From contig CP066684.1 in the NCBI GenBank assembly GCA_016432325.1, positions 672,001 through 736,000 of the forward strand: a DNA stretch of 64,000 bases, written 5' to 3'. The notes below the pieces were generated by a model. It made no database searches. It had not been told where the DNA came from and saw only the letters and a list, made by a program, of their open reading frames with translations. The stretch comes from Candidatus Aenigmatarchaeota archaeon. Lineage in GTDB: Archaea; Aenigmatarchaeota; Aenigmatarchaeia; PWEA01; JACQIF01. How positions within the stretch are numbered: the stretch's first letter is position 1; each line of letters starts with the position of its first letter. This document shows positions 1-64,000 of this stretch, piece by piece. A program made the translations under genes and the position numbers.

Positions 1-485
1 CCCGTTCCGCTTCTTTTGGCAATAATGTCATAGCTGTTCAAGGCGCTCTTGAACATGCCTGTGTTGCCGTTGGACGATGTCTCGGCAAATACTGTTTTCA
101 GCATTTCAAAGGGCGTCGCAGATTCCAGATGGTCCATCACGTCATCGGCCCTCCTTTTTATCGAAGAAGGCATCTTCATGTCCACCCACGATGAACCGTC
201 TTCTTCGTGCCTGACCTCGGGTATGTAGAGTGTACCGGCAACGGCGTATACCCTGAGCCTCCTGTCACCGCGCACCTCTATCAGGCCTTCTTCCCGAAGC
301 GCGTTGAGACAATTGACGACCGTGTGATATTGAATGTCCGCACGCTTGGCGCAACTGCCGGCGCGTATCCACGGGTGCCGAGCAATAGTTTCATATATCT
401 TCTCTCGCGGAGGCCTCTGGTCTGTGGCCTTTGCAGGCGCCTCGGCTTTCTCTATGGTCCTCAACAGTTCTTGCGCGTCTTCCAT
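1..485 (-). CDS. Winged-helix domain protein, truncated at window edge (not in ORF track)
   Basis: Open frame from ATG at 485 with GGTGA SD: MEDAQELL...REKIYETIARHPWIRAGSCAKRADIQYHTVVNCLNALREEGLIEVRG, a wHTH pattern; runs off position 1. Confidence 0.6.
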   Translation of the reverse strand, partial: MEDAQELLRTIEKAEAPAKATDQRPPREKIYETIARHPWIRAGSCAKRADIQYHTVVNCLNALREEGLIEVRGDRRLRVYAVAGTLYIPEVRHEEDGSSWVDMKMPSSIKRRADDVMDHLESATPFEMLKTVFAETSSNGNTGMFKSALNSYDIIAKRSGT

Positions 486-511
486 GGATTCACCGATTCA
501 TTATGGAAGGC

Positions 512-570
512 TTGAAATCACAATTTCGTGTTCTCCGGCCGGGAGAATTGAAATCGCAATTTCATGTTCT
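512..570. promoter_or_regulatory. Tandem pair of palindromic operator-like sites
   Basis: TTGAAATCACAATTTCGTGTTCT (512-534) and TTGAAATCGCAATTTCATGTTCT (548-570), each with GAAAT-N4-ATTTC dyad, upstream of the wHTH gene. Confidence 0.5.
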
Positions 571-606
571 TCCGTGTGCCCCCAACTCTCAGACTTGTGG
601 TAAAAG

Positions 607-969
607 CTATTTAACGTCGACGTTCCTCAGCCCCTGAACGGTTGTCAGCTTGTTTCTCCTGAAGAGAGCGCGCAGACGCTCGCGCGCCGCGCGGTCCGTG
701 CGGCAGCCTACGCCGTTCAGATACTCATCGAGCTTCTTGGCGATGCGCTCGCCCTCTGGGTCAAAATCGGTCAGAACGAGAACGCGCGCGTCGTCGACGT
801 CGACAGAGAACTCGTACAGGCCCTTGCCTTTGTTGATCTCAATGACGCGCGTGAAGCCCAGCCGCACGAGCGCTTCTGTGTCGTGCCTGCCTTCCACGAT
901 GACGAACTCGTCCGTATAGCGCCGCAGCTCTTCCAACAACGCTTCCCTGTCCTCGCGCAGCGTCCTCAT
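607..969 (-). CDS. Small TOPRIM-domain protein (RNase M5/primase-like)
   Basis: IVEGRHD and LTDFDPEGE TOPRIM motifs; ATG at 969 overlaps the upstream stop. Confidence 0.8.
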   Translation of the reverse strand: MRTLREDREALLEELRRYTDEFVIVEGRHDTEALVRLGFTRVIEINKGKGLYEFSVDVDDARVLVLTDFDPEGERIAKKLDEYLNGVGCRTDRAARERLRALFRRNKLTTVQGLRNVDVK

Positions 970-1280
970 ACGCGTTGCACTACCTTGTAGAATATCGTCT
1001 TGCCTGTTTTCCTCTCTTCCAGATATCCGGCGTGTTTCAACTGGGCGACTTGGCGGCTGACGTACTCCTGCCTGTAGCCGAGCGCGCCGGCCAGCTGGTT
1101 GGTGGACTTCCATTCCGCGAGAGACGTCATGAGCTTCGCCTGCACTGCACTCAGGCCGTTGTTCTCGTTGATGGACAGCTTCTTCATCACGAAATCGAGC
1201 CTTGCTTCAAGAACGTCGAGGCGCCTCGCAACGGCCTGCGACTGCTGAGGCGCTGTCACCGTCACGCGCGCGGCGTCCAT
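966..1280 (-). CDS. wHTH (ArsR-like) protein
   Basis: STNQLAGALGYRQEYVSRQVAQLKHAGYLEERKTGKTIFY; start uncertain. Confidence 0.7.
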   Translation of the reverse strand: MDAARVTVTAPQQSQAVARRLDVLEARLDFVMKKLSINENNGLSAVQAKLMTSLAEWKSTNQLAGALGYRQEYVSRQVAQLKHAGYLEERKTGKTIFYKVVQRV

Positions 1281-1419
1281 CGCGCGCGCCTTTTTCAATA
1301 TCTCTTCTGCCGAACGAACAGTCAGAAATAACACCCGTGACTTTGTTATGTCAAGGATGGTATTTATAGGGCGTTGCTGACCTGAAGATATTTATTCGTT
1401 CGTTGTCAACAGTCACGTC

Positions 1420-2508
1420 ATGTCGATCCAGATTAGAAACTCTGCGCCAGTCGATACGTTCGAGACTCTCGGAGAATTTCGCGAGTCGTTTGGCCGTCTT
1501 GTGGAGCAGTTGCGAGGAGACGGAATAGACAGGGTATACAAGTCCCACGTTTCGTGGCCTTCCGATATCGACGGACGCAAGAAAATAGATGTGACTGTTT
1601 CGCCTGCACAGTTCCCTTATGAGTCCGCGTGGCATGCTTTCTATAACAGATATTCCGATAGTCCTCAAGTGCCTGTTTACTGGCGTCAGGACAGAACCGA
1701 GGTAAATGCGGATGTCGACCTTGAGTGTTTCCCACAACTACGGAGATTGCCGGAAACCGTCAAGGCAGAACTAGCAAAGAATGTCAGCGAGCATCTCGAA
1801 TATAACAAGCCTCGCGTACGGGACCTCTTCTCCACAACCCAAAACGCGCCGGCAGGCGCCAAATACAACGCACTCACCGGCCTGCTCAAGACGCTGGAGA
1901 CCGCTGATGCGCCAGCCAAGGCCTCGCACGCGGACCCTCAAAGCGTGACGTCTATCGACACGTTCCAGAAGACCATGACAGGCCACATCGACGAGATGGA
2001 GGTTACAGCCGGCGCCTATGGAATCGAGGAGGTTGTTGGTATTAGGATATGGTATCCTCAAGCCGCTTATCCTTGGGTACCAAAGGACCGGATGCGACAG
2101 ATAGACACGCCATACAAATGGTTCAACTTCGAAGAGCCTGCAAAACTGGTTCGTGCAGATCCCATTTTCGGGAACTCGCCAAAATACGTGGAGGAAGGTT
2201 TCAATTTCAGGCAGGATCTGGAAGGAACGGAAGTGACTACAGTGTTGCCGTTTGACGCCCGTGACAAGATACTGGAGGCGCACAAGGACACGCAAGCGGC
2301 GGTCTTCTGGGAGGTGAACAAGCTGGAGCCTGTTATTCTCGCAAGGCACCAGGAACCCGGTTACATGGAGGCCCTCGCCCGGTCTGTGCCGCAGATTGCA
2401 GACGTCCTGCTCTTCCGCAACAGTCTAGTAGGGTCTCTTGGTTACAAACAGGGGACTACGGTCGGCATAAGAATTCCAACTCCAGAAGAAGTCGAGCAAG
2501 CGCAATGA
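1420..2508 (+). CDS. Hypothetical protein
   Basis: 362-aa ORF with upstream TTTATA box; no recognised motif. Confidence 0.65.
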   Translation: MSIQIRNSAPVDTFETLGEFRESFGRLVEQLRGDGIDRVYKSHVSWPSDIDGRKKIDVTVSPAQFPYESAWHAFYNRYSDSPQVPVYWRQDRTEVNADVDLECFPQLRRLPETVKAELAKNVSEHLEYNKPRVRDLFSTTQNAPAGAKYNALTGLLKTLETADAPAKASHADPQSVTSIDTFQKTMTGHIDEMEVTAGAYGIEEVVGIRIWYPQAAYPWVPKDRMRQIDTPYKWFNFEEPAKLVRADPIFGNSPKYVEEGFNFRQDLEGTEVTTVLPFDARDKILEAHKDTQAAVFWEVNKLEPVILARHQEPGYMEALARSVPQIADVLLFRNSLVGSLGYKQGTTVGIRIPTPEEVEQAQ

Positions 2509-2598
2509 ACGTCTCAAAGCCTCTTGCGCCCGTTCCCTGTGAAACCATCAACAGGCCGTTTATTTATCCGAGGGTATCCAATAAAGGCCGTGGGGACG

Positions 2599-3231
2599 AT
2601 GTTAGAAGCTACGGCTCTTTTTGAAAGGACCTTCAAGGCTCTCGCAGGCAGACACACCAAGCAAGAGTTCGAAGCCGTCTATCCTGCAATCGGTGCCTAC
2701 GACGATTTCGGGAAGACCGTGCACGACAGGATGATCTATCAGAGCGCGGTTATCATTCCGTCCGGCGATGCGGCGTGGGCCGTCTGCCGCGGCGAACTCG
2801 ACGAGCCACACGGATTGCCGCGCCGCCTGCGCACACCCGAAGTGGTGGACATGGCGGCGGTCCGCATGCCGATGAAAAACGGAAGGGTTCCCGAGGAACT
2901 GCTGCGCCGGAACGTACGGGACGCCGAACGTTTCTCAAAGTCGCTTGTAATCGGAAAACGTCACGGCCCTCTGATGGTTCCAGAGCGCGGACTTTTCGGC
3001 AGAAGAATGGGCGACGCGCTGAAGCCGTTGATAGGAAGATATGCGGACGGCCATCCGCCGATTGAAACCCTGAAGATGGGAGACAACATCGACCATTATG
3101 TTTATGGTGGCCTGTGGGGGCGGGATGGAGTGGACTACAAAGCGAAGTTCGTGCCGGTACTGGCCAAGACCATCGAGGACGTCGTCCTATCCTCCAAGCT
3201 AAAGCCGCTTGCACCCGTTCCGCGTGACTAG
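2599..3231 (+). CDS. Hypothetical protein
   Basis: Long ORF; ATG at 2599 after a GGGGA SD-like tract. Confidence 0.6.
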   Translation: MLEATALFERTFKALAGRHTKQEFEAVYPAIGAYDDFGKTVHDRMIYQSAVIIPSGDAAWAVCRGELDEPHGLPRRLRTPEVVDMAAVRMPMKNGRVPEELLRRNVRDAERFSKSLVIGKRHGPLMVPERGLFGRRMGDALKPLIGRYADGHPPIETLKMGDNIDHYVYGGLWGRDGVDYKAKFVPVLAKTIEDVVLSSKLKPLAPVPRD

Positions 3232-4215
3232 ATAGTTGTTCTCTATGCGAACGCCGCGCGTCTTCATGTAAAACGCCGGCTCTATCGCAACTACCATCCC
3301 CTCTTCCAGAACACCCTTTGAATTAGGACCTATGCGCGGCGCCTCGTGCACTTCGAGACCTATTCCATGGCCCAGCGCATGGATGAGATATTTCCCTCTG
3401 AAGCCCAAGAGCTTGAGAGCGGTGTTGTGCAGTTCGGCTGCCGGAACGCCTGGCTTTATGTATTCCTCGAGCGCGTCGAGGACGCCCTTCACCTCCCTGA
3501 CGCCCTCTGCAATGCCTATCGGGACCGTGAGATCCGAGCAATAGTGTTTGTACCGCACGCCGTAGTCCACGTAGCAGAAGTGTTTTATGGGTATGCGCGT
3601 TGGCGTGTGATGGGGCGAGGACGTATTGCGCCCTGTCGCGACTATCGGATGGAATGCGACCTGAAGCCCTCTCGAGAGCGTTTCACGAATGATGTCTGAG
3701 GCGACGTCGCTCTCCGTGCGCCCGCGAACGATGCGAACGGAAGCGAGGACGCGCCGCGCTTCGCGGACGGAGGCGCGTATGGTTCGTATTTCGTATGGCG
3801 TCTTGACGGCGCGCGCCTTAGCGAAGAACGGGGAGACGTCTGTTTTCTTCCTGAATCTTCTGGCCGACGCGTAACTCATGAAAGCGCCGTTAAGTCCGAC
3901 AGTGCCGCCGATGCCGCGGACAACTTCTCGGAAGGACTCTGCCTTCTCGACCTTGGCCCAGGAACCGTGCGTCAGCGGAGCAGACATATCGCTGGTATAA
4001 AGCGTTACGGAACTGGGATAGACGACAACGAGAGCGCCGTCGGCGCGCACATTCGTCATGTACGTGGCGTTTGGATCTATCATGTCAAACTCCGGATTGT
4101 AGAGTACTATCGCGTCGACGCGTTCGAACGCGCCCGCGGCGCGGAGCTTCTTCAGGCGGAGCTTGAGTTCGGAGTGCATGCGCGTTGTAGGAGAGGCGTG
4201 GATAAAAGGCTTCAC
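3199..4215 (-). CDS. pepQ: Xaa-Pro aminopeptidase/prolidase (M24B)
   Basis: VDYG..YCSDLT, HALGHGIGLEVHE, IEPAFY, GVRIENNY metal-binding motifs. Confidence 0.85.
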   Translation of the reverse strand: MKPFIHASPTTRMHSELKLRLKKLRAAGAFERVDAIVLYNPEFDMIDPNATYMTNVRADGALVVVYPSSVTLYTSDMSAPLTHGSWAKVEKAESFREVVRGIGGTVGLNGAFMSYASARRFRKKTDVSPFFAKARAVKTPYEIRTIRASVREARRVLASVRIVRGRTESDVASDIIRETLSRGLQVAFHPIVATGRNTSSPHHTPTRIPIKHFCYVDYGVRYKHYCSDLTVPIGIAEGVREVKGVLDALEEYIKPGVPAAELHNTALKLLGFRGKYLIHALGHGIGLEVHEAPRIGPNSKGVLEEGMVVAIEPAFYMKTRGVRIENNYLVTRNGCKRL

Positions 4216-4236
4216 GCGATAGCGGAACGCCGGCTC

Positions 4237-4974
4237 TCACAGGACGTCCAGCACCATTGCGGCATGATCGCTCAGCTTCGCTTCCATCGGCTTGCGATCG
4301 TAAAGACATTTAGATATCTTCGATGCCAGTTCGTTGGAAACAAAACAATGATCGAAACGGTATCCCATCATGTCGCGGCTGAACCAGCTGTGCTCGGCCG
4401 TGCCTGCGAGTTTGAAACCGTCGACAAGTCCTCTCTTCGCCAGTTCCTGATAGAACCATTGCCACGGCACATACGCGGGATGGTGCGGAACGTGTCCGGG
4501 TTCAAGAATGTTAAAGTCGCCGCAGAATATCCTGTTTCCGTTCGGAGTGTCGTCGAGAGCGCGCAACAGCGCGTCCAGGAATCCCTTCTTCTTATCAACC
4601 TTCGCAGGCTCCGTGCTGGTTGACGTCGGGGCGTATACGCCTATCAGTTCCAAGCCGTTTATTTCCACAGACGCCACCCTCGATCGCAGGCCAACCACGC
4701 GCTCCGCGAATTCCGTATGTTTGAGCGGAAGCCTGCTGAGTATCATAACCGCGTATTCGTTGCCTTCGGGTTTTGGAAAAACGACGTTGTATCCCTTGTA
4801 GAACCTGAAGAGGCGCTCGATATACGCGCAACCCTCGCTGTTTTTTGCTTCTGTCAGGACGATGGCGTCCTCCTTGCGCGCCGACAGCCACTCGGCCTGC
4901 TTGCGCGCTCTCTCAAGAGACGGGTTGCCTATGTTCCAGCAGAGAACGGATAACCGCGACGGCATGGGTCTCAA
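4237..4974 (-). CDS. Exonuclease III-like endonuclease/exonuclease/phosphatase
   Basis: WNI, LTE, GDFN, RFDH, SDH motifs of the EEP family. Confidence 0.85.
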   Translation of the reverse strand: MRPMPSRLSVLCWNIGNPSLERARKQAEWLSARKEDAIVLTEAKNSEGCAYIERLFRFYKGYNVVFPKPEGNEYAVMILSRLPLKHTEFAERVVGLRSRVASVEINGLELIGVYAPTSTSTEPAKVDKKKGFLDALLRALDDTPNGNRIFCGDFNILEPGHVPHHPAYVPWQWFYQELAKRGLVDGFKLAGTAEHSWFSRDMMGYRFDHCFVSNELASKISKCLYDRKPMEAKLSDHAAMVLDVL

Positions 4975-4996
4975 TCCGCGGCAAAGGATAAAAGCT

Positions 4997-5401
4997 CTAC
5001 CAGTCCAGAAGCTTTTCCCCGACGAGGAATGGCAGTATCTCGTCCTCGAGAGACGGCGGGAGTTTGATGCCCTTCTCCTTGTAGTCCTTAGGTATGAACG
5101 CGCACTCCTCGAGCTCCGGGTCGTCCAGTTTCGGCTCGCCGTCCAGCTCGACGAGATATGCGGAAAGCTTTACGATGGCGTCGTCGAAGACCGCGGGCGC
5201 GCTGAAGTCGCCGAGCTTGCGTATCACGCGACCGCCGCAATGGACTTCCTCTTGTATCTCCCTGAGAAGCGCTTCTTCCTCTGTCTCGCCGGCTTCGGGC
5301 TTGCCGCCGAGGCTGGTCCAGATGTCCTTGCCGACCTTCCTCACCATCAGAAGCATATTGTCTCTGACGACTATGGCGACGATTTTGTGTATCTCTTTCA
5401 T
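4997..5401 (-). CDS. NUDIX hydrolase
   Basis: Nudix box GGKPEAGETEEEALLREIQEEV; the longer track ORF overlaps the opposite-strand gene, so start trimmed. Confidence 0.85.
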   Translation of the reverse strand: MKEIHKIVAIVVRDNMLLMVRKVGKDIWTSLGGKPEAGETEEEALLREIQEEVHCGGRVIRKLGDFSAPAVFDDAIVKLSAYLVELDGEPKLDDPELEECAFIPKDYKEKGIKLPPSLEDEILPFLVGEKLLDW

Positions 5402-5440
5402 TGGATCGCCCATGATTTCTTTAACAAGGCCCGATTCCGA

Positions 5441-5455
5441 TATAACACTGTTATA
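5441..5455. promoter_or_regulatory. Palindromic operator TATAACACTGTTATA, copy 1
   Basis: Perfect dyad abutting TTTAAATA box of the HTH gene; same 15-mer at 15151 and 17931. Confidence 0.6.
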
Positions 5456-5485
5456 TTTAAATAGCCGTGCGTGCAACTGACGCGT

Positions 5486-5842
5486 ATGATGACATCCTGC
5501 GAAGTGGTCGTTCATTACGTCTTCCCTACCGTGCGTGCGCTTATCGCGCGGGAACTGATAGAGACGCACGGCCTGACGCAGCAGGAGGCCGCGAAGCGCA
5601 TGGGCCTCACGCAACCCGCGATCTCCCAATACAACAAGCAACTGCGAGGCTCCAGAGTAGCCGCGATAAAGAAGAACGACGAAGTGATGTCGAAGATAAC
5701 TGAAATCGCCTCTTTGCTGGCCAAGGGCGAGCTGGACGCAGAGCACGCGACGACGCGCTTCTGCGAAATCTGCGAAGAGGCGAAGAAGGGAGATTTTCTC
5801 GACAGCCTGGACGCCGACGTGAAGTACGCCCAGTGCGCCTAA
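5486..5842 (+). CDS. XRE-type HTH transcriptional regulator with Cys motif (COG2522-like)
   Basis: CEVVVHYVFPTVRALIAREL..GLTQQEAAKRMGLTQPAISQY..RG, C-terminal CEIC. Confidence 0.85.
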   Translation: MMTSCEVVVHYVFPTVRALIARELIETHGLTQQEAAKRMGLTQPAISQYNKQLRGSRVAAIKKNDEVMSKITEIASLLAKGELDAEHATTRFCEICEEAKKGDFLDSLDADVKYAQCA

Positions 5843-6747
5843 CCGTCAATCTTCAAACCAAACCGTTCGCGCCTTCTCAGGACGGGCACGGCCGCCAGTC
5901 CGGCAATATGCACGAGCAGCAGCGAACGCAGCGACTCAAGCGTGCCGAACACGACCAGCGGCGTCGCGTAGAGATACGTCGTTATGAGCCGTTCCAACGA
6001 ATCCGTGAGTCGCGGCTGCTCTGCCGTCGTCTCTTTCAGCAAGGCGCGATAGTCCGTGAGGAACTGCTGTTTTTGTTCGTCTGAAAGCGCGTCATAACGC
6101 TCGCGGACGCTCGGAGCCATCAGCGCGACGACCTGTTCGTCTGTCAGGTCCTCGGAGAAGACGCTCTGCGAGCCCTTCTGAATCTCCGCCGACGCAAGCG
6201 CTTCGTAGTCGTCGATGTTCGCCGCCACCATCGCGAGCGACGCGGCGGCTATGAATACGTTCAGAACGATGAGCCCGCGCCCCACCGCGTGCGAAACGCC
6301 CTTGTAGTTTTTCCACTTGGTTTCTTTTCTGTACGCGTCGACCACGGAGCCGTGAACGAAATAAGCGGACGCCGCGGCGCCGGCGGCGACAATTATTGTT
6401 TCGTAGCTTAGACCGACGAGCGCAACGCCAACCAACGAACCGACGGCTACCGCGGCCATCCCCGTGGTCCTGTCGGTCGGAGCGATGAGCCCGTAGACGG
6501 CCACAGCGGCGAGCGCGAGGGAAAGGAAGACGAACGGGACAGCCATCACGAGAAGCATCGATATGGCGCTGACAGCGAGCGCAGGCAAGCTAGGCCCTGT
6601 CGATGAAAGCAGGCCTCCCTGAAGGGATATCGGAACTATCGCGGCCGCCTTTGTCGAAACCGAGAGGAATTTGAAGAGCCAGAACGCAACCGTTGTGAGA
6701 AGGGCTGCAAGGACTGCGACAGAGATGCGTTCCTGTTTCATCGTCAC
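5839..6747 (-). CDS. Multi-pass membrane protein
   Basis: Several hydrophobic segments; start overlaps stop of the upstream surface-protein gene. Confidence 0.7.
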   Translation of the reverse strand: MTMKQERISVAVLAALLTTVAFWLFKFLSVSTKAAAIVPISLQGGLLSSTGPSLPALAVSAISMLLVMAVPFVFLSLALAAVAVYGLIAPTDRTTGMAAVAVGSLVGVALVGLSYETIIVAAGAAASAYFVHGSVVDAYRKETKWKNYKGVSHAVGRGLIVLNVFIAAASLAMVAANIDDYEALASAEIQKGSQSVFSEDLTDEQVVALMAPSVRERYDALSDEQKQQFLTDYRALLKETTAEQPRLTDSLERLITTYLYATPLVVFGTLESLRSLLLVHIAGLAAVPVLRRRERFGLKIDG

Positions 6748-9700
6748 GCCTGTCCACCCTGGGGAACGTTGAATGTCACGCCTGTCTTCTTCTTGGGCAG
6801 CTTCTGCTTTATCTTTTCGACGAGCGCCTTGAGTCTCTGCTTCGCGCGCTCTAAGGGCGAGCCTCCGTCAGGCGGACCGTACGTGAATCCTCCGACAGTC
6901 GTGGCCTGTTTCGCCGGCGGCAGGAACATATAGACAACGAGTCCTCCGACGGCCACGGCAACGACTATTCCCGCTATGAGCAACAGCGAAGTTCCTGAGG
7001 CAGGCACGGCCTCGGCCAGCTGCAAGTGAAGTTTGCTAAGCAATTCATCGGCTTCGGCGAGCAACGCGTTCGCCTCTATGTAATCGCCGCTTGCTATAGC
7101 CTCGCCGGCGAGTCTCATCTTCTCCTTGAGCTCGGCGAGCGTGGCGTTCGCTTCGGTGAGGTTGTAACCGCGCTTCGAGAGGTCGTTGATTCTGGTCTCA
7201 ACGGTCGTTATGTTCTGCAGCTTCGCCGCGTAGGTCGCCTCTATCTTCGCCTTGGTCTCGTTGGACGGCTGCACGGTGAGCGTCGCGGTCACGGAACCTT
7301 CGTTGTCTGCGTTCGACGCCTTGTATGTTATGGCGTGTTCTCCTATCGCGGCGTCTGCCGGTATCGCGTATGAAACCGCAAACGTCACGGTCTCGTCGGC
7401 CAGAATGTCAACACTCTCCGGATCCACGCCGAACCATGACGCGTCGACGCCTTCAACGGCCAACTCGACTCCGCTCTGCGTCGTGTCTCCGGTGTTCTTC
7501 ACGCCGATGTCCACGCTCTTGTTGCCGCCTTGAACGATTTCAACGTCTGCCGGATAGGACGCTATGTCAAGAACGTCCTCTTCTGCCGTCTCCTCTGCCG
7601 CGGCTTCGTCTGCCGTCGTGTCGCTTGACGAGTCGCTGCTACTGCTGCTGGAGCTCGACGAGGAGCTGTCCGCGTCTGTTATCGTCAGGCTTATCGACAG
7701 GTCGCCGTAATCCGCGGCCTCGCCTGTCGCGCTGATGGTGAGCGTGGCGGACGTCGAGGATGTCACGTTGTTCGGATCCAGCTTGAAGGCCAGCCTGCAT
7801 ACTTCCGTGCCGTCGGGGTCTATGCTGTTGGCCGCGGTGACGGACTCCAGGCGGAAGCCGTTGCCCACCTTGGTGCCGTCTGTGCACGCCGTGCTGTTCT
7901 CGGCGTCCGGAGTTATCACGAGGTTTGAGTTCGTGCTGATATTGATGAACCCGCCGGGAGCAAAGGTTCCTAAGTTGCGGACCGAGAAGTTGAAGTAGGC
8001 GACGCTGTTGTCCGCGACCGTCACGGACGTGGAGTCTATGGCGACGAAGTAGAGGCCTGAATTGTTCACCCGGATAGTCGAGTTGGTACCGTTGCCTTTC
8101 AGAGTCGTGCCGAGACGGACGTCTGACGCGCCTACGAACACGCTATAGTAGCCTCCTGGTCTCGCCGAGTCCGGAGGCAGCGTGGCGTTGAACTCGTAGC
8201 GCCCGTTCTGGAGCAGGGGCACGTCATCGGTGGACGTTATGCTCTCGTTGGTGACGTTGAGCGTACCTGAGCTGGGGTAGCGGGTCGACGTGTTGCCCTC
8301 GAAGATGTAGACCGTGAAGTTGCCCGTGGCGTTTATCATGTCTGTTATCTCGGTGCCGTTTTTGTAGAAGACCTCGGCCGCCACCGTTATGTTGTTTGTC
8401 TGCGTGACGTTCTCGATTTCGTTGTTGCCCACGTGCAGCGCGTCCCTCACGCGCACGTCTATCTCGCTGGTGAGGTTGACGCGCACCGTCAGGTTGAATG
8501 TCTGGTAGGGGCGCGCTCCGGTGTCGTTTAGCGTTACCCATCCGACGTAGAGGCCCTCGGTGTTGAGGGTTTCGAGTGTGTCGGCCGTTATTGTAAGGTT
8601 GAGGTTGCTGCCCGTGTTTGCGGACAACGTACCTGTCGGGTCTGTTGTAGAGAAGTCAAGGAACTTCGACGAGTTGCTGGTCAGGTTCAGGCCGGTCGAA
8701 TTGGCGCGGGCGTCGAACGTCAGGTCTGCGTTGCCAGTGTTGTTCACGGATATGTTCAGCAGTATGGAGCCTAGGCCTGTCCTGTTGACTCCGATGTTGT
8801 CCGTGATTGTAATCGTGGAGCGGTTGTACGTGCTGTTCACCATCAGCTCCGCAGTCACGACCGTGGAGTTGAGCGGTATGTCGTGTATGGCGCCGGACAA
8901 CGACGTGTAGCGCAGCCTTCCCCCGACCTCGCCGCTCAGAGTGTCGTTCTGCGCCGTCAGGTTTATCTGGTGGGTTCCGTAGTTATTGGTCAGGCCTGTC
9001 TGGTTGAACGTGCGCGTCGTGTAGTTTGACATTATCCACGCCGAGGCGTTAATGAAAAGTTTTGCCGTGACGTTGTAGAGAACGGGGCCTGCCGTATTGT
9101 TCGCGACCTCCACTGTCCACGTGCCGTCGTCGTCAAAGCCTATCGTTGCGCCGGACGGCGTAAAGGTAACGAACTCCTCTGAAACGGAGCCGGTCTTGTT
9201 CGACAGGTGGGATTTGTTGGAAGACGTTCCGACGAGCGTGCCGTCGGGTTTGATGAGTCTCAGCGTGTAGTTGACGCCTCCCGTCCAGTTGAGGCGCGCG
9301 TCAATCTTGGTTACGAAATCGGGGACGCGCAGCGTGAAGTTCTGCGCCCCTGTGGGCGCGTTGCTGGAGAAGCGCTGCATGAGGTACAGCTCGCTGGCCT
9401 CCGTGACGTTTGTCTGGTTGATGGAGCCCGTGTTGGTGAGCACGATGTTTACGGTATGCCTTTCGGACGGCGCAAGACCGGTGAAGTTTATCCTGTTGAG
9501 CGTGGCGGACGTGGAAGCGTTGGTCGCATTGAGCGTGCCGTATATGAGAAATCCTCCGGGTCCCTGATAGTCAATCTGGCTGGTCGTGTTGTTGCCATAG
9601 ACGCGCACGTTGAACATCCTGGCGGCCTGAGGGTACATGAACGTCAGTGTCTCTGAAAGGTTGCGGCCTGAGGAGCCGGTGAGAAACACGTTGTTCTCAT

Positions 9701-10430
9701 CGAAAAGGAAAAGGTCGACGTCGTTGGTGTGGCCGGCCCATGTAATATTGACGGTCACGGACGTGGCGTTGACGATGGCGCTCGTGTTGAAGTAGTACCT
9801 GTGGTCCTCGCTCTCGTTGATGTCGAGCTTGCCGCGGAACTGGCCCACGCCGTTCGTCGCTCCTGACGTGCTGAGGCTGTTGTTGGCGTCGATAGGAATG
9901 TCCATAATCACCGTTATGTTCGCGTAGTGCGTCGCGTTGGTGGAGTTCGTGACGTTGAGCAGGCCGTAGTACCGCCCCGGAGGACATGCCCTTGCGGCCG
10001 AGAAGAGGACCGTCAGGTTCTCGTTGGCTGTCGTGAGGGGGATCGTTATGTTCGTGCGCACGTCTGTGCCGTTCTTGACGAAGAGGGGCGTCTGGGCGCC
10101 TGTGCTGCCGCAGCTGGCGGAGCCGTAGCCCGACGTGCCCGTGGCCCAGTCGTTCTCTGTGCCCGGCTGCGTGTAGTTTCTCAGAACCGTGTGCGTGTTG
10201 TTTATCACGGCCGCTATAAGCGCTGGTATGGCCGTATCGTTGCGCCATATCGTGATGTTGGCTTCGTATTGCCTGCCTGTGTCGGCCGTTGTCCAGTTGA
10301 GGCGTATCGTGTCCTGCGTGACGTTGAACTGAGCCGGAACCGGGAGGCTGTACACAACGGCTTCGGCGACAGAGGCCGCAAGCAGGCCAGCAAGTATTAC
10401 AGCGGCGACCAAAGCCAGTTTACGGTCCAT
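6744..10430 (-). CDS. Large secreted, membrane-anchored surface glycoprotein (S-layer/adhesin-like, Ig-like domains)
   Basis: Signal peptide, very dense N-x-S/T sequons, poly-Ser linker, CARDB/NPCBM-like VKNTGD segment, coiled coil, C-terminal TM helix. Confidence 0.8.
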   Translation of the reverse strand: MDRKLALVAAVILAGLLAASVAEAVVYSLPVPAQFNVTQDTIRLNWTTADTGRQYEANITIWRNDTAIPALIAAVINNTHTVLRNYTQPGTENDWATGTSGYGSASCGSTGAQTPLFVKNGTDVRTNITIPLTTANENLTVLFSAARACPPGRYYGLLNVTNSTNATHYANITVIMDIPIDANNSLSTSGATNGVGQFRGKLDINESEDHRYYFNTSAIVNATSVTVNITWAGHTNDVDLFLFDENNVFLTGSSGRNLSETLTFMYPQAARMFNVRVYGNNTTSQIDYQGPGGFLIYGTLNATNASTSATLNRINFTGLAPSERHTVNIVLTNTGSINQTNVTEASELYLMQRFSSNAPTGAQNFTLRVPDFVTKIDARLNWTGGVNYTLRLIKPDGTLVGTSSNKSHLSNKTGSVSEEFVTFTPSGATIGFDDDGTWTVEVANNTAGPVLYNVTAKLFINASAWIMSNYTTRTFNQTGLTNNYGTHQINLTAQNDTLSGEVGGRLRYTSLSGAIHDIPLNSTVVTAELMVNSTYNRSTITITDNIGVNRTGLGSILLNISVNNTGNADLTFDARANSTGLNLTSNSSKFLDFSTTDPTGTLSANTGSNLNLTITADTLETLNTEGLYVGWVTLNDTGARPYQTFNLTVRVNLTSEIDVRVRDALHVGNNEIENVTQTNNITVAAEVFYKNGTEITDMINATGNFTVYIFEGNTSTRYPSSGTLNVTNESITSTDDVPLLQNGRYEFNATLPPDSARPGGYYSVFVGASDVRLGTTLKGNGTNSTIRVNNSGLYFVAIDSTSVTVADNSVAYFNFSVRNLGTFAPGGFINISTNSNLVITPDAENSTACTDGTKVGNGFRLESVTAANSIDPDGTEVCRLAFKLDPNNVTSSTSATLTISATGEAADYGDLSISLTITDADSSSSSSSSSSSDSSSDTTADEAAAEETAEEDVLDIASYPADVEIVQGGNKSVDIGVKNTGDTTQSGVELAVEGVDASWFGVDPESVDILADETVTFAVSYAIPADAAIGEHAITYKASNADNEGSVTATLTVQPSNETKAKIEATYAAKLQNITTVETRINDLSKRGYNLTEANATLAELKEKMRLAGEAIASGDYIEANALLAEADELLSKLHLQLAEAVPASGTSLLLIAGIVVAVAVGGLVVYMFLPPAKQATTVGGFTYGPPDGGSPLERAKQRLKALVEKIKQKLPKKKTGVTFNVPQGGQA

Positions 10431-10510
10431 CCAAGCCCCTCACGTGCCTGATACTTGGACGCGCCATATAAATCTTCGGAGCTGAGGAGGCGCGCTGTCA
10501 TTAAAGGCTT

Positions 10511-11008
10511 TCAGCATATATTCTGGCCCTTTTCCTCCAGAACGGCCTTGCTTATCATGAACGGAACGTCCGCGCGCAGCGCAATCGCCAGCGCGTCGCT
10601 GGGCCTCGAATCCAGACGAAGCACAGTGTCTCCGGAACGCAGGACGAGTTCCGCGTAGTATATGTCATTCCCGAACCTCGTCATCGCCGCCTCTTCGACG
10701 GTGATGTTGAAGCTGCTCAGCGTCTCCGCGTAGAGGTCGTGTGTGGTCGGCCTCAGTTCAACGGTCTTCTCCTTGCCCAGCCTTATCGAACGGGCCTGGT
10801 CCGGCGTCGTGTCGGCCACGATGGCCGTGCAGTCGCGGCCGATTATGAGCGTCGTTCCCTGTATATCGATGACGTTCGCCTCGACGAACTCCGGTCCTCC
10901 GAAGAGTCCTGCATATTCTGCGGCGGCTGTGGCGGCCAGAAGGAGCAGCGTAAGTATCAGGAGTTTTACGACAAAGGGCATCTGCCTGCGCGGGGCGCGG
11001 TGCTTCAT
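10511..11008 (-). CDS. Bifunctional nuclease (DUF151) family with N-terminal TM helix
   Basis: RPTTHDL, YYAEL, LDSRPSDALAIALR. Confidence 0.8.
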   Translation of the reverse strand: MKHRAPRRQMPFVVKLLILTLLLLAATAAAEYAGLFGGPEFVEANVIDIQGTTLIIGRDCTAIVADTTPDQARSIRLGKEKTVELRPTTHDLYAETLSSFNITVEEAAMTRFGNDIYYAELVLRSGDTVLRLDSRPSDALAIALRADVPFMISKAVLEEKGQNIC

Positions 11009-11122
11009 ACGGCCGATTGTTCCGGCCGGTATAAAAAGGATGTTGGCGCCCCCGGTGATGCACACTTTTTAAGAAAAAGTGTGGGCAAAAAACGACGTCC
11101 GTGCGACCTAAGATATAGAGGT

Positions 11123-11232
11123 TGGCGCCCCCGGTGGGATTCGAACCCACGACCCCTTGCTTAGGAGGCTTGCACGCCTTGAACCGAGATCCAAAAACAA
11201 AGTGCTCTGAATCCAAACTGAGCTACGAGGGC
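11123..11232 (-). tRNA. tRNA-Arg(CCT) with 30-nt intron at 29/30 (11170-11199)
   Basis: Acceptor GCCCTCG/CGGGGGC, encoded CCA; anticodon stem CTT^GC/GCAAG restored on intron removal; BHB helix GCAC/GTGC. Confidence 0.9.
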
Positions 11233-11285
11233 ACTGTCCGAATTAACGAGAAGGTTTATTTAACTCTTCCTTCCGGGATATTCGC

Positions 11286-11648
11286 ATGCAAACCCTCGAT
11301 GGCGACGCCCTGAAACAGGACGACGCTATGAGGCTCAGCGGCGACGTGGAACTCAGGTTCGTCCATTACAACGAGCTGCAAGGCCTGCGGGATTTCAACG
11401 GGCGGCTGAGGGAGCTTTCGCTGCGCATGTATTTCCCCGTCTTCAAGAAGTCGGGCGACGGCCGCACATTCTTCGACCCGGCGCTGGTCAAGCCCGATGG
11501 CCTGACAGGGGAAGATTTCAGCTACTACGAAAGCGGGCGCCTGCGCGCGACGTGGCATGAGTGCGACGACTCCGAGGGAATGGGCGGTTGGGTCTCGTTC
11601 TACCTGAGCGCCGAAGAGGTCAGGACGCTTGCAAAGGAAGCGGCCTAG
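11286..11648 (+). CDS. Hypothetical protein
   Basis: 120-aa ORF, typical codon usage, upstream TTTATTTAA. Confidence 0.55.
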   Translation: MQTLDGDALKQDDAMRLSGDVELRFVHYNELQGLRDFNGRLRELSLRMYFPVFKKSGDGRTFFDPALVKPDGLTGEDFSYYESGRLRATWHECDDSEGMGGWVSFYLSAEEVRTLAKEAA

Positions 11649-13462
11649 ACGAAGACCTTTACCTCTTTACTCGTCGCCAACGCGTTCACCAGCTTCTTGC
11701 CGAGGTCCGAGTCCTTGGACAGGCGTATCTGCGACGTCTTCCCAACGGTCGCCGTGAACAGGTACTCGTCGGCGATGTACGTATTCGCGTTCTTGCCGCG
11801 CATCTTGTCCTCGAAGAAGAGCACGATGTACGCGCCCGTTTCATCGACCTCGAACGGCACCTGCTTGCCCAGCGTTTCGACCTTGGGCTGCACGTCTATG
11901 GAAACGCCGAGCTTGCGTTCTATCTCCGAGATGTTCTTGCCGGCTTTCCCGATGAGGCGTGGAATCATCTCGTTCTTCACCTTCACAACTACGCGCGTGT
12001 CGCTGATGAACTCCACCTTCATTCCGGGATCGAATTCGCGCAGCGCGTCGCGTATGCGTTCCGCGGCCAGCTTCTTCAGGGGGTCGTCGCGCTCTTCTGT
12101 CACGGGGATAACGACGTTCTCCTCGCCGAAGGTGTAGATTTCGTACTCAAGGTTCGCGGTCTCGAAGTCGCGTATCTCCACGACAGGACGGGCCAGGTCC
12201 TGCTCCGTCATTCCGGTGGGAACGCGGACCTTCATGTCTATCGAATAGACCTTGGCGACGGTCCCGTCCTTGACGTACACGATGGTGTCGAGGATGTGCG
12301 GTATCATGCCGAGCTCCGTCCGTCCGATGAAGCGCTGTATGGCGTCCACGGGCTTCGTCGCGTGCACGACTCCGACCATGCCGACTCCCGCGAGGCGCAT
12401 GTCCGCAAATACGCGGAAGTCCGCCGTCTTGCGAATCTCGTCGTATATCGTGTAGTCCGGTCGCACCAACAGCAGGATGTCCGCGGTGTTCGCCATGTTG
12501 CCGTTCAGGGGACCGTACTGCGTCACCTCCGCAGGGACGCGCAGGTCCCGCGGAGACTCCATGGTCTTGATTATCTTGTCCTGTTTCAGGTAGAACTCCG
12601 CGAGGCTTTGGACAAACGTGGACTTGCCGGAGCCGGGCGGCCCCGATATGAGGATTCCTTCCGCGTGTTCGCGCAGGCGCGCTATCAGTTTTTCAGTCGG
12701 CTTGTAGTCCTCAAGCGTCAGCTTCACGAGCGGCCGTACGACCGTAATCTCGTAGTCGCGGGAGAACGGCGGTTTCGTGATCGCGATGCGGTACTCTCCT
12801 ATCTGTATCACTTCGGCGCCGGTCATCGTTATCTCGAACTGGGCGTCGTCGCGGTGGCGCGCCACGTAGACGATGTTCTCGGCCATCTGCTCGAGTTCCG
12901 CGCGCGTGAGCGCGTCGCGGCGCAGTTTCACAAGCGTCACGTGACCGGGTTTGCCGTGCTTGGCCTGCGGAACGGCCCCTTCCTTCAGGTGCAGGGACAT
13001 CGTCTCCTTATCCAGGAGATCCTCGAAAAGAAGCTTGTACTTCTCCTCTGTCGGCGCCACGTAAAAGACGTTGAGGCCATCGGCCTGCGCGACTTCGGAC
13101 TGCACGAGATCCGCGGTATAAAGCGTCGCGTTGAACTCCTTGGCCGCGTCGCGTATGAGCGCGTCTATGCGGCCCTTCTTCGCTAGCTTTATCTCCTCGG
13201 CCGTCGGGCGGCGTCCGGTCGTCGTTATCTTCAGGCCTTTCGCGTCCGCCAGTTCGCGGAGCTTCTTTATCTCCCTGAGGCCGTCGAAACCTATTTCCAA
13301 GCCGCGGTTGGCCTGCGACTGAAGTTCGTCCAGAACCATCTCCGGAATCACGATTTCAACGTCGCGGAGGTCTCCTGCGTCTATCATCTCGGACAGCTTG
13401 CCGTCTATTATTATGCTCGTGTCCGGGACGATACGTTTGACTGATTCGTTGTTCTCTTTCAT
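11645..13462 (-). CDS. PIN-domain ATPase with KH domain (PINA, Holliday junction branch migration)
   Basis: N-terminal PIN (VPDTSIIIDG), Walker A GPPGSGKST, YDEIR, C-terminal KH LIGKAGKNI. Confidence 0.9.
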   Translation of the reverse strand: MKENNESVKRIVPDTSIIIDGKLSEMIDAGDLRDVEIVIPEMVLDELQSQANRGLEIGFDGLREIKKLRELADAKGLKITTTGRRPTAEEIKLAKKGRIDALIRDAAKEFNATLYTADLVQSEVAQADGLNVFYVAPTEEKYKLLFEDLLDKETMSLHLKEGAVPQAKHGKPGHVTLVKLRRDALTRAELEQMAENIVYVARHRDDAQFEITMTGAEVIQIGEYRIAITKPPFSRDYEITVVRPLVKLTLEDYKPTEKLIARLREHAEGILISGPPGSGKSTFVQSLAEFYLKQDKIIKTMESPRDLRVPAEVTQYGPLNGNMANTADILLLVRPDYTIYDEIRKTADFRVFADMRLAGVGMVGVVHATKPVDAIQRFIGRTELGMIPHILDTIVYVKDGTVAKVYSIDMKVRVPTGMTEQDLARPVVEIRDFETANLEYEIYTFGEENVVIPVTEERDDPLKKLAAERIRDALREFDPGMKVEFISDTRVVVKVKNEMIPRLIGKAGKNISEIERKLGVSIDVQPKVETLGKQVPFEVDETGAYIVLFFEDKMRGKNANTYIADEYLFTATVGKTSQIRLSKDSDLGKKLVNALATSKEVKVFV

Positions 13463-13525
13463 TTGTTTTCACCTTTTTGTTTTTCTTCGCAGCCGCCCGC
13501 AGGCGGATGTAAGAGTATGATGCGA

Positions 13526-14782
13526 CTACGCGAGGTCCCGTGCTGTCATGACGTTCATCGTTCTCGGTATGCGCACGCGTTTCTCGAGCTTCATTCCTAT
13601 GACGTTCCTGACGTTCTGGGCCTTGGCGAAGTTGATTAGTTTCTGGTCTACTGTCCCGTCCAGAACGACCGTGTGCGTGCCGTCGACCTCGCGCATGGCG
13701 TTGAAGACCTCCTTGGTCGGAATCTTACCGAGCACGTCCAGCCTCGCGTCCAAAAGATACGCCGCCCGAGTGCCTGTGAGGCCGTCGAGCACGTCCTTGA
13801 GACGGGCGACGTTCTCTTCTGTCATGCCGGCGGGTCTGCGCTTCGGCCGCTGGGCCTCTTCTTCAGCAGACTCCTCCTTAGACTCGGGTTCGCGTTCGGC
13901 GCGCAACGGCGTCTTCTCTTCCGTATAGTTGCCGCGCGTGCGATCCTCGAACGGTTTTTCAAGGTCGCGGCGCGCCGTTTCTATGGTTACGCGTTCGCGC
14001 AGCGACTTGTAAATCTCCTTCTTCGTCAGCTCTTCGACCTCCTTGCCGTATGGGGCGCGCGCCACGAATTCCAGTTCGACGCCCTTTTGGACCATCTCCC
14101 TGAGTATCAGGTCGCCTCCCCGGTCTCCGTCCAAAAACGCCGTCACGGACTTTCTTTTGGAAAGTTCGACGACCGCGTCAGGAACGGACGTGCCTTCCAC
14201 GGCTATCGTGTTCTTTATTCCGTTTCGCAGCAGTTTGAGCACGTCTGCGCGCCCCTCGCAGACCACGATTTCTTCAGAGACTTCGAGGTCTGGGCCGCAT
14301 GGAAGGCCTTTGTAAGACATCACTTCCGACGTGCGAACGGCGCCGACTACTTCTTCCATCATCTCGGTGCGCTCGGGCATCTTGTCTTCGAGCTGCGAAA
14401 GCAAGTCCTTGGCGCGCTCGACGAGATACTTCCGCTTGTTGGAACGGACGTCTTCAACTTTGTCTACGGTTATCTTGGTCTCGCACGGGCCGATGCGTTC
14501 AATCGTTTCGAGCGTGGCCGCTATCAGGGCAGTTTCGCTCGCGTCGAGCGAGGACGGGATTTCAATCATTCCCTCGCTCTTGCCGCCCTCGCTCTTGAGG
14601 GAGACCTCTATCCTGCCGATTCGCCCTGTGCGCTGCAGTTCGCGCAGATCCATGTCCGCGCCGAGGAGTCCCTCGGTCTGTCCGAAGACGGCTCCTATCA
14701 CGTCGGGCTTGTCTATGACGCCGCTTGCTGTGAAGCGGGCTACTATCGTATACTTTGATGTTGCTTGTGCCAGTTTGGCCAT
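13526..14782 (-). CDS. dnaG: Archaeal DnaG (primase-like, exosome-associated)
   Basis: DKPDVIGAVFGQTEGLLG..DLRELQRTGRIGRI, EGRADV, FLDGDRGG; GGAGGT SD. Confidence 0.95.
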   Translation of the reverse strand: MAKLAQATSKYTIVARFTASGVIDKPDVIGAVFGQTEGLLGADMDLRELQRTGRIGRIEVSLKSEGGKSEGMIEIPSSLDASETALIAATLETIERIGPCETKITVDKVEDVRSNKRKYLVERAKDLLSQLEDKMPERTEMMEEVVGAVRTSEVMSYKGLPCGPDLEVSEEIVVCEGRADVLKLLRNGIKNTIAVEGTSVPDAVVELSKRKSVTAFLDGDRGGDLILREMVQKGVELEFVARAPYGKEVEELTKKEIYKSLRERVTIETARRDLEKPFEDRTRGNYTEEKTPLRAEREPESKEESAEEEAQRPKRRPAGMTEENVARLKDVLDGLTGTRAAYLLDARLDVLGKIPTKEVFNAMREVDGTHTVVLDGTVDQKLINFAKAQNVRNVIGMKLEKRVRIPRTMNVMTARDLA

Positions 14783-15150
14783 TGCTATTACCTCCATTGT
14801 ACCGGCCAGAACGAGAGTCGCCTATTATACACTCTATCTTTGTGTTCCCACACTGACGGTGAACATGAGACTCGTTCTCCGGTGATTTTTGATGTTTTGT
14901 TATCGCGTTTACCAACGATGACGTCTGACTTTTGTAATGGTATTTGGCCCGCCGTTAACTACGCGGCCTCACCGTTGGCCTCAGAGGCCATCTCGTCCGG
15001 TGTGATCCGACAGGCGCAAACGTTCTTTCGGTATTGGGGTATCATTCTCTCATACAGCACGTCGCGCATAGCGCAAACAGCAGGCTTCAAGAATCGATTC
15101 TCAATACCTGCTCTGATAGGGGAGGGGTAGTTATTTAAGCGTATCTGTAG

Positions 15151-15165
15151 TATAACAGTGTTATA
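15151..15165. promoter_or_regulatory. Palindromic operator, copy 2
   Basis: TATAACAGTGTTATA about 10 bp from a minus-strand TTAAATA box facing dnaG. Confidence 0.55.
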
Positions 15166-15313
15166 TTCAGGGGATATGTGTGCCTAAAAGGGTCGTATAT
15201 GGTCTATTCGCACACAATGCGCATGTTTTGAGCATCTGGCGACGAAAGAACGACGTATACGTCTTTTTGCACGCCGACCGCTGACTATCTTGGGAAGCAA
15301 ACGAAAACGCGGA

Positions 15314-15835
15314 CTATCCTTTCACCATTTTAGGCAACAAATCAAAGAAGCTCTGGACCTCGTTCTTCATCATCAGCAGCTTGCGCGAAGCCTCTGCCTT
15401 GTAGCCCTCGCGGACATCCTTGTATATCGCCTTCTCGTAGAACGTTCGAAACGCCGCCCAGACTATCGATTTTTGGATGGGCGTGTCCTGCGGGTATTCG
15501 GTCTCGACGGTGGCGCCCATCGTGATATTCACGTCTCCGACGAACTTGATGTCCCCTTTGTGCACGGGCTTGAGTTTCATGTCGATGTTTATCTTATACG
15601 TTATCCTGGTGAACTTGTCCTTGTAACGGTAGGCCTCGATGATCGATTTTATGTTCTCGCTTTCGCCGAGCTTCACGTGCTCGTAGAGCTTCTCGTCTAT
15701 GTTCGCCTCGCTGAAGACCACGCGCTCGGCCAGAATGTTCTTTATTTCGTGGTAGAGCTGCTGCGGGTTCGGCACGTTCTTTACCTTGAGATTCGGCCGG
15801 ACGTCAACGTCGTCCTCGACCTTCAGTTTTGCGAT
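15314..15835 (-). CDS. Hypothetical protein, probable ATC start
   Basis: Frame open 60 nt upstream of the track GTG, up to an ATC directly after GGAGGCGGTCTGA. Confidence 0.65.
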   Translation of the reverse strand: MAKLKVEDDVDVRPNLKVKNVPNPQQLYHEIKNILAERVVFSEANIDEKLYEHVKLGESENIKSIIEAYRYKDKFTRITYKINIDMKLKPVHKGDIKFVGDVNITMGATVETEYPQDTPIQKSIVWAAFRTFYEKAIYKDVREGYKAEASRKLLMMKNEVQSFFDLLPKMVKG

Positions 15836-16378
15836 TCAGACCGCCTCCCTGCATTCGTCGCACAGCAGCTCGCCGCTGACGAGCCGTAGGTCCGTCGTGT
15901 AGTTGCCGCAGGCCTCGCAGAGGTCGTCGGCCTCTGCCTTCTGAACGTCCTTCTTGAGCTCCTCGAGCTCTGCGTACAAGTAATCCATCAGTTCCGGAGC
16001 GACCCGCAGGACGTCGCCGTCGGTGAGTATCCCGGCAAGCTTGCCGCTCTCGACGACCATCAGCCGTTTGATGTTCTTCTCGGCCATGAGTTTCATCGCG
16101 TCCACGAGCTCCGCGTCCGCTCCTATCGTAACAGGATTCTTCGTCATCACTTCCTTGACGCGCGCCTTCTTGGCGTCCTTGTTCGACGCCACGATGCGCT
16201 TGACGATGTCCTCGCTTGTAATGAGGCCTACGAGCTTCTGGCCGACGCAAACAGGAACGGAACCTATGTTTTTAGATAGGATTGTTTTGGCGGCTTCGAC
16301 GACGGTGTCCTCGGGACCTATCCTCGACGGCTTCGCCGACATCGCGTCCGCGACCGTTATTTTGCGCATGTTGCTCAT
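15836..16378 (-). CDS. CBS-domain pair protein with C-terminal zinc ribbon
   Basis: Two CBS repeats (VGLITSEDIV, AGILTDGDVL) and CEACG..CDEC. Confidence 0.9.
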   Translation of the reverse strand: MSNMRKITVADAMSAKPSRIGPEDTVVEAAKTILSKNIGSVPVCVGQKLVGLITSEDIVKRIVASNKDAKKARVKEVMTKNPVTIGADAELVDAMKLMAEKNIKRLMVVESGKLAGILTDGDVLRVAPELMDYLYAELEELKKDVQKAEADDLCEACGNYTTDLRLVSGELLCDECREAV

Positions 16379-16436
16379 TGCTCCTTTCGTTTATTTAATG
16401 CCTTGTAGGTATTATATGGATAAAAAGGTGAGTGGC

Positions 16437-16823
16437 GTGACCAACTACAGGAAAGGAGTTCGCTTCGAGTACCGCGTCCGCGACATCTTCCGCAGGCACG
16501 GCTATGCGGCCGAGCGCAAGGCCGCGTCCTCGCCCTACGACATCATGGTCATGAAAGGCGGCCGTGTCGTGTTTGTTGTCGACGCGAAGAAAACATCCGT
16601 CTCCGGCAAGAAGCATATTCATATCAGCAGGGACGACGTCTCGAAGATAATCAGCAACGCGTCCGTTCTCAACGCGCAGCCGCTGGTCGTCTACGGCTTC
16701 AACATGGGCGACGCGTTTGTCGCGTTCCCCGAAGAGCTCCTGAAGAACGACGGAAAGACCGTGCGTCTGGAGGACGGGATGCTTCTCGAGAAGTTTCTGC
16801 AGAGCTACATTCAGGCAGCCTGA
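16437..16823 (+). CDS. hjc: Archaeal Holliday junction resolvase
   Basis: YRKGVRFEYRVRDIF..GY..R.AAS.PYDIM..VDAK; GTG start after GGTGA. Confidence 0.75.
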   Translation: MTNYRKGVRFEYRVRDIFRRHGYAAERKAASSPYDIMVMKGGRVVFVVDAKKTSVSGKKHIHISRDDVSKIISNASVLNAQPLVVYGFNMGDAFVAFPEELLKNDGKTVRLEDGMLLEKFLQSYIQAA

Positions 16824-16850
16824 AGACCGCGGGGTCTCCGGCCCTGCCTT

Positions 16851-17006
16851 CTAAAAATCCCTGGATTTCCACATGGATGCCGCCAGAAACGCGCAGCCTG
16901 CAAGAGCGGCCAAGACAGCGACAGGCCAGAGCACCGGCCATTTTAAAGCTGCCAGCACCGCCGCGAGCGTAACCGACGTTCCTACGAAGAGCCATCGTTT
17001 GTTCAT
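16851..17006 (-). CDS. Small two-helix membrane protein
   Basis: 51-aa hydrophobic ORF MNKRWLFVG... Confidence 0.45.
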   Translation of the reverse strand: MNKRWLFVGTSVTLAAVLAALKWPVLWPVAVLAALAGCAFLAASMWKSRDF

Positions 17007-17033
17007 ATTGACCACGGTATGATTGTCCGCAGA

Positions 17034-17090
17034 CGGACTTTTCATGAAGGTTTTTGCGCGTTGGCTTACGCGCTTGGCGCAAAAAGCTTC
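17034..17090 (-). repeat. Dispersed hairpin element (REP/MITE-like), free-standing copy
   Basis: 45/57 ungapped identity to 26530-26586, with compensatory stem changes. Confidence 0.75.
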
Positions 17091-17820
17091 AGGGGTACGC
17101 GCGCTTCAGCGTCTTCATCAGCTCCTCGGCGTTTTCTATGCGCGTCAGCGCAACGGGTATGCTTTCCACTTCGCCTATGCGCAGCGCGATTTCGTCCAGC
17201 TCCTTCGGACCCTGGAAGACCACCAGGTTCGGCTTCAGGTTTGTGACCTTCAGGGCGACCATGGGGCTGCGGCCGGACGAGACGTTGGTGAATATCAGGG
17301 CGCGGTCGGTCGTCAGCCCGTAGATGTTGACCAGTTCGGTGGGAGAAAGCTCTATTATGGCCTTTATCGCGTCCACTATGGTATAACCGTAGATGTTCCT
17401 GTCGCCGAGATCCTCGCGCACCATTATCCTGCACTTTATCTCCTTGCAGAAGTCCTTGACGTTTACCGGAGTCGTAAACTCCTTGATGTCAAGCACGGCC
17501 GAAGAGAGGATATTCTTTGACGGGAATGAATAGAACTCGCGCAGAACCCGTCCGCCGCGCCTGTTGTCTATGTTGACAAGGGCCTCCACAAACCGTTGTA
17601 TTATCTTTATACCGGGGCTGGTCCTGCGGCCGGACTCGTAGTCCGATATGACAGACGGCATGATGCGCAACTCGTCGGCAAGCTCGCGCTGGGATATCTT
17701 GAATATGTTGCGCCACTTCCTTACCGTGAGGCCGGGCTTGGTCGAGAGAACTATTTCGCCGCATATCTGTTTGATAAGGTTATCTTCGGCTATCTTATTT
17801 ACGTCCAATGCAGCACCCAA
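17089..17820 (-). CDS. XRE-family HTH regulator (COG1709-like)
   Basis: ICGEIVLS..RKWR..F.ISQ.ELA..SVISDYESGRR.SPG, GRSPMVALKV. Confidence 0.85.
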   Translation of the reverse strand: MGAALDVNKIAEDNLIKQICGEIVLSTKPGLTVRKWRNIFKISQRELADELRIMPSVISDYESGRRTSPGIKIIQRFVEALVNIDNRRGGRVLREFYSFPSKNILSSAVLDIKEFTTPVNVKDFCKEIKCRIMVREDLGDRNIYGYTIVDAIKAIIELSPTELVNIYGLTTDRALIFTNVSSGRSPMVALKVTNLKPNLVVFQGPKELDEIALRIGEVESIPVALTRIENAEELMKTLKRAYP

Positions 17821-17856
17821 TACGTTTTGTCGATGTGGATATTTAAATCTGTCGAA

Positions 17857-18205
17857 CCCTGCCTGACCCTTTCGTTTCGTCTGGAACGTCGGTATTCGTT
17901 TTTCGTGAAAACGAAACGCATGGATATAGATATAACACTGTTATATCAAGATATAGATAAGAGAGGGATGTTGCAGTGGAAACGATGGGGTGGGAGGGTC
18001 TTACGAGACGTCGAAAGAGATACGACGCTAGCCCCAAACATTTCAGATCAAGAACGCACAGACGTCCAAACCGCCGGTTATATTTACTCACATAGCACAC
18101 ATTCTATAAACGTTCAAACCATCGCTTCGTGTGGAGAAAAGCTTATATACACCCTCGTTTCGTATAGAGAATTCGCTCGCTTACCATGGTTTCGTATGGA
18201 GCGCG
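17857..18205. other. Probable chromosomal replication origin (oriC) with ORB elements
   Basis: ORB-like GTTGCAGTGGAAACGATGGGGTGGG (+, 17970) and GTTCCAGACGAAACGAAAGGG (-, ending 17887); weaker minus copies near 18151-18202; AT-rich segments; directly upstream of cdc6. Confidence 0.8.
17931..17945. promoter_or_regulatory. Palindromic operator, copy 3, inside origin
   Basis: GATATAACACTGTTATATC extended dyad in the AT-rich segment between two ORBs. Confidence 0.6.
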
Positions 18206-18223
18206 TGTGGGGGTTGGTCGCGA

Positions 18224-19414
18224 ATGCAGATGTCTCTGGAAAACGTAATACAAGGATACCTTTCTAGACGAAGCCTGTTCAAGGACAGAAAACCGTTCAA
18301 CGGCTACACGCCGGACGAAATTCTGCACCGCGACCGTGAGATAGAGACGGCGGCGTCGATACTCTCTCCGGCTCTGAAAAACCAGAGACCCTCAAATCTG
18401 TTCGTTTACGGCAAGCCAGGAACAGGGAAGACGACTGTGATAAACCGCGTCGCAGGCGAGATACAACGCCTCTCGGAGAACCACAACACGACGGTGAAGA
18501 TGGCGTACCTGAACTGCAAGCTCAAAAACGCCGCCGACACGGAGTATCGTGTAATCGCTTCTCTCTGCAAGGCGTTTGGTCGCGACGTTCCGGCCACCGG
18601 ACTACCGACCGTCAAGATATACGACGCCTTCTTCGACGCACTTGAGGAGGCAGGCGGCACGACCATAATCGTGCTGGACGAGGTGGATTTCCTCGTCGCC
18701 AAGATAGGAGACGGCTTCCTCTACAACCTGACGCGCATCAACGACGACCTGAAGAAGGCGCGCGTTTCGATAATCGGCATATCCAACAACCTGTCCTTTA
18801 CCGGGGCCCTGGATCCCCGCGTGCGTTCGTCGCTTTCGGAGGAAGAGCTGCTCTTCCCCCCGTACAACGCGCTGCAGCTGCGCGACATATTGAAAACGCG
18901 GGCGTCGATGGCGTTCAACGAGGACGCCCTTGAAGAAGGGGTCATTGAGAAGTGCGCCGCCCTCGCGGCTCAGGAACACGGGGATGCGCGGCGCGCGCTC
19001 GACCTCCTGCGCGTCGCAGGCGAAATCGCCGAGCGCGAAGGGGCAGAACGCGTGCGGATATCACATGTTGACGTGGCGCAAGGCAAGCTGGACGAGGACC
19101 GCGTGCTGGATGCCATACGCGCGCAGCCGCGCCAGTCGCAGACCGTTCTCTGGACGGTGATGCAGAACTCTGACGCGTCAACGGGCAACGTCTACGCTCT
19201 CTACGAAACCGCCTGCAAGAACAACGGCCTCAAGCCGCTGACGCAGAGGCGCGTCTCGGACCTCATATCAGAGCTTGACGTGCTGGGCGTCGTGGAGACG
19301 CGCGTGGTCAGCAAGGGCCGTTACGGCCGCACACGCATAATACAGGCAAGGATACCGCCGCATCTTCAGGCTCATGTGAGGGACGTGCTTGTGAAAGAGT
19401 TCTTCTTCGCATAG
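18224..19414 (+). CDS. cdc6: Orc1/Cdc6 replication initiator
   Basis: YGKPGTGKT, LDEVD, LDPRVRSSL, FPPYNA.QL, GDARRALDLLR, C-terminal wH with SKGRYGRTR. Confidence 0.95.
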   Translation: MQMSLENVIQGYLSRRSLFKDRKPFNGYTPDEILHRDREIETAASILSPALKNQRPSNLFVYGKPGTGKTTVINRVAGEIQRLSENHNTTVKMAYLNCKLKNAADTEYRVIASLCKAFGRDVPATGLPTVKIYDAFFDALEEAGGTTIIVLDEVDFLVAKIGDGFLYNLTRINDDLKKARVSIIGISNNLSFTGALDPRVRSSLSEEELLFPPYNALQLRDILKTRASMAFNEDALEEGVIEKCAALAAQEHGDARRALDLLRVAGEIAEREGAERVRISHVDVAQGKLDEDRVLDAIRAQPRQSQTVLWTVMQNSDASTGNVYALYETACKNNGLKPLTQRRVSDLISELDVLGVVETRVVSKGRYGRTRIIQARIPPHLQAHVRDVLVKEFFFA

Positions 19415-19433
19415 AATACGACAGCGTGGGAAA

Positions 19434-20408
19434 ATGGACGTCGTTGACGAGATGCTGCGAAAGGGGATGCTGCTGTCGCCGGAAGCCGCCGCAGTCCTGC
19501 GCAGGAAGCCGGAGCTCGTTTCAACACTGAGCGTTTCCGGCACGGTCGTCACGCTCGGAGACGTCGAACGTCCGTCTGTCGTGTGGTCCGCGCCGCAGAA
19601 AAATGCGTCCTCTGTCAGCGAGCTTGCCGAATTCTACGCCGCGCGCTTCGCGTTCTACCGCGGTCTCCTCGAGGCCAAGGCCGACCGCGCGTTGCTCGTT
19701 TCAATGTCGCAGGCGGCCGGCCACGGTTCGCGCGCGAGCATAATCGGAATCGTCCGCGAGGTCGGGCAGGGCTTTGCCGTGCTGGAAGACGGGACGAAAA
19801 CTTTGCGCGTTCGGACACAAGAGAAGCTGCTCGAGGACGAGTGTGTGCTCGTGACAGGGACGATGGACCGCGACGCGCTTGTCGCGGAGACGATACTGTT
19901 CCCGGACGTGCCCATCGGGCACGCGGCCAAGACGTCGGCCAAGGAGGCGCGGCTTGTCGTCTGTGTTGACCCAGTCGCCGCCAACGCCACAGTCCTCATA
20001 ACGAACGCGTCCGCGGACAGTTCGCGCATGAACTTCGCCGCAGGCAACTCCGTGGTGTGGCCAGACGGCGCTGACGGAACGCGCCCGGTCTCCCCGTGCC
20101 TCCTGAACATCAACGGTCTCTTCGTACTGTTCCACAGGATATCCGCGGCCGATCTCCAGCGCATCGCAGACGCGCCTGTCGACAAGGCGGCCATACGCCT
20201 CCTGCGTTCGAGGCATATCGACCCGCGGAACACGCTTCCGGGCGATCCTCTGCTTCTGCGAGACGTCCCGGACATAGTCGTTCTGGACACAGGCGTGGCG
20301 TTCTCGGCAAACTACAAAGGCGTTACTGTCGTGTCGCCGTCGCGCGAACGCGCGTACGAGATAGACCTGAGAACGCGCGAAGTCAAGGAATTCAAAGCGC
20401 AGGCCTGA
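19434..20408 (+). CDS. Degenerate DNA polymerase D small subunit (DP1)/B-subunit-like protein, exonuclease motifs lost
   Basis: N-terminal LRKGMLLSPEA helix, OB fold (IIGIVREV..LEDGT..VLVTG..ILFPDVP), LLRSRHIDP..DPLLLRDVPDI..NYKGVTVV; directly after cdc6. Confidence 0.8.
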   Translation: MDVVDEMLRKGMLLSPEAAAVLRRKPELVSTLSVSGTVVTLGDVERPSVVWSAPQKNASSVSELAEFYAARFAFYRGLLEAKADRALLVSMSQAAGHGSRASIIGIVREVGQGFAVLEDGTKTLRVRTQEKLLEDECVLVTGTMDRDALVAETILFPDVPIGHAAKTSAKEARLVVCVDPVAANATVLITNASADSSRMNFAAGNSVVWPDGADGTRPVSPCLLNINGLFVLFHRISAADLQRIADAPVDKAAIRLLRSRHIDPRNTLPGDPLLLRDVPDIVVLDTGVAFSANYKGVTVVSPSRERAYEIDLRTREVKEFKAQA

Positions 20409-20910
20409 GATGGGACCACGGGATGTGAGTCTCCGCGAACAGGTCCGCGCGCAGGTTTTCCACATGGACAGAACCGACGTCGACGGATTCGAATCGCGTT
20501 GCATACGCCCCGCACCAGTCAGCGACCCTTTTCGGCGTCAGCGTCTCGCTCTTGTGGAAAAACAGTCTGCTGTGGAATCCGTTGGCCCCCCACTTCTGGG
20601 CTCTGGCCGACACGTGGCCGCCTGTAACGTCGGCTATGAAATCGGCGGTAGACGCGGCGTCCTCACTACGACCGCGTTCCGTGTAGACGTCGACTCTTGG
20701 AGAGTGCTTGCCGTTGAGCCGTATGAAATGGCGTGCGTCGTAAGACGCGCCGCCCGGACCGCGAAGATTGACGTCAACGCGCCTGCACGCATCTTCCGGA
20801 AGCATCCTCAGTTCGTCCAGCGTCGGCGCGCCTATCACGTAGTCCGTTAAAATTATCGGAGCTTCCGGCACCTCGTCTCCAGTCGGTTTAAGAACGTCAA
20901 ACAGTCCCAT
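20392..20910 (-). CDS. Hypothetical protein
   Basis: 172-aa ORF with SD-like GAAGGGA and upstream TTAAATA. Confidence 0.55.
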   Translation of the reverse strand: MGLFDVLKPTGDEVPEAPIILTDYVIGAPTLDELRMLPEDACRRVDVNLRGPGGASYDARHFIRLNGKHSPRVDVYTERGRSEDAASTADFIADVTGGHVSARAQKWGANGFHSRLFFHKSETLTPKRVADWCGAYATRFESVDVGSVHVENLRADLFAETHIPWSHLRPAL

Positions 20911-21037
20911 AAAATCCCTTCAATAAACGCACTAACCTATTTAAGCGGCACGAAACGCGCCGCACAAACCTCTATAATCCGCGCCACAAATCTATTTTAT
21001 ACTACGAGTGCAACTAAAACGCCTTCGGGGGTTAGGC

Positions 21038-23728
21038 ATGCGGCTGCAGGTATTGGACGCAGACTACACAATGCTGGACAACAAGCCTCTGATGCGCATA
21101 TTCTGCAAGCGGCCCGACGGGAAGAGCGTGTGCGTCTTCTACCGGAACTTCCTGCCTTATCTCTACGCGCTTCCGCGGGGCAGCGACGAGGACGTGACGG
21201 CGCTTCTCAGGAAAAGGTTCGGCGGCGAGCTCCTTAACGTCGAGCGCGTCGAGCGTTTCCTGCCTATCGGCTACAACGACACGCCGGCGAAGCTTCTTAA
21301 AATAACGCTCCGCACGCCCTCGAAGGTGCCGGAAGCGAAGGAGGCGCTCGCGTCCATCGCAGAGCTGTACGAAGCGGACGTCCTGTTTCGCTACAGATTC
21401 TTTTCCGATTTCGGCATCGGCGGCATGGGATGGATAGACGTCGAAGGTTCCAACGCGAGCACGTCTACGGTTTACTGCCCTGTGATAGAGGCGACGTCAA
21501 TAACGCCCGTCCAATCGGAGGAAAACGTGCCTCTGCGCTACATGTCTCTCGACATCGAATGCGTTCCTCTTGAGATGGCCGGAATAGCCGGGGCCGAGAA
21601 AGACCCGATAATAATGATGTCCCTGATATTCGAGCCCGGGCACAAGGACAGGCGTAGCGTGGTCCTCGCCTCAAGACTCGGCATCACGAACGCCGAATGC
21701 TATCCGGACGAGAAGCAGATGCTCCAGGCGTTCATCGACGTCGTGCGAGCGTACGACCCCGACGTGCTCGTGGGTTACAATATCCAGAACTTCGACCTCC
21801 CGTACATCCTCAAACGCCTGGAGATTCACGGCTTGGAACGCAAGCTAGGCCGCGCGGACAAGACGACGTTTACGCGCACCATGGTCGGCAAGCAGGCCAC
21901 GGACGTCATTGGCCGTGTGGTCGCGGACCCGTACGTGATAATACGAAAACCCGACATAAGCACCATGCCGGGGTTCGCCAGGTTCAAGCGTTATGATCTC
22001 AACACGGTCGCGCACGACCTCCTCGGCGAGGAGAAGATAAAGATAGACCACAAGGAGATGCGTGACGCGTGGCTGGCCCGCCAGAAGATGGAGACGTACG
22101 TCGAGTACTGCCGCAAGGACGCGGCGCTTGCGCTTAACATACTGCTGAAATACCAGATGATGGACAAGTACGTCGCCATCGCGCGCCTCTCCGGGATCAC
22201 GCTGCAGGACTCGATCAACGGCGGCCAGAGCACGCGCATAGAAAATCTCCTGCTCAACGAGTTCAACAGGCGCGGCTTCGTGATGCCCCTCAAGCCCGGG
22301 GACGAGGAAGACGCAGAACGCGAAGCGGAACGAGGGCAGACGGAGTACAAAGGAGGTCTCGTGCTCGAGCCGGAGAAAGGACTGCACACGGACGGCTGTA
22401 TTGCCGTATTGGACTTCAAGAGTCTGTATCCTTCGATAATCATGACCTACAACGTCTGTCCCACAACGCTCGTCAGGAGCGACACGAACGCGTCGCTCAA
22501 CGTCTCTCCAGCAGGCGCCAAGTTCGTGACGGCGGACGTCCGCGAAGGAATACTGCCCGCGATACTCGGCAGGCTGATAGACGAGCGCGCGGCGGTGAAG
22601 AAGCAGATGAAGTCCGCCAGCGGAACGGCCAAGGCCGTGCTGGACGCCAAGCAGTTCGCCCTGAAGATGGCCACGAATTCGTTCTACGGCTACACAGGAT
22701 ACCTGCGCGCGCGGATATACGTCCTGGACGTGGCGAACGCGATAACGGCATACGGGCGCACGCTGATAGAACAGACCAGGGACACGATAGAAGGCCACGG
22801 CTACAAGGTCGTCTACGGCGACACGGACTCAGTGATGATAAAAATCCCCACGCGAAACCTGGACGAGGCCTACACCATAGGAAACGACCTCTCGCGCGAG
22901 ATAACGGAATCCCTGCCCGGAAGGCTCGAACTGGACTTCGATAAAATCTTCCGCTCGTTCCTCATTCTTACCAAGAAGCGCTACGCCGGATGGTCCTTCG
23001 AGAAGACGGGCGACAAATGGAGCGACAAGATAGAGATGAAGGGAATCGAGACCGTGCGCCGCGACTGGTGCGATCTCGTGTCAGAGACAATGGAAAACGT
23101 GATAGAGACCATCCTGAAGGAAGGCGACATCGGCAAGGCGATGGGAACCGTCAAGGAGCAGGTCGAGCGGCTCAAGCAGGGAAACGTGGACATCTACAAG
23201 CTGGCGATAACGAAAGGCCTCACGAAGAGCACGGAGCGCTACGACGGGATGCTGCCGCACGTGGAGCTGGCGAAGCGGATGAAGAAGCGCGGCGGCGCGC
23301 CCGCGGCCGGCGACAGGATACAGTTCGTAATCGTTTCCGGGAACGCCCTGATAAGCCAGCGCGCCGAAGACCCCGAGTACATTATACAGAACAAGCTAAG
23401 GATAGACAGCGACTACTATATCGGCTCGCAGCTGCTGCCGCCTCTGGAGCGCATCTTTGCCGTGATGGGAATCGAACGCAACGAGCTGACCGGCGGAGGC
23501 CGCCAGATAAGCCTCTTCGAAGCCATGAACGGCGGCAAGCCCCAGCGGAAGTTCTCTGTTGTGAGCGAGATGAACCCCGACAAGGCGGTCGTCACCAACG
23601 TCGAGGGCTTTTCGTGCCGCTCCTGCAAAACAACGTTCCGCCGCGTGCCGATTCTCGGCAAGTGCGACTGCGGCGGAGAAATCTACGCGTACGGCGGCGG
23701 CATGATGGGCAAGACAGTGGCGGTTTGA
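21038..23728 (+). CDS. polB: Family B DNA polymerase with PIP-like box and C-terminal DP2-like zinc finger
   Basis: Exo motifs DIE, GYNIQNFD, YCRKD; Pol motifs DFKSLYPSII, KMATNSFYGY, YGDTDS; RQISLFEAM; FSCRSCKTTFRRVPILGKCDCGG. Confidence 0.97.
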   Translation: MRLQVLDADYTMLDNKPLMRIFCKRPDGKSVCVFYRNFLPYLYALPRGSDEDVTALLRKRFGGELLNVERVERFLPIGYNDTPAKLLKITLRTPSKVPEAKEALASIAELYEADVLFRYRFFSDFGIGGMGWIDVEGSNASTSTVYCPVIEATSITPVQSEENVPLRYMSLDIECVPLEMAGIAGAEKDPIIMMSLIFEPGHKDRRSVVLASRLGITNAECYPDEKQMLQAFIDVVRAYDPDVLVGYNIQNFDLPYILKRLEIHGLERKLGRADKTTFTRTMVGKQATDVIGRVVADPYVIIRKPDISTMPGFARFKRYDLNTVAHDLLGEEKIKIDHKEMRDAWLARQKMETYVEYCRKDAALALNILLKYQMMDKYVAIARLSGITLQDSINGGQSTRIENLLLNEFNRRGFVMPLKPGDEEDAEREAERGQTEYKGGLVLEPEKGLHTDGCIAVLDFKSLYPSIIMTYNVCPTTLVRSDTNASLNVSPAGAKFVTADVREGILPAILGRLIDERAAVKKQMKSASGTAKAVLDAKQFALKMATNSFYGYTGYLRARIYVLDVANAITAYGRTLIEQTRDTIEGHGYKVVYGDTDSVMIKIPTRNLDEAYTIGNDLSREITESLPGRLELDFDKIFRSFLILTKKRYAGWSFEKTGDKWSDKIEMKGIETVRRDWCDLVSETMENVIETILKEGDIGKAMGTVKEQVERLKQGNVDIYKLAITKGLTKSTERYDGMLPHVELAKRMKKRGGAPAAGDRIQFVIVSGNALISQRAEDPEYIIQNKLRIDSDYYIGSQLLPPLERIFAVMGIERNELTGGGRQISLFEAMNGGKPQRKFSVVSEMNPDKAVVTNVEGFSCRSCKTTFRRVPILGKCDCGGEIYAYGGGMMGKTVAV

Positions 23729-24192
23729 TGAACGTTCTGGATATATCGCTCTTCCTTTCCGTCTGGGCGCCGTGGTTCGCCGTCCTGCTCGCGACGCCCC
23801 TTATCATGCACACGAAGAACTATCGCCGGGCTGTTTTGTACGTCGCTCTTCTCTTCGCCGTGCTGGCCGCCGTGGCAGCCGTCAAGACGCTCACTGCCAT
23901 TCCGCGGCCGGACGGCGCGCTGATTCCAGAACTCGGTTCGTCGTTCCCGAGCGGCCATGCGGCTCTTGCGTTCGTCCCTCTAGGATTCTACTGGTCGCTC
24001 GTGCGATGGCCGCACCGTATCGCGCTCTTCTTATTTGGCGCGCTGGTCGCATACTCTCGGCTCGTCCTGAACGTCCACTATCCAATCGATGTAGTCGCAG
24101 GCGGGCTGATAGGATTCGCCGTTCCATACGCTGTTATGAGGAACGAGAGAACAGTGCTTCGCCTGGTGCACAGAATCGTAAAGGAGCGCTAG
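23728..24192 (+). CDS. PAP2 family membrane phosphatase
   Basis: K..TAIPRP, SFPSGHA, SRLVLNVHYPIDVVAG; ATG overlaps polB stop. Confidence 0.9.
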   Translation: MNVLDISLFLSVWAPWFAVLLATPLIMHTKNYRRAVLYVALLFAVLAAVAAVKTLTAIPRPDGALIPELGSSFPSGHAALAFVPLGFYWSLVRWPHRIALFLFGALVAYSRLVLNVHYPIDVVAGGLIGFAVPYAVMRNERTVLRLVHRIVKER

Positions 24193-24193
24193 T

Positions 24194-25831
24194 CTACATT
24201 CCGTCCATGCCGCCGGGCGGCATCTGCGGTCCGCCGCCGCTGAGCTTCGACGCGGTCACGATGTCGTCTATTCTCAAAAGCATCTCCGCGGCCTCGGACG
24301 CGGACTTTATCGCCTGCGTCTTTATCTTGAGCGGTTCGATGACGCCTGCTTTCCACATGTCCACGACATTCCCCGCGTAGACGTCGACACCTGAGTGCTT
24401 GCCTCCCTTCTCGTGCGCGGCTCGCAGTTCGACGAGGATGTCTATCGGGTCCAGTCCGGCGTTCTCCGCGAGCGTGCGCGGTATCGATTCCAGAGCGTCC
24501 GCGAACGCTTGGATGGCGAGCTGTTCTCGCCCGGAGTATTTCTGGCTGAAGACGCGCAGTTTTCTTGCGACCTCCGCTTCTGGCGCGCCGCCACCTGCAG
24601 TAACGCGTCCTGTTTCAAGGGCCGCTGCTATACCGCCTATCGCGTCGGTCATCGCGCGTTCTATCTCGTCTATGACGTGTTCTGTTCCGCCTCGTATGAG
24701 TATTGAAACGGCCTTGGGGCTCTTGCATTCGCGCACGAACACCATTCGCTCTCCGGCGACCTTCTTCTCTTCTACAAGCTTCGCATAACCAAGGTCGTCC
24801 TTCGAGAGCGCGTCAAGGTTCGTTACGACACGCGCTCCTGTCGCGCGTGCAAGCGCGTCCATGTCGCTCTTCTTGACGCGGCGCGTCGCGGCGACCCCTG
24901 CCTTCTGCAGGTAGTGCTGGGCCGGATCTTCTATACCCTTCTGGCAGAATATGAGGTTCGCGCCCGAAGCGACGACCTTCTCGACCATCTTCTTCAACAT
25001 CTTGTCTTCCTGTTCGAGGAACGCCTCCAGCTGGTCAGGCGACGTTATCTCTATCTTCGCGTCCGTTTCCGTCTCCTTGACTTCCAGAGCGACGTCGAGC
25101 AATGCAATCTTGGCGTCTTTCACGACCTTGGGCATCCCGGAGTGAATTATCTCCTTATCCACGACGACTCCCATGATCAGTTCCGTGTCTTCAACGCCCC
25201 CGCCCGTCTTCTTTTCAAGCTTGATATTCTCATCGTCGACGCTGCCGTCGTTCTCCCTTACGAGAAGAACGGCGTCCATCGCCAGTTGCGCGAGATGCTC
25301 GCTGGCGCGCTCGGCGCTCTTGCCTGTCATCGCCGTTATCGCAATCTGCTTGAGAACGTTCTTGTCCTTGCTGAGATCCACCTTCTCCGCGCCTTCGTTC
25401 AGAATTTTCAGAGACTCTTCTCTGGCCATCTTGTAGCCCTTTGCTATTACGGTCGGGTGAACTTCTTGGTCTATCAGATCTTCAGCGCGCTTGAGCAGTT
25501 CTGCGGCTATGACGACAGCCGTGGTTGTTCCGTCGCCGACTTCCTCTTCCTGTGTTTTGGCGACTTCGACGAGCATCTTCGCCGCCGGGTGTTCTATCTC
25601 CATCTCTTCGAGAATTGTAACGCCGTCGTTCGTTATTACGATGTCGCCCATGCTGTCCACGAGCATCTTGTCCATGCCTTTCGGCCCGAGCGTCGTTCGC
25701 ACTGTGTCGCCCACCGCTCGCGCGGCAGCGATGTTGGATTTCTGGGCTCCTTTGCCCGTGTTGCGCAGCGTGCCCTCGGGCAGTATGAATATAGGTTGCG
25801 TTCCGCTTGGCAGTCCTGGCATTCCGTTCAT
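24194..25831 (-). CDS. thsA: Thermosome (group II chaperonin) subunit
   Basis: [36 protein letters not shown] tail. Confidence 0.95.
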
Positions 25832-25933
25832 ATTTGTTACCCCCAAATGTTATCCCTAAAAGGATTGCGTCTTGCGTAACGTAACAGCCGAATCAGCTAT
25901 TTAAACCTTACCGGAGAGCATCGGAGGGATACT

Positions 25934-26179
25934 ATGGTATTTGTGTGGCAGGACGCGGCCTTTACGATTGGCCAGCTGATTTTCATGATTAGCCTTCTTC
26001 CTACTGTCATGGACCGGAAATCTCAGGTGCCTCGACAGACCAGCGTTACTACGACCGCGATTATGCTCGGATTCGCTGTGACGTACGTGTCCTTAAATCT
26101 CTACTTCGCCGCCGCCCTGAGCTGCCTGCTGGCAATAATGTGGGGAGTCGTGGCGTGGAAGCGGCCCGTAAAAAAGTGA
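25934..26179 (+). CDS. Small three-helix membrane protein (PQ-loop/SemiSWEET-like)
   Basis: Three hydrophobic helices, LLPTV after helix 1. Confidence 0.55.
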   Translation: MVFVWQDAAFTIGQLIFMISLLPTVMDRKSQVPRQTSVTTTAIMLGFAVTYVSLNLYFAAALSCLLAIMWGVVAWKRPVKK

Positions 26180-26188
26180 TGATGGACC

Positions 26189-26455
26189 CTAACGAATCCT
26201 TCTGTCTTGAGAGTCATCGCACCGAATCTCGTGAAACCCTCCACTGGCGACTTCCCGCGCCATCTGAGCCGCGCTCCAATAATCCCAAAACCTCATCCCG
26301 CCTTCACCAATAATCAGACCGTAATACACGTCCGTGGCCTTGGCGCCGTCGGACGGTTCCGCCGGGAAGAGGATGGTAGCTAACCATCTATACCCAAGAT
26401 CGCTCTCCCAAGCACGAATGACTTTCTTCCCATCGGCGAGCAAAGTCCTACTCAT
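26189..26455 (-). CDS. Hypothetical protein, weak DUF2958-like pattern
   Basis: KVIRAWES..GYRWLAT..YYGLIIG..WDYWS; 5' part of the track ORF is the tRNA-Ile gene, so trimmed. Confidence 0.45.
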   Translation of the reverse strand: MSRTLLADGKKVIRAWESDLGYRWLATILFPAEPSDGAKATDVYYGLIIGEGGMRFWDYWSAAQMAREVASGGFHEIRCDDSQDRRIR

Positions 26456-26529
26456 GGTCGACGTTACACCCAAATCGATATAAAGACAATGGTGGACCCC
26501 GAACAAACCTTCGGTTTGAACGACGTAAG

Positions 26530-26586
26530 CGTATTTTTCGCGAACGTTTTTCGGCGTTAGCTTACGCGATTGGCCGAAAAAGGTTC
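26530..26586 (-). repeat. Dispersed hairpin element, copy in tRNA-Ile trailer
   Basis: Matches 17034-17090; followed by a duplicate of the tRNA 3' end at 26490-26499. Confidence 0.75.
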
Positions 26587-26774
26587 TGGTGGACCCGGCC
26601 GGAGTTTCAATGGCACGAAGCCACTTCGAATTCGCCAAAGCCATTGCGTTTTTGCTAAAGCTTTTTCGCAAAAAGCTTCTCCGGCGACCCCCGGCTAGCC
26701 TAGACTCGCACTGTAACGATTTCCGTGCGAGGGTCATATAAGACCGGTGCTCTAACCAACTGAGCCACGGGTCC
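26587..26774 (-). tRNA. tRNA-Ile(TAT) with three introns: 37/38 (26697-26736), 53/54 (26631-26680), 59/60 (26604-26624)
   Basis: Spliced 77-nt cloverleaf GGACCCGTGGCTCAGTTGGTTAGAGCACCGGTCTTATAAGCCGGGGGTCGCCGGTTCGAATCCGGCCGGGTCCACCA; BHB helices CTTA/TAGG, CGCC/GGCG, TTCG/TGAA. Confidence 0.9.
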
Positions 26775-26801
26775 ACACACCCCCGTGAGCGCGTTTAACA
26801 T

Positions 26802-27284
26802 TTAAGCTTGTTTCCCGCCGCTCATAAGGTTGCTCTTCTCAACCAAAAGAACCTCTCCAGAATGCGCGTCTATCCTAACGTTGAGAGCCATTCCGCTCGC
26901 CTCCAAGAAAGTGACGTTCCAATACTCCATGCCGTTCTTCTGTACAGCGAGTATTATTTTGACGGGCTTGATTTTAGACTCCTCGGCGTTTCTCAACGCG
27001 GTCTGAAGCGCCGTCGCCTCGTCCGTCTCGGGCATCTTGTCGAACGGAGCATATGTTTTCTCGTGGAGCGGCACGTCTGCGTCCTCCGTCGCAACTCCTT
27101 TCTCGGAAACGGCCACCGGAACCATCTTGCCTGTCTTCGGAACGTAATAGCTGAGGTTCCACGCGTCTATCTTCTGTTTGGGATTGAGCATCACATAGGC
27201 CGAGCAGAAGAACGCGCCTCTGGCTTTCAGCGCCTTGACGTCTGCTGAATCCTCTGCCATTTTCACCGCATCTGCGAGCTTCAT
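26802..27284 (-). CDS. Hypothetical protein (PepSY-like repeats)
   Basis: WNLSYY and WNVTF..VRIDAHSGEVL. Confidence 0.65.
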   Translation of the reverse strand: MKLADAVKMAEDSADVKALKARGAFFCSAYVMLNPKQKIDAWNLSYYVPKTGKMVPVAVSEKGVATEDADVPLHEKTYAPFDKMPETDEATALQTALRNAEESKIKPVKIILAVQKNGMEYWNVTFLEASGMALNVRIDAHSGEVLLVEKSNLMSGGKQA

Positions 27285-27334
27285 ACGCCGTCTGCAAAAG
27301 AAGATTATAAATACTTCGTGTACAAAGCGACGCT

Positions 27335-27898
27335 ATGATAGAACGCACGCTCGTACTCATCAAACCCGACGGCGTGGCGCGCGGACTCATCGGAGAGTGC
27401 GTCAAACGTTTTGAACAGCGCGGCCTGAAAGTCGTCGGAATGAAGATGATCCGTCCTGACGCGAAGCTTGTGGGAGACCATTACACAGACGACCTCGAGT
27501 GGCTGACGAGCGTTGGCCGCAAGACCAAAGTTTCGTACGAGAAGAAAGGCATGAAGATGGACAAACCCGATGTCGAGATAGGCCGCTACGTGCGCAAGTG
27601 GCTGATGGACTACCTCGCGTCAGGGCCTGTCGTTGCGCTCGTTCTTGAAGGGCATCACGCCGTGGAGATAGCGCGCAAATTATGCGGCGACACAGAACCG
27701 CGCGTCGCCCTGCCCGGAACGATCCGCGGGGACCTTTCCGTCGAGTCGTACATGATAGGCGACGAGAAGCAGAGGCCCGTCAAGAACGTCGTTCACGCGT
27801 CAGGCTCCGTCAAAGAGGCGGAGAGCGAGATGAAGGTATGGTTTTCCGAGAACGAACTCTGCTCATACGAGCGCGTTGATTGGGCGGCGATACACTAA
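27335..27898 (+). CDS. ndk: Nucleoside diphosphate kinase
   Basis: ERTLVLIKPDGVARGLIG, SGPVV, PGTIRGD, NVVHAS. Confidence 0.95.
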   Translation: MIERTLVLIKPDGVARGLIGECVKRFEQRGLKVVGMKMIRPDAKLVGDHYTDDLEWLTSVGRKTKVSYEKKGMKMDKPDVEIGRYVRKWLMDYLASGPVVALVLEGHHAVEIARKLCGDTEPRVALPGTIRGDLSVESYMIGDEKQRPVKNVVHASGSVKEAESEMKVWFSENELCSYERVDWAAIH

Positions 27899-28362
27899 CC
27901 CAGATACCGCTGCGTGCCTTCCTCTTCCTCGCTGTACTCCTTCCAGTTCTTCTCCATCAGTTTCGTGAGCTCGAGCATCCGTGGCTTGAACTCCTTGGTC
28001 CATGCCGCGTAGCACTCCTTGATGAACTTGGCGACGTTCTCGTCCGTGGGTTCGAAGAACGCCTCAAGCGAACGCCACCTCAGTTCGTGATTTTTTCTGT
28101 ACAGTTCTGCGTACGCGTTGCGCTTGTCGTTCAGCGCGTGCGCCTCGAAAACGTGCGAAGGTGAAGAGCCCTCTGAGAGGAACAATATCGGTTCCAGAAC
28201 CTCCTGCATGGCGGTGAACGTGTCGACTATGGCCTTCTTTACATCTTGCAGAGGCGTCTGCGTCTCTTCTTCGAGGACGAAGCCGAACGTGCTCTCAAGC
28301 TCGTCGAGTTTGGGCAGGCCGAGCTTCGTCTGCAGCTTCTTGAAATCCGTGCGGGAGGACAT
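27895..28362 (-). CDS. Hypothetical protein
   Basis: 155-aa helical ORF ending YLG; upstream TTAAATA. Confidence 0.7.
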   Translation of the reverse strand: MSSRTDFKKLQTKLGLPKLDELESTFGFVLEEETQTPLQDVKKAIVDTFTAMQEVLEPILFLSEGSSPSHVFEAHALNDKRNAYAELYRKNHELRWRSLEAFFEPTDENVAKFIKECYAAWTKEFKPRMLELTKLMEKNWKEYSEEEEGTQRYLG

Positions 28363-28548
28363 GAAAAGAATGGCCAGACAAGATATTTAATACCGATACT
28401 CCCATCCTTTGGCAAGGGCTGGTGGCCATACACGCTTTTACCGGAAAGATTCGCTTTCCGTAAATACGGAATGCCCTGCATTCCGGTATTTTGAGAAAAA
28501 GCGTGGCAAAAACACGTTTTATACTTGCTCGTCGTTTGTTTTTCCAGT

Positions 28549-28798
28549 GGGCTGGTGGTCTAGCGGTTGCGCCTTTTTGCTGCGGCAAAAACCCGCGGGA
28601 AAAAATACGCCTGCCGGCAGCGCCGCACATGACGTCGCCTTAGGGAACACGATTCCCGGTGAACACATGGCGAATATCGCCGGTTCGAACCACCCTTTTG
28701 CGCGCTCGCGCTCTTCGAGCGCTCGCCTGTAAACGCGCAAAAGCGTGCACGGAAAGTCCGCCTGATGGCGCGACTCGAGAATCCGGCCCGGCCCACCA
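28549..28798 (+). tRNA. tRNA-Val(CAC) with three introns: D-loop (28569-28628), 33/34 (28642-28663), 59/60 (28690-28781)
   Basis: Spliced 76-nt cloverleaf GGGCTGGTGGTCTAGCGGTTATGACGTCGCCTTCACATGGCGAATATCGCCGGTTCGAATCCGGCCCGGCCCACCA; BHB helices GCGG/CCGC, CGCC/GGTG, TTCG/CGAG; TTTTATA about 30 bp upstream. Confidence 0.9.
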
Positions 28799-28850
28799 AA
28801 ACCTCACGGCAAGGGCCGTTGAAACGCGCAGCGTTTCTTGGGCCCACCAA

Positions 28851-30677
28851 TCACCCAAGCTCCGCATTGACTCTCTGCATCACGGCCTCCGGGCTGGCGT
28901 AGTACACGGATATTATCTTCGAGACGTCCCTGTAGTCGGTTATCTTGCGCGCGCGCATCCATTCCAGCACTTTAGCTCGGTTCCCAACCTCGTTCTTTAT
29001 ATCGTCTTCCCTGACGCCGGTCTGCTCGGAAAGCCGCTTCAGTATGTAAGAGCCTTTTGCCGACACGAATGTATCGGTCTTCGGTTCCCATGCGAAGGCT
29101 TCGTGCGCCACCGGAACGTTCTTGTCCCTGTCGAAGCCCGCTATCTCGTAAACGGACGCGACGCGCCTCGCGTAGCCGTGCTTCTTCTTCTCGCGCTTCA
29201 GGAAGACGACCATATCCAGCGTTTCAATCAGGGACGGCGAGAGGTTTATCGGGGCCGTGACGAGACGGTCCATGAGTTTCTCCATGTCTTCGGCGTGTAT
29301 CGTCGAAAGGCCCGTGTGGCCCGTAGCGATTTGTTGGAACAACACGTACGCTTCCTGGCCGCGAACCTCTCCGACTATGATGTAATCGGGCCGTTGCCTC
29401 AGCGACGATTTCAGGAGGTCGAAAAGGTCCACCTTGCCGTACTCCTTCTCGCCCATGCTCGAGATGGCTTCGCGCGCCACTTCCGGAACCCAGTGCGGGT
29501 GGGTGAGCTTCAGCTCAGGAGTGTCTTCTATCGAAACTATCTTCATCTCCGGTCGTATGAACAGACTGAGCACGTTAAGAAACGTCGTCTTGCCGGTTGC
29601 CGTGCCGCCGGAGACGAGGATGCTCTTGCCGTGTTCTATGCAGTACCAGAAGTAGGCCATCATAAGCGAATCGCACGTGCCGAAGTCTATGAAGTCCGTC
29701 GGCGTGAGCGGTTGCTCTGTGAACTTTCTTATCGTGAAGTTTGAGCCGCGCCGCGCGATGTCCGTGCTTAGCGTCGCCTGCAGACGCGAACCGTCCGGCA
29801 ACGCCGCGTCAACGAGGGGTTCGGCCATCGATACGGAGCGACCGGCCTTCTGCGCGAGACGGAACACGAACGAGTCCAGCTCGTCGCGGTCCTCGAAGAC
29901 GATGTTCGTCGGCACAGAGCCTATGCGCGGGTTCCTGTGGTAGATGAAAATGGGTATTCCGGTGCCGTCGCACGATATGTCCTCGATATAGGGGTCGTGC
30001 ATCAGCGGCTCTATCTTGCCCAACCCGATGAAGTCGCGTTTGATGTAGTAGACGAGAATCGCCTTCTTTGCGGGGTCCGGATTCGCTTCGAGGACCCGTA
30101 TGACTTCGTCTATCTTCTGTTCGAGGTAGCGTTCGGCCTCCGTACTCGTGACCTTCGTGAAAGAGACGTCGAGCCGTTCCTGTAATGTATCCTTGATGCG
30201 CTTGAGAACCACCGCGTCCTCCTTGCTCAACTGCGGTTCGACGACGGCATAAACGACCGAATGCGTGGACGGATTCCACGTGATGTGCGCGTACGCGAAT
30301 ATGCGCTCTCCTTTGGCCGGTTTCGCCGGCACGAGCGGATAGACGGCGTTGATTGTTCTGATATCGTCTTCTTCGTTAGCCGACGCCTTGGCCTTGGCCA
30401 TCTGTACCTTCGGCAGTTTGAGGAGCCGGCTCTCAGGAAGCGTCGCCGACTTGCCCTTCTCGACTATCTCTATCTTCACAGGTTCGTTCTGCCGCGGCAG
30501 CCCGGTCGGGATGGCATATCCGGCGATTGGCCGGCCTTCGGCGACGCTCACAGGGAACCCCGTGCCGTAACCGCCGCCCGGCGCGCCCCCTATCCTCCAC
30601 TTCCCCGCTGTTTCGAGAAGCTCCGGATGCTTCTGCGCGGCGTCCTTGAGCAGCCGGACGAGTTTGTTGACTCTCAT
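28851..30677 (-). CDS. Type IV pilus/secretion assembly ATPase (FlaI/TadA-like)
   Basis: IEDISCDG, LPDGSRLQ, FTIRKF, GGTATGKTT, IEDTPE, LRQRPDYIIVGEVRG, TGH..STIHA. Confidence 0.93.
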   Translation of the reverse strand: MRVNKLVRLLKDAAQKHPELLETAGKWRIGGAPGGGYGTGFPVSVAEGRPIAGYAIPTGLPRQNEPVKIEIVEKGKSATLPESRLLKLPKVQMAKAKASANEEDDIRTINAVYPLVPAKPAKGERIFAYAHITWNPSTHSVVYAVVEPQLSKEDAVVLKRIKDTLQERLDVSFTKVTSTEAERYLEQKIDEVIRVLEANPDPAKKAILVYYIKRDFIGLGKIEPLMHDPYIEDISCDGTGIPIFIYHRNPRIGSVPTNIVFEDRDELDSFVFRLAQKAGRSVSMAEPLVDAALPDGSRLQATLSTDIARRGSNFTIRKFTEQPLTPTDFIDFGTCDSLMMAYFWYCIEHGKSILVSGGTATGKTTFLNVLSLFIRPEMKIVSIEDTPELKLTHPHWVPEVAREAISSMGEKEYGKVDLFDLLKSSLRQRPDYIIVGEVRGQEAYVLFQQIATGHTGLSTIHAEDMEKLMDRLVTAPINLSPSLIETLDMVVFLKREKKKHGYARRVASVYEIAGFDRDKNVPVAHEAFAWEPKTDTFVSAKGSYILKRLSEQTGVREDDIKNEVGNRAKVLEWMRARKITDYRDVSKIISVYYASPEAVMQRVNAELG

Positions 30678-30759
30678 CGTAGCACCAGACAGATTTGCAT
30701 TTTTCAGTATATGAAACTGCGGTTTCAAACGTCCGTCGTGCTGAGATCGACGGACAATA

Positions 30760-31233
30760 TCATATCGACGGTCTGAGCAGGCGTATCGTTTTGCCGGCCC
30801 GACTGCCCTCGATTCTTATCGCGCCCGCCGAGCTTGAAACCGTGCCCGATACGAGATATGCGCCGGCCACGCCCTCTATATCCATCGTGGAGTTGGCGTT
30901 GTCTGACAACACGATGAGCCGCGCGCCGTCCGCGGCCACCGTGTACTCGCCCATCGATATCTCTTTAGGTATCTCAATCGTCACGGACGCGCTGGAGCTG
31001 TACGACAGTTCCTTGGCAACGCGTTCCATTCCTGTCATGACGAGCGCGCCTGCTTCGTTGAGCTGGTCGTCTTCTGCCAGCCCGGCGACGCGGTCGCTTA
31101 TCGCGCGGAAGCTGAAGAGTATGCTGAGCGTGATGACAAGCCCTATCGTGAAGAGGAACATCTGCTCGATTGTGAGGCTCTGCCCCTTCCTGCCCTCTAG
31201 GGCGGGAAGCTCGTTCTTGCATGCACGCATCAC
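30760..31233 (-). CDS. Pilin-like protein with class III signal peptide
   Basis: RKG/QSLTIE followed by hydrophobic helix; upstream of the ATPase. Confidence 0.75.
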   Translation of the reverse strand: MMRACKNELPALEGRKGQSLTIEQMFLFTIGLVITLSILFSFRAISDRVAGLAEDDQLNEAGALVMTGMERVAKELSYSSSASVTIEIPKEISMGEYTVAADGARLIVLSDNANSTMDIEGVAGAYLVSGTVSSSAGAIRIEGSRAGKTIRLLRPSI

Positions 31234-31925
31234 TCGAACCTCAGAACGATGTTCACGACGTTCAGGTCCCTACCGTCAGAGCCGCCGCCCTTTATCGTGT
31301 CGACGCCTTCGTGGACTATCGTTATGTCGTGCGTCCCCTGCCCGACGACGTCGCGCCCGCTGGTCTTCAGGTTTATCAGGTTGCCGACGCTTCCTGCCAC
31401 GGTCTCCCTGTATGCCAACGTAAGCTCGACGCTGAAGCCGCCGTCGATCGCCTCTGAGAACGCTTTTAGCGCGCCCGCGTTGGATGTTATGGGAACGACC
31501 GTGCGGTTGTCCCCGGAGAGGTAGATGTCAGAGCCCGTCGCTATTATCTGACCCGTCGTTTTGAAAGAAACCGAAACTTCGTCGTTGTATCCGTTGTCCG
31601 CAAGCCTGAGTTCTCCGGGGACGTCCACGTTCTCTATGCGTTCGCGCCCGCCGGAAGCAGCGACGCGCTCTATCTTCTCGTCCATGTCCTTCATGAGCCG
31701 CTCCATGTTGTTCATAGTCACTGTGTCCTTCTGCTTCTCGATCAGCGGGACGCCCCAGAAGTACGCGGCAGAGACGAGCACGATGAGTATGCCCGTGAGC
31801 AGCACGGCCGTGACGAGTTGCGACTGTCCTTTCACACTTTTAGAAAAAGTGTGTACGGCAACACCTGTTGCCGACATGCCGAAAAGCCGCGCTTTTCGTG
31901 CATGGGCAAAACACGGATGCTTCAT
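31230..31925 (-). CDS. Pilin-like protein with class III signal peptide and hairpin-derived N-terminal extension
   Basis: KG/QSQLVTAVLLTGILIVLV..WGVPLIEK. Confidence 0.75.
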   Translation of the reverse strand: MKHPCFAHARKARLFGMSATGVAVHTFSKSVKGQSQLVTAVLLTGILIVLVSAAYFWGVPLIEKQKDTVTMNNMERLMKDMDEKIERVAASGGRERIENVDVPGELRLADNGYNDEVSVSFKTTGQIIATGSDIYLSGDNRTVVPITSNAGALKAFSEAIDGGFSVELTLAYRETVAGSVGNLINLKTSGRDVVGQGTHDITIVHEGVDTIKGGGSDGRDLNVVNIVLRFE

Positions 31926-31962
31926 AACCAGAGATTTGGAGACCGCCTAATAAAAACGCGTT

Positions 31963-32163
31963 TTATGCCTTGCGCTCGAGCTCGGACGTAAGCTGCTCCA
32001 CCTTCAGGTAGATGTTGAGCATCACGAGAATGGCCACTATCGCAAGAATCGTCAACACGGCCTGCCCCACGGATATGGTGCCGCCGACTGCGCTGAACGC
32101 CGCGGTCATCCCTGCGAGCGTCAGTGCCGCCGAGACGAATATGTTCGCGTGCTTGGAGTGCAT
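31963..32163 (-). CDS. Small two-TM protein
   Basis: Hydrophobic; GGAGGT SD; resembles the adjacent ORF (IYLKVEQL vs LYYKVDQM). Confidence 0.6.
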   Translation of the reverse strand: MHSKHANIFVSAALTLAGMTAAFSAVGGTISVGQAVLTILAIVAILVMLNIYLKVEQLTSELERKA

Positions 32164-32167
32164 CAGG

Positions 32168-32389
32168 CTACCTCCTCTTTTTGGGCACGGCCATCTGGTC
32201 GACCTTGTAATATAGCGTCAGGAGAAGTATTATGACGACGCAGAGCAAAGCTATCGCCACGCCTTCAAAGATGGCTATTTTATAGTTGAGCGCGTTGTAC
32301 AGGCTGGCGATTGAAACAATGACGAGCAGCATCGCCACAAACGTCCCCAGATACTTCACGATGTCCGACGCGGCCTTCATTTCCGTCAC
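32168..32389 (-). CDS. Small two-TM protein
   Basis: Hydrophobic, operonic overlap. Confidence 0.6.
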   Translation of the reverse strand: MTEMKAASDIVKYLGTFVAMLLVIVSIASLYNALNYKIAIFEGVAIALLCVVIILLLTLYYKVDQMAVPKKRR

Positions 32390-32829
32390 TTCACTATGCG
32401 TATCCTTGGATATTTTGAGGTTCCGGGCGGTTGCGCGTATGCAGGCGGCGCAGGCCCCTGTGTCTTCTTGCTCGCTTCGAGGACCTGTTCGTTGAGTTCG
32501 ATGAGCCTGTCAAACTTCTCCACGATGCTCTCGGGCATCGATTCCTCTCCAGTCGCCTTCTTCAGCAGTTCGACCAGCTGTTTCCAGCTCTCCACGACCT
32601 CGTCTATCTTTGGAGGTATGGCCTGCAAATCCTGCCGCAGCGAGTTGTTCGCCTTTACGACCTCGTCCACGAGCTTCTGGTTGGCCTTTATGAGGTCCAT
32701 TACGTCGCGGATGAATTCGCGGTCTGCGTTCTCGTCCTTCTTCTCGACCTTCCTCAGGCGCTCTTCCATTCTTCTAAGAGGGGTGAGTGGAATGACCTCG
32801 TACTCTTCTTCGCCATAGTCGTCAGGCAT
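32386..32829 (-). CDS. Coiled-coil hypothetical protein heading the pilus cluster
   Basis: YEVIPLTPLRRMEERL, NQKLVDE; upstream TTTATAAA. Confidence 0.7.
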   Translation of the reverse strand: MPDDYGEEEYEVIPLTPLRRMEERLRKVEKKDENADREFIRDVMDLIKANQKLVDEVVKANNSLRQDLQAIPPKIDEVVESWKQLVELLKKATGEESMPESIVEKFDRLIELNEQVLEASKKTQGPAPPAYAQPPGTSKYPRIRIVK

Positions 32830-32887
32830 GTAATCGAGAAAGAGTTGGGAACCCGAATTTATAAAGACGGAGTGCGTATCATACGCG

Positions 32888-34716
32888 ATGAACAGCCGTT
32901 TCTTCGCGCTGGCGCTCGCGTTCCTCTTGGCTTCGCCCCTCGTTCTGGCCCAGGTCTCCCATCCGGCTTCCGAGTTGACGCCCGGAACGTTCTCGTCAGG
33001 CGACTACCGGCTCACCGGAATAATGTACTACGGACCCTCGCAACCCTGCGATGGGGCGCCAACACGAACTATATCAGCGAAATCGGAAGCGATTCCGCGC
33101 TTAGATATGACGGCAAACTATTGTTTGCCCCAAGCGGCGTTATCACCGGGGCGATAGATTCCTCCGGCAACGTCGGCATCGGTACGACGAGCCCAGGAGC
33201 GCTCCTTGAGATTTCTCAGGACATTGCATCGCCCTCGACAAACGGGCAATTCCGAATAAGAGGGAAAACCAACGGCAACCAACTGCTCGTACTTGCATAC
33301 GACACCACGAACAACAACGGTTTCATAAGATCGGTTCTTAGCGGTTCCGGAAGCACTCCATTGAAACTTCAGGCGAGCAGATTCGAATTTAACGAAGGCA
33401 ACGTCGGCATCGGGATAACGCCGGCTAGGGCTCTGGACGTCAATGGAGCAATACGCGTGAACAGCAACGGCGCCGACGACCAAAACTTCGAGGTGTACCA
33501 CCCGGGCATTCCGGGGGTCGTTGGAAAGTTGACGCCATACAGCACATACGGCGCCCAGCTTTCCGCGCCCGGGCCTTGGGGAGGTCCTCTCGCGCTGACG
33601 TCGGCCAGCGGCTCCGTCTTGCTCCAGCCTTCTGGTGGCGCTGTCAGCATCGGCGGCTTCGTCTCGGACGTGGGTTCGCGGACTACGCTTCCCAGCGGTT
33701 CGGACTTCCACTACGCCAGGCTCAGCGGCGAAACGTCTGACAGATTCAGGATGAGCGGGACGGCGTCAAACGGAATCGTTCTCAACTGGGGCAGCGGCTC
33801 AGCGGCGACGGACACAAATCTGTACCGCTCGGCGGCAAACGCGCTTAAAACCGACGGTTCATTGTTTGTCGGCGGCCAGCTCAATGTCGGCGGCCAGGGC
33901 GTTCTAACGGTCGGCGGAACGCCATCCAAGATAAGCGTCGGCGACCTCGCAGGCGGCGACGGCAGCGTGCCCAACCTCGCCTTCCGCACCAATGACGCGG
34001 AGCGCGTCCTCATCGACGGCAGCGGCGGCGTAACTCTTTACAATCTTCCTAACTGCAACACAATCGACACGGACGCGAACGGCAAGCTCACGTGCGGCAC
34101 GGACGCAGTAGGCGGAGGCGTCACTTCAATATCGCAAGGAACAGGAATGTCTTTCAGCAGCAATCCGATAATGACTACCGGAACGATAAGCCTCAACACA
34201 GCCGCCATCAGCTCGTGCACAGGTTCTGGTCAGAAGATAATATGGGACTCTTCTAATGGCCGCCTGACGTGCGGAACGGACGTGGATACGGACACGGACC
34301 ACCATGACAATCCTGCGAGCCACGCGGCGACAGGCAACATAGATGCTAACGGATACAAAGTAACCAGCCTCGCCGCGCCCACGGCCAACGGCGACGCCGC
34401 GACAAAGGCGTACGTGGACGCGCAGGTGGGCGGTACTGGGGGCACATACTTCATCAGCGCTTATCAAGCTCCCGGAGGGCAGTTCGCGGCATCGATGCAG
34501 TGTCCGTCTGGGACGAAACTCATCAGATGTGTTCGGGGTCCGGCAGACGGTGCACGGGCGGCCGATGCATTCCAAAACGTTCCTTGGATAATCGGCCATG
34601 CTCAGCCTTCCAACGTGGCGTTCTGCGATCAGAGCGTTCTAGGCGGTCCCGGATGGACATGGAACGACCCCAATAACGGCGTCCAGATGTACGGCCTCTG
34701 CGCGAAGGCGGGCTGA
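32888..34716 (+). pseudogene. Secreted fibre/adhesin-like protein split by a frameshift near 33030-33045
   Basis: Signal peptide and QVSHPASELTPGTF lie in one frame; the body with GNVGIGT repeats and DAATKAYVD lies in another. Confidence 0.65.
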
Positions 34717-34724
34717 AACAGACC

Positions 34725-35288
34725 GTGATGCGAATGGCGACCAAACCCAAGCTTCCTCTTAAGTTTCTCGCGGCCATTGTCGGCCTGCTCGTCGTAGTTA
34801 TTGTCGTACTCTACGCGCCGCAGACGGAACGTGTATCGGAATGCATTTCTCGTACAGAAACGGTCACCGTCCGCGGCCAATCGATGGAGCCGCTTCTGGA
34901 AGAAGGACAGGAGGTGCGCGCCCTCTACGGCTACTACGACTGCAACGACGTGTCGCGCGGGGACATCGTCCTGTTCTCGTACACGGGCAGCGAGACTCCG
35001 TTGATAAAACGAGTCCGCGCGCTTCCGGACGATACGTTCGCCCTCGTCGAGAGCAACGGCGCGTGGAACATTCTGGTAAACAACGAAATCCTGAAGAATT
35101 CGGCCGGCGCGCCTTACGCGCTTGACAATAACGCGGCCAGGCTTCTGCAACTCTACGAGCACGATTACAACGGAACCGTGCCGGAGAACGCGTACATGCT
35201 TCTCGGCGAGTTTCCCGAAGGAAGCACGGACAGCACGCGCTTCGGGCTCGTTGACAAGAGCGGTATATTGGCGCTCGTGGACGTCTGA
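34725..35288 (+). CDS. Signal peptidase I (S26, Ser-Lys type)
   Basis: VRGQSMEP, RGDIV, LIKRV, STDSTRFG. Confidence 0.85.
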   Translation: MMRMATKPKLPLKFLAAIVGLLVVVIVVLYAPQTERVSECISRTETVTVRGQSMEPLLEEGQEVRALYGYYDCNDVSRGDIVLFSYTGSETPLIKRVRALPDDTFALVESNGAWNILVNNEILKNSAGAPYALDNNAARLLQLYEHDYNGTVPENAYMLLGEFPEGSTDSTRFGLVDKSGILALVDV

Positions 35289-35356
35289 TCCGACAAACGT
35301 CTCTGTTAGCGCGTAACACTAACGAAGCTTATTAGTCCTAACGCCAAACACCTATC

Positions 35357-36040
35357 ATGAGAGCCATTGTTGCGTTCCTGTTCGTAGTGGCCGTGGCAGG
35401 CTGTGTTGGCGGCGCCGGCGTCACATCGACACAGGGCAAGCTGCTCGTGGGCATAACAGACGCCGCCGTAGACTCCTCTACCGTGACGTCCGTCATAATC
35501 ACCGTCGAGTCGGCCGAGGTGCACAGCGCTTCCGCGGACTCGTGGACCACCATTTCGTCGTCGGCAAAAACCTACGACCTGATGCAGCTCGATTCTCAGG
35601 ACGTCGTCAAGCTGTTCGGCGAAGCCACGCTCGACGCGGGCACGTACAACCAGATGCGTCTGGACATTTCAAATGTCGCGGTGACGATCAACGGCACGAC
35701 AAGCGATGCCAAATTGCCCAGCTCCAGAATAGAGATACCCGTCACGGTTGTCGTAAACGCCAACTCCACATCGGCCGTTGTCCTTGACTTCCAGGCCGAC
35801 CAGTCGCTGCATGCGACAGGCAACGGAACGGTGATAATGGCTCCGGTGATACACGTCAAGAGCACGAGCAACGCCTCGGCGTCAGTATCAGGCGACAACG
35901 TAGAGGTGAGCGGCGGACGAACGGATGACGACAAGGAAGTGGGAATGGACGCCGAAGGCCATGTGGGCGTGGGGCTGCGCATAGCGGCCAACGCCAAACT
36001 GAACGTCGGTGCGAACGGGAAGATCAGCATCGGAGCATAA
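35357..36040 (+). CDS. DUF4382-like lipoprotein
   Basis: Lipobox VAGC, VGITDA, GTYNQMRL, KLPS, VLDF..DQS. Confidence 0.7.
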   Translation: MRAIVAFLFVVAVAGCVGGAGVTSTQGKLLVGITDAAVDSSTVTSVIITVESAEVHSASADSWTTISSSAKTYDLMQLDSQDVVKLFGEATLDAGTYNQMRLDISNVAVTINGTTSDAKLPSSRIEIPVTVVVNANSTSAVVLDFQADQSLHATGNGTVIMAPVIHVKSTSNASASVSGDNVEVSGGRTDDDKEVGMDAEGHVGVGLRIAANAKLNVGANGKISIGA

Positions 36041-36067
36041 TCTTATTCTTGTCGCGCGCGTTGAGCA

Positions 36068-36262
36068 TCAAATGTCCCTGAAAGGGTCCGGTCTCACGAA
36101 TTCCGCTTTCGCGCCGCATCTTTCCTTGTGGGCTTTCCATTCGTCCATTTCCCTGTTCGCCAGAGCGGACAGACGGTCGGCCTCTTGCCGGTTTCCTGCG
36201 CGTCTCGCTTCGTCGGCCTTATCTATCAGGTCGGACACGTAGCCGCTGAATGTGTAGTCCAT
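36068..36262 (-). CDS. Small hypothetical protein
   Basis: 64-aa ORF with TTTATA about 25 bp upstream. Confidence 0.45.
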   Translation of the reverse strand: MDYTFSGYVSDLIDKADEARRAGNRQEADRLSALANREMDEWKAHKERCGAKAEFVRPDPFRDI

Positions 36263-36308
36263 GCACAGAGCTGGCGCTAAAACTATAAATAATGTTACAA
36301 GACGCGCA

Positions 36309-37577
36309 CTAAGCCTTCACAAGTTCCAAGCAAACGCCCGCCGCAACCGTCTGGCCCATGTCGCGGATGGCGAAGCGGGCGAGAGGCGGGAAGTCCTTCT
36401 GCGTCTCGATTGCCAGAGGCTTGGTCGGAACGACCTTTACGATTGCCGCGTCTCCGGTCTTGATGAAGTCGGGGTTCTCTTCTATCGTCTCGCCGGTTTT
36501 CGGGTTTATCTTCTTCAGAATGGCCTCGAACCTGCACGCGACCTGCGCGGTGTGGCAGTGGAAGACCGGCGTGTATCCCTTGGTGATTACGTTGGGGTGG
36601 TTTAGGACGATTATCTGCGCCTTGAACTCCTTGGCAACTGTTGGAGGCGAATCGGGCGAGCCGATGACGTCTCCGCGCTTTACCTGTCCCTTGTCAACAC
36701 CGCGAACGTTGATGCCGACGTTGTCTCCCGGACCGGCTTCCGGCGCTTCTTCGTGGTGCATCTCGATGCTCTTCACTTCGCCCACGACGTTCGCCGGCAT
36801 GAATATTATCTTCTGTCCCTTCTTCAGCACGCCGGTTTCGACGCGGCCAACAGGAACCGTTCCTACGCCTGTTATGGTGTAGACGTCCTGCACAGGCACG
36901 CGCAACGGCTTGTCCCTGGACTTTTGCGGAGGCTGGAGGTCGTCCAGCGACTCGAGCAGAGTCTTGCCCGTATACCACGCCATGTTCGTGGACTTGTTCG
37001 CAACGTTGTCGCCCTGATACGCGGACGTCGGTATGAAAGGTATCTTCGCGGGGTCGTAGCCGATTCCCTTGAGAATCTTCGAGACGTCCTCCTTGGTCTT
37101 GTTGAACGCCTCCTGCTTGTAGCCGACCTCGTCCATCTTGTTGATCGCGATTATCATCTGGTTGACTCCGAGAACCTTCGCCAGATAGATGTGCTCTTTC
37201 GTTTGGGCCTGCGGGCCGTCCTTGGCCGAGCAGACGAGTATTGCAGCGTCTGCCTGCGACGCGCCTGTAATCATGTTCTTTACGAAGTCACGGTGGCCCG
37301 GAGCGTCGATGACCGTGAAGTAGAATTTTGGAGTGTCGAAGCGCTTGTGCATGACGTCGATGGTGACGCCTCTCTGGCGCTCTTCCTTAAGCTGGTCCAT
37401 GACGAAGGCGAACTCGAAGGTCTCCTTCTTGTACTCCTTGGCGATTTCCTTTATCTTGCGCATCTCTTCCTCAGGAACGTTCTTCGTGTCCCACAGGAGG
37501 CGGCCTATCATAGTGCTCTTCCCGTGGTCTACGTGACCGATCGTAACCAAGTTAAGGTGCTCCTTTTGCGCAGCCAT
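36309..37577 (-). CDS. tuf: Translation elongation factor EF-1alpha
   Basis: [49 protein letters not shown]. Confidence 0.98.
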
Positions 37578-37756
37578 TTGCATTCCCCATACGTCACAAG
37601 ACGTAGGTTCCATAGCAGAACAAAGCTATATAAACGTTATTTTTGGCGCGTCCGGGGCAAGTAAACTCAAAATGCGCGGCCGTTTTGAGGTTGTTTTTCG
37701 CGGCGCAAAGCACCCAAAGCTATAAATTATGGCCGTGTAAAGGTAAGCGGTTTCTT

Positions 37757-38590
37757 ATGCCTAAAATGGGATACAAGTTCAAGGAGCCCAGCGACCTCCA
37801 GAAGGCCGGTTTGGCAGCCGCGCTCGTTCTGGTTTTGATAGTGGCCGGTTACGAGTATACGATAATCCAGACGCGGGACGGTTCCATCGCCTCTCTCGAA
37901 GGCACGCTCGCGGCGACGCAACAGGTTCTTGATACGACAGAGGCCGCCTTGCAAACGGCCCATACGGATAACGACGCCCTGAGGTCCGACATCAACGCGC
38001 GCGACGAAACGATAAGGGGCTTGGGGAATGACCTCGGTCTGGCAGAGAACCAGATAGCAGACCTTACGCCTATCACGAAACGCTTCTCTGTCGTAGGAGT
38101 CCGCGGGGACGGCACAGGAGTGATAATTCCGCTTGAAGTCAAGATAGTTTCCGGAGACGGTTCGGTTTCGGTGAACATCAAGAATGTCGACTTGCAGAGC
38201 GGCACCCAAGCGTCTGTGCGCACGGCCGTCGACGTCGCCGAGGACTATACGGGGGACAACTTTAACAAAAAGGACGTTACGGTGAGCTTCATCAACGAGG
38301 AGTCCGCAATCGTCACGATAGACGGCCCCTCTGCCGGAGGCGCGATAACTGCAACGATAATAGCCGCGGCCGAGAACGAGACGATGCGCGACGACGTGCT
38401 GATGACAGGAACCATAGAAGAGAACGGTTCCATCGGACCTGTCGGAGGCGTCTTTGAAAAGGCCGAGGCCGCCAAGGACGAAGGCGCCGAGATATTCATC
38501 GTGCCGAGCGGACAGTCGGTGAGCGTCGGCGGAATACAAATAATAGAAGTGAACGACATCAACCGCGTCGTGAAGCTCCTCTTCGAGTGA
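37757..38590 (+). CDS. Membrane-anchored Lon-like S16 protease domain protein
   Basis: TM helix, coiled coil, IDGPSAG (Ser), MTGTI..IGPVGGVFEK (Lys); no ATPase domain. Confidence 0.85.
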   Translation: MPKMGYKFKEPSDLQKAGLAAALVLVLIVAGYEYTIIQTRDGSIASLEGTLAATQQVLDTTEAALQTAHTDNDALRSDINARDETIRGLGNDLGLAENQIADLTPITKRFSVVGVRGDGTGVIIPLEVKIVSGDGSVSVNIKNVDLQSGTQASVRTAVDVAEDYTGDNFNKKDVTVSFINEESAIVTIDGPSAGGAITATIIAAAENETMRDDVLMTGTIEENGSIGPVGGVFEKAEAAKDEGAEIFIVPSGQSVSVGGIQIIEVNDINRVVKLLFE

Positions 38591-38898
38591 TGCACGTGAC
38601 GGAGTTCTGCTACCAGACGTACGAGATACAAGGAGAGACAGTTCTGGCGATATGCGACGCGGACATCGCAGGCCGCGCCTTCAGGCAGGACGACATAGTA
38701 CTCGACGCGAAGCGCTCGTTCTATTGTTCGAAGGAATGCGGCCCGATAAAGGCGAAGCGCCTCTTCGAACAGGCGACCATAATCAACGCCACGGGCGTGC
38801 GCGCCGTCGCCCTTCTGGTCGAGCAGGGCCTCGCGGACAAGGAGCGCGTGCTCGTCGTGGAAGGAGTGCCGCACGCGCAGATGGTCAAATTGGAGTAA
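38590..38898 (+). CDS. DUF424 family protein
   Basis: VLAICDADI.G..F, FY, ATIINATG..AV, GVPHAQ. Confidence 0.8.
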   Translation: MHVTEFCYQTYEIQGETVLAICDADIAGRAFRQDDIVLDAKRSFYCSKECGPIKAKRLFEQATIINATGVRAVALLVEQGLADKERVLVVEGVPHAQMVKLE

Positions 38899-38945
38899 AC
38901 GGATGTTCTATATATCGATGACGCGCCACCGAACAGCGGTGGGTT

Positions 38946-39806
38946 ATGAGGACGACGGCATTCATCACGCGAGGGGTAGCGAACAGGATAAAAGGAGAAC
39001 TCGACGATAAGGCATTCGATCTTGTAAGGAATCTCCCTGAAGCGGAAGCGGCACGGAGCATAGTATCGCATCTCAATTCCAACGCGAGCCGAGTGCCCTT
39101 TAGCACGCTCAAGGACGGCGGCATGATACTTGACGCGTGGTCTGTGCTCAAGGACGGGCCGGAACCGAACCTCGCTGGCAAGGCGGCCACTTATTTTGGC
39201 AAGCCACCGGAGGCCTTTGCTCCTCACGTACGAAACCACCCCGCTGTCAGAGGCGCTCTCGGGCAGAACGGGCAGACGTTGGTTGTTGACAACCTTCGCT
39301 ACGCGTACTCGCTTCACCATGCCGATGGCACCACGACTGTCGATTGGCGCTTCCTCGACCTACAGAACCCAATAGAACAGGCGGACGTTGTTGAGGTATA
39401 TCTCTCTAGGACGATGGAGAGGGAACTCGCCAATATTCTTCGCATAGACGCGAATCTCGTTGAAGGAGAGCTCAATGTAGGCGCGAGAAACGCGGTGTAT
39501 TCGACCATGGGCGACGACGCCGCTCTCTTGACCAATCCCGCCCTGCGCGCCGTACGCGAGAGAGTCCCGGATTCCTTGAAGGTTAGAGTGCCGTCCGGGT
39601 TGCTGGACGAAATAAAGGGCCGCGCGCCTGTCGTTGTGAAGCAGGTGCTGAGAGGCTACGGAGATCCCAAACACGTCGACGGTACAAAGAAGCTCGAGTG
39701 GTATCGCATAGACGACCTTTCGGCGAACCATCGGATGCGCTCGTCGATTCCGGAGGGTTCGCAGCCGCCCAAAACGGACGCGCCCTTTTTATCTCAAGTG
39801 CGCTAA
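38946..39806 (+). CDS. Hypothetical protein
   Basis: 286-aa ORF, upstream TATATA. Confidence 0.6.
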   Translation: MRTTAFITRGVANRIKGELDDKAFDLVRNLPEAEAARSIVSHLNSNASRVPFSTLKDGGMILDAWSVLKDGPEPNLAGKAATYFGKPPEAFAPHVRNHPAVRGALGQNGQTLVVDNLRYAYSLHHADGTTTVDWRFLDLQNPIEQADVVEVYLSRTMERELANILRIDANLVEGELNVGARNAVYSTMGDDAALLTNPALRAVRERVPDSLKVRVPSGLLDEIKGRAPVVVKQVLRGYGDPKHVDGTKKLEWYRIDDLSANHRMRSSIPEGSQPPKTDAPFLSQVR

Positions 39807-39815
39807 TTTCACCGT

Positions 39816-40277
39816 ATGCTAAAATCGAAGAATACCAACAAATCCGGCCAGTTTTTCATGACTTACCGACCACGCCGAGGTAAGTTTGAAAAACTTCACA
39901 AATCCGGCCAGTTTTTCATAATCTCAACGATAATCGTCGCGTTTTCCTTGGTCGGCATCCAGTTTCTCCTCGCCGGATACAACCTCGCCGATCCTTCAAA
40001 GATATTTGCGCTTCAGGAAGACTATCTCTTCTTCAATACCAAAGCGGCTCTGAACCAGACGTATTACGCGTATCCCTGTCCTCTCATGGAACGGAATCTG
40101 AACGAAGTGAAGAACGGTCTCGAAAGAAAACTGCAGACGCGGCTGATGATTCTGAATGTGACGTTCACGGACCCGTGCGCGGGCGCCGGAGAAAACACGA
40201 AACAGACCACGACATTCTACGTGAACCTGACGTCGCGCACGTATGTGCTGTACGACGAGTTCACACTAGCGCCCTGA
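39816..40277 (+). CDS. Class III signal peptide (pilin-like) protein with duplicated processing motif
   Basis: KSGQFF twice, then hydrophobic helix. Confidence 0.7.
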   Translation: MLKSKNTNKSGQFFMTYRPRRGKFEKLHKSGQFFIISTIIVAFSLVGIQFLLAGYNLADPSKIFALQEDYLFFNTKAALNQTYYAYPCPLMERNLNEVKNGLERKLQTRLMILNVTFTDPCAGAGENTKQTTTFYVNLTSRTYVLYDEFTLAP

Positions 40278-40286
40278 CGCGGATAT

Positions 40287-42542
40287 TTAAAGCACGGTTT
40301 TTGCCAACCATTGGCCCGTGTATGACTCCTTGTTAGAGATTATATCTTCTGGCGTTCCCTCGGCAACAATTTCCCCACCACGGTCGCCGCCTTCGGGACC
40401 TAAATCTATTATCCAGTCCGCGCTCGCCATAACGTCCAGATTATGTTCGATGACCAACACAGAGTTTCCCTCGTCCACCAAACGATGCAAGAAGCCGAGT
40501 AGTTTTTCGACGTCGGCAAAGTGCAGCCCCGCCGTCGGTTCATCGAGAATATAGAACTCGCTTCTTTTATGGAGACTTTCCGCCAACTTCAACCGTTGTG
40601 ACTCGCCGCCAGACAATGTATCGAGTGTCTGGCCGATGTTCAGATAGTCAAGACCGATGTCTCTCAATACACCCAGTTTTTTATTGAGTTCGTCATGGTT
40701 GAAGAACCGAATGGCTTCATCGGCGGTCATCTGCAATATCTCAAAAATGTTCTTGCCATGGTATTCGTATCGTAACGTATTGGGACTATATTTCTTACCA
40801 TCGCACGCTTCACAGACAATTTTGATTGATGCCATAAAGTGCATATCGACTTTCTTGTGGCCCAATCCCTTGCAATCCTGACACGCACCCCGACCATTGG
40901 AGCTGAACAGTGCTTTGTCGACGCCATTCTCCTTTGCAACAATTCGTCTGATGATGTCGAAGGCGCCTGTGTAGGTTGCGATGTTGCCGCGTGGAGATGA
41001 GCCAACAGGCGACTGGTCAACGAGCACCACACGTTTTCTATATTGTTTTGAGAAAACATCGTTAATCAGAGTGCTTTTTCCAGAACCCGAGACACCTGTT
41101 ACCGCGGTAAAGACGCCCGTTGGTATCTTGACGGAGATATTTTTGAGGTTGTGCAGAGTGGCGTTCTTGATTCCCAAGTAACCTGTTGGCTTGCGTCGGA
41201 CATTTCTTATAACATGCTTGGATTTACCGCTTAGGTATTTTCCAGTCAAGGAGTTGCCATCTCTCATGATTTCACGAGGTGAACCTGTAGCAACCACCTC
41301 GCCACCAAACTTTCCTCCGCCTGGGCCAAGTTCGATTAAGTAGTCGGACTCGAGCATCACGCTGGCATCGTGCTCCACGGCGATGACGGTGTTTTGAGAG
41401 TCACGCAATTTCTTCATAACACGAATTACGTTGCCCACATCTCGTGGATGAAGTCCTGTCGTTGGTTCGTCCAAAAGATAGATTGTTTCGATGAGGGTGC
41501 TGCCCAGCTCTCTGGCGAGCTTTATTCTCTGCGCTTCGCCAGCGGAGAGAGTATCCACGGATCTGTTCAGCGATACATATCCAATACCGACGTCGATAAG
41601 CCCGTCGAGCAGTTCTTTCATCCTTGTCACAATTGGTTTGGCAACAGGTCCATCTATCCCCACCAATTCTTTTGTCAGAGATGTTATTGGCAACGATGCG
41701 AAATATCCTATGTTTTTGCCGTTAAGGGTCACTGCTAACGCTTTCTTGTTCAGTCTCGCGCCACCACAAGTAGAGCATTCTTTGGTTAGCCAATATGCGG
41801 CGTCTGTCTTGGATTTGGCGGTGGAGATGCCTCTCACGTCGCCAGCCCGTTCGACGAGTCTATTGGCCACGCCCTCCCAGCTATACGACTGGACAAAGCC
41901 CTGAGACGCGTTCCTGAGCTTTATCTGAGGCGAGTAAAGAAGGAAGTCCAGTTCCTTCTTGGAGAAATCCTTGATTGGCTTGTCGAATTCAACCCTTTTT
42001 GTGGTCTTCAGGATGTTCATATATCTGCCGCTTGGTTTAAACAGCGTGTGTCCGATGGCACCATCGTTCAGGGTCTTCTCGAAATCTATGAGAATCCTTT
42101 GGTCGATGGTAATCTCGGTGCCAATGCCTTTGCATTTTTCGCAGCAGCCCAACGGGCTGTTGAAAGAGAAATGGCCAGCACTTAAATTTCTGGAACCTGC
42201 CCGTGAGAACAGTAGCCTTAGATATGTGTAGATTTCTGTAACTGTGCCTACAGTAGAGCGGGGACTTTCTCTCAACTGTCTCTGTTCTATCATAATTGTT
42301 GGCGAGAGTCCTTTAATGTCGTCTACGTCTGGTCGTTCGGTTCTTTGAAGGAGGCGAGCCGCGTATGTATCTAACGATTCCAAGAACTGCCGTTGCCCCT
42401 CGGAAAATATGATATCAAAAACAACAGTCGACTTGCCCGACCCAGAAACCCCAACGAGAGACGTTATCTTGTTACGGGGTATCTCAACGTCTATGTTCTT
42501 CAGGTTGTGTTCCCGCGCTCCGAGAATTTCAATATGGTCCAT
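40287..42542 (-). CDS. UvrA-like ABC ATPase, short class II/DrrC type
   Basis: GAREHNLKN, two GVSGSGKST, LSAGE/LSGGE signatures, LDEPT, zinc fingers; 751 aa, UvrB-binding insertion appears absent. Confidence 0.9.
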   Translation of the reverse strand: MDHIEILGAREHNLKNIDVEIPRNKITSLVGVSGSGKSTVVFDIIFSEGQRQFLESLDTYAARLLQRTERPDVDDIKGLSPTIMIEQRQLRESPRSTVGTVTEIYTYLRLLFSRAGSRNLSAGHFSFNSPLGCCEKCKGIGTEITIDQRILIDFEKTLNDGAIGHTLFKPSGRYMNILKTTKRVEFDKPIKDFSKKELDFLLYSPQIKLRNASQGFVQSYSWEGVANRLVERAGDVRGISTAKSKTDAAYWLTKECSTCGGARLNKKALAVTLNGKNIGYFASLPITSLTKELVGIDGPVAKPIVTRMKELLDGLIDVGIGYVSLNRSVDTLSAGEAQRIKLARELGSTLIETIYLLDEPTTGLHPRDVGNVIRVMKKLRDSQNTVIAVEHDASVMLESDYLIELGPGGGKFGGEVVATGSPREIMRDGNSLTGKYLSGKSKHVIRNVRRKPTGYLGIKNATLHNLKNISVKIPTGVFTAVTGVSGSGKSTLINDVFSKQYRKRVVLVDQSPVGSSPRGNIATYTGAFDIIRRIVAKENGVDKALFSSNGRGACQDCKGLGHKKVDMHFMASIKIVCEACDGKKYSPNTLRYEYHGKNIFEILQMTADEAIRFFNHDELNKKLGVLRDIGLDYLNIGQTLDTLSGGESQRLKLAESLHKRSEFYILDEPTAGLHFADVEKLLGFLHRLVDEGNSVLVIEHNLDVMASADWIIDLGPEGGDRGGEIVAEGTPEDIISNKESYTGQWLAKTVL

Positions 42543-42598
42543 CGTCTCGCTTTCCTATTCTGCGATATGTTTTTAAAGGTTCCTGCCTAACTCACGGC

Positions 42599-42991
42599 AT
42601 GTCCAAGCAAGAAAAAAAGGCCGCAACTGTCGGCGAGGCGTTGACGAATTGGCACGAAGATTTCACGCATAATTTCAACCCCGAAGACGTTCCGGCTGGC
42701 GCAGAGGACCTGGAAAACGCCGTTCTGTACATCGTGACTCACGCGGAGTCAGAGGCGCTGAAAGACAATGCGAGTATCCTGGGCGCTCTTGAGTCCGAGG
42801 TACGGTTCTTCATCATGAATATGGATAACGTGGACCACAAATACGCTCCTGTGGCGAACAGGAACGTCGAACTGCTCGGCCGGTTTTACGGCAGGCTCGT
42901 GGAAGAGCTGGAGAAAGAGCCGGCGATACGCGACGGCAGACTCGAAGACGTCAACCATTCCATTCGGATCGGACGAAGATGGCGCGGTTAA
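42599..42991 (+). CDS. Hypothetical protein
   Basis: 130-aa ORF, upstream TTTTAAA. Confidence 0.55.
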   Translation: MSKQEKKAATVGEALTNWHEDFTHNFNPEDVPAGAEDLENAVLYIVTHAESEALKDNASILGALESEVRFFIMNMDNVDHKYAPVANRNVELLGRFYGRLVEELEKEPAIRDGRLEDVNHSIRIGRRWRG

Positions 42992-43015
42992 ATAACTTAT
43001 CGTGCAAATCGCACC

Positions 43016-43270
43016 ATGGCCGCGAGAATAGACAAGCGCGTGATAGGAGGAACGCTCAGCGGAGTAGCAGGCGCGTTCGTCGGAGATTCAGCGGCGCACG
43101 CGTTCGATAGGCTCCTGATGCCTGACGCGCCGACGCACTCGCTGCTCGATACGATGCTCCGCAACATTCCGTACGAGCCCACGATTGGACAGTACGTTAC
43201 GACTCTTGGCACGATGCTCATCTGCGTCAAGGTTGGAATGGACTATTTCGGCAGACCTATCAGACAGTGA
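43016..43270 (+). CDS. Small membrane protein
   Basis: Gly-zipper-like helix plus a second hydrophobic helix. Confidence 0.45.
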   Translation: MAARIDKRVIGGTLSGVAGAFVGDSAAHAFDRLLMPDAPTHSLLDTMLRNIPYEPTIGQYVTTLGTMLICVKVGMDYFGRPIRQ

Positions 43271-44363
43271 GCCCCTCGAACTTCCTTCTGACGCGCTCAA
43301 GAAACTCCTCCTTGTGTTCTATCGGAACCGATCCTGCCGCGGCCTTGTCGTGACCGCCGCCTTCTCCGAGCCCGCGCGTCAGCTCCTTCACGAGCGCCGC
43401 CACGTCCACGCGGCCGGACTGGCAGCGGAAGGACATCTCGACGTTGTGCGCCGTCGCCCGCCAAACCATCACGACGCTGTCCGAATGCGCTTCTGCCACG
43501 CGTGTGGCAAGCACGCCGACTATCTTGTATTTGCTCGCGATGTGGTACATGAGCGCGCCGGCCTTTTCGAAGCGCACTGCATTGTGCTCGAAGTCGTCCA
43601 TCGTCGCCTCAAGCTCGGTCTGATACGCGTTGTAGTGCTTCATGAGCGCGCTCGACGTGATGTCCTCCGGGCTTTCCGCGTTAGAAACCACGTCAAACGC
43701 CAGCGTGGCGCCCTTGTGGCCCTCGACGCCGTAAGCCGCCGAGATTATGTTTGAGATGAGGCCGAGCCCGCTGTTCCACATCTCGCGCTGGTCGTACAAC
43801 TCCTTCAGTACCAGTTCCGGATGCTTCTTCGCCACGAGGTCGATGAGGTCCTTGCAGTCCTTCAGGCCGTAGTCGCTCAGCACGCCGACGCCCGCCAGCC
43901 AGCAGTATTTGGTGGAGAACGGTTGCGTAAGCACGTAGGCGAGATAGGACGTGGGCCTGTACAGCTTCGCGTCTTCGAAGCGCGGATTGATGTGGACGAC
44001 CGTGCGCGACGACAGGTCCTTCCTCGGTATGTGGTGGTCGAGAACGAGCATCTTCACGCCCCTCAGGGACGGCTCCATCGGAGACTGGTCTATCGGAAGG
44101 TCGCAGGTTATCACGCGCTCCTGTTCCTTCATCTGGTCGAGAAGCACGTCAGAAACGTTGATGCCCACCTCGTCCTTGCATTTCGCGAGAACCGGTTCGA
44201 TGCCTTTGGTTCGAAGATACTTCACAACAAGCGCCGCAGAACAGATGCCGTCGGAATCCCTGTCGAAAACGATACCATAAGAACGAGTCTCTTCGAGGAA
44301 CGCTCGCGCCTTGTCCAGATTGAAGGGCATCCCGGAAGGACCGGCGCTTCGTTTGACGACCAC
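43260..44363 (-). CDS. DHH/DHHA1 phosphoesterase (RecJ-like)
   Basis: DRDSDGICS, TCD, LDHH, SDY, SFR, GGGHDKAAA. Confidence 0.88.
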   Translation of the reverse strand: MVVKRSAGPSGMPFNLDKARAFLEETRSYGIVFDRDSDGICSAALVVKYLRTKGIEPVLAKCKDEVGINVSDVLLDQMKEQERVITCDLPIDQSPMEPSLRGVKMLVLDHHIPRKDLSSRTVVHINPRFEDAKLYRPTSYLAYVLTQPFSTKYCWLAGVGVLSDYGLKDCKDLIDLVAKKHPELVLKELYDQREMWNSGLGLISNIISAAYGVEGHKGATLAFDVVSNAESPEDITSSALMKHYNAYQTELEATMDDFEHNAVRFEKAGALMYHIASKYKIVGVLATRVAEAHSDSVVMVWRATAHNVEMSFRCQSGRVDVAALVKELTRGLGEGGGHDKAAAGSVPIEHKEEFLERVRRKFEGLTV

Positions 44364-47300
44364 TTATTTCACCACTTCAAATTCGGCGGTCAAATCTTTA
44401 AATGCGCATGCACGCGCCTCTCTCAAGGACGCGTTGTACACGATGCGCGAAGAACCGGTGCGCTTCTTCAGTTCGCCTTCCCATCTTCGAAGGGCTCCCA
44501 TAGCGTTCGAGTCTGCGTTTACGTTCAGCGCCACGCGTTCGCTGACTTTAAGGCCCAGTTCTTTGCGCCTCTGTTGCACGGCGCGCGAGAGCTCGCGCAC
44601 GAACGCTTCTTCCTCGAGTTCGCGCGAGCTGGTCAAGTCCAGTTCCACCGTTCCCCATCCGAGAGCGCTCGAGAAGGCGCGCCCGCGTTCGGCAACGGCC
44701 CGCAGTACGATCTCGTCTTTTGTCAACGTGTACGAACCGGCTTTCGCCTTTCCTTCTTTCTTCAAGGCGGCCGCGATCTTCGTTGCGTCCGCTTCTGCGA
44801 GCGCCTTCGCTATCTTCGGCACGTCCTTGCCGTACTTTGGTCCTGCCGTAGCGTAGTTGAGCTTGACTTCGAAGCCGACATCCGCCAGTACGGTCTCGAC
44901 GTCCTTGACGTTGACGAGAGCGCGTATCGTGTCATCCATATCCTTTGCGGCTTTGAGCAGTTCCTTCGAACCCGCAACGACGACCTTCTTCAGCGGGTAT
45001 CGGAGGCCGATTCCGGATTCGTCGCGCAGCGCGAGGCACGCCTCGACGAGCGAGCGCACTCCGTCCATGCTGCGTTCGAGAGCCGTGTTTGTGCGCGCGG
45101 TCGTTGGCCAATCCTGGAAATGGACACTTTCATTGTCGCCGCTCAGGCCACCGTAAATCCCGTCCGACATGAATGGAGCAAGAGGCGCGAGAATCTTGCT
45201 AAGCGTAACGAGCGCTTCGCCAAGCGTCGCATATACGGCGTTCCTCGAGGCCATTGTGGCGTTCTGGCCCACGCGCTCGCGCACGAGCTTGATGTACCAC
45301 CTGCTCAAATCGTTCATAACAAAGTCCTGAACAAGGGCCGGATTGTTCTGGAACTCGTACGCCTCGAAGTTCTTCTCGCACTCCTTGGCGAGCGTGTTGA
45401 TGCGCGACAAGAGCCAGCGGTCTTCGACGCGCCGAACGGCCTTGCCCTTTCCCGTATAGCCGTCCGCGTTCGCGTACGTCGTGAAGAACTTGTAGGAGTT
45501 CCACAGCGTGTCCATAGTCTTCTTCATTGCCGCGAGACCGTCTTCCGAATACTTCACAGACTCGTCCGGACTCAGCGAGGCCATGTACAGCCGCGTCGCA
45601 TCCCGGCCGTACTTCTCCACGAGAGTGTTGGGATGTATGACATTTCCGACACTCTTCGACATCTTTATGCCCGACGCATCGAGCATCCATGAGTTAATCA
45701 GAACGTTCTTGAACGGCGCCTTATCGAATACGAGTACGCTCGCGTTCGTTTGTGCATTCCACCAGCCGCGTATCTGGTCCCTCCCCTCTATGTTCAAATC
45801 GGCGGGCCAGTACTTCTTCAGCTTCTTGTCTGTCGTCGGATAGTCGAGCGCCGACCAGCTCGCGACAGAAGATTCCAGCCAGACGTCCATTATGTCGGGT
45901 ATGCGCGTCGCTTCAGCACCGCATTCGCATTTCACGCGAACGGCGTCAATGTAGGGGATGTGCGGGTCGAAATCGTCTGGCACGCTCGCCGTCGCCAGTT
46001 TCTGAAGCTCCTCGAGCGATCCTATGATGGTGGCGCGCCCGCACGCCTTGCAGTCCCATATGGGGAGCGGGACCCCCCAGTATCTCTGGCGAGTGATCGG
46101 CCAGTCTGTCAGGCTCGTGCGGAACCACTCGTCGGTCTTGCGCTTCGCGTGGTCAGGAATCCAGTTGACTTTGCCGTTCTCCTTGACGAGCGCGTCCCTG
46201 TATTCCGTTGAGCGGATGAACCAGTTGTCCATCGCGAGCTGCAGCAGCGGCGTCGAGCATCTCCAGCAGTGCGGATATTCGTGCTCTATCTGTTCCGTGT
46301 GGAAGAGCTTTCCGTTGGCGCGCAGCCAAGCCGTTATCTCCTCGTTCGCTTCCGTGACGTTGCGGCCCGCGAGGTTCGGACCTGCCTCTTTCTTGTATCT
46401 GCCGTCCAGCCCGATTGGATTTATCAATGGCAGTCCTTGCCCCGTGCCTTCGAAGAAGTCTTCGCGGCCGTGTCCGGGAGCAGTGTGGACGAGGCCCGTG
46501 CCTGCGTCGAGCGTCACGTACTGCCTGGAAAGTATGACGCGATAGCCGCCTTCGCGTTCGCTTGCGAGCGGCGTGAAGCCCTTAAGCAGAGGCTCGTACT
46601 CTATTCCCTCGAGTTTCTTACCCGTTTTCTCTTCAAGAACCGTGTAGTGCTTGCCCAATCGTTTCATCAACGGCGCGAGCAGCTCTTTCGCAGCCCAAAC
46701 CTTCTTCCCGTCGACTTCGACCTTCGCATAGACGTAATCCGGATGGACCATTATTCCGGTGTTGGATGGCAGAGTCCATGGCGTCGTGGTCCACGCCATC
46801 AGATGCTCGTCGTTACGCGTCTTGAACGTAACGAACACAGACGAGTCCTTTCTCGTCTTGTGAACGGCCTCTGCGTTTGAGAGAGTCGTCTGGCATCTAG
46901 GGCAGACGCTGACCGGATATTTCCCTTTGGAAAGCAAGCCGCGTTCCTGCGCGCGCTTCACCACAAACCACGCGCCGAACATGTATTCAGGCGCCATCGT
47001 GCGGTACGGGTTGTCCCAGTCGAAGACGAGACAACCGAGGTTCTTGAACTCCTCTGTCATTATCTGCATGTTGCCCGTTGAGAAACGCTTGCACTCCTCG
47101 ATGAAGCGCTCGATGCCGAACTCGGCGAGCCGCGTCTTGTCGATGCTGTGCGCCTTCTCGACCTTGTTTTCTATGGGCAGGCCGTGCATGTCCCATCCCG
47201 GCCGGTTCTCCACGTCGAATCCGCGCATGAACTTGTATCTTGACGCGATGTCTTTCCAGATGCCGTTGAGTGCGGTTCCCAGGTGCAAGTGGCCCGTAGG

Positions 47301-47444
47301 ATAAGGCGGCCCGAAGCACAGGTAAAATCCCTTGCCCTTTGAGCGCGAGGCGCGCAGCTTCTTGTACAGCGAACCGTCCCACCACCCCTTGGCGTAGCGC
47401 TCCTCGTCCTTGTTCGTGAACGTATCCGGCGCAGGCTTGAACAT
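44364..47444 (-). CDS. ileS: Isoleucyl-tRNA synthetase
   Basis: GPPYPTG.LHLGT, GWDMHGLPIE, WTTTPWTLPSN, GTGLVH, RQRYWG, EGRDQIRGW, KMSKS. Confidence 0.95.
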   Translation of the reverse strand: MFKPAPDTFTNKDEERYAKGWWDGSLYKKLRASRSKGKGFYLCFGPPYPTGHLHLGTALNGIWKDIASRYKFMRGFDVENRPGWDMHGLPIENKVEKAHSIDKTRLAEFGIERFIEECKRFSTGNMQIMTEEFKNLGCLVFDWDNPYRTMAPEYMFGAWFVVKRAQERGLLSKGKYPVSVCPRCQTTLSNAEAVHKTRKDSSVFVTFKTRNDEHLMAWTTTPWTLPSNTGIMVHPDYVYAKVEVDGKKVWAAKELLAPLMKRLGKHYTVLEEKTGKKLEGIEYEPLLKGFTPLASEREGGYRVILSRQYVTLDAGTGLVHTAPGHGREDFFEGTGQGLPLINPIGLDGRYKKEAGPNLAGRNVTEANEEITAWLRANGKLFHTEQIEHEYPHCWRCSTPLLQLAMDNWFIRSTEYRDALVKENGKVNWIPDHAKRKTDEWFRTSLTDWPITRQRYWGVPLPIWDCKACGRATIIGSLEELQKLATASVPDDFDPHIPYIDAVRVKCECGAEATRIPDIMDVWLESSVASWSALDYPTTDKKLKKYWPADLNIEGRDQIRGWWNAQTNASVLVFDKAPFKNVLINSWMLDASGIKMSKSVGNVIHPNTLVEKYGRDATRLYMASLSPDESVKYSEDGLAAMKKTMDTLWNSYKFFTTYANADGYTGKGKAVRRVEDRWLLSRINTLAKECEKNFEAYEFQNNPALVQDFVMNDLSRWYIKLVRERVGQNATMASRNAVYATLGEALVTLSKILAPLAPFMSDGIYGGLSGDNESVHFQDWPTTARTNTALERSMDGVRSLVEACLALRDESGIGLRYPLKKVVVAGSKELLKAAKDMDDTIRALVNVKDVETVLADVGFEVKLNYATAGPKYGKDVPKIAKALAEADATKIAAALKKEGKAKAGSYTLTKDEIVLRAVAERGRAFSSALGWGTVELDLTSSRELEEEAFVRELSRAVQQRRKELGLKVSERVALNVNADSNAMGALRRWEGELKKRTGSSRIVYNASLREARACAFKDLTAEFEVVK

Positions 47445-47484
47445 AACGCCAATGTTGTCGCGAAGCGCATTTAAATTAGAACGT

Positions 47485-48510
47485 TCAGGCCGCCTTCATG
47501 GCATAGAGCACGTCTGGCGTCAGCGCGCGGTTGTAGATGCGCACGTTGTCTGCGAAGCCATCATAAGTGCCGCCTCCCTGATTCTTGCCGATGCGAAGCA
47601 CGTTGGTAGAGGTGTCTATATTGCCGCTGCACGATTTGGAACCGACGGGATTGCCGTCAAGATACATTCTCGCCGTCGTCCCATCGTACGAATAGAGGAC
47701 ATGATGCCATCCTGTCGAAGCGAGCGCCGCTGTTGCGGTGAGCTCACAGGCCGTGGGAGCACCTCCTATGGAGACGTAACCGTAGGCCGACGCCGCGCGC
47801 AGCCGGATTCCGTAGACGTTCCACTTCTCGACAAAGCCGTCGCCGCCTGCCAGAACCTTGGCGCGCCCTTCGATCGTGATTGCGCTTGTCGGACTCAGGC
47901 TTGACGAGTGCGGGAGCTCCGCATAGTCCCCTGCGACTTCGCCGATCTTCAGGGAATATTCGGACGCGGGCAACGGCGTGTCGCTGTTCCACAACGACGA
48001 GCCTGTCAGCGTGCCTGTGGCGCCGCTGACGGAATCCTTCGTACTCGCCCCGCTGCCTTCCTCGAACAACCACTCCCCGACGAGACTCTCGCGCACGTGT
48101 TCTATTTCCACAACAACGCTGTCAGAGAACGCGCCACCTGCTATTTCCAGCAGACGGTCCCCCTTCTCGAATTTCCACAAGCCTTGGACGTTCAGGTTGC
48201 CGCTGGAACCCGGGGCTATCGGAGACGCCAGCGTGTAGTTGAGTATTGTGCCGTCGACAAGAACTGTGAGAGAGCCCTGCGCTATGTCGTTTTGGCCCGT
48301 GTTGCGGAGGACGACGTTCTGGTCCTGGACGCCGTCTATCCTGAAAAGAGTAGTCGCCGTCTCCACGAGTTCCTGCGAACTCTTCTGCCCGGCCTCGGTT
48401 TGACTCGACGAAAGACGACCTGTGAAGACAGTGTACGCGCCGGCGAGGGAGAGGACTATGAGCACGAGGATTATCGATGCGATTACAGGACTGATGCCCT
48501 TGTCTTTCAT
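47485..48510 (-). CDS. Archaellin/pilin N-terminal domain plus LamG-like domain protein
   Basis: KG/ISPVIASIIL class III signal; WHHV..YDG..MYLDG, DNVRIYNRALT. Confidence 0.85.
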   Translation of the reverse strand: MKDKGISPVIASIILVLIVLSLAGAYTVFTGRLSSSQTEAGQKSSQELVETATTLFRIDGVQDQNVVLRNTGQNDIAQGSLTVLVDGTILNYTLASPIAPGSSGNLNVQGLWKFEKGDRLLEIAGGAFSDSVVVEIEHVRESLVGEWLFEEGSGASTKDSVSGATGTLTGSSLWNSDTPLPASEYSLKIGEVAGDYAELPHSSSLSPTSAITIEGRAKVLAGGDGFVEKWNVYGIRLRAASAYGYVSIGGAPTACELTATAALASTGWHHVLYSYDGTTARMYLDGNPVGSKSCSGNIDTSTNVLRIGKNQGGGTYDGFADNVRIYNRALTPDVLYAMKAA

Positions 48511-48511
48511 C

Positions 48512-49459
48512 TTACTTCCCGCCTAACTCTCTGGCCAGCTCCTTTATGAACCTTTCAAAGTTCTTCGCAGGCACCTGCGCGCCGCACGCGGCCGCGTGTC
48601 CTCCGGCAGAGCCGCCAAGAGGCTTCGCCACCTTGCGCGCCACGCGGGCCAAATCGTGAGCGAACCCCTTGTTCGCACGCAGGGACATGTCGACGTGTCC
48701 ACCTTCGAGTATTCCTATTACGCCTACCTTGGCGTCTGCTATTCCCATAATCAGGTGCGCGCCTTTGGCCAGCGAACCCATCTCGATTATCGCGTATGCG
48801 ACCTTTCCGACAACAGTGTGGTTCTGGACCAGACGCTCGTAGAGCAGCTTGTCGTGCCTGGCCTCTTTCAGAGCGAGTTCCACAACGTCTTTCATTTCAG
48901 ACGGCTCGACGCCTTTAACGAGTTCACGAACGATTCTCCGTTTCAGGTCGTACAGATGCCTCGCCTCTCCCATCGCCTCGAGAAGGATGCCCGCCTGGAA
49001 ATAGATTATCCTCTTATCCCACTTCTCGAGCTCTTTCGTTATCCAGTTCGTGTCGTCCGCGTAGTCGCCTATCGCCCCGTAGAGCGCTATTCTTGAGAAC
49101 TCCCTTGGAAGCTTTTCGTGCAGATACATGTACGCGAGCTCTGCCGTAGAGCGGTTGGTGTCGTGAACGTACTCGTCCGGAACGTCGCGATCGCGCGTTC
49201 CGTTGGGCAGCGGGTGGTGGTCTATGTAGAGAAGTTCGTATTTCGATGAGATGCGTTTCAGCTCCGCGAGAATCAGAGGCGCGTCCTCGTCGTGCAGCGC
49301 GATGTCCAGAATCACGGTGTGCTCCTTGGTCGCCTTCAGGTCCGACAGGAGTTGCGTAGGCCGGCTGAAGTGTACGCTCTCCGCATCGACGCCGAAGGCT
49401 TTGGCTACGAGAACGGCAGACGTAAGACCGTCTGTGTCGCCGTGCGCGAAGATCTTCAG
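48512..49459 (-). CDS. DHH/DHHA1 phosphoesterase, probable CTG start
   Basis: Motif I KIFAHGDTDGLTSA is in frame upstream of the track start; LDIA, IDHH, IGDY, SLR, AGGHAAACG. Confidence 0.85.
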   Translation of the reverse strand: MKIFAHGDTDGLTSAVLVAKAFGVDAESVHFSRPTQLLSDLKATKEHTVILDIALHDEDAPLILAELKRISSKYELLYIDHHPLPNGTRDRDVPDEYVHDTNRSTAELAYMYLHEKLPREFSRIALYGAIGDYADDTNWITKELEKWDKRIIYFQAGILLEAMGEARHLYDLKRRIVRELVKGVEPSEMKDVVELALKEARHDKLLYERLVQNHTVVGKVAYAIIEMGSLAKGAHLIMGIADAKVGVIGILEGGHVDMSLRANKGFAHDLARVARKVAKPLGGSAGGHAAACGAQVPAKNFERFIKELARELGGK

Positions 49460-49483
49460 AACACATCGCCCCCAATCCGTTCT

Positions 49484-49623
49484 GAAGTATTCGAACGAGG
49501 TTCGAAGATTTTCACGCGCCCGCCTCCGCGCGGCGTGAAAACTTGAGACCGCGTTTCAAGATTTTCAGGACCTATCCCCTCCATCCGGTCCCGAAGTATT
49601 TGAATGAGGTTCGAAGATTTTCA
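49484..49623. repeat. Three-unit palindromic repeat array downstream of tRNA-Gln
   Basis: 31-nt units at 49484, 49537, 49593; units 1 and 3 match 29/31; all end AAGATTTTCA. Confidence 0.7.
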
Positions 49624-49657
49624 TACTCCAGATAGTGCGGACCGATAAATAAAGAAG

Positions 49658-49863
49658 TGGTAGCCCCGGTAGGATATTCATGAAACGCGCGGCGTTTCAT
49701 ACTTTCGGCTTCTTCGAATCCGAAAGTCTTCGAACCTACGTCAACGGTTAGCTTCGTCTGCTCACAGTTCTTTCGAACTCGCATCTTTAGAGACAAACTC
49801 CAAAGACCGCTATCCTTTTGTGGAACCGCTGGAATTCCGGTTTGGCCACTAGACGACGGGGCT
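49658..49863 (-). tRNA. tRNA-Gln(TTG) with three introns: D-loop (49818-49843), 37/38 (49750-49799), 59/60 (49675-49728)
   Basis: Spliced 76-nt cloverleaf AGCCCCGTCGTCTAGTGGCCAAGGATAGCGGTCTTTGGAACCGTTGACGTAGGTTCGAATCCTACCGGGGCTACCA; BHB helices GTGG/CCAC, CTTT/GAAG, TTCG/TGAA. Confidence 0.9.
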
Positions 49864-49897
49864 CCGCGCAGACGTACGCGAGAACGCTTATTAACCT

Positions 49898-50197
49898 TTA
49901 CTTCGCCTCTCCCCACTTGATAATGTAGTGGACGAAGGCGAAGACTATAATCAGCGTTATCGCAAACTGAACGAAGACATTGGCGAATGCACCTATCTTT
50001 ATCGTCGCGTCGCCCACGTTCCAGGAGAACAGCCAAAGGCTCGACTTGTTCACGGTCGCGCCCAGAAGCGGCGAGAGCACCGCGTCGACAAAAGAGCGGA
50101 CAAGGTCGTTGACGGCCAGCGCTATCACAAAAGCGACAGCCGCGCCAACCACCTTGAATTCCTGCAGGAACTGCTTGAACTCGGAAAAGACGCCCAT
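49898..50197 (-). CDS. mscL: Large-conductance mechanosensitive channel family protein
   Basis: EFKQFL..VVGAAVAFVIA..LVRSFVDAVLSP..IGAF..FVQF. Confidence 0.8.
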   Translation of the reverse strand: MGVFSEFKQFLQEFKVVGAAVAFVIALAVNDLVRSFVDAVLSPLLGATVNKSSLWLFSWNVGDATIKIGAFANVFVQFAITLIIVFAFVHYIIKWGEAK

Positions 50198-50301
50198 AAC
50201 ACTGTAACGGGAAAGGCCTTTATTAACGTTGCGTTGAAATGTGAGTCCATGAAAACATCGAAACTCGGTTTCGAATCTTCCAGAGGAAACAGGTGAATTT
50301 C

Positions 50302-52119
50302 GTGAAAATACTGACGCTGCACTCGAACTCGCTGACCGTGACGCCTACAAAGAAGGCGATCAAGGACGCCGACGAGGAGCACGAGGCGCTCACGGCGAAA
50401 GAAGCTCTGGTCGTCTTCACGAGCGTCGAGAAGGAGGACGAGAAGAACAATGACGTCGTGGAGCGAACCGTAGAAGAGATACTCAAGGTCAACGAGCAGG
50501 TGCATGCGAAAGAAATCGTAATCTATCCGTACGTGCACCTGACGAACGCGCCGTCGTCGCCCGGTTTCGCCAAGGAGACTTTGAACAGACTAACCGCGGC
50601 TCTGGGAAAGCACGCAATCGTGAAGAAAGCGTCTTTCGGCTGGTACAAGGCGTTCACCATAGACGTGAAAGGCCACCCGCTGGCCGAACTGTCGCGCGAG
50701 ATAAAAGGCGAAGCGGAAAAGAAGCGCGCGCCGATAAAGAAGGAATATTTCATCATGACAGAGGACGGCAAGACGCACGACCCCGGAACGTACAAGTACA
50801 AGCAAGGCGAGGAGAACTTCAAGATTCTGGTGGATAAGGAAGCTCTGGGAAAAGAAGCGCCAGGAGGGAAAGAACCTGAATACATCAAGCATGTCAAACG
50901 TTTTGGAATAGACTGGGAGAGCATGTCAGACAGCGGCCACATGAGATACGGACCGCTGGGCGCGATGATACTTGAGCTCGCTTCGGACTACGCGAACGCC
51001 GTTGTGCGCTCCGTGGGGATTCCCGTGTACAACGTGCGCGGAACGAACATGTTCTCCCTGAACGAGCGCGCGATAGCAGAGCACGCGAAGCTCTTCGGAG
51101 ATCGTCTGTACGAGCTGGAGATGGAGAAAAAGAGGTTCGTCCTCAGATACGCCGCGTGCTTCCAGCAGTTCGCGATAATGAAGGACTGGATTATATCGTA
51201 CAAGAACATCCCTCTCGGTGCGTTCGAGGTCGCCGATTCATATCGTTTCGAACAGTCAGGCGAGACGCTGCTGTGCTTCCGCCTTCGAAAATTCCAGATG
51301 CCGGACATGCACGTGCTTACGTCAGACATGGAAGAGGCCAAGAAATGGACGCTCAGGATTCACGACAAGATATACGGGGAGATCGGCAAGCTTGGTCGCG
51401 ACTACTACTCGCTCTACAACCTCACATCGAAGGAATACTTCGAAAAGAACAAGGAGTTTTTCAAGGAGATGGTTCGCCGCGAGAAGAAGCCCGTGCTTCT
51501 GTGCTTCTATCCGCAGGGCGTCAACTATTACTGGATGTTGAATGTGGAGTATCACATCGTCGATTCGATGCAGAGGCCGCGCGAAATCGGGACGGTGCAG
51601 ATAGACGTCGGCAACGCCGAGCGCTTCGGCATCACATACACAGACGCGTCGGGCGCCGCGAAACATCCGATAATCCTGCACACGGCGATAATAGGCGGCC
51701 TTGAGAGATACATCTACACGATATTCGACACGGCGCTCCGCGAGAAGCATCCGACGTTGCCTCTGTGGCTGAGCCCGACGCAGGTTCGCCTGTGTCCGGT
51801 GAACGACACGTACGCGAAGAAGTGCGAGGCTCTGGCGGAGGAACTGGAGAAGAAAGGCGTGCGCGCGGACGTGGACGACCGCACGGAGTCCGTGCAGAAG
51901 AAGGTCCGCGACGCGGAGACGGATTGGATACCGCTCATCGTTGTCTACGGAGAGAAGGAAGACGCGGCGAAGAAGCTTGCCGTGCGCTTCAGGAAGTCTG
52001 GAGACGTCGAGAATATGTCTCTCGTCGAGCTGGCTTCGAGAATCAGGAAGGAGACATCCGAATATCCGTTCAGGCCGTTGACGATGCCGAAATTGGTTTC
52101 AAAGAGGCCGAAGTTCTAG
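50302..52119 (+). CDS. thrS: Threonyl-tRNA synthetase (archaeal type)
   Basis: IYPYVHL, FGWYKAF..KGHPLAELSR, LRYAACF, YRFEQSGE, ILHTAIIGGLER; GTG after AGGTGA. Confidence 0.95.
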   Translation: MKILTLHSNSLTVTPTKKAIKDADEEHEALTAKEALVVFTSVEKEDEKNNDVVERTVEEILKVNEQVHAKEIVIYPYVHLTNAPSSPGFAKETLNRLTAALGKHAIVKKASFGWYKAFTIDVKGHPLAELSREIKGEAEKKRAPIKKEYFIMTEDGKTHDPGTYKYKQGEENFKILVDKEALGKEAPGGKEPEYIKHVKRFGIDWESMSDSGHMRYGPLGAMILELASDYANAVVRSVGIPVYNVRGTNMFSLNERAIAEHAKLFGDRLYELEMEKKRFVLRYAACFQQFAIMKDWIISYKNIPLGAFEVADSYRFEQSGETLLCFRLRKFQMPDMHVLTSDMEEAKKWTLRIHDKIYGEIGKLGRDYYSLYNLTSKEYFEKNKEFFKEMVRREKKPVLLCFYPQGVNYYWMLNVEYHIVDSMQRPREIGTVQIDVGNAERFGITYTDASGAAKHPIILHTAIIGGLERYIYTIFDTALREKHPTLPLWLSPTQVRLCPVNDTYAKKCEALAEELEKKGVRADVDDRTESVQKKVRDAETDWIPLIVVYGEKEDAAKKLAVRFRKSGDVENMSLVELASRIRKETSEYPFRPLTMPKLVSKRPKF

Positions 52120-52730
52120 TTCTTGCGAAGCTCGCGCAGTTTTAAAACCACATAACAGATTGCCGCGAGAACGAGCGCTATCAGAACAACATTCTCATAC
52201 GGCGCCAGCATCGTTCCTACGTCGTGCCAGCGTTCGCCGAGCTTGACTCCGACCCACAACAGGAGACCGTTCCAGATCGCCGCGCCTGCAGCTGTCGCAA
52301 CAACGAACGGCACGAAAGGCATGCGCGCAGTTCCTGCCGGTATAGAAATCACGTGGCGCACCGCGGGTATGAAGCGCGCGGCGAATATCGCAACAAAGCC
52401 GCGCCTTTTCGCGAAACGTTCTGTCCATTCCAGCTCGCGCCGCGAAATCAAAAACCACCTGCCGTACTTTAAAAGGAATGGCCTGCCTGCGCGGACTCCA
52501 ACATAATAGCTCAACGCGCTGCCGACTATACTGCCCAGAGTCGCGACTGCCAAGGCTGTCATAAAGTCGAACGTTCCCGAGAATACCACGAAGCCCGCGA
52601 AAGGCATAACGGCTTCGCTGGGGACAGGGACGGCCGTGCTCTCCAGAACCATCATTAAGAAGAGCCCCTGATAGCCCATCGTCGAGAGTATCGAAACAAC
52701 TGTCGCGGACAGAACGCTTAGGATGCCCAT
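52116..52730 (-). CDS. DedA family membrane protein
   Basis: LESTAVPVPSEAVMPFAG, ARFIPAVRHVISIPAG. Confidence 0.9.
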   Translation of the reverse strand: MGILSVLSATVVSILSTMGYQGLFLMMVLESTAVPVPSEAVMPFAGFVVFSGTFDFMTALAVATLGSIVGSALSYYVGVRAGRPFLLKYGRWFLISRRELEWTERFAKRRGFVAIFAARFIPAVRHVISIPAGTARMPFVPFVVATAAGAAIWNGLLLWVGVKLGERWHDVGTMLAPYENVVLIALVLAAICYVVLKLRELRKN

Positions 52731-52781
52731 GGCCTCCGTGCGGCAAAAGCGTATATATCCTATTCGGTTCCTACCCGTCTC

Positions 52782-54074
52782 ATGGACTTCATGTCTGTGA
52801 GAGAGGCCATGGAACAGGAAGGCGGAACGGCCGCGCTGCGCGGCTGGTGCTCTACCGTGCGCACGCAGAAGACCACGGTTTTCATAATCCTGCGCGACGG
52901 AACCGGCCACATACAGGTCACGTTCAAAGAAAGCGACACGGACGCCAAGACGTTCAAGGCCGCGTCAGAACTTACGACCGAATCATCCGTAACGCTTACA
53001 GGCACGGTCGCAAAGGACGCACGCGCGCCCGGCGGCTTCGAGGTCAAGGGGCGCACGCTTGACGTTGTGCAACTGGCCGAACCATATCCCATCGCCCGCG
53101 ACAAGTCCCCGGAGTTCCTCATGGATCAGCGGCATTTGTGGATTCGTTCGCCGCAGATGACTGCGATACTGCGCGTGCGCTCGACGGTCTTCGGAGCCAT
53201 ACACGAATACTTCCGCTCGCAGAATTATTTTGAATTCCAGTCTCCTACGTTAACGAAGGCCGCTTGCGAGGGAGGTCCGACACTCTTCAAGGTCGACTAC
53301 TTCGGAGACGAAGTTTTCTTAACGCAGTCGTGGCAGCTCTATGCGGAAGCAGGGATTCACGCTCTTGAGAAGATTTACTGCATTGCTCCTTCGTTCCGCG
53401 CGGAGAAGTCGCGCACGACGCGCCATCTCACAGAGTACTGGCACGCGGAGTGCGAGGCAGCGTGGATGGACTTGGACGGACTGGCGCGCGTGGCGGAAGG
53501 ATTGATTTCGCACATCTGCGCACGCGTCGCGGAGAAGAACCCTGAAGACTTGCGCACTCTCGGACGCGACCCCAACGATTTGCTCAAGATAACGCCTCCG
53601 TTCCCACGCATCACGTACACCGAAGCGCTTGACATGCTGGCGAAGAAAGACGGCATCAAAATCAAGTGGGGCAAAGACCTCCGTACGGAAGAAGAGCGCG
53701 CGATTGCGCAGCATTTCGAACGTCCTGTCATAGTGACGCGCTATCCCAAGGAGATAATGGCCTTCTACAAGCCCGCGGATCCAAAGGATCCCAAGGTCGC
53801 TCTATGTTTCGACGTGCTCTGCCCTGAGCTCGGAACAGAAATAATCGGCGGCTCGCAGAGGGACGCGGACGTGAAGGCCATGATAAAGGCGTTGAAGAAA
53901 GAAGGCGCTGACCCGAAGTTCTATGACTGGTATTTTGCGACGCGACGTTACGGCGGCGTGCCTCACTCGGGCTTCGGCATGGGAGTGGAGCGCGTCATCC
54001 AGTGGATATGCAAGCTGGAGCACATCCGCGACACGATACCGTTCCCGAGAATGATGAATCGGTATTATCCTTGA
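52782..54074 (+). CDS. asnS: Asparaginyl-tRNA synthetase
   Basis: LTQSWQLYAE, FRAEKSRTTRHLTEYW, EIIGGSQR, WY..RRYGGVPHSGFGMGVER (AsnRS-type, not AspRS-type). Confidence 0.88.
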   Translation: MDFMSVREAMEQEGGTAALRGWCSTVRTQKTTVFIILRDGTGHIQVTFKESDTDAKTFKAASELTTESSVTLTGTVAKDARAPGGFEVKGRTLDVVQLAEPYPIARDKSPEFLMDQRHLWIRSPQMTAILRVRSTVFGAIHEYFRSQNYFEFQSPTLTKAACEGGPTLFKVDYFGDEVFLTQSWQLYAEAGIHALEKIYCIAPSFRAEKSRTTRHLTEYWHAECEAAWMDLDGLARVAEGLISHICARVAEKNPEDLRTLGRDPNDLLKITPPFPRITYTEALDMLAKKDGIKIKWGKDLRTEEERAIAQHFERPVIVTRYPKEIMAFYKPADPKDPKVALCFDVLCPELGTEIIGGSQRDADVKAMIKALKKEGADPKFYDWYFATRRYGGVPHSGFGMGVERVIQWICKLEHIRDTIPFPRMMNRYYP

Positions 54075-54690
54075 GGCTCATGACAATCCCTTCGACTTCT
54101 TTCATTACGTCTTCCGTCTTCGCGCGCTGTTGTAGCTCGTAAATCCCATTCAACACGCCTTCCACGACGAGTTGTTCTAGTGTAGCGCCTCCTCGACGCA
54201 TCCTCTTTGCGTGTTCCGCATAGCCCATTGCGAAACTGACGTCCAACAGTATGTCATAAAGGCTGTTTTTACCATCATTGAAACCGTTTACGTGCCGCGT
54301 CCATTTTATCCGTGCACAACACCGCAACCAACAAGACATTCTTTCGTTGTATGTTATGCATGCGCCTGTCGCCGCCTTTGCCACACGCGATATCTTATCC
54401 GGAACTGTTTTATCGCCCAATACAATATGATTTTCTGATAGGATATTTTCAATCGCATAGTCCCTCAACATCACGGCCTTCTGAAAGTTGTGCGGTGTCA
54501 GGAACATCACGTCCACCCATTTCCCCGTCTGAGCCTCGATTTTCCTTAGCACGTGGTGTGCTCCCTCCAGGGAGCCTACGTACACCACGTCAACATCTCC
54601 GGCATCCGCGCCCTTCCGCAGGTACGAGCCGTATATTATCACAAACTCGCCTTGCGGCACTTCCAAATCCAGTTCCCGAATCGCTAACAT
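53995..54690 (-). CDS. Pol beta-like nucleotidyltransferase domain plus helical C-terminal domain
   Basis: IIYGSYLR..GDVDVVYV..VDV; 3' end overlaps asnS by 80 bp. Confidence 0.7.
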   Translation of the reverse strand: MLAIRELDLEVPQGEFVIIYGSYLRKGADAGDVDVVYVGSLEGAHHVLRKIEAQTGKWVDVMFLTPHNFQKAVMLRDYAIENILSENHIVLGDKTVPDKISRVAKAATGACITYNERMSCWLRCCARIKWTRHVNGFNDGKNSLYDILLDVSFAMGYAEHAKRMRRGGATLEQLVVEGVLNGIYELQQRAKTEDVMKEVEGIVMSLKDNTDSSFSGTVSCRGCAPACISTG

Positions 54691-54740
54691 TCTCTCGCCT
54701 CTTATTGGTGCGCAGGGTCTGCAGCCCCGGCGCGTTCGTT

Positions 54741-54920
54741 TTATCCTAGCCTGAATCCGTCCCTGTACGGGACGAGTTTCCCCGAGGGACTTACGTGCGA
54801 AATGTCCACGTGCGGATACGGGTGGCCTCTCGACGAATGGATGTCGCTTATGACGGCCACGCTGCCGAACTCATTTAGGTATCCAAGTCGCATTTCCCTC
54901 ATCGATGTCGGTACACTCAT
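54741..54920 (-). CDS. 59-aa peptide (not in ORF track)
   Basis: GAGGTGA SD; MSVPTSMREMRLGYLNEFGSVAVISDIHSSRGHPYPHVDISHVSPSGKLVPYRDGFRLG. Confidence 0.6.
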   Translation of the reverse strand: MSVPTSMREMRLGYLNEFGSVAVISDIHSSRGHPYPHVDISHVSPSGKLVPYRDGFRLG

Positions 54921-54951
54921 GTCTTCACCTCTTTGTTTTTTGTTCGTCGTT

Positions 54952-55095
54952 TCATCTCAGTCCACGCAACGCGTAGCTCTGTTCCAACGCGCTCATGTAC
55001 AGCCCGGGTGGCTGCATCAGGTCGCTGGGCAGCGTGCCGCCGTACGGTATCGCGCTGTAGTGGCCCGGTCCGATCACTGGTCCTTGTCCGCTCAT
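54952..55095 (-). CDS. 47-aa Gly/Pro/Tyr-rich peptide (not in ORF track)
   Basis: GGAGGTGA SD; MSGQGPVIGPGHYSAIPYGGTLPSDLMQPPGLYMSALEQSYALRGLR. Confidence 0.6.
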   Translation of the reverse strand: MSGQGPVIGPGHYSAIPYGGTLPSDLMQPPGLYMSALEQSYALRGLR

Positions 55096-55132
55096 CGTTT
55101 TCACCTCCGTTGAACTTTTGTCGCGATGACAC

Positions 55133-55243
55133 TCATCGTCCCTTGTACTGTTTCATGCCGGCCTGACAGTTGGGACAGCACGGGTCAAACCCCGGCGGTC
55201 CGGGACAGTACTCGGCCGACAATCTACTTGCGTACGTTTCCAT
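55133..55243 (-). CDS. 36-aa Cys-rich peptide
   Basis: METYASRLSAEYCPGPPGFDPCCPNCQAGMKQYKGR; ATG 5 nt after the upstream stop. Confidence 0.5.
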   Translation of the reverse strand: METYASRLSAEYCPGPPGFDPCCPNCQAGMKQYKGR

Positions 55244-55248
55244 CACTC

Positions 55249-55437
55249 CTACCGCCCTCCGACGAGTTTCGCGTGCCCTTCGTACGCCGGGTTTCCGGCC
55301 AGCACGTCTCCCATTCTCTGTATGTACGCCCTGTCCGTCGACCAGTCCCAGCTCTGCGCCCACTTCTTTCTCTTCGCCGGCGCGCCTGGAATGAAGTACG
55401 ACGGGCTTTCTTCATCCGTTCCCAATTCGTTCACCAT
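55249..55437 (-). CDS. 62-aa peptide
   Basis: GGAGGTG SD; MVNELGTDEESPSYFIPGAPAKRKKWAQSWDWSTDRAYIQRMGDVLAGNPAYEGHAKLVGGR. Confidence 0.6.
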   Translation of the reverse strand: MVNELGTDEESPSYFIPGAPAKRKKWAQSWDWSTDRAYIQRMGDVLAGNPAYEGHAKLVGGR

Positions 55438-55643
55438 TTCCAAACACCTCCTTTGTTTTTTTGTCGCGTTCTTTGGTCCTGCGTTGTCCGCAGGGTTGGA
55501 ACCCAATTGATTAGCGCCACCATAAAAAACAGTCGTGTTACAGCTAACTGAAAGGATAAATAGTTGTACGGTTAACTAATTATAACGAAAAACGTTAACC
55601 CAAACGGGAGCGCTATATAAGGTTAATCTGTGGTGTATGAAGA

Positions 55644-56426
55644 ATGGACAAGGAGATAACACAGATTGTGTTTTTGGGTAATCCATACCATATGGAGAGG
55701 ATAAGATACCTTCTAAGAAAACGCATTCCGCAAAAGGTCTACTTCATAGAGGCCGAGGAGAACAATCACAGGGAGGAAGCCAAGGAGATGGCAGAAAAGA
55801 TGCGCTCCGAGCTTGAGGGGAATCTGCCGCGATGGGTGGTGGAAAAATCGGAGTTCACCGCTGTACCATTTTTTGACTTCACATCCGCTTTCATGAAACT
55901 AATCTCTATCATGCACAACGAGATTAGGCAAGACAGAGACGTTCTTGTCAACGCCCACGGCGGCAGCGTGATAGTCACTACAGCAGCCCTCTTGGCAGCT
56001 AACGCTACCGGAGCAAAGGTATGCTGGGTTGAGCCCGAGAGCTGGGGGTTTGTAGAAATGGGAGGCCACGTTTCACATATGGCCAAAGGAGCCAAGGGCA
56101 TCAAGGAGGTGGCGATTCCAATAAGCCTTGGAGTACCTGAGGGAGTGGACGCCAGCGTCCTCGGACATATCTACAGCAGAGGAGGAACCGTTAAGGGCAG
56201 ACTGTCCGCCATAACGGAGGACGTGGGCCTAGACAAGCTCGGCGCGAACGTGAAGAAGTCCAGCTCGGGCGTCGTGAAGCTCTCGAAGACCCTCGGCCGC
56301 CTCCGTGCGAAAGGCCTCATAGAGACGCGCAAGCTTGGCAGGAAATCCTTCGAAATCAAGCTCACCAAAGACAAGGGAGAGGTCGTGGGGAAGGTAGTGA
56401 GTCTGGTGTTAGAGAAAAGCATTTGA
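55644..56426 (+). CDS. CARF-like (DUF6293/Csa3-like) plus wHTH transcriptional regulator
   Basis: IVFLG..ERI..KVYFI, FFDFTSAF, VLVNAHGGS..AALLA, WVEPE; C-terminal LGRLRAKGLIETRKLGRK. Confidence 0.75.
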   Translation: MDKEITQIVFLGNPYHMERIRYLLRKRIPQKVYFIEAEENNHREEAKEMAEKMRSELEGNLPRWVVEKSEFTAVPFFDFTSAFMKLISIMHNEIRQDRDVLVNAHGGSVIVTTAALLAANATGAKVCWVEPESWGFVEMGGHVSHMAKGAKGIKEVAIPISLGVPEGVDASVLGHIYSRGGTVKGRLSAITEDVGLDKLGANVKKSSSGVVKLSKTLGRLRAKGLIETRKLGRKSFEIKLTKDKGEVVGKVVSLVLEKSI

Positions 56427-56430
56427 AGCT

Positions 56431-57843
56431 ATGCGCCTCAACGTTACCGTGTCTTATCAGGAACATTTAAAGAAGCTAAGGGAGCATCTGAGCAAAGAGA
56501 ATATCCCCTTCGCCGACCAATTAGACGCCGTCTATGCCGAGATGGCAGAAATCGATAAAAAACTGCAGATGTCTTACCCGCGGCCCGACGCCCTCATCCT
56601 TTGCGGAGGCAACGGAACCAGATTTGCGGAAGGCAAGAAACCAAAGGTCCTCGCCGAGGTCAATGGAAGAATCCCATTGGAGTATACAATCGACACGCTC
56701 GCAAAACTCAACTTCGACAAAGCCTTCATATCCGTTGGAGGCCCTCACGGAGACTCCATTAATGCCCACCTGAAAGAGATGGAGGCAAAACCAATCGGGC
56801 TGCTTGGACTAACGTCGAGGCCAACAATCATCGAATCCGTAGATTACGGCAGACTCATGTCACACCTACACCACATATCGAAGGCCAACGGGAAGCTGAT
56901 TGAAAACGGGTGCGAGCCGCTCAATCCAAACCTATTTGACAACGAACTAGACACGATTGTCGGGGTTGCGGCAGTTGCGTACACCGCCGCGACTCAACCG
57001 CCCCTTACAGTCGTGCTCGGCGATTCTATCTACCAAGAAGATGCCATATCATGGGCGTCAGGGTACTATACAATCGAGGCAAACATGGGCTTGACGGAGA
57101 TGATGCCTGGCACACGGGGAATATCGCCACGATTTCCATACATAAAGCCGCTCGTCCATGTTATGGAGAATTCAACAGAGGCGTATAAGGCGCCAGTCCC
57201 CAAGATTCATAAATTATTCTCCGTTCGCAAAGGCCCCCTTTCCTTTGATATCGGGCGTGCCGTTGGGTTCACCGAACACAGGACAAAACGAGTTGCCATA
57301 TCGGTTGTAAGCCCATTGCCCTTCGACTACAGGATTATCTTCAGAGATAACGACGATCCAGCTGGACGCTCTCTCCCCCTCACCGAGGACGGGTCCCGAA
57401 TAGACATGGAGAAGATCGCGTTACCGGGGATTTCTTACGGAGGATTCCTTTCGCACCTGAAAGAGGTCCAGTCCATATTCCCGCCGCTGGAAACAGGAAG
57501 TCGCCAGAAGCCTGCGCGCCTGCCACCATCGGACGCTACGCTCGAGCTTGCCGAGGCTACCTCGTCGCTGCTTGTGATGAGAACAAACTTCAAGTACTTC
57601 GACATCGACGACGAGGAGACGCTTGCCGCGGCCAACGACGTTGACATAAAGGAATTTATCGCCAACGATCCACTAAGCATCCTGGAGAAGTCGACGCCCG
57701 GATACAGAAAACAGTTTCTGGAAAAGCTTAACGAGGCCAGACACCGCCACCAACATACGTTCCGTGCTACAACTGGGGGACTCGGGAACTTTAAAGACCT
57801 CTATCAGTATGCGCTACGTGCATTTCGTAGACACACCGGATAG
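56431..57843 (+). CDS. Divergent NTP-transferase (nucleotide-diphospho-sugar transferase fold)
   Basis: ALILCGGNGTRF..KPKVLAEVNG.PLEY, VVLGD, FDIDDEETL; long insertions. Confidence 0.75.
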   Translation: MRLNVTVSYQEHLKKLREHLSKENIPFADQLDAVYAEMAEIDKKLQMSYPRPDALILCGGNGTRFAEGKKPKVLAEVNGRIPLEYTIDTLAKLNFDKAFISVGGPHGDSINAHLKEMEAKPIGLLGLTSRPTIIESVDYGRLMSHLHHISKANGKLIENGCEPLNPNLFDNELDTIVGVAAVAYTAATQPPLTVVLGDSIYQEDAISWASGYYTIEANMGLTEMMPGTRGISPRFPYIKPLVHVMENSTEAYKAPVPKIHKLFSVRKGPLSFDIGRAVGFTEHRTKRVAISVVSPLPFDYRIIFRDNDDPAGRSLPLTEDGSRIDMEKIALPGISYGGFLSHLKEVQSIFPPLETGSRQKPARLPPSDATLELAEATSSLLVMRTNFKYFDIDDEETLAAANDVDIKEFIANDPLSILEKSTPGYRKQFLEKLNEARHRHQHTFRATTGGLGNFKDLYQYALRAFRRHTG

Positions 57844-58026
57844 AATAAGTCGCAAGCAAAACGGCCCGTCTAACCCTTAAATACCTTCTCCTTCCAATAC
57901 TCGTCATGCGCGCAACACACGTACGAGAAAGTTCTGCATCCAGCCGCGCGAATAATACAGCCGTCTAGGGCCCATTTCTTCCCCAGACCACAGGCTTTAC
58001 GTCAGTGTCAACTCTATTAACCCAAT

Positions 58027-58135
58027 GCTCCGGTAGTTCAATTGGCAGAATGCTACGCTGTTAAACACTCCGCTCAAAGGGGCGGGTGCAAGCGGAGACG
58101 TAGAGACGGAGGTTCGAGTCCTCCCTGGAGCGCCA
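58027..58135 (+). tRNA. tRNA-Asn(GTT) with canonical 37/38 intron (58064-58097)
   Basis: GCTCCGG/CTGGAGC acceptor, CTACG/CGTAG anticodon stem, GGAGG-TTCGAGT-CCTCC, CCA; BHB helix CTGT/GCGG. Confidence 0.9.
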
Positions 58136-58146
58136 TTGTGATAACC

Positions 58147-58404
58147 ATGGACATCGAAGAAGCGAAGAAGACCGCGAGGATAGCGAGGCTCGCGCTGAGC
58201 GAAGCCGAGCTCAGGAAGCTCGCCAAAGACGCGGATGAGATACTTGAGTGGGCCGAGCAGCTTGAGAGCGTGAAGAGCGAAACGGAAAAACGCGAGAGCG
58301 GCGCATTACGAGACGATCTGCCACAACACTTCGAGCCGCAAACGATAACTAAAAACTTCCCGCAGAAGAGCGGGTCGCATCTGAAGGTGCCGCGCTCGTT
58401 ATGA
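58147..58404 (+). CDS. gatC: Asp/Glu-tRNA amidotransferase subunit C
   Basis: ARIARLAL..ILEW.EQL..LRDD..KVPR; precedes gatA. Confidence 0.85.
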   Translation: MDIEEAKKTARIARLALSEAELRKLAKDADEILEWAEQLESVKSETEKRESGALRDDLPQHFEPQTITKNFPQKSGSHLKVPRSL

Positions 58405-59699
58405 TGGGCTCCAAGGAGATTCTCGGCCTGAGCACATCCGACGCGACAGAACGTTTTCACAAGCAGCTCACGCTCATAGAGAAGCAGAACAAGACATACA
58501 ACGCGTTCGTTACGGTCACAGACAAATATGCGAACGCCGGATATCCGTCGCTCGCAGTCAAGGACAACATACTCGTGGAAGGCATACGCTGCACATCCTC
58601 GTCGCGCGTTCTCGAAAACTACGTCGCGCCCTATTCGGCGGACGCGCTTCATAACGTCACGACGCACCTGCGCGTCATCGGCAAAACGGTGCACGATCCG
58701 TTCGGGGCTGGAGGTTCCGGCACGACATCCGATTTCGGCGCCACGAAAAACCCGTTTGACACGACGCGCGTTCCTGGTGGCTCTTCTGGAGGAAACGGAG
58801 TCGCGCTCGCTCTAGAGCAGTGCGACTTCGCGATAGGCAGCGACACTTTCGGCTCGGTACGTGCGCCTGCGGCGTTTTGCGGCGTCGTCGGCCTGCGTCC
58901 GACGTACGGACTCGTTTCGCGCCACGGCTTGATGGACCTCGCGATGTCTCTTGATACTATAGCGCCGATGGCCCGCGACGTTTACGGAGTCGCGTATCTT
59001 CTGGAAAGAATGGCGAACAAGCGATACGAACTGGATAAATTCTCGGCGAGGGGACTGAAGATTGTCGTACCGACAGAACTGCTGGATGGTTCGGCGAAGG
59101 AAGTCAGAGACGCGGTTGAAAAGGCCATAGCGACGCTCACGGACGCGGGAGCGAAACGCGTTGACGTTCGCGCGCCTAACCTGCGCTACGCTGTTCCGTC
59201 TTACTACATCACGATGTTTGCTGAGTTCTCGTCGGCGATGCAGCGGTTTGACGGCCTGAAATACGGGCCGCGCGCGGACGGCGAGACGCCGGAAGAAGCG
59301 GTTTCAAAGACACGCGGTTCGTACTTGAGCGAGGAGCTTAAACGGCGCATCTTCCTTGGCACGTATGCGACGCGCAAGGAGCACGCGAACAAGTGGTACG
59401 CCGCGGCTCTGCGAGGGCGCACGCTTGTCGCGAAAGAGATGCAGGGCCTGCTGAAGAAAGGCGACTTCATCGTGACGCCGACGATGCCTGTCCTGCCGTG
59501 GAAAATAGGAGAGCTCACGACGCCGCTTCAAAATTATCTGATGGACGTAATGACAGGCCCGCCTTCTCTGGCAGGTATGCCTGCGCTTAGCGTTCCGTGC
59601 GGCCGTACTGTCGGCCTGCAGATAATCGGGAACCGGTTCAAGGACGCGGAGGTATTGCAGCTCGGTCACGCATACGAGCGACTGAGGGATTCAAAATGA
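58401..59699 (+). CDS. gatA: Amidotransferase subunit A
   Basis: VKDNI, PGGSSGG, GSDTFGSVRAPAAFCG, RPTYGLVSRHG, RFDGLKYG. Confidence 0.92.
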   Translation: MMGSKEILGLSTSDATERFHKQLTLIEKQNKTYNAFVTVTDKYANAGYPSLAVKDNILVEGIRCTSSSRVLENYVAPYSADALHNVTTHLRVIGKTVHDPFGAGGSGTTSDFGATKNPFDTTRVPGGSSGGNGVALALEQCDFAIGSDTFGSVRAPAAFCGVVGLRPTYGLVSRHGLMDLAMSLDTIAPMARDVYGVAYLLERMANKRYELDKFSARGLKIVVPTELLDGSAKEVRDAVEKAIATLTDAGAKRVDVRAPNLRYAVPSYYITMFAEFSSAMQRFDGLKYGPRADGETPEEAVSKTRGSYLSEELKRRIFLGTYATRKEHANKWYAAALRGRTLVAKEMQGLLKKGDFIVTPTMPVLPWKIGELTTPLQNYLMDVMTGPPSLAGMPALSVPCGRTVGLQIIGNRFKDAEVLQLGHAYERLRDSK

Positions 59700-60997
59700 A
59701 GGTCGGCCTGGAGATTCACGTCTATCCGCGCACGAGTGCCAAGATGTTCTGTATGTGTTTCGTGCGCGCTGAAGACGCCAATACGTCCGTATGCCCGCGG
59801 TGCACGGGCCAGCCGGGAGCGAAACCGATGGCCCCGAACAGAACGGCAGTGGAGAAAGCCGTTGTTCTTGCCAAGGCGCTTGGTTGCAAGTTGGAAGTGC
59901 GCGCGACTGTTCTGCGCAAGCACTACTTCTATCCGGATCTGCCGTCGAACTACCAGAGAACGTCGACGCCCATCGGCCGCGAAGGTTCGTTCCTGGGCGT
60001 GCGCATACGTGAAGTGCACGTTGAGGAGGACGCCGCGCGTTACGAACCGCGGGACGGGACCGTGGACTACAACCGAGCGGGCGTACCCTTGATAGAAGTA
60101 GTTACAGAACCGGACATCAACAGCACAGACGCGGCAAAGAACTTCGTCGACGAGTTCTCGCGCCTGCTGCACTATCTCAAGATTGCGGATCCCTCGTCCG
60201 CGATAAAGGCCGATACGAACGTGTCTGTCGGCGACACGCGCGTGGAGGTCAAGAACATCAACACAACGCATGGAATCCTGGCCGCGATTGAACACGAGGC
60301 CAAAAGACAGACCGAGCTTCTCGAGCGCGGAGGCACGCTCGTGCAAGAGACGCGCCACTGGGATGAAACGAAAGGCCGCACACTCGCGTCGCGGGAAAAG
60401 GAAACGGAATCAGACTACAGATATATGGAAGACCCGGACCTGCAGCCGATTGACATTTCGTCCGTACGCGTCGCAACGCCGGAGGACACGTTCGCCGCGC
60501 GCAAACGTTTGGAACGTGCGGGCGTGGCGCGCGACGCGGCTGTCGCCGTAACAGAGGAACAGGAGTTCGTGGCGCTGTTCGACTCGTTGTCCAAGAGGTT
60601 CGAGCCACAGCGCGTCGCCGAGTGGATAAGACGCGACCTGCGCGGCGAGCTCAACCACCGCACGCTGACGCTGGAACAGAGCGGCGTGAAAACGAAAGAC
60701 GTCGAAAGGCTCATGGACGACGCGTTGTCCGAGAAGATTACGCGGCACAAGGCGAAACAGCTGTTGCGTGAGCTTCTGGACAAGAAGGAGAGCAAGCACA
60801 CAACGAAAGCATCGAAGGAGGACGTCGAGAAGGCCGTCGAGGCGACACTGCTGGCACACCAAGATGTCGTACAGAGGTACCGCGAAGGCAAGAAAGAGGC
60901 CTTCAACTTCCTGCTCGGCGAAACCAATCGCGCGCTCGGCTTCGCCGCGGACCCGAAGGAGATCGCGAAGGTTCTGAAAGAGAAGCTTAATATGTGA
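59696..60997 (+). CDS. gatB: Amidotransferase subunit B
   Basis: VGLEIH, RKHYFYPDLPSNYQ, HVEEDA, DYNRAGVPLIEVVTEPD, DYRY..DPDL. Confidence 0.93.
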   Translation: MKVGLEIHVYPRTSAKMFCMCFVRAEDANTSVCPRCTGQPGAKPMAPNRTAVEKAVVLAKALGCKLEVRATVLRKHYFYPDLPSNYQRTSTPIGREGSFLGVRIREVHVEEDAARYEPRDGTVDYNRAGVPLIEVVTEPDINSTDAAKNFVDEFSRLLHYLKIADPSSAIKADTNVSVGDTRVEVKNINTTHGILAAIEHEAKRQTELLERGGTLVQETRHWDETKGRTLASREKETESDYRYMEDPDLQPIDISSVRVATPEDTFAARKRLERAGVARDAAVAVTEEQEFVALFDSLSKRFEPQRVAEWIRRDLRGELNHRTLTLEQSGVKTKDVERLMDDALSEKITRHKAKQLLRELLDKKESKHTTKASKEDVEKAVEATLLAHQDVVQRYREGKKEAFNFLLGETNRALGFAADPKEIAKVLKEKLNM

Positions 60998-61022
60998 GCG
61001 CGCTCCAGTAAGGCAGGGAACT

Positions 61023-61391
61023 ATTAAGATCTTCATCGTCGACATAGACGGCACCATCTGCGAGCACGTTTCGAACGAGGCCGGCGCACAAAAGATGCTC
61101 GACGCCGCGCCGTTTCCTGAATCTATCGCTTCGGTGAACAGGTGGTACGACGAAGGTCACATCATATGCTTCTTCACGGCACGTACGGACGAGCACGCAT
61201 CCGCGACAGAGGCGTGGCTCAAGAAACACGGAGTGAAGTACCACAAGGTAATCTATAACAAGCCGCGCAAGATTGCTCCGTACACCGAGTACCACTTCAT
61301 AGACGACACGCCTGTGCGCGCGACGCGCTTCACGGGTAAGATGGGAGCGTTCGTCAGAAAAGCGAAGGAGATAGAAGTCTTCGAGGAGTAG
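61023..61391 (+). CDS. Small HAD-superfamily phosphatase, probable ATT start
   Basis: KIFIVDIDGT motif I in frame upstream of the track ATG; FTAR, KP, FIDD. Confidence 0.85.
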   Translation: MKIFIVDIDGTICEHVSNEAGAQKMLDAAPFPESIASVNRWYDEGHIICFFTARTDEHASATEAWLKKHGVKYHKVIYNKPRKIAPYTEYHFIDDTPVRATRFTGKMGAFVRKAKEIEVFEE

Positions 61392-61392
61392 G

Positions 61393-62337
61393 CTAGCTTC
61401 TCACTACCTTCTGCGCGGATACGAGCGCTTCGTAGTTCTCCAGAGCCAGCGCGTCGCGGAATATCTTGTCTGTCGCGGCCGCTGCCTTGTCCAGATCGCG
61501 TCCGAAATGCGCGAATACGCCGTCGCCAACGACGAAACGGCCCTTCTTCAGGGTTTTTGCGTTCGAGAAGCCCAGCTCTTCCAGAACCCGTTGCGTGTTT
61601 TGCACATCGCCTGCCTTGCACATGAGCACGAATCCGTCCTTCTCAAGAACGTGATGGACCGCGTGTCCCGTGAACTTGTCAGTGAAGACGAGCGCGTCCT
61701 CTCCATGTCTGCCGTGTTTCATCATCTCCCCAAGATCGTGCCTTATGGCGTTAATGGTGTCGGTTTTCGGAGGTTGCGGTTGCCGGACAGGCTCTGCCTC
61801 TTTCATTGTCAAACCGGTCTCAACAGGCGGTGTTTTGGTCTCAGGGGCTGGTATCGCAGCCTTCCTTATGGTACTCGACCTCTCAATCTTCGGCTCGGGC
61901 TTGCGCTTTATCTCCACTTGCATCGTAGGAGCGTTTCGGACGCGTATGCCCGTATCGTTCAGTATGATGTTCTTGGCGTCGGCCTTCTTCTCCGCGGCCA
62001 CCTCAAGAAGGTTCGTCAGCTTCTCCTCGTCCCATATCTCCATGCTAAACCTCTTGGCCAGGCCGGTTTCCTTCTCTGTAAGATCGCAGTCCACGAGGAC
62101 GAGGACTATGCTGTCTATGCCAAGAACGCGCTGGATACTGTCCATGATATGGATAAAATTGCGGATGTTCTGCGAATTCTTCTCCCTGTAGACGCACTGT
62201 ATCACTATCTTCTTCTTCTGGTGCTCGAGATAGAAATCGGTTTCGTAGCCGTGCAAGTCCCTGTTCCTTTCGTACGGAATCCCGCAGAGGCTGAGAAGAT
62301 GCTCGACGTTCCTTTCAAGCAAAGTGGACTGCGGCAT
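61393..62337 (-). CDS. Mrr/restriction-endonuclease-like domain protein
   Basis: LERNVEHLL..ETDFY..IVIQC..IWDEEKL; Pro-rich linker; second domain unknown. Confidence 0.65.
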   Translation of the reverse strand: MPQSTLLERNVEHLLSLCGIPYERNRDLHGYETDFYLEHQKKKIVIQCVYREKNSQNIRNFIHIMDSIQRVLGIDSIVLVLVDCDLTEKETGLAKRFSMEIWDEEKLTNLLEVAAEKKADAKNIILNDTGIRVRNAPTMQVEIKRKPEPKIERSSTIRKAAIPAPETKTPPVETGLTMKEAEPVRQPQPPKTDTINAIRHDLGEMMKHGRHGEDALVFTDKFTGHAVHHVLEKDGFVLMCKAGDVQNTQRVLEELGFSNAKTLKKGRFVVGDGVFAHFGRDLDKAAAATDKIFRDALALENYEALVSAQKVVRS

Positions 62338-62450
62338 ACAACCCCCGCGTCAAGCTGCGCGGCCGTGTATAAATATGCCTGCCGGGCGCGCGGACGGACC
62401 GCAAAAAGATTTATATAGCGGTCCGCGCATTCTGTAGACGTGACGCCGAC

Positions 62451-64000
62451 GTGAAAAACCATAGGACGTTCTTGCTGACACTGTTCGCAGCGGCAATATT
62501 AATGGGCCCATCGGCTCTCGCGCAGACTCCCGATTATCTGAACATAGACGCCGGAACGACTCCGGACGACCCGTTCTACTTCTTTGACACGACGTGGGAT
62601 GGCGTCCAGATGTTCATCGCAATCAGCCCAGAAGACAAGGCGGCGCTCGCCGCGGAAATCAGCGCGGAGCGCTTCGCCGAGATGCACCAGATGATGGAAG
62701 AGAACAACTGGGTGGCGGCCCAATCAGCGGCGCAAGGCGCCGAGTCGTGGACGGGCCAGTTCGCCACTGCGCTTGAGAGCCTGCCGCCTATTGTTGATCC
62801 TGTTGCTCTTGCAGAGATAGGAGAACTTTCTCATTATGTTAACGACTATTCAGATGCCGTACATGAGCAGTATGAAGAGCTTCTGGCGTCCGGCGAGCTT
62901 GATGAGGCGACGGCAGACACGCTGCCTGTAGACGCCCTTGTCGAAAGCACTGTTGACGCCCAGGCCGGTTATGTCGAAGCCAAGGACGAGGTCATAGCGG
63001 CCGCGGCCGAGGAACAGGGAATCACGCAAATAGAGGCCGGGATACAGTACTCCAATGCCGAGGAGGATGTGGGCCTGACAGACGTGCAGAAGGATGCGGT
63101 CGCTACGGAACTCGTGGACGCGCGAGATGCGGCGACTGAACTTGAGGAGGCGTACTTGGCTCTGCCTGACGGCGAGGAGAAGCTCGTCCTAGGCAACATG
63201 GTGGAGGACGCGAAGCTCAACCTGCAACAGAGCGAGTACCTGTTCAAGGCGGGCGATTATGACGCAGCTTCCGGCAATCTCATCGAGGGACAGCACTGGA
63301 TATTCAACGCGCAGGACTACGCTGGCGGCGAGCTGACCGAGGACCAAAAGGCCGCCTTTGAAGAGCAGTTCACGAACGTGGAAGCCATAAGGGACGAGGT
63401 AACGGACGGGAGCGCGACTTTCGTGGAAGAGTGGGAAGCCAACAAGGACGCCCTGACAGCCGCATATCCTGAAGAGGCGGCGATTCTTGAGCAGCGCTTC
63501 GAGCAGGAGCAGAACGTTGTTGCTATAGCGACCGCCCTTGAAGAATCATATTCAACAGAGCTCAACGACCTGATTACGGCAGGCGAGGACCCGTCAGAGG
63601 CCGCTCGGATATTGGCGGCGCAGCAGGCCGACGAATACAGGAAGGCATACGGCGAGGAGTTCGTTCCTCCGGGATTCATCGTAACGGGTGAGATTGAACT
63701 GCCTGAAGGAGCCGATGCAACTGCGGTAGAGAATTTCGCCGATCCTGAAATCGCGGCTGGCGCAGGCGGCGGCTTCGTGATAGGAACGCAGTACGTTGAT
63801 CCAGTCACGGATTACAAGTATGAGTTCGTCGAAACGGGCTGGAGATTCACGACTCCGTCCGGCCAGGCATACGAGCATCCATATCCTGAAGGATACGAAC
63901 CGGCGTCCGCCTTCGAGAACGGCAACGAAGAGTACAGTTATACTGTCGACACTCCAGAAGGGCTCGCTCAATATACGTATACTCCTACCGGATACGAAGT
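62451..64000 (+). CDS. Large acidic secreted protein with DUF5667-like N-terminus, truncated at window edge (not in ORF track)
   Basis: GTG start, signal peptide, AGTTPDDPFYFFD; frame appears open to the window end. Confidence 0.75.
   Translation, partial: MKNHRTFLLTLFAAAILMGPSALAQTPDYLNIDAGTTPDDPFYFFDTTWDGVQMFIAISPEDKAALAAEISAERFAEMHQMMEENNWVAAQSAAQGAESWTGQFATALESLPPIVDPVALAEIGELSHYVNDYSDAVHEQYEELLASGELDEATADTLPVDALVESTVDAQAGYVEAKDEVIAAAAEEQGITQIEAGIQYSNAEEDVGLTDVQKDAVATELVDARDAATELEEAYLALPDGEEKLVLGNMVEDAKLNLQQSEYLFKAGDYDAASGNLIEGQHWIFNAQDYAGGELTEDQKAAFEEQFTNVEAIRDEVTDGSATFVEEWEANKDALTAAYPEEAAILEQRFEQEQNVVAIATALEESYSTELNDLITAGEDPSEAARILAAQQADEYRKAYGEEFVPPGFIVTGEIELPEGADATAVENFADPEIAAGAGGGFVIGTQYVDPVTDYKYEFVETGWRFTTPSGQAYEHPYPEGYEPASAFENGNEEYSYTVDTPEGLAQYTYTPTGYE

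Follow-up and report, generated by a model that had tools for sequence, protein, structure and literature searches.

Interrupted tRNA genes in the window

The window, that is, the whole 64-kb stretch of DNA analysed here, belongs to a genome of Candidatus Aenigmatarchaeota (DPANN) represented by a single 875-kb contig, with a completeness of ~90%. The source organism is a tiny archaeon from groundwater. Five tRNA genes with 11 introns were found in the window: Arg(CCU) and Asn(GUU) contain one intron each, and Ile(UAU), Val(CAC) and Gln(UUG) are multi-intron genes with three each. The introns map to the D-loop (two), 29/30, 33/34, 37/38 (three), 53/54 and 59/60 (three), so that 8/11 lie at non-canonical sites. 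Gene structures were obtained with our own cloverleaf parser, aware of bulge-helix-bulge (BHB) motifs, which uses a 4-bp H helix and 3-nt bulges cut after the second nucleotide, and requires the outer helices h and/or h'. The genes and their introns are:

11123..11232, minus strand: tRNA-Arg(CCU); exons of 33 and 47 nt; N73 and encoded CCA; D-loop of 12 nt
11170..11199, minus strand: Arg intron at 29/30, 5' strand of the anticodon stem; 30 nt; HBh'; H GCAC/GTGC; h' of 5 bp
26587..26774, minus strand: tRNA-Ile(UAU); exons of 38, 16, 6 and 17 nt
26697..26736, minus strand: Ile intron 1, canonical 37/38; 40 nt; strict hBHBh'; H CTTA/TAGG; h is the anticodon stem
26631..26680, minus strand: Ile intron 2, 53/54; 50 nt; HBh'; H CGCC/GGCG; h' of 5 bp
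26604..26624, minus strand: Ile intron 3, 59/60; 21 nt; H TTCG/TGAA; h is the T stem after removal of intron 2
28549..28798, plus strand: tRNA-Val(CAC); exons of 20, 13, 26 and 17 nt
28569..28628, plus strand: Val intron 1, D-loop (~20/21), after the 7th loop nucleotide; 60 nt; H GCGG/CCGC, using G18G19
28642..28663, plus strand: Val intron 2, 33/34; 22 nt; H CGCC/GGTG; h' of 5 bp
28690..28781, plus strand: Val intron 3, 59/60; 92 nt; hBH; H TTCG/CGAG; h is the T stem
49658..49863, minus strand: tRNA-Gln(UUG); exons of 20, 18, 21 and 17 nt
49818..49843, minus strand: Gln intron 1, D-loop, after the 7th loop nucleotide; 26 nt; HBh'; H GTGG/CCAC; h' of 5 bp
49750..49799, minus strand: Gln intron 2, canonical 37/38; 50 nt; strict hBHBh'; h of 6 bp and h' of 5 bp
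49675..49728, minus strand: Gln intron 3, 59/60; 54 nt; hBH; H TTCG/TGAA
58027..58135, plus strand: tRNA-Asn(GUU); exons of 37 and 38 nt
58064..58097, plus strand: Asn intron, canonical 37/38; 34 nt; hBH; H CTGT/GCGG, including two G-U pairs; h is the anticodon stem

These are exactly the five genes and eleven introns described in a first-pass annotation made from the sequence alone, which the parser, ARAGORN and the controls confirmed in every detail; the outer ends of the Arg and Asn genes are exactly 11123 and 58135. The spliced products, including CCA, measure 80 (Arg), 77 (Ile), 76 (Val), 76 (Gln) and 75 nt (Asn), in agreement with the 75-80 nt cloverleaves that had been proposed. The chosen parses have no conserved-base defects, and the only stem mismatch is the common one at 13:22 in Val. 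ARAGORN recognised each of the five spliced sequences as a tRNA and assigned it the expected anticodon, and called no tRNA in the five unspliced versions. With the same parser, five matches with at most one defect were found in the real window, and none with two or fewer defects in 320 kb of the reversed genome, both strands included. No sixth tRNA was detected in the window by the Rfam model, the BHB parser or a T-arm census.

The earlier expectation that standard pipelines miss these genes holds for ARAGORN, which in default mode reported no tRNAs in the 64-kb window, and only partly for the Rfam tRNA model, which found two of the five, Asn and Arg. Long ORFs over the tRNA genes, candidates for the spurious calls that had also been anticipated, are present for Arg (152 aa, 10758-11216, overlapping), Ile (195 aa, 26189-26776, covering the gene) and Val (361 aa, starting at 28659 and overlapping the gene end).

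Junction geometry and promoters

At 11/11 junctions the H helix is paired at 4/4 positions and flanked by two 3-nt bulges, and outer helices h and/or h' of 2-6 bp are present. Classified by h and h' counts, five junctions are hBHBh', three hBH and three HBh', which gives 6/11 relaxed forms. Some intron boundaries, for example those of the Gln D-loop intron, can slide by 1-2 nt with no change in the product.

TATA-like boxes precede four of the five genes: GTTAAATAAA at about -30 of Arg, GCTTAAATG before Ile, GTTTTATAC before Val and GGTTAATAAG before Gln. Boxes of the TTTAAATA or TTTATATA type were also found before many of the 41 genes of the genome-wide census described below, whose AT content reaches a maximum of 75-90% at about -31 to -27.

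A permissive search could misplace or miscount some of the 11 introns, in which case the genes would be real but the intron map partly over-fitted. For Val, a poorer parse also exists, in which the first intron moves from the D-loop to 12/13, and in the Rfam alignment the Arg intron falls not at 29/30 but within the anticodon loop. Elsewhere in the genome, the parser divides one long T-loop intron of Lys(UUU) into two, and roughly half of the genome's tRNA genes are not fully solved by it. However, the parses chosen for the five window genes are free of conserved-base defects and contain no more than one stem mismatch, while the alternatives sacrifice A14 and G18G19 or imply a D-loop of abnormal length (12 nt). 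With Arg parsed at 29/30, the anticodon is CCU and the stem CTTGC/GCAAG pairs perfectly; in orthologs this stem is contiguous. The reversed-sequence control gave no low-defect parse, and the same intron sites recur in orthologs. An over-fitted map is therefore improbable.

Genome-wide expansion and the 59/60 hotspot

The genome-wide tRNA search that the first-pass annotation had suggested was carried out as a T-arm/acceptor census, which found 41 tRNA genes (40 loci in one count), as against 1-2 matches in reversed or shuffled controls. The T-loop is interrupted in 34/41 of these genes, and 28 of the 34 interruptions are at, or compatible with, 59/60. This site is occupied in about two thirds of the tRNA genes of the genome, nearly all of which contain at least one intron. 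All 28 introns at 59/60 terminate with the consensus YGAR-AA, whose invariant G is complementary to the T-loop, and common 5' starts recur among them. These data support, at the level of the genome, the proposed lineage intron expansion with a hotspot at 59/60.

The plain Rfam model finds only eight tRNAs genome-wide. Among a further 120 genomes from this phylum, between 0 and about 38 tRNAs per genome are detectable with the model, indicating that the disruption is lineage-specific within Aenigmatarchaeota. Intron-less copies of the same isoacceptors would speak against the proposed splicing, and none of the five mature sequences is present in the genome as a contiguous, intron-less copy. The five genes are thus the only ones for their anticodons, except for Asn(GUU), which has a second gene, itself split. 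No paper describing such an expansion of tRNA introns for Aenigmatarchaeota was found in the literature.

Intron turnover and recurring cassettes

Comparison with relatives showed that exons are identical or compensated while intron sets differ. In the Arg(CCU) gene of the same-genus genome G122, the BLAST-matched exon pieces are 100% identical, and the introns are located at the D-loop, 37/38 and 59/60, with none at 29/30; an ortholog from family f2 has an intron at 30/31. The Ile(UAU) gene of G125 has near-identical exons and introns at 23/24, ~37/38 and 59/60 (250 nt), and lacks the 53/54 intron. The Gln(UUG) gene of G113, from a different family, shares the three-intron layout (D-loop, 37/38, 59/60) of the window gene and shows four compensatory changes relative to it, each affecting both sides of the stem, in the anticodon and T arms. 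Gln(CUG) of G122 contains a D-loop intron at the same site and with the same H as the window Gln(UUG), and G130 has an intron-less Gln(CUG). Intron turnover between close relatives is very fast.

Several introns contain sequences that recur in the genome. Ile intron 2 includes a palindromic hairpin module with copies at genome positions 849730-849758, 620679-620705 and 635448-635474, as well as in the relatives G126, G129, G019 and G113; the hairpin is also found outside the tRNA genes, directly after the gene for the splicing endonuclease EndA. The first 36 nt of Val intron 1 are a repeated cassette, found with 97-100% identity at genome positions 620612, 830582, 60906 and 640922; each of these copies forms the beginning of an intron, at the D-loop or 59/60 site, in another tRNA. 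Parts of Val intron 3 reappear in the 59/60 introns at 851704 and 802299, and a homologue of this Val 59/60 cassette is found at 59/60 of tRNA-Met(CAU) in G122. The Gln 59/60 intron is 87.5% identical over 40 nt to that of tRNA-Arg(UCG) (genome 743370-743633). Closely similar introns are therefore present in different tRNA species or sites, as in a transposed intron family.

The occurrence of several intron segments as repeats also outside tRNA genes, such as the one after the EndA gene, could suggest decaying tRNA pseudogenes hit by mobile hairpin repeats, with other, unassembled or host tRNAs in use. The genome is only ~90% complete, and DPANN archaea depend on their hosts for many functions. 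Nevertheless, every insertion is in exact BHB register and its excision leaves a perfect cloverleaf, promoter boxes are kept, and exons are identical or compensatory across genera and families while introns change. There are no intact copies on the single 875-kb contig, 34/41 tRNA genes would have to be pseudogenes, and EndA and the ligase RtcB are both encoded. Decay is thus very unlikely, and the genes are more readily read as functional and spliced.

Splicing enzymes

Typing of EndA, also suggested earlier, revealed a single alpha4-like gene of 201 aa with PF02778 and PF01974 domains. It matches the alpha4 EndA of M. jannaschii over its full length (8.5e-30) and aligns over its full length to 1a79. 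No second PF01974 match or beta-like ORF was found in the genome. The only insert relative to the M. jannaschii enzyme is a Lys-rich stretch of 6 aa (LKKGPK) between the catalytic Tyr and His; no insert of L1 or L2 type is present, and the enzyme did not correspond to the broad-specificity types, (alpha-beta)2 with CSL/L1 or epsilon2 with ASL/L2. An insert of the same length and position is found in 3iey_A and 4fz2, and the Lys-rich insert is shared with the N. equitans alpha subunit and the ARMAN-2 EndA. All aligned Aenigmatarchaeota homologs, from 60 loci found, retain this insert. By this comparison, the enzyme would be an alpha4 type with an L3 loop, with the insert as the putative L3, as that loop is described in PMC5829648.

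The catalytic Tyr and His are kept in this EndA and in the aligned homologs. In contrast to the M. jannaschii enzyme, the residue aligned with the catalytic Lys (K156) is Ala, here as well as in all aligned homologs of the phylum from the same 60 loci, so the predicted chemistry of this EndA should not be taken for granted. RtcB is encoded (PF01139, 3.6e-160).

Classic alpha4 EndAs reportedly accept no other substrate than strict BHB motifs located at the canonical site (PMC3239211). This strictness contrasts with the 8/11 non-canonical and 6/11 relaxed introns of the window. Although this specificity and the Lys-to-Ala replacement in the only EndA could point to removal by something other than EndA and RtcB, for example self-splicing or another nuclease, this is the least probable alternative, since introns of 21-92 nt fall well below the size of group I or II ribozymes, every junction carries the EndA recognition signature of 3-nt bulges 4 bp apart, Tyr and His are conserved, and the ARMAN-2 EndA, which has the same Lys-rich insert, cuts relaxed motifs (PMC3239211, PMC5829648).

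Proposed splicing pathway and related systems

Taken together, the window probably contains five functional tRNA genes, each with one to three protein-spliced introns, as part of a genome-wide expansion; we assign this reading a probability of about 0.9. Each gene would be transcribed from its own TATA-box promoter as an intron-bearing precursor, which would fold at every junction into a bulge-helix-bulge or a relaxed hBH/HBh' motif. One H strand would be supplied by conserved tRNA nucleotides (U54-U55-C56-R57 for the 59/60 site, G15-N16-G18-G19 for the D-loop site, and positions 32-35 for the 37/38 site) and the opposite strand by the last nucleotides of the intron. The single alpha4-like EndA with its Lys-rich insert is the predicted enzyme for cutting both bulges, and RtcB would join the exons into standard 75-80 nt cloverleaves with a genome-encoded CCA. 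The introns consist in part of repeated hairpin cassettes shared by different tRNAs, and their gain and loss are quick. The gene structures, the BHB geometry, the conservation and covariation of the exons, the turnover of the introns and the presence of both enzymes are shown by the sequence data, and the splicing itself, the enzyme that performs it and the route of intron spread are proposed from them.

The precedents named in the first-pass annotation, Thermoproteales and ARMAN lineages, are appropriate, but the list omitted the Asgard archaea (PMC11291895) and the DPANN archaea with alpha4-L3 enzymes (PMC5829648). ARMAN-2 (Candidatus Micrarchaeum acidiphilum) has disrupted tRNA genes and an epsilon2 EndA (Fujishima et al. 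2011, PMC3239211; Hirata et al. 2012, PMC3488258). It resembles the present organism in being a DPANN archaeon with a small genome, in having introns at many non-canonical sites, including hBH-type ones at 59/60, and in encoding both a tRNA-Ile(UAU) and an EndA whose catalytic Tyr and His are separated by the same insert. A 53/54 and 59/60 intron pair is also known there, and a 59/60 hBH intron of ARMAN-2 was cleaved in vitro (PMC3239211); the pair lies inside one T-loop in Pro(GGG) of ARMAN-2 and in Ile(UAU) here. However, the ARMAN-2 EndA is a three-unit epsilon2 enzyme with an ASL/L2 loop, as opposed to one 201-aa alpha4-like gene and no beta subunit.

In the Thermoproteales, multi-intron tRNAs and intron transposition have been described (Sugahara 2008; Fujishima 2010; reviewed in PMC4033280 and PMC4090602). 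In both systems a gene can hold as many as three introns, relaxed BHB motifs occur, and similar introns are found across different tRNA species, implying intron spread. The Thermoproteales are TACK archaea with a heterotetrameric (alpha-beta)2 EndA carrying the crenarchaeal loop (L1), whereas here the organism is DPANN, the EndA is alpha4-like, roughly two thirds of the genes are interrupted at one site (59/60), and the cassettes consist of short hairpin repeats that occur outside tRNA genes as well.

In the Asgard Atabeyarchaeia and Freyarchaeia, introns interrupt 92-95% of tRNA genes, more than half of the genes carry several of them, and many of the sites used are non-canonical (Valentin-Alvarado et al. 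2024, PMC11291895). Their intron density is comparable to that observed here, but they belong to a different superphylum and have larger genomes, and no cassette or turnover analysis is reported for them (PMC11291895). In DPANN archaea, alpha4 EndAs with the L3 (Nanoarchaea/ARMAN-2-specific) loop were associated with tRNA disruption by Kaneta et al. 2018 (PMC5829648), in which the sampled groups are Pacearchaeota, Woesearchaeota, Nanohaloarchaea and Mancarchaeum, not Aenigmatarchaeota, and in which the Lys-to-Ala change at the catalytic-triad position observed here is not mentioned.

Disruption by BHB introns is thus of a known kind, present here at near-record density, and the system appears to work like the multi-intron families of the Thermoproteales and ARMAN-2, with a different EndA architecture.

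Five interrupted tRNA genes in the window

The genome under study (G000) is a single contig (C1) of 874,869 bp with a G+C content of ~56%. All five tRNA genes of the window are interrupted, with 11 introns in total.

Interrupted tRNA genes of the window (window positions, strand, introns)
11123-11232 (-): tRNA-Arg(CCU); intron at 29/30 (30 nt)
26587-26774 (-): tRNA-Ile(UAU); introns at 37/38 (40 nt), 53/54 (50 nt) and 59/60 (21 nt)
28549-28798 (+): tRNA-Val(CAC); introns in the D-loop (60 nt) and at 33/34 (22 nt) and 59/60 (92 nt)
49658-49863 (-): tRNA-Gln(UUG); introns in the D-loop (26 nt) and at 37/38 (50 nt) and 59/60 (54 nt)
58027-58135 (+): tRNA-Asn(GUU); intron at 37/38 (34 nt)

A cleavage rule was derived from the canonical Asn intron, consisting of a 4-bp central helix (H), two flanking 3-nt bulges and the outer helices h and h', with cuts after the second nucleotide of each bulge. 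A custom cloverleaf parser, allowed to skip any candidate intron fitting this bulge-helix-bulge (BHB) geometry, returned exactly the set of five genes and eleven introns proposed in the first-pass annotation. H is paired 4/4 at all 11 junctions, which comprise five strict hBHBh', three hBH and three HBh' motifs according to their h and h' counts. The predicted spliced products are 75-80 nt long including the encoded CCA, and they form the clean cloverleaves described in that annotation. ARAGORN, which has nothing in common with the custom parser, recognized 5/5 of the sequences after intron removal, each with its expected anticodon, and 0/5 of the unspliced versions. The parser yielded five matches with at most one defect in the real 64-kb window; on both strands of 320 kb of reversed genome it gave one match, with five defects, and none with two or fewer.

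Intron-less copies of the same isoacceptors, the alternative raised in the first-pass annotation, were sought by BLAST throughout the genome and none was found: none of the five mature tRNAs has a contiguous copy elsewhere, and the mature sequences matched only exon pieces, each at its own locus. The AT content upstream of the 41 tRNA genes of a genome-wide census (see below) reaches 75-90% at about -31 to -27, the expected position of the archaeal promoter, and TATA-like boxes are readable there before many of them, including the Arg, Ile, Val and Gln genes of the window. The multi-intron finding for the five genes is real and was correctly read.

The tRNA-Ile with anticodon UAU (window 26587-26774, minus strand) is encoded alongside Ile(GAU), and represents an uncommon archaeal means of AUA decoding.

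Detection by standard tools

ARAGORN in default mode found no tRNA in the window, while the Rfam tRNA model reported two, Asn (58027-58132) and Arg (11126-11232), with a further fragment below threshold at 26701-26774. The expectation that standard pipelines would miss these genes thus held fully for ARAGORN (0/5) and for three of the five genes with Rfam, but not for the two that Rfam found. In the whole genome, Rfam made visible 8 of about 44 tRNAs, which is far too few since the genome is rated 90% complete.

When introns were allowed (-i), ARAGORN made 12 calls in the whole genome, two of which fall in the window and were rejected. A tRNA-Met with a 965-nt intron (4025-5083, plus strand) looks artefactual, and so does a tRNA-Phe with a 1806-nt intron (11123-13020, minus strand), which is made up in part of the Arg gene's 3' half. 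Rfam placed the Arg intron in the anticodon loop, which was rejected in favor of 29/30, supported by a perfect stem and by orthologs. Weak Rfam matches in the window to HOXA11-AS1, nadA, sR39 and ycf2 (E = 2-4) were taken as noise.

Open reading frames also cover some of these loci: the Ile gene is overlain by a 195-aa ORF (26189-26776, minus strand), the Val gene at its 3' end by a 361-aa ORF (28659-29744, plus strand), and the Arg gene over most of its length by a 152-aa ORF (10758-11216, minus strand). A gene caller favoring the longest ORF would overlap these three tRNA genes.

Genome-wide intron load and the 59/60 hotspot

Applied to the whole genome, the strict parser solved only ~7 genes cleanly, as its rule is too stringent for many junctions, and a relaxed version solved 19/41. 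Many D-loop introns carrying a GCGCC cassette fall outside the BHB rule used, and the inventory is a lower bound, with about half of the genes incompletely parsed. Among the 19 genes solved with at most one defect, eight have one intron, four have two, six have three and one has four, mainly at 59/60 (14), 37/38 (13) and the D-loop (4). The layout of D-loop, 37/38 and 59/60 introns is found in three Arg isoacceptors and in Gln.

Given this incomplete inventory, the hotspot question was addressed with a simpler T-arm census. To be counted, a locus had to encode the CCA, to have U8 and an acceptor stem free of mismatches, to have a fully paired 5-bp T stem including G53-C61, and to show a UUCRA T-loop that was uninterrupted or split at one place. 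A class with two T-loop introns was discarded, as it gave many matches in the controls too. The census retrieved 40 loci in the genome versus 1-2 in reversed or shuffled genomes, and the addition of Ile(UAU), which has two T-loop introns, brought the set to 41 tRNA genes. The T-loop is interrupted in 34 of them and intact in seven, and 28 of the 34 interruptions are at, or compatible with, 59/60. These numbers bear out the lineage-level intron expansion with a 59/60 hotspot that had been suggested from the window.

All 28 introns at 59/60 end in YGAR-AA with an invariant G, a tract complementary to U54-U55-C56-R57 of the T-loop. At this junction the T stem acts as helix h and the conserved T-loop provides one strand of H, so that any insert after nucleotide 59 ending in YGAR-AA forms an hBH motif, which offers a simple explanation of the hotspot. 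The D-loop junction is built likewise, G15-N16-G18-G19 pairing with a CCRC tract at the intron 3' end.

A second tRNA-Asn(GUU) (G000:C1:851596-851835, plus strand), different in sequence from the window copy, has a clean parse with a 27-nt intron at 30/31 and one of 138 nt at 59/60, so both Asn(GUU) copies are interrupted. The tRNA-Thr(UGU) gene (G000:C1:831659-831731, plus strand) is among the very few uninterrupted ones, and its T-loop reads GGCAGAG rather than UUCRANY.

Orthologs and intron turnover

Comparison with orthologs gives the strongest support that the tRNA genes are probably functional. The Gln(UUG) gene of G113, a genome from another family, has introns in the D-loop and at 37/38 and 59/60. 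Compared with G000, four of its base pairs (27:43, 31:39, 49:65 and 50:64) are changed on both sides in a compensatory way. The Ile(UAU) exons of the related genome G125 are near-identical to those of G000; its introns lie at 23/24, at about 37/38 and, with a length of about 250 nt, at 59/60, and there is none at 53/54. A Gln(CUG) gene without intron was found in the related genome G130.

In G122, which belongs to the same genus, the BLAST-matched exon pieces of Arg(CCU) are 100% identical to G000, and the introns lie in the D-loop and at 37/38 and 59/60, with none at 29/30, the sole site in G000; a family-f2 Arg(CCU) ortholog has an intron at 30/31. Ile(GAU) has three introns in G122 versus one in G000. 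The G122 Ile(GAU) and Arg(CCU) genes are at L080:100-400 and L117:1047-1262. The G122 Arg and G125 Ile loci were read by eye, the parser having given no solution.

Across 120 other Aenigmatarchaeota genomes of similar completeness, the number of Rfam-visible tRNAs, for which up to 37 candidates per genome were scored, ranges from 0 to at least ~38 and clusters by family, indicating that the disruption is lineage-specific and not phylum-wide. Several families have 0-6 Rfam-visible tRNAs and seem more disrupted than that of G000.

Splicing endonuclease and ligase

A single tRNA splicing endonuclease (EndA) gene of 201 aa, with domains PF02778 and PF01974, was found outside the window (L009:1474-2079, minus strand; G000:C1 about 849757-850362), and the genome also encodes the RtcB ligase. 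The identification and typing of EndA, proposed as a check on the introns, thus gave one gene that is alpha4-like by sequence: it aligns end to end with the alpha4 enzyme of M. jannaschii (1a79, 8.5e-30), and its alpha4-like oligomeric state and splicing activity are putative. Its homologs with 49-85% identity are almost only from Candidatus Aenigmatarchaeota, many of them from groundwater. No second endonuclease-like gene was found in the genome; a candidate beta subunit at 502490-502837 (tblastn E = 0.18) was rejected, as it lies within a 389-aa secreted-protein ORF.

The only insert relative to M. jannaschii is LKKGPK, six Lys-rich residues between the catalytic Tyr and His, and inserts of equal length and position are present in the N. 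equitans alpha and ARMAN-2 EndAs. Kaneta et al. (PMC5829648) associate an 'L3' loop with tRNA disruption in DPANN with alpha4-type EndAs, and LKKGPK probably corresponds to this loop. Unexpectedly, Ala occupies the catalytic-triad Lys position in G000, where the motif reads AHNIRA. The aligned Lys is K156 in M. jannaschii and K334 in M. kandleri, and the motif is AHSVRK in both of these enzymes and in those of N. equitans and ARMAN-2. All Aenigmatarchaeota homologs aligned from the 60 loci found share the Ala, and the next residue is K or R in most of them and T in G000.

Intron cassettes

A comparison of the introns of this window showed short hairpin repeats that recur as cassettes within introns of different tRNAs. 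Four other genome loci match the first 36 nt of the Val D-loop intron at 97-100% identity, in each case at the start of a D-loop or 59/60 intron of another tRNA. The Gln 59/60 intron is similar to that of Arg(UCG), and in G122 the Val 59/60 cassette is also found within Met(CAU), again at 59/60. Ile intron 2 contains a palindromic hairpin (AAGCTTTTTGCGAAAAAGCTT type) that has copies at G000:C1:849730-849758, 620679-620705 and 635448-635474; this hairpin occurs directly after the EndA stop codon, outside tRNA genes, as well as in other tRNA genes, within the trailer or an intron. It is also found in several relatives, with two nearby copies in G126:C1:376712-376827, and resembles a small mobile or terminator-like repeat in its behavior.

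These repeats raise the tentative idea, to which we would give about one chance in four, that the introns are not passive relics but derive from mini-hairpin cassettes, an active family whose members carry their own half of the splice signal. That half would be the YGAR-AA 3' end pairing with the universal T-loop at 59/60, and the CCRC tract pairing with G18G19 in the D-loop, and a cassette of this kind could insert into, and be spliced out of, nearly every tRNA. The cassettes might spread through a reversed EndA/RtcB reaction and subsequent reverse transcription, or else by insertion at the DNA level, and their spread would be tolerated by the phylum-specific EndA, with its Lys-rich loop and without the canonical catalytic lysine.

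Discussion

Multi-intron tRNA genes are already known, and this genome adds another case. Non-canonical and multiple introns are established in ARMAN-2, including the 53/54 and 59/60 pair that it has in common with G000, and one ARMAN-2 59/60 hBH intron was cleaved in vitro (PMC3239211); ARMAN-2 likewise has a tRNA-Ile(UAU). Introns are present in 92-95% of tRNA genes in two Asgard classes (PMC11291895). No paper on tRNA introns in Aenigmarchaeota/Aenigmatarchaeota was found in the searchable literature.

The Aenigmatarchaeota represent a DPANN lineage with tRNA genes overlooked by ordinary finders. Near-saturating intron load is known from Thermoproteales and some Asgard lineages, and this is the third independent case. 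Given what ARAGORN and Rfam recovered, annotations and estimates of the tRNA complement are wrong without BHB-aware tools. That this load occurs with an alpha4-like EndA is an argument against substrate breadth being decided by subunit architecture. Secondary features of note are the alpha4-like EndA without the canonical Lys, the extreme 59/60 bias, the YGAR-AA end and the within-genus turnover.

The most useful aspect is this very fast turnover within a genus, as in G122 Arg(CCU), where the matched exon pieces are identical and the intron set is wholly different. The mode of tRNA intron gain is a long-standing question, and fast turnover together with cassettes sharing a common 3' end makes it directly testable by comparative metagenomics. 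If the introns do derive from active cassettes, this lineage would be a live model for the origin of archaeal and, by extension, eukaryotic tRNA introns.

Follow-up and report, generated by a model that had tools for sequence, protein, structure and literature searches.

Rickettsia palindromic elements, organellar GC clusters and double-hairpin elements are enzyme-less palindromes that occur in protein reading frames and RNA genes; they are likened here by description to a folded DNA element of an archaeon but, unlike its intron copies, they are not removed by protein-catalysed splicing. The REP/REPIN sequences with their RAYTs are also short, dispersed, non-coding palindromes, mostly at gene ends, nested or clustered and with predicted single-strand folds, and CGTC REPs apparently have no dedicated transposase (PMC3116915, PMC3733652). 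The present element differs from these in its long and variable target duplications, its mirror third strand and its main home, which is tRNA and rRNA introns.

The entry of intron DNA into archaeal tRNA genes has been called "the central open problem" in a 2026 study of heavily interrupted Asgard tRNA genes, in which no donor sequence, mobile element or arrival route came to light (10.64898/2026.10.13.758758). The Asgard genes resemble those studied here in that most tRNAs have several non-canonical introns, at BHB-forming sites, that standard tools miss, whereas here free-standing, donor-like copies are present. Transposed tRNA introns of the Thermoproteales are similar in different tRNAs, have BHB ends and are proposed to have been gained at the DNA level, by a mechanism given as not known (Fujishima et al. 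2010, summarised in PMC4090602); the present element, by comparison, is a sub-intron module that also occurs outside tRNA genes, in both orientations and with target duplications. ARMAN-2 and N. equitans are likewise DPANN hosts with BHB/BHL introns at 59/60 and in the D-arm and an EndA with an L3-type loop, while the available parts of the two reports do not describe a mobile repeat as intron content (PMC3239211, PMC5829648).

No description of the element was found in the literature searched, in which subscription journals were thinly covered. New here are a close empty site, a phylum-wide copy survey, three-way covariation in this particular module and a strand-specific DNA mini-hairpin. 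The module exists in three settings: free-standing, where relatives have empty sites; next to tRNAs, where target duplications accompany it; and within introns. This provides donors, targets and a defined structure to test. A selfish folded DNA of about 60 bases behind stop codons, beside tRNAs and in introns would be a testable lead on the source of archaeal intron sequence, and would point to a mobilising activity in a minimal genome.

Genome and features of the window

The window is the whole 64,000-nucleotide stretch analysed, positions 672001-736000 of a genome (G000) that is a single contig of 874,869 bp with 55.9% G+C and 90% completeness. Its nearest protein matches are Ca. Aenigmatarchaeota MAGs and the genome is Aenigmatarchaeota-like (DPANN), the host presumably being a tiny groundwater archaeon. 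A JGI metagenome scan with the thermosome as query found no relative above 70%. Four DNA runs from one study, perhaps the source of the assembly, match it with zero differences in long pieces, which argues weakly against an assembly artefact; no empty alleles and no polymorphism were seen in these four runs of the population. The loci of interest in the window are as follows.

11042..11120, plus strand: short-type element consisting of the hairpin 11061-11083 and a tail, in antisense orientation to tRNA-Arg
11042-11057, equal to 11121-11136: exact 16-bp duplication of the tRNA-Arg 3' end, enclosing the 11061 short-type element
11123..11232, minus strand: tRNA-Arg(CCU), 29/30 intron 11170-11199 with 4/4 helix
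16851..17006, minus strand: ORF for a small conserved membrane protein (MNxRW), 82 nt from the HTH gene here, adjacent or stop/start-coupled to it in relatives
17012..17019, minus strand: decayed second copy of the ~9-bp target, 5 nt 5' of the next ATG, from the L287 empty-site comparison
17025..17091, minus strand: long-type copy A, arms 17045-17059 and 17077-17091, C.C mismatch, mirror A-tract tail
17025-17038, minus strand: terminal mini-hairpin of copy A, which starts on the TGA stop of the HTH gene
17089-17097, minus strand: first copy of the ~9-bp target, containing the HTH gene stop codon
17089..17820, minus strand: HTH_3 transcription regulator gene, full length, host gene 5' of copy A
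26490..26523, minus strand: second small hairpin module (26504-26518) and the 10-bp tRNA-Ile 3'-end duplicate
26490-26499, equal to 26587-26596, minus strand: tRNA-Ile 3'-end duplicate, 10 bp
26524..26586, minus strand: long-type copy B, immediately past the CCA of tRNA-Ile
26587..26774, minus strand: tRNA-Ile(UAU), introns 37/38 (26697-26736), 53/54 (26631-26680) and 59/60 (26604-26624)
26631-26680, minus strand: short-type element in the tRNA-Ile 53/54 intron
28416-28425, plus strand: tRNA-Val 5'-end duplicate, 10 bp, opening the 28416..28548 insert region
about 28429-28513, plus strand: short-type element, double-hairpin module nested in its loop (28439-28488)
28549..28798, plus strand: tRNA-Val(CAC), introns D-loop 28569-28628, 33/34 28642-28663 and 59/60 28690-28781
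28567-28615 and 28688-28766, plus strand: long-type copies in tRNA-Val (D-loop and 59/60 introns)
28799..28850, plus strand: 42-nt "dumbbell" insert and tRNA-Val 3'-end duplicate (28841-28850 equal to 28790-28799)
31230-31925, minus strand: prepilin-like gene, the same-genus orthologue being without the 31833 element
31833..31915, plus strand: short-type element, antisense and in frame within the prepilin-like gene's leader, with a double-hairpin module nested in it

Structure of the long-type element

The first-pass annotation had aligned 17034-17090 with 26530-26586, and the same result was obtained here: 45 of 57 positions are identical without gaps, each hairpin has one C.C mismatch, and the arms of 15 and 14 nt are 93% complementary. 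The compensatory stem changes that it described extend to 16 aligned copies, in which 90.5% of cells are paired and nine of 14 pairs are altered on both sides; this covariation was reached by none of 500 shuffles, a figure that is not a P value since the copies are related. The tRNA-Val(CAC) 59/60 intron is indeed a third copy, its tail CACGGAAAGTCCG at 28748 (plus strand) matching CATGAAAAGTCCG at 17046 (minus strand), and a fourth, overlooked earlier, lies in the Val D-loop intron (28567-28615).

In the orientation of the pre-tRNA, the long type opens with a 4-bp outer stem, the C.C mismatch and a T-tract/A-tract helix. A G+C stem follows, its loop variable, and then come a turn of 6-7 nt, a purine tract mirroring the A-tract, and a small terminal hairpin. 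Members of the family are 55-70 nt long, and the repeat unit in the tandem arrays of one relative (L308) is 56 nt. Head-to-tail arrays of the element or related units were seen in L308, L140, L305 and L307, in or near tRNA genes and from other families.

The tail mirrors the A-tract in that 55 of 59 distinct copies show three-way covariation: in 32 of them tract base, partner and tail base are C/G/G, in the other 23 they are T/A/A. A tail G stands opposite the C.C column in 54 of the 59. These counts, like those for the mini-hairpin below, overstate independence because the copies are related. The geometry appears to be of the triplex type, so the C.C "mismatch" probably forms part of a base triple. 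The terminal mini-hairpin, cGN(N)Ag, is found on the complementary strand in 34 of these 59 related copies and on the shown strand in one, compared with 2.2 in shuffles; 14 of the 34 are not GNRA (11 GNYA and three GNA). Across tRNA genes as a whole GNA triloops are only weakly in excess, and a clear bias is seen only in the long-type terminal loop. The 34 copies thus have a DNA-type GCGNNAGC mini-hairpin on the strand opposite the pre-tRNA, which would be the template DNA strand because intron copies are almost all T-tract-first in RNA. The GCGNNAGC/GCGNAGC sequence is unusually stable as a DNA fold and far weaker in RNA (PMC13037366), and the structure is kept in antisense copies. The placement of the mini-hairpin and the mirror tail favour recognition as single-stranded DNA.

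Distribution and genomic contexts

Further copies had been predicted from a covariance model, and the model finds 24 matches in G000, 23 of them distinct; 16 of the matches are training copies, and the model was trained mostly on intron copies. Sixteen of the 23 copies are in tRNA introns (D-arm or T-loop), one is beside a tRNA, and six are elsewhere: after stop codons, between genes, at gene starts and in a prepilin leader. The expected enrichment in introns is therefore present, with 16 of 23 copies in the tRNA genes that sum to 8.8 kb, or about 1% of G000, for a model trained mostly on intron copies. About 20 of the 23 long-type copies are in transcript sense; antisense copies of either type include those at 11061 and 31833 in the window and at G000 301491, 314538 and 420419. 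A replichore bias was considered and dismissed on inspection, as opposite orientations are found just 2 kb apart (26530 and 28688).

Positions after stop codons and tRNA 3' ends, mainly in sense, and strong structural conservation could suggest that the hairpin is a terminator, a stability or processing element or a splicing aid that is kept for the benefit of the host. This is considered very improbable: orthologous sites in relatives are without the element, some copies run antisense, lie in frame within prepilin leaders or form tandem arrays, and the conserved terminal loop is carried by the complement of the RNA strand.

The same-genus genome G001 has 12 model matches, while expanded sets of 13-18 matches are found in distant families (G059, G067, G085). 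Its distribution across the phylum is patchy: of 140 sampled relatives, 17 gave matches at E<=1e-4. Families f20 and f24 have 5-18 copies and none were found in 27 genomes of f22; f1 also counts as element-rich, and f14 and f19, like f22, as element-free. Further contexts in relatives are the interior of 16S and 23S rRNA genes and sites next to tRNAs, the latter with duplications of 14-19 bp. Two exact patterns searched in viral contigs gave zero matches.

Empty sites and target duplications

Presence or absence at orthologous sites, which the first-pass annotation had made a test of mobility, does vary. The best empty site is on a syntenic contig (L287) with an HTH orthologue of 81% amino acid identity, where 5 nt separate the stop codon from the next ATG, compared with 82 here; the extra DNA at the junction ends in a decayed ~9-bp duplicate of the stop region. 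At least six further order-level relatives have the HTH gene and the small membrane-protein ORF overlapping or adjacent. In L286, a relative with an HTH identity of 83%, an AT-rich and unrelated insertion of ~190 nt (1012-1190) occupies this junction. The prepilin leader that holds the 31833 element is short and empty in L016 (64% orthologue; probably same-genus G001), and the endA stop is empty in G001. Conversely, a tRNA-Leu(GAG) D-loop intron with the element is present in G001 and absent in G000, and intron presence differs between the two genomes in orthologous Leu-GAG, Met and Ile-GAU tRNAs. Two near-identical G001 tRNA-Thr contigs, which may be separate strains, differ by modules of 34 and 51 nt. 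Empty sites could also be losses because the relatives are only 64-87% identical in protein.

Copies flanking tRNAs have direct repeats of the tRNA ends around them, which had been overlooked. A repeat of at least 8 nt of the tRNA 3' end is found nearby for 12 of 45 tRNAs (expected 0.7), and of the 5' end for seven (expected 0.5). TATA boxes, ribosome-binding sites and start codons are duplicated by repeats of a similar kind. There are thus covarying copies, empty orthologous sites, nesting, tandems and direct repeats of ~9-22 bp at many free sites, and the element is supported as a putative small, non-autonomous mobile element.

tRNA introns and splicing

About 45 tRNA genes were found in G000 with a spliced-alignment script, while ARAGORN gave 10 candidates and Rfam eight; in the unspliced window ARAGORN reported 0 tRNAs and Rfam just two, and no Rfam family matched the hairpin element. 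Standard tools miss most tRNAs in such genomes because element-filled introns interrupt the genes. Most of the ~45 genes have one to three long inserts, with a T-loop insert in 31. After in-silico removal of three introns from each, ARAGORN calls both tRNA-Val(CAC) and tRNA-Ile(UAU), and in-silico splicing also yields a normal Arg(CCU), the tRNA with a 29/30 intron that adjoins the 11061 element. Among archaea, tRNA-Ile with the anticodon UAU is uncommon, most having a modified CAU instead. The window also has an unannotated tRNA-Gln(UUG) at 49658-49863 (minus strand) with three introns, the limits of the D-loop intron being uncertain, and two distinct genes, at window 58027-58135 and G000 851596-851835, both appear to be Asn(GUU) once spliced.

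The central BHB helix is 4/4 in all six introns of the Val and Ile genes, and the flanking helices are often relaxed. Of the 31 T-loop inserts genome-wide, 10 have a central helix of 4/4 and about 26 one of at least 3/4, the chance level for 4/4 being 2.2% from internal positions. One EndA gene (G000 849757-850320, ~187 aa) and one RtcB gene are present in G000; this EndA carries the lysine-rich 6-residue loop of N. equitans EndA, which M. jannaschii EndA does not have, and one report links the L3 loop to more disrupted tRNA genes (PMC5829648). It is a fair inference from the BHB helices, EndA and RtcB that the element is neutralised by splicing when in introns.

In most cases the 5' splice junction and the start of the element coincide or are a few bases apart, while the partner of the BHB helix is in unrelated linker DNA 3' of the element, and no full BHB was found in free copies flanked by target duplications. 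The element therefore appears to be intron cargo. Of the proposal that it colonises or seeds BHB introns, colonisation is the better supported part; seeding is speculative, and the BHB ends are not supplied by the element. Splicing of free copies out of mRNA was considered and ruled out, since no full BHB forms in any register, barring one palindromic TATA case.

Sequence is shared with the T-loop intron of another tRNA in 24 of the 31 T-loop introns (null 0); the Asgard study gave 1.5% for shared intron families, by a different criterion (10.64898/2026.10.13.758758). Matches of T-loop introns to non-tRNA DNA by plain BLAST are barely above null (13 vs 3-11). Such sharing would be expected if hairpins arose and spread passively among conserved motifs (TATA, RBS/ATG, CCA ends, T-loops), through replication template switching and microhomology-driven gene conversion, with selection acting only as a filter. 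Many inserts hold the reverse complement of their own target ahead of the duplicate, and the enzyme searches reported below are negative, both of which fit this explanation. It is nevertheless rated as decidedly unlikely: the same element is found in the D-loop, the T-loop, a prepilin leader and rRNA and at a stop codon, targets with no more than 3-4 nt in common, and passive exchange leaves unexplained why three-strand covariation and a strand-specific mini-hairpin are kept across families.

Mobilising enzyme, classification and proposed mechanism

Searches for TnpA, TnpB, IS110 transposase, RT and Cas1 found none of these in G000 (90% complete). The Y1 TnpA/RAYT family (PF01797), not found in G000, is present in two of 13 element-bearing genomes, and among the element-rich genomes no searched enzyme family is common to them (2, 3 and 3 of 13). 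Enzyme genes such as TnpA or RT flanked by the element, a search for which had been suggested, were not found in relatives. Two tyrosine integrases adjoin tRNA genes, with no element within 1.5 kb.

The suggested REP/MITE membership does not hold, as there is no tag, no terminal inverted repeat and no RAYT/TnpA. A short imperfect palindrome in multiple extragenic copies is shared with REP/REPIN; however, the element alignments contain no conserved unpaired GTAG or CGTC tag, and no RAYT/TnpA was found in the genome or beside copies. In place of the terminal inverted repeats of MITEs there is a hairpin followed by a one-sided tail of 20-25 nt, and in place of a fixed-length target-site duplication there are repeats ranging from none to 22 bp; as for an autonomous partner transposase, the search covered the IS200, IS605 TnpB, IS110 and Cas1 families and found none of them. 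An IS200/IS605 derivative (PATE-like) is also not indicated, since the target end is loose (NAA/CCA), duplications are common and TnpA was not found. The intron copies do have the features of archaeal BHB tRNA introns, namely a central helix, a restored tRNA and genes for EndA and RtcB. By analogy, the element would work like REP/REPIN or Rickettsia-type palindromes and overlap with Thermoproteales introns, yet it lacks the defining features of REP, MITE and IS200/605 elements.

Variable-length duplications and a short host overlap at the 5' junction are typical of retroposition. Both are seen here, the overlap being 3 nt, and with the predominance of transcript sense (about 20 of 23 long-type copies) and a DGR-like RT in the same-genus genome they are consistent with an RNA route, in which excised RtcB-circularised introns or transcripts are copied back by target-primed reverse transcription with an RT in trans (such as the DGR RT); the mini-hairpin strand would then be cDNA. 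That RT (G001, L315:1252-2377) is split over two frames and has no flanking element. The route is regarded as unlikely, because neither G000 nor 10 of 13 element-bearing genomes yielded an RT, the RT genes that were found have no element nearby, the antisense copies listed above exist, and free copies are without BHB ends.

The explanation that we favour, by a modest measure, is that a trans-acting enzyme copies a folded single-stranded module at the DNA level and often leaves a staggered duplication; the new copies would then pass through a survival filter and be copied from one tRNA paralogue to another. On arrival the element would be recognised as folded single-stranded DNA by its hairpin, mirror third strand and terminal GNNA/GNA mini-hairpin, and it would be inserted in trans, probably by a replication or repair activity of the host or by a mobile-element enzyme that is transient or went unrecognised. 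Where the target duplication restores the signal, the element may survive near TATA boxes, tRNA ends and the starts and stops of genes; inside tRNA and rRNA it would survive only by landing in an existing intron or where its ends form a BHB/BHL helix, which would be cut by a broad-specificity EndA and ligated by RtcB. Same-position copying between tRNA paralogues and nested insertion may then spread the element, lengthening and replacing introns. A wider proposal can be made only tentatively and with considerable doubt: that this is transposase-free archaeal mobile DNA, a single-stranded hairpin-triplex with a DNA mini-hairpin, inserted by host enzymes and creating tRNA and rRNA introns wherever a BHB forms, and so a source of the non-canonical introns of the phylum.

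Short-type elements and other hairpin modules

The shorter relatives that had been grouped with the element (11061, 28431-28513, the Ile intron and 31833) are related to it, but as a sister family rather than the same element. Only two of them score under the long-type model, with ~12 bits and E~0.6, while a strict short-type descriptor finds six copies in the genome and none in 20 shuffles; the 28431 and 31833 copies, both with nested inserts, were assigned to the short type by eye. Another short-type hairpin (L128:310-360, G000 about 849710-849760) begins on the endA stop codon and has no counterpart in G001.

A separate dumbbell unit of 42-44 nt, not the long-type element, accounts for several or many of the tRNA 3'-end duplications. 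At 26530 the insert is composite, made up of a long-type element and the 3' part of this unit. Small hairpins of other kinds are also present. At window 39838-39919 and 49497-49623, hairpin inserts lie between exact direct repeats of 22 and 18 bp; the first duplicates a start codon and holds the reverse complement of its own target. A small GAAAC-N4-GTTTC hairpin at window 30700-30730 is just 5' of a pilus ATPase gene and was not seen at the orthologous junction in L016. The AT-rich palindrome ATATAACACTGTTATAT occurs at window 5439-5457, 15150-15170 and 17929-17946, with ~10 intergenic copies genome-wide, one of them between cdc6 and the HTH gene; it is likely an operator and not a mobile element. 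Related hairpin inserts duplicate TATA boxes, and this family is found at G000 13828, 273209, 370022, 526981, 607629 and 852919, with a second module nested in some copies.

Follow-up and report, generated by a model that had tools for sequence, protein, structure and literature searches.

The 64,000-nucleotide stretch of DNA analyzed here (the window) comes from an Aenigmatarchaeota genome of 875 kb that is assembled as a single contig, with a 100-N gap close to the contig's end, and is 90% complete by marker genes. The locus of interest contains, in order, a cluster of ORB-like repeats with an AT-rich stretch, an orc1/cdc6 replication initiator gene (18224-19414, forward strand, 396 aa), a gene for a 324-aa homologue of DP1, the PolD small subunit (19434-20408, forward strand; hereafter DP1*), a 172-aa ORF on the reverse strand (20392-20910), and a gene for a family-B DNA polymerase (PolB) that is very probably of the B6-aenigma1 type, 896 aa counted from its ATG (21038-23728, forward strand). 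The earlier note had placed cdc6 upstream of the other two genes, and both Pfam (Cdc6_lid, E 1.5e-27; Cdc6_C, E 1e-21) and TIGR02928 (408 bits, cut-off 181) agree with this; DP1* starts 19 nt past the cdc6 stop codon. The distance between DP1* and polB, given before as about 630 bp, is 629 nt by our measurement, but because the reverse-strand ORF occupies this gap, DP1* and polB probably do not form a single operon in this genome. The ORF has no Pfam match and no homologue, and its model gave no usable Atlas match, though it has a pTM of 0.82. As a candidate third subunit it was ruled out, given that it is on the reverse strand, has no relatives and is absent from 20 related loci; it is probably an unrelated insertion outside the system. 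When loci from different genomes are compared, cdc6 adjoins DP1* in 17/20 and DP1* lies immediately 5' of polB in 15/20.

Five ORB-like repeats are found between 17865 and 18203, at 17865-17888 (reverse), 17969-17992 (forward), 18115-18138, 18148-18171 and 18180-18203 (all reverse). The first two form an inverted pair that flanks the AT-rich stretch (about 17893-17963), which is 70% AT across 70 bp and falls at the 99.9th percentile. Exact TNCANNNGAAAC cores occur three times within 320 bp, compared with 0.018 expected per 400 bp, and this is the genome's densest cluster; only the first ORB pattern was counted, two looser patterns having been shaped after the repeats were seen. Matching used a general ORB core consensus. 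Similar repeat clusters lie upstream of cdc6 in many relatives. Inverted ORBs around an AT-rich element beside orc1/cdc6 are the arrangement of an archaeal oriC, and 17865-18203 is a probable oriC on these sequence features. The oriC had previously been assumed, and the repeats and AT-rich stretch support it, whereas genome-wide skew does not: GC skew makes no turn at this locus (690 kb) and has its cumulative minimum at about 48 kb, and GC/AT skew across the genome failed to place the origin.

PolB matches the Pfam models DNA_pol_B (E 9e-121) and exo1 (E 7e-31). Intact motifs are present for both the exonuclease (D172/E174, N248/D253, Y357/D361) and the polymerase (D459, K543/N547, D595/D597); the catalytic residues of both activities are invariant across 30 orthologues, as expected of the proofreading enzyme that had been described from the sequence. 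Full-length orthologues are found throughout the phylum at ~45-53% identity, and the PolB of a same-genus genome is 73% identical. Because orthology runs phylum-wide, it is very likely that this PolB belongs to the published B6 clade (Delta-like); its profile scores are 558 bits for Pol delta, 559 for Thermococcales PolB and 390 for Pol alpha. The PIP-like box RQISLFEAM (23501-23527, forward strand) is present as originally quoted, with an RQ that is near-invariant among orthologues and an aromatic pair that is unconserved. Gins51C (C1:160423-160554), PCNA and MCM are all encoded in the genome, and the box may be a PCNA-binding site.

[quoted passage not shown] The four Cys, R869, P871 and G874 are invariant in 30 orthologues. 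A single-sequence search of the whole PDB with the finger gave DP2 as the best match (E 0.014), and a profile of the finger, whose top PDB matches are again DP2, reaches DP2 Zn-III at E 5e-8 to 2e-7; eukaryotic CTDs gave no match up to E 1. Against eight DP2s from the same phylum, the finger gives E 1e-11 to 4e-6. A word-based homologue search found one relative for the PolB tail. The earlier identification of a DP2-type zinc finger at this C-terminus therefore holds, and by homology we take the finger to be derived from DP2 Zn-III.

The relationship of DP1* to DP1 is harder to see. Single-sequence searches of Pfam and PDB found no match, the word-based search again returned one relative, and DP1* is 20-37% identical to most of its own family; homology was detected only via the NCBIfam DP1 model (E 2e-14, 53 bits, cut-off 445), the family profile (PolD DP1 at E 2e-31, Pol epsilon B subunit at E 6.5e-5) and the fold. 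The predicted structure (pLDDT 92) has DP1N-like N-terminal helices, an OB fold and a remnant phosphoesterase domain, and Foldseek ranks PolD DP1 first, followed by eukaryotic B subunits (Pol epsilon B subunit, E 4e-14; Pol delta p50, E 6e-14). In the alignment, the metal-binding His/Asn/Asp ligands are gone, and the five metal motifs of PolD DP1 cannot be traced in full: about 70 residues across motifs II-III are deleted, with motif II inside the alignment gap. Motifs I and IV are 56 residues apart in DP1*, compared with 127 in an active DP1 of the same phylum and a median of 48 in the DP1* family. We conclude that 19434-20408 is a DP1 homologue and, judging from the alignment, nuclease-dead. 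The earlier note's DP1 homologue without catalytic motifs is upheld in this, but not as a purely point-inactivated protein, since part of the domain has been deleted.

When PolB and DP1* were modeled as a complex, the pair scored 0.66, while the best control scored 0.00; the mark used for such scores is reached by 58/80 solved pairs and by 2/110 mismatched pairs. The runs share at least 90% of contacts, and partner pLDDT is at least 66. The predicted interface centers on RRVPILG, which corresponds to the docking loop of PolD (PMC6355029), and the finger is predicted to contact DP1* at residues 56-72 and 118-123. This prediction may be a recall of solved PolD or B-subunit structures. A 2025 study (PMC12680538), in the passages that concern this phylum, tested the Aenigmatarchaeota PolB-DP1 interaction by AlphaFold3 and yeast two-hybrid; in the two-hybrid assay, DP1 bound PolB-DP2CTD and not PolBs lacking DP2CTD. 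A heterodimer of the PolB CTD and DP1* is thus predicted to form, and the association proposed earlier finds agreement both in our model and in the two-hybrid result for the same pair from another member of the phylum.

The DP2 model PF03833 has no match in the source genome, and tblastn with seven DP2s from the phylum returned nothing below E 0.02, the top match being the PolB finger. The earlier note had asked after DP2 and a second, active DP1, and neither was found in this single-contig, 90% complete genome. The second match of the DP1* profile (C1:149866-150249, 128 aa) is not DP1 but a short OB-fold protein beside PCNA, and a weak match of the DP1 model (C1:46818-48215) is likewise not DP1 and resembles a tRNA-synthetase OB domain. 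DP2 is thus very probably absent from the genome, a single contig that is 90% complete.

Across the phylum, DP2 is present in 12/251 genomes and was not found in the other 239, among them each of the remaining 15 genomes of this order. In one family, f7, it is present in 11/11 genomes. DP1 was checked in three f7 genomes and has its full set of motifs in each, and the only PolB matches in this family are weak (E 1e-73 or worse). By comparison, all but ~10 of the 240 non-f7 genomes have a strong match to the source PolB. In one genome, G092, the two systems occur together but on different contigs; because the G092 DP1 and DP2 are on a 3-kb contig and are only 36-43% identical to those of f7, they are probable contamination. 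The mutual exclusion of PolB and DP2 amounts to one lineage split and so counts as a single event. The replacement of PolD by PolB that had been raised as a possibility fits this nearly exclusive distribution.

Taken as a whole, we think it highly probable that a two-subunit Aenigmatarchaeota polymerase, PolB plus DP1*, replaced PolD. A proofreading PolB bears a zinc finger that, as homology shows, descended from DP2 Zn-III, and DP1, as the alignment shows, has shed its metal ligands and ~70 phosphoesterase residues; its N-terminal helices and OB fold remain, as does the groove beside that fold. The RRxP loop is predicted to dock on DP1*, giving a PolB-DP1* heterodimer that would resemble eukaryotic catalytic/B-subunit pairs. 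PolB would perform synthesis and proofreading and would bind PCNA through its PIP-like box. In Thermococcus, DP1N links the polymerase to the helicase via Gins51C, and DP1* could be a non-catalytic adaptor that ties PolB to the helicase in the same way. In a cell without DP2, PolB-DP1* would be the main replicase, its genes retained with cdc6 at the origin. For the heterodimer of PolB and a dead DP1 at oriC that the earlier note put forward, the finger, the dead DP1, the lack of DP2 and the complex model all speak in favor; its role as replicase we infer.

The source genome and a sister genome also encode a second PolB (C1:39891-42341 in the source), whose motifs are intact and which has a PIP-like tail but no finger, and many genomes of the phylum have two PolB matches. 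The heterodimer might on this account share replication with the second enzyme, or serve one strand or repair, and not be the sole replicase. We regard this as unlikely, as in numerous genomes that are at least 90% complete (e.g., G004, G009, G016, G020) the single PolB match is the strong one, and only the polymerase at 21038-23728 has the DP1-docking finger and the cdc6 neighborhood. It is a good deal less probable still that the finger and DP1* are non-binding relics, with DP1* having a role of its own, such as that of an OB-fold protein that binds ssDNA or GINS. Such a view could draw on the missing helical bundle, which in PolD contributes to the contact between DP1 and DP2, on the high divergence of DP1*, and on the ORF that splits DP1* from polB in this genome. 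However, the RRxP and the four Cys are invariant or near-invariant, the DP1*/polB linkage is kept across families, the complex model favors binding over the controls, and the reported two-hybrid result is positive within the phylum (PMC12680538, in the passages cited above). Finally, the incomplete marker set and the 100-N gap leave some sequence in which a normal DP2, the true partner of DP1*, could lie, and G092 does carry both systems; we give this almost no credence, since the source genome is a single contig, DP2 was not found in 239 of the 251 phylum genomes or in the rest of the order, the G092 genes look like contamination, and a PolD built with DP1* would lack a site for proofreading. 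The replacement of PolD by PolB-DP1* is the reading that we retain.

A PolB paired with a dead DP1, accompanied by loss of DP2, is already known for Aenigmatarchaeota. Kazlauskas et al. 2020 (PMC7544198), in their passages on B6-aenigma1, describe this PolB with an inactive DP1 and the loss of DP2, and propose that PolB replaced DP2, so the pairing, which the earlier note had held to be new, is not. The locus in this study shares with B6-aenigma1 the host phylum, a PolB with its own exonuclease and intact motifs, a single DP2 Zn-III-like C-terminal motif, an inactive DP1 and the absence of DP2, and there is no difference of kind, the orphan ORF between DP1* and polB being peculiar to the source genome. 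The relevant passages of PMC7544198 and PMC12680538 are silent on the ~70-residue deletion in DP1*, the cdc6-DP1*-polB cluster at the ORBs, and a PolD-keeping family without the source-type PolB. The deletion, the conserved origin location and the PolD-retaining family are useful extras, and the genome itself contributes a further, divergent member whose two genes make a compact construct for biochemical or structural work. We are evenly divided on a bolder idea, that this pair is the smallest known catalytic/B-subunit design, a bare finger on a middle-deleted DP1 that acts only as a PolB-GINS tether. If true, f7, which keeps full PolD and has no source-type PolB, would offer, within one phylum, a before/after view of the PolD-to-PolB swap from which eukaryotic polymerases have been proposed to arise.

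With PolD (Pyrococcus abyssi 6HMS/6T8H, Thermococcus kodakarensis 6KNB) the pair has in common the DP1 fold, the Zn-III finger with RRxP and the predicted docking site. It differs in that the core is of family B and not the two-barrel DP2 catalytic subunit, which is not found in the source genome, DP1 is dead and partly deleted, and the CTD bundle of DP2 is missing. The Baldrarchaeia (Asgard) PolB3-DP2CTD + DP1, called 'Pol delta-like' and formerly 'B6-aenigma2', is similar in its PolB-DP2 CTD fusion, its DP1 binding and its loss of DP2, and passages of PMC12680538 report that it is phylogenetically related to the Aenigmatarchaeota PolB. According to the same passages, the Baldrarchaeia CTD is longer and nearer to DP2 and eukaryotic CTDs, while the source CTD is short, degenerate and one-fingered and lacks the two metal motifs and long helical CTD of that group. 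Eukaryotic Pol delta, alpha, epsilon and zeta likewise have a family-B core whose C-terminal Cys4 module docks on an inactivated DP1 homologue. Their CTDs, however, have two metal motifs (CysA and CysB) and a helical bundle, their B subunits are full-size phosphoesterase folds of ~410-470 ordered residues compared with 324 in DP1*, and their third and fourth subunits are not evident in the source genome. By analogy, the pair would work like a eukaryotic Pol alpha/delta/epsilon holoenzyme, but it is not a member of that group. It may be viewed as an archaeal case of a step proposed for the eukaryotic replicases, in which PolB takes the place of the DP2 core but the docking finger persists, as does an inactivated DP1.

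The window covers positions 672001-736000 of a 90.1% complete genome (a single contig of 874,869 bases) and carries on its plus strand a cdc6 gene (18224-19414; TIGR02928, 408 bits), a 324-aa homologue of the PolD small subunit DP1 that begins 19 nt later (19434-20408; here DP1*) and, after a gap of 629 nt, a PolB of 896 aa (21038-23728). Sequence and fold together show an active PolB with a DP2-derived finger and a dead DP1, with no DP2. The exonuclease and polymerase motifs of the PolB, which is 73% identical in the sole other genome of the same family, are intact and invariant among 30 orthologues, as are the four cysteines, R869, P871 and G874 of its one Cys4 finger, located C-terminal to a PIP-like RQISLFEAM. 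The last 87 residues have DP2 as their best PDB matches (E 0.014), and a 30-sequence profile of the C-terminus matched DP2 at E 5e-8 to 2e-7 and no eukaryotic CTD in the PDB. The profile also matched eight DP2s from within the phylum, at E 1e-11 to 4e-6. These results bear out the earlier note, which had read the protein as a proofreading PolB running into a DP2-type finger. In DP2, helices flank the finger and about 50 further residues follow, whereas this PolB stops 18 residues past the last cysteine, so that PolB acquired the finger alone.

As a single sequence, DP1* matched nothing in Pfam or the PDB. An exhaustive search found 291 relatives, and a profile from 146 of them matched both PolD DP1 (E 2e-31) and the B subunit of Pol epsilon (E 6.5e-5). 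The NCBIfam DP1 model was matched by 144 of the 146 profile members, and DP1* itself reached 53 bits, where the cut-off is 445. A fold search with its AlphaFold2 model (pLDDT 92) ranked PolD DP1 first (E 1e-17), followed by the Pol epsilon, delta, zeta and alpha B subunits. In an alignment with the phylum's active DP1s, DP1* lacks the His of motif I and has gaps in place of motifs II (GDxxD) and III (GNHD), and the His of motifs IV and V are substituted; motifs I and IV are 56 residues apart, versus 127 in active DP1 and a median of 48 in the DP1* family. The N-terminal helices, OB fold and C-terminal strands are retained. The protein is a dead, shortened DP1, and the loss of catalytic motifs claimed in the earlier note holds.

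The predicted complex of DP1* with the last 80 PolB residues scored 0.66 (best control 0.00), reaching a mark that is also reached by 58/80 solved pairs and 2/110 mismatched pairs; runs share at least 90% of contacts, with partner pLDDT of at least 66. The best predicted contacts put PolB RRVPILG against DP1* residues 61-72 and 118-123, as in PolD, where the Zn-III loop docks at the OB-PDE groove (PMC6355029). Because the PolD structure is solved, the score may reflect recall of PolD and indicates likeness only. The proposed PolB-DP1 pairing is supported by this prediction and by a positive two-hybrid result in the phylum (PMC12680538).

The gene order and the gap (about 630 bp) were described correctly by the earlier note, which did not mention an orphan ORF of 172 aa on the opposite strand within the gap (20392-20910, minus). 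This ORF makes it probable that DP1* and polB are transcribed separately in this genome. It has no Pfam match, no homologue among 5.8 billion proteins and no usable Atlas match, and turned up in none of 20 related loci; its structure in the Atlas is predicted with confidence (pTM 0.82), and a fold search by query gave nothing above TM 0.5. Gaps of 600-730 nt between DP1* and polB also occur in three other genomes of the same taxonomic order (G156, locus L093; G187; G227), and a search of the L093 gap turned up no homologue of the orphan ORF.

Five ORB-like repeats lie upstream of cdc6, two of them facing each other over a stretch of 70% AT, a value at the genome's 99.9th percentile. Exact copies of the ORB core TNCANNNGAAAC occur three times in 320 bp, where 0.018 would be expected in 400 bp; nowhere else in the genome are they clustered so densely. 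The skew does not turn at the cdc6 locus, so an origin upstream of cdc6 is only likely; the oriC that the earlier note assumed is supported by the repeats and the AT stretch and not by the skew. The genes at 11645-17820, which are conserved beside the origin in relatives, are a PIN/KH ATPase (PINA-like), dnaG, a CBS-like protein, Hjc resolvase, an HTH regulator and a 153-aa unknown ORF (15314-15775); in many relatives a PAP2 phosphatase gene follows polB. Elsewhere in the window are a 1228-aa ORF (6744-10430, minus) with almost no Pfam match apart from a weak NEW3 match, which may be a surface protein, a 761-aa ORF (32431-34716, plus) with almost no Pfam match, and a 367-aa DHH/DHHA1 family protein (43260-44363, minus) that could be RecJ/Cdc45-like or an oligoribonuclease.

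Neither DP2 nor an active DP1 was found in this genome, the search proposed in the earlier note; tblastn with seven phylum DP2s gave nothing below E 0.02, the best match being the PolB finger itself. Among 251 phylum genomes, DP2 was found in 12, namely every one of the 11 in family f7 (G006, G017, G028, G061, G099, G138, G139, G161, G205, G209, G212; loci L077, L078, L080, L111-L118) and G092. Family f7 does not fit the statement that DP2 is lacking in the phylum. Its genomes lack the finger-bearing PolB, matching the window PolB only weakly (no better than E 1e-73, on a par with the second PolB of this genome), a complete DP1, all five motifs included, is present in each of the three checked, and no cdc6 was found near their DP1 or DP2 genes. 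In G006 the open frame of DP2 (L118:3076-7890) runs to 1605 aa and exceeds its relatives by about 500 residues, perhaps through an intein. All but about 10 of the 240 non-f7 genomes match the window PolB strongly, mostly at E ~1e-250, and the DP1* profile matches 245/251. G092 has DP1*-polB on one contig (L122, C11) and intact DP1-DP2, sharing just 36-43% identity with their f7 counterparts, on a 3-kb contig (L037, C64:1-3058) that is probably contamination; if real, it would be an intermediate state. The distribution of DP2 versus finger-PolB is one lineage split, counted as one event. Across 20 loci, each in a different genome and picked by PolB position and contig size, cdc6 adjoins DP1* in 17, and polB is directly downstream of DP1* in 15 and within ~3 kb in the other 5.

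The genome also encodes Gins51C, PCNA and MCM, a second PolB (C1:39891-42341), near the cumulative skew minimum at ~48 kb, and a second, shorter cdc6-like gene (C1:140442-140627, L090; open frame 345 aa), near which no ORB cluster was found. We consider it very probable that PolB and DP1* form a heterodimer, as predicted here and tested in another phylum member, that would serve as the main replicase: PolB would supply synthesis and proofreading and bind PCNA, and DP1* would be the adaptor tying it to the helicase via Gins51C, like DP1N in T. kodakarensis, which links polymerase to helicase by that route (PMC9023282). The main rival is that the work is shared between this pair and the second PolB, whose motifs are intact and which has a PIP-like tail and lacks the finger.

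The observation is confirmed and its interpretation supported, and the system was already known. Kazlauskas et al. 2020 (PMC7544198) describes B6-aenigma1, a PolB whose one motif most resembles the DP2 CTD finger, reports most Aenigmarchaeota without DP2 and an inactive DP1 group co-occurring with B6-aenigma1, and proposes that this PolB replaced DP2, paralleling or preceding the eukaryotic design. What this analysis adds is modest: that DP1* has an internal deletion, that the cdc6-DP1*-polB cluster at ORB repeats is conserved and that family f7 keeps PolD. The 2025 Nature Ecology and Evolution study (PMC12680538) reports from AlphaFold3 and yeast two-hybrid that Aenigmatarchaeota DP1 binds PolB-DP2CTD and not other PolBs, and assigns the fuller, eukaryote-like form to Baldrarchaeia.

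What the first reader, a model, noticed from the sequence alone, without database searches (positions are those of the whole stretch)
53995..57843. Island of four peptides, a nucleotidyltransferase, a CARF-like regulator and an NTP-transferase
Seen: between asnS and tRNA-Asn, a leftward unit encodes four unrelated 36-62 aa peptides and then a pol beta-type nucleotidyltransferase. A divergent unit encodes a CARF-like/wHTH regulator and a highly diverged NTP-transferase. The AT-rich gap between them holds several GTTAAC-like dyads. Known: CARF-fold regulators sense nucleotide ligands; pol beta-family enzymes make nucleotide signals or nucleotidylate proteins. Inference: an undescribed nucleotide-signalling or peptide-modification (RiPP-like or toxin-antitoxin/defence) module.
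Basis: partly seen in the sequence, partly recalled or inferred. Interest (0 to 1): 0.7.

Follow-up and report, generated by a model that had tools for sequence, protein, structure and literature searches.

The report
CARF regulator plus swappable nucleotidyltransferase
In a tiny groundwater archaeon, a ligand-sensing CARF-type DNA-binding regulator sits in one operon with a fast-evolving sugar-nucleotide-type enzyme, a pairing kept in related archaea, while the four neighbouring mini-genes and the second nucleotidyltransferase are unique to this strain and unproven.

Summary
The island splits into two parts of unequal standing.

**Right unit (55644-57843): real and conserved.**
- The regulator is a DUF6293/HFX_2341-type CARF plus winged-helix protein. 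Its model has pLDDT 91, and the nearest solved folds are Crn1, Csa3, Csm6 and Can2.
- It is followed 4 nt later by a 470-aa nucleotidyltransferase that keeps the invariant GxGxR, K and GD residues.
- The pair is duplicated in this genome. It recurs co-directionally in 9 of 12 related metagenome or MAG loci, and convergently in a tenth.
- Between near-identical strains the enzyme gene is replaced as a cassette, starting at the regulator's stop codon.
- GTTAAC/AACGTTAA palindromes lie about 50 nt before the start codon in five of the related promoters. This gap holds the only GTTAAC pair within 60 nt in the 875-kb genome.
- I found no CRISPR array and no Cas10/Csm1.

**Left unit (53995-55437): strain-specific.**
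- Three of the four small ORFs have strong Shine-Dalgarno sites.
- Neither the peptides nor the pol-beta enzyme have homologues, and none accompanies any related regulator.
- I found no support for a RiPP or toxin-antitoxin reading.

**Best reading:** an autoregulated, ligand-gated operon for a variable NDP-X synthase. The ligand and the substrate are unknown.

The parts
53995..54690 (-). NTase231: a pol-beta-superfamily nucleotidyltransferase domain (residues about 1-107) plus an unassigned helical C-terminal half. The last 80 nt run antisense through the 3' end of asnS.
   Evidence: The motif YGSYLRKGADAGDVDVVYV is read directly from the sequence. Pfam hits are weak: DNA_pol_B_palm 0.025 and Polbeta 0.058. 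PADLOC PDC-M05A scores 1.5e-6. Atlas features and structure point to Polbeta/NTP_transf_2 clusters at 0.90, with residues 1-107 aligned. The only full-length match is itself. The C-terminal half is not HEPN by hhalign.
54741..54920 (-). pep59, a 59-codon ORF with AGAGGTGA placed 5 nt before its ATG
   Evidence: The exact sequence is in NCBI nr as a called protein, in a singleton cluster. Codon score is -0.045, borderline. Atlas features resemble relaxase fragments (0.91, 178 shared features), but a PF03432 search of the genome was negative.
54952..55095 (-). pep47, a 47-codon ORF with GGAGGTG placed 6 nt before its ATG (50 aa if it starts at the GTG at 55104)
   Evidence: Called in NCBI nr, singleton cluster. 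Codon score is 0.045.
55133..55243 (-). pep36, a 36-codon ORF with four Cys, starting 5 nt after the pep62 stop. It is the weakest of the four.
   Evidence: Codon score is -0.257. The exact sequence is not in the protein collection. Its Shine-Dalgarno spacing is poor, as read from the sequence.
55249..55437 (-). pep62, a 62-codon ORF with GGAGGTG placed 7 nt before its ATG. Its 24-nt leader is repeated before pep47.
   Evidence: The leader repeat is family D1 (83%). Codon score is 0.134 and sense-strand purine content 0.656. No credible homologue in 371 genomes of the phylum.
55543..55627 (.). Operator-rich divergent promoter region with four TTAAC-type dyads: GCTAAC 55543-55548, GGTTAAC 55570-55576, ACGTTAAC 55592-55599 and GGTTAAT 55621-55627. 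They flank a TATATAA box at 55614-55620, and the CARF ATG is at 55644.
   Evidence: The cluster is unique in the genome. The same AACGTTAA/CTAACGTTAG motif lies at about -50 in loci L018, L020, L022 and L026. ACGTTA is observed 14 times against 0.83 expected, and ATTAAC occurs in 11 of 11 upstream regions.
55644..56426 (+). CARF260: a CARF (DUF6293/HFX_2341_N, 'CARF3') domain plus a winged-helix DNA-binding regulator
   Evidence: Pfam HFX_2341_N at 3.6e-11, above the cut-off. PADLOC CARF3 at 1.6e-13, full length. AF2 model with pLDDT 91 and pTM 0.83. Foldseek top hits are SSO1393, Csa3 with cA4, Sis0811, Cam1, Can2 and Csm6. The recognition-helix block S208-K215 is invariant in 13 sequences.
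56431..57843 (+). NTPt470: a diverged X-1-phosphate nucleotidylyltransferase (GT-A fold) with large insertions. It starts 4 nt after the CARF stop.
   Evidence: NTP_transf_3 at 9.5e-8. G60, R64, K72 and D198 are invariant in 15 CARF-linked homologues. The LGDSIY and YFDIDD motifs are read from the sequence. Foldseek top hits are inositol-1-P cytidylyltransferase, MurU, RmlA, UGPase, GlmU and CobY. The only full-length relative among 1.84 billion representatives is the genome's own paralogue.
52782..54074 (+). asnS (left boundary, context only)
   Evidence: tRNA-synt_2 at 1.9e-73 plus an OB anticodon domain.
58027..58135 (+). tRNA-Asn(GTT) with a 34-nt intron (right boundary, context only)
   Evidence: Rfam RF00005 at 55 bits. 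ARAGORN run with the intron option.

Best explanation
**Model for 55510-57843**
- This stretch is an autoregulated, ligand-gated operon.
- A CRISPR-independent CARF plus winged-helix one-component regulator (DUF6293/HFX_2341 family) binds TTAAC/AACGTTAA-type palindromes around its own TATA box.
- It controls itself and a co-translated, highly variable X-1-phosphate nucleotidylyltransferase, which makes an NDP-linked metabolite.
- That metabolite is most likely an NDP-sugar or similar precursor for a variable cell-surface glycan.
- The CARF pocket senses a nucleotide-type ligand (the product, a precursor or a general nucleotide signal) and so tunes the operon.

**The leftward operon**
- The four micro-ORFs and the pol-beta nucleotidyltransferase are a strain-specific accessory.
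- They share the operator-rich divergent promoter and may be co-regulated.
- They are not a conserved part of the module.

**Shown**
- Fold and family of the regulator.
- Catalytic motifs of the enzyme.
- The conserved gene pair and its duplication as a unit.
- Cassette-like replacement of the enzyme gene.
- The conserved operator motif and its uniqueness in the genome.
- No CRISPR array and no Cas10/Csm1 found.

**Inferred**
- DNA binding to the dyads.
- Identity of the ligand and of the substrate.
- The glycan role.
- Co-regulation and translation of the left unit.
For: **Regulator**
- It is a CARF plus wHTH protein by family and by fold.
- The family founder HFX_2341 is an experimentally shown transcriptional repressor with an unknown ligand (PMC11434293).

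**Conserved pair**
- The pair occurs in the window and in the genome's own paralogue at G000 530471-532525, where the enzymes are 26% identical over 392 aa.
- It also occurs co-directionally in L020, L021, L022, L023, L024, L026, L027, L028 and L029. L025 is convergent.
- Gaps between the two genes run from an overlap to 44 nt.

**Phylogeny**
- The enzyme-linked regulators form a clade with 100/100 support.
- The three paralogues of this genome group together with 85/93 support.
- None of 29 more distant HFX_2341_N loci has such a neighbour.

**Cassette behaviour**
- L020 and L021 are 95.5% identical through the promoter and the CARF gene.
- Similarity breaks at about the CARF stop codon and resumes at 96% after the enzyme cassette.
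- L026/L027 and L022/L028 behave alike.

**Related operons and enzyme chemistry**
- L027 carries five enzyme paralogues plus a NUDIX hydrolase.
- The catalytic residues are invariant.
- L026's copy matches PF00483 over positions 2-239 of 245.

**Operator**
- The most conserved protein block is the wHTH recognition helix, which fits a conserved DNA site.

**No CRISPR context**
- No CRISPR array and no Csm1 were found.
Against: - There is no experimental or expression data. The four public runs that hold this DNA are all DNA, from one study, and are identical.
- The enzyme's substrate-binding half could not be modelled (pLDDT 47), so 'sugar' is a guess.
- GlmS lies near the pair in L023 and L028 but is not in the operon.
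- The genome has other, canonical NTP-transferases, so these copies are extras of unknown use.
- The conserved pair traces to one ancestral association, so the loci are not independent events.
- The two paralogous promoters in this genome carry only weaker ATTAAC-type variants of the motif.
- A DAC-domain c-di-AMP synthase exists in the genome. The ligand may therefore have nothing to do with the neighbouring enzyme.
Confidence: 0.55

Rival explanations
1. The pair is a dedicated signalling or conflict system. The variable nucleotidyltransferase synthesises a nucleotide-linked small molecule that is itself the CARF ligand, a Cas10-independent CARF messenger. NUDIX hydrolases reset the signal. 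The module diversifies through an arms race with viruses or hosts, and in this strain the divergent micro-ORF/NTase operon is the regulated output.
For: - Tight operon linkage is kept despite extreme divergence of the enzyme.
- The enzyme gene is swapped as a cassette between near-identical strains.
- Related operons hold NUDIX and tandem enzyme arrays.
- No Cas10/Csm1 or CRISPR array was found.
- The ligand of the DUF6293 family is an open question (PMC11434293).
- The operator cluster spans both divergent promoters.
Against: - GT-A NTP-transferases are metabolic enzymes, and I know of none that makes a second messenger.
- No effector such as a nuclease, pore or protease is conserved next to the pair.
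- PADLOC has no hit for the enzyme.
- Surface-glycan loci show the same cassette behaviour.
Confidence: 0.2
2. The four peptides are substrates or precursors that the pol-beta nucleotidyltransferase nucleotidylates (RiPP-like), or the unit is a toxin-antitoxin or defence cassette.
For: - The ORFs are tightly packed in operon style, with strong Shine-Dalgarno sites before three of them.
- They share a 24-nt leader.
- The pol-beta catalytic motif is intact.
- Remote relatives of the NTase domain in this phylum are HTH-MNT proteins next to HEPN genes, i.e. toxin-antitoxin pairs.
- There is a weak PADLOC PDC-M05A hit.
Against: - The peptides are unrelated to one another and have no shared leader peptide.
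- No RiPP maturase, recognition element, protease or exporter was detected by Pfam, NCBIfam or PHROGs.
- There is no HEPN domain or partner; hhalign probability is 0.3%.
- None of the peptides is hydrophobic, unlike type I toxins.
- There is no co-occurrence anywhere else.
Confidence: 0.08
3. The left unit is decaying accessory DNA, a remnant of an integrated element next to a tRNA gene. The micro-ORFs are fragments or young orphan ORFs without a selected function, and the NTase is truncated and reads into antisense asnS.
For: - All five ORFs are orphans.
- Codon scores sit at the low edge of real genes.
- GC content is mosaic, from 0.48 to 0.61.
- The NTase's last 26 residues are encoded antisense to asnS.
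- The same-genus genome has other genes after asnS.
- The location is beside tRNA-Asn.
- pep59 has relaxase-like language-model features.
Against: - No integrase, flanking direct repeats or tRNA fragment duplication were found.
- The relaxase lead failed an HMM test.
- PHROGs and plasmid searches were negative.
- Three consecutive near-consensus Shine-Dalgarno sites with ATG starts, and GC3 above overall GC in all four ORFs, speak for maintained translation.
Confidence: 0.3

Closest known systems
HFX_2341 of Haloferax mediterranei (DUF6293 family; Pfam PF19810 plus PF22665)
   Same: - It has the same Pfam family N-terminal domain, above the gathering score.
- It has the same CARF-like plus winged-helix architecture.
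- It is not linked to CRISPR.
- HFX_2341 is a transcriptional repressor whose ligand is unknown (PMC11434293).
   Different: - HFX_2341 is a 308-aa global regulator with no reported enzyme partner.
- The window's protein belongs to a separate clade, found so far in archaea with small genomes.
- That clade is locked to an NTP-transferase cassette and has a TTAAC-type operator.
Csa3 (CARF plus wHTH transcription factor of Sulfolobales; PDB 2wte, 6wxq, 6w11) and the Crn1-type ring nucleases SSO1393 and Sis0811
   Same: - They are the best structural matches over both domains (Foldseek E about 2e-7).
- They share the glycine-rich loop after strand 4 (N-x-H-G-G-S here).
- They have a dimeric ligand-gated design.
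   Different: - Those proteins bind or cleave cyclic tetra-adenylate made by Cas10 and regulate cas genes.
- I found no CRISPR array and no Csm1 in this genome.
- Sequence identity is only 12-16%, and NCBIfam Csa3 scores 20.9 bits against a cut-off of 60.2.
Sugar- or X-1-phosphate nucleotidylyltransferases of the GT-A fold (RmlA, GalU/UGPase, GlmU N-domain, MurU, inositol-1-P cytidylyltransferase, CobY)
   Same: - The GxGxR loop, the PK lysine, the LGD aspartate and the closing F-D-I-D motif are present.
- A sister protein, L026's copy, aligns to PF00483 end to end.
   Different: - The protein is 470 aa, with a 48-residue N-terminal extension.
- It has two large insertions (about 137-188 and 215-380) in place of the usual acceptor-binding subdomain.
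- No full-length relative exists outside this genome among 1.84 billion representatives.
HEPN-MNT toxin-antitoxin pairs (minimal nucleotidyltransferases)
   Same: - NTase231 carries the MNT-type G-S...D-x-D motif.
- Its weak relatives in the phylum are MNT proteins next to HEPN genes.
   Different: - There is no HEPN gene or domain here.
- NTase231 has its own 125-residue helical tail.
- It is preceded by four micro-ORFs instead of a partner toxin.

Membership tests
CARF superfamily, DUF6293/HFX_2341 ('CARF3') branch | N-terminal Rossmann-like CARF fold | tested here: met
   Pfam HFX_2341_N scores 44 bits against a cut-off of 30. PADLOC CARF3 profile scores 1.6e-13 over residues 7-246. The AF2 model has pLDDT 91, and all top PDB neighbours are CARF proteins.
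CARF superfamily, DUF6293/HFX_2341 ('CARF3') branch | C-terminal winged-helix DNA-binding domain | tested here: met
   The model aligns over both domains to Csa3 and to SSO1393. DUF6293_C scores weakly (0.021) but is precomputed for most of the close homologues. There is an invariant helix S208-K215.
CARF superfamily, DUF6293/HFX_2341 ('CARF3') branch | Binds a nucleotide-type ligand in the dimer pocket | not testable with these tools
   Only conservation of the loop after strand 4 (H105 and S108 nearly invariant) was seen.
CRISPR-associated cOA signalling (Csa3- or Crn1-type) | A Cas10 cyclase and a CRISPR array in the genome or locus | tested here: not met
   No CRISPR-like array was found by a k-mer scan. 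There was no TIGR02578 (Csm1) match. The genome is a single 875-kb contig, 90% complete. Cmr2 was not searched separately.
X-1-phosphate nucleotidylyltransferase (PF12804/PF00483; GT-A fold) | N-terminal G-x-G-x-R nucleotide loop and PK lysine | tested here: met
   The sequence is LCGGNGTRF...KPKVL. G60, R64 and K72 are invariant in 15 sequences. NTP_transf_3 scores 32.8 bits against a cut-off of 27.
X-1-phosphate nucleotidylyltransferase (PF12804/PF00483; GT-A fold) | Metal-binding aspartate (LGD) and the closing F/W-x-D motif | tested here: met
   D198 in VLGDSIY is invariant. YFDIDD at 389-394 aligns with D(I/L/V)N(D/S) in homologues.
X-1-phosphate nucleotidylyltransferase (PF12804/PF00483; GT-A fold) | Canonical acceptor-binding subdomain and full-length fold | tested here: inconclusive
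   The AF2 model has pLDDT 47 and is confident only for residues 50-120 and 190-210. Foldseek TM-scores are 0.16-0.30. The Pfam match covers only about 50 residues.
Minimal nucleotidyltransferase (pol-beta superfamily) / HEPN-MNT toxin-antitoxin | hG[GS]-x9-13-Dh[DE]h catalytic motif | tested here: met
   IIYGSYLRKGADAGDVDVVYV is read from the sequence. Atlas neighbours are all Polbeta/NTP_transf_2. Pfam scores are below the cut-off, Polbeta 14 bits against 26.9.
Minimal nucleotidyltransferase (pol-beta superfamily) / HEPN-MNT toxin-antitoxin | Cognate HEPN toxin, adjacent or fused | tested here: not met
   hhalign of NTase231 against HEPN partners of remote relatives gives a probability of 0.3%. 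Pfam finds nothing in the C-terminal half at E <= 5. No adjacent HEPN ORF exists.
RiPP biosynthetic cluster | Precursor peptides with a shared leader or core, plus a recognisable maturase, recognition element or exporter | tested here: not met
   The four peptides share no sequence. Only the mRNA leader is repeated. There were no Pfam, NCBIfam, PADLOC or PHROGs hits for them, and no RiPP enzyme families in the locus.

The most novel reading that the evidence does not exclude
The CARF regulator and its swappable nucleotidyltransferase form a Cas10-independent CARF signalling pair. The GT-A enzyme makes a strain-specific nucleotide-linked messenger that the CARF domain reads, and NUDIX acts as the off-switch in related loci. 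The system diversifies as a conflict or recognition module in small-genome symbiotic archaea. This would also name the long-sought type of ligand for the DUF6293/HFX_2341 regulators.
Probability: 0.18. Interest if true: 0.85.

Novelty: new variant of a known kind. Interest (0 to 1): 0.55.

Why it matters
- CARF domains are known almost only as readers of Cas10-made cyclic oligoadenylates.
- The DUF6293/HFX_2341 branch is widespread in archaea and acts as a transcriptional repressor in Haloferax. It has no known ligand, and the authors of PMC11434293 pose that question explicitly.
- This locus belongs to a clade in which the regulator is locked to a nucleotidyltransferase gene. That gene is exchanged as a cassette between near-identical strains, and the regulator has a conserved palindromic operator.
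- This gives three directly testable handles: a candidate ligand source, a defined DNA site, and small soluble proteins to express.
- It also points to a hypervariable nucleotide- or glycan-precursor locus in small-genome archaea, where surface variation is thought to matter for host and virus contact.
- The peptide half is a caution. Well-formed micro-ORFs with strong ribosome-binding sites can still be strain-private orphans.

Tried and rejected
**Searches for relatives**
I rebuilt neighbourhoods with the search for related loci instead.
- The near-length homologue search for NTPt470 and NTase231 returned only themselves.
- An exhaustive HMMER search with the two enzyme paralogues found only N-terminal 70-residue matches elsewhere.
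- tblastn of the peptides against their own genome gave only noise.
- pep62 against 371 genomes of the phylum gave only noise.
- PHROGs and the plasmid collection gave nothing.

**Structure and domain tests**
- The AF2 model of NTPt470 was poor (pLDDT 47). Its fold search supports only the nucleotide-binding core.
- A HEPN reading of the NTase231 C-terminus was rejected by hhalign.
- The relaxase lead for pep59 from the Atlas was not confirmed by a six-frame PF03432 search at E <= 10.
- The 'ISDIH' string in pep59 recalled metallophosphoesterases, but no Pfam hit supports this.

**RNA and mobile-element signals**
- The leftward 5' leader hairpin is not significant (z = -0.31).
- There are no flanking direct repeats or tRNA fragment duplicates that would mark an integrated element.

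**Expression and population data**
- No RNA holder was listed among public runs.
- The four DNA runs, all from one study and possibly the source of this DNA, are identical across the island. They give no information on polymorphism or selection.

**Other checks**
- The two other genomic clusters of Shine-Dalgarno-led small ORFs are not comparable arrays.
- The sigma-70 promoter scanner was not used, because the organism is archaeal.
- The paper of Makarova et al. 2020 that defines 'CARF3' is not held in the library.

Full report
**1. What is there**

The window is G000:C1:672001-736000 of a single-contig genome of 874,869 bases. The DNA is held by four groundwater metagenome runs from one study. 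The genome looks archaeal: tRNAs carry introns, promoters are TATA-type, and the nearest homologues are labelled Aenigmatarchaeota and Woesearchaeota.

Leftward unit, minus strand:
- pep62 at 55249-55437
- pep36 at 55133-55243
- pep47 at 54952-55095
- pep59 at 54741-54920
- a 231-aa pol-beta-type nucleotidyltransferase at 53995-54690

Rightward unit:
- a 260-aa CARF/wHTH protein at 55644-56426
- four nucleotides later, a 470-aa NTP-transferase at 56431-57843

**2. The regulator**

- CARF260 passes the Pfam gathering score for HFX_2341_N (44 bits against 30).
- It matches PADLOC's CARF3 profile end to end (1.6e-13).
- With 12 homologues as the alignment, AlphaFold2 gave a confident model (pLDDT 91, pTM 0.83).
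- The best PDB neighbours are all CARF proteins: SSO1393 and Sis0811 (CARF plus wHTH ring nucleases), Csa3 with cA4, Cam1, Can2, Csm6 and Card1.
- The most conserved block in the family is the wHTH helix S208-x-x-V-K-L-S-K215.
- I found no CRISPR array and no Csm1 match, so this is a CRISPR-independent CARF.
- The family founder, HFX_2341 of Haloferax mediterranei, is a transcriptional repressor shown by experiment. Its ligand is unknown (PMC11434293).

**3. The enzyme**

- NTPt470 matches NTP_transf_3 only over about 50 residues.
- In an alignment with 14 CARF-linked relatives, G60, R64, K72 and D198 are invariant. These are the GxGxR loop, the PK lysine and the LGD aspartate of GT-A nucleotidylyltransferases.
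- The closing YFDIDD motif is also present.
- A sister protein, L026's copy, aligns to PF00483 over positions 2-239 of 245.
- The AF2 model was poor overall (pLDDT 47). Its confident core retrieves inositol-1-P cytidylyltransferase, MurU, RmlA, UGPase, GlmU and CobY.
- An exhaustive HMMER search of 1.84 billion representatives found only one other full-length relative, the genome's own 409-aa paralogue.
- The enzyme is therefore probably active, but its acceptor-binding half is unlike anything described.

**4. The pair is conserved, duplicated and swappable**

- The genome holds three paralogues of the regulator, 41-43% identical.
- The one at 531725-532525(-) is followed 24 nt later by the 409-aa enzyme paralogue, 26% identical over 392 aa.
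- The third regulator, at 495607-496401, stands alone between two polyprenyl synthases.
- Twelve related loci were fetched from MAGs and metagenomes, with regulators 35-49% identical.
- In nine of them the next gene on the same strand is an NTP-transferase of this kind: L020, L021, L022, L023, L024, L026, L027, L028 and L029. Gaps run from an overlap to 44 nt. L025 has one in convergent orientation. L018 and L019 have none.
- L027 carries five such enzymes plus a NUDIX hydrolase after the regulator, and L024 has a similar operon.
- In a maximum-likelihood tree the enzyme-linked regulators form a clade with 100/100 support. The three paralogues of this genome group together with 85/93 support.
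- The two enzymes of this genome are each other's only full-length relatives, so the pair was probably duplicated as a unit.
- HFX_2341_N proteins occur in 52 of 371 genomes of the phylum. None of 29 more distant members has such a neighbour, so the linkage defines this clade.
- L020 and L021 are 95.5% identical through the promoter and the regulator gene. Similarity is lost at about the regulator's stop codon and regained at 96% after the enzyme region. The enzymes themselves are 38% identical as proteins.
- L026/L027 and L022/L028 show the same pattern. The enzyme gene behaves as a replaceable cassette.

**5. The operator**

- The 137-nt gap holds GCTAAC (55543), GGTTAAC (55570), ACGTTAAC (55592) and GGTTAAT (55621).
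- These flank a TATATAA box at 55614-55620, just before the probably leaderless ATG at 55644.
- GTTAAC is under-represented in the genome, 61 observed against 161 expected.
- This is the only place with two copies within 60 nt, and the only 100-nt window with four relaxed sites.
- Across 11 non-redundant upstream regions of the clade, ACGTTA occurs 14 times against 0.83 expected. AACGTTAA occurs 7 times against 0.11 expected. ATTAAC is present in all 11.
- A CTAACGTTAG-like palindrome sits at -49 to -55 from the start codon in the window, L018, L020, L022 and L026.
- A conserved site paired with a conserved recognition helix argues for autoregulation. Binding itself is inferred, not shown.

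**6. The left unit**

Evidence that the ORFs may be translated:
- Three of the four ORFs (pep62, pep47, pep59) have GGAGGTG or AGAGGTGA placed 5-7 nt before an ATG. GGAGGTG occurs only 66 times on both strands of the genome.
- pep62 and pep47 share a 24-nt leader.
- These three exact sequences are in NCBI nr as called proteins.
- Codon-usage scores are the best among overlapping frames, but lie at the low edge of real genes. NTase231 scores similarly low.
- GC3 exceeds overall GC in all four ORFs.
- pep36 is weak on all counts.

Evidence that the unit is private to this strain:
- The called peptide sequences and NTase231 sit in singleton or self-only clusters in the 15-billion-protein collection; pep36's sequence is not in it.
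- pep62 has no homologue in 371 genomes of the phylum.
- None of the five ORFs is found beside any related regulator.
- The same-genus genome has a hydrolase and a transporter after asnS instead.

NTase231 itself:
- It has the pol-beta motif. Its language-model and structural neighbours are Polbeta/NTP_transf_2 clusters.
- Its weak relatives in the phylum are HTH-MNT proteins next to HEPN genes.
- Its own C-terminal half is not HEPN.
- Its last 80 nt run antisense through asnS, which suggests a secondary junction.
- A relaxase-like signal for pep59 failed an HMM test.
- No RiPP or toxin-antitoxin hallmark was met.

**7. How it most likely works**

- The regulator binds the TTAAC-type dyads and controls its own operon, including the variable nucleotidyltransferase.
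- The CARF pocket reads a nucleotide-type ligand.
- The enzyme makes an NDP-linked compound. Cassette-like turnover, tandem arrays and nearby secreted or S-layer-like genes in related loci fit a variable surface-glycan precursor best.
- The rival with the most interest is that the enzyme's product is itself the CARF ligand, that is, a Cas10-independent messenger. NUDIX genes in sister operons fit this, but no effector is conserved.
- The genome also has a c-di-AMP synthase domain and 9-11 NUDIX genes. A general nucleotide signal therefore remains possible.
- The left unit is either co-regulated accessory cargo or decaying DNA.

**8. Novelty and limits**

- The regulator family and the enzyme superfamily are both known.
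- The locked pairing, the cassette behaviour and the operator are, as far as the held literature shows, undescribed. I rate this a new variant of a known kind.
- The related loci descend from one ancestral association, so they do not count as independent events.
- No expression data exist.
- The substrate and the ligand are unknown.

Noticed in passing
window 58027-58135 and 58042-58404: tRNA-Asn(GTT) has a 34-nt intron and is missed by default ARAGORN. The mechanical TTG-start gatC ORF (58042) overlaps the tRNA, so the real gatC start must be the internal ATG (MDIEEAKK...) just after the tRNA.
   Followed up: partly
window 53995-54074: The convergent genes asnS and NTase231 overlap by 80 nt at their 3' ends. 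The last 26 residues of NTase231 are low-complexity and encoded antisense to asnS, which suggests that the original end of the gene was lost at this junction.
   Followed up: no
G000:C1:495607-496401 (outside the window): A third paralogue of the CARF/wHTH regulator stands alone between two polyprenyl synthase genes, without an NTP-transferase.
   Followed up: partly
whole genome G000: The genome has nine NUDIX matches above the Pfam cut-off, 11 in all, in 875 kb, and a DAC-domain c-di-AMP synthase at 137330-137704.
   Followed up: no
whole genome G000: The palindrome GTTAAC is about 2.6-fold under-represented (61 observed against 161 expected) while AACGTT is over-represented (295 against 161). 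This may be a trace of restriction-modification pressure.
   Followed up: no
L027:8756-15970 and L024:6789-9653: Metagenome relatives carry arrays of three to five divergent NTP-transferase paralogues with a NUDIX gene directly after the CARF regulator.
   Followed up: partly
L020:8752-11100 versus L021:8752-9962: Two strains are 95-96% identical on both sides, yet carry unrelated DNA (a different NTP-transferase, plus a PRTase-domain gene in L020) from the end of the CARF gene onward.
   Followed up: yes
L039, L040, L042, L043, L046: Genomes of the same phylum carry classical HTH-MNT plus HEPN gene pairs (toxin-antitoxin type). These are the nearest, weak relatives of the NTase231 domain.
   Followed up: partly
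L019:5528-7036 and 8785-10098; L024:9666-12850: Related CARF loci also lie next to aminoacyl-tRNA synthetase genes (LysRS- and AspRS/AsnRS-like ORFs read by eye in L019; PheRS beta confirmed by Pfam in L024), as here with asnS and gatCAB. In such small genomes this is probably a matter of gene density, but I did not test it.
   Followed up: no
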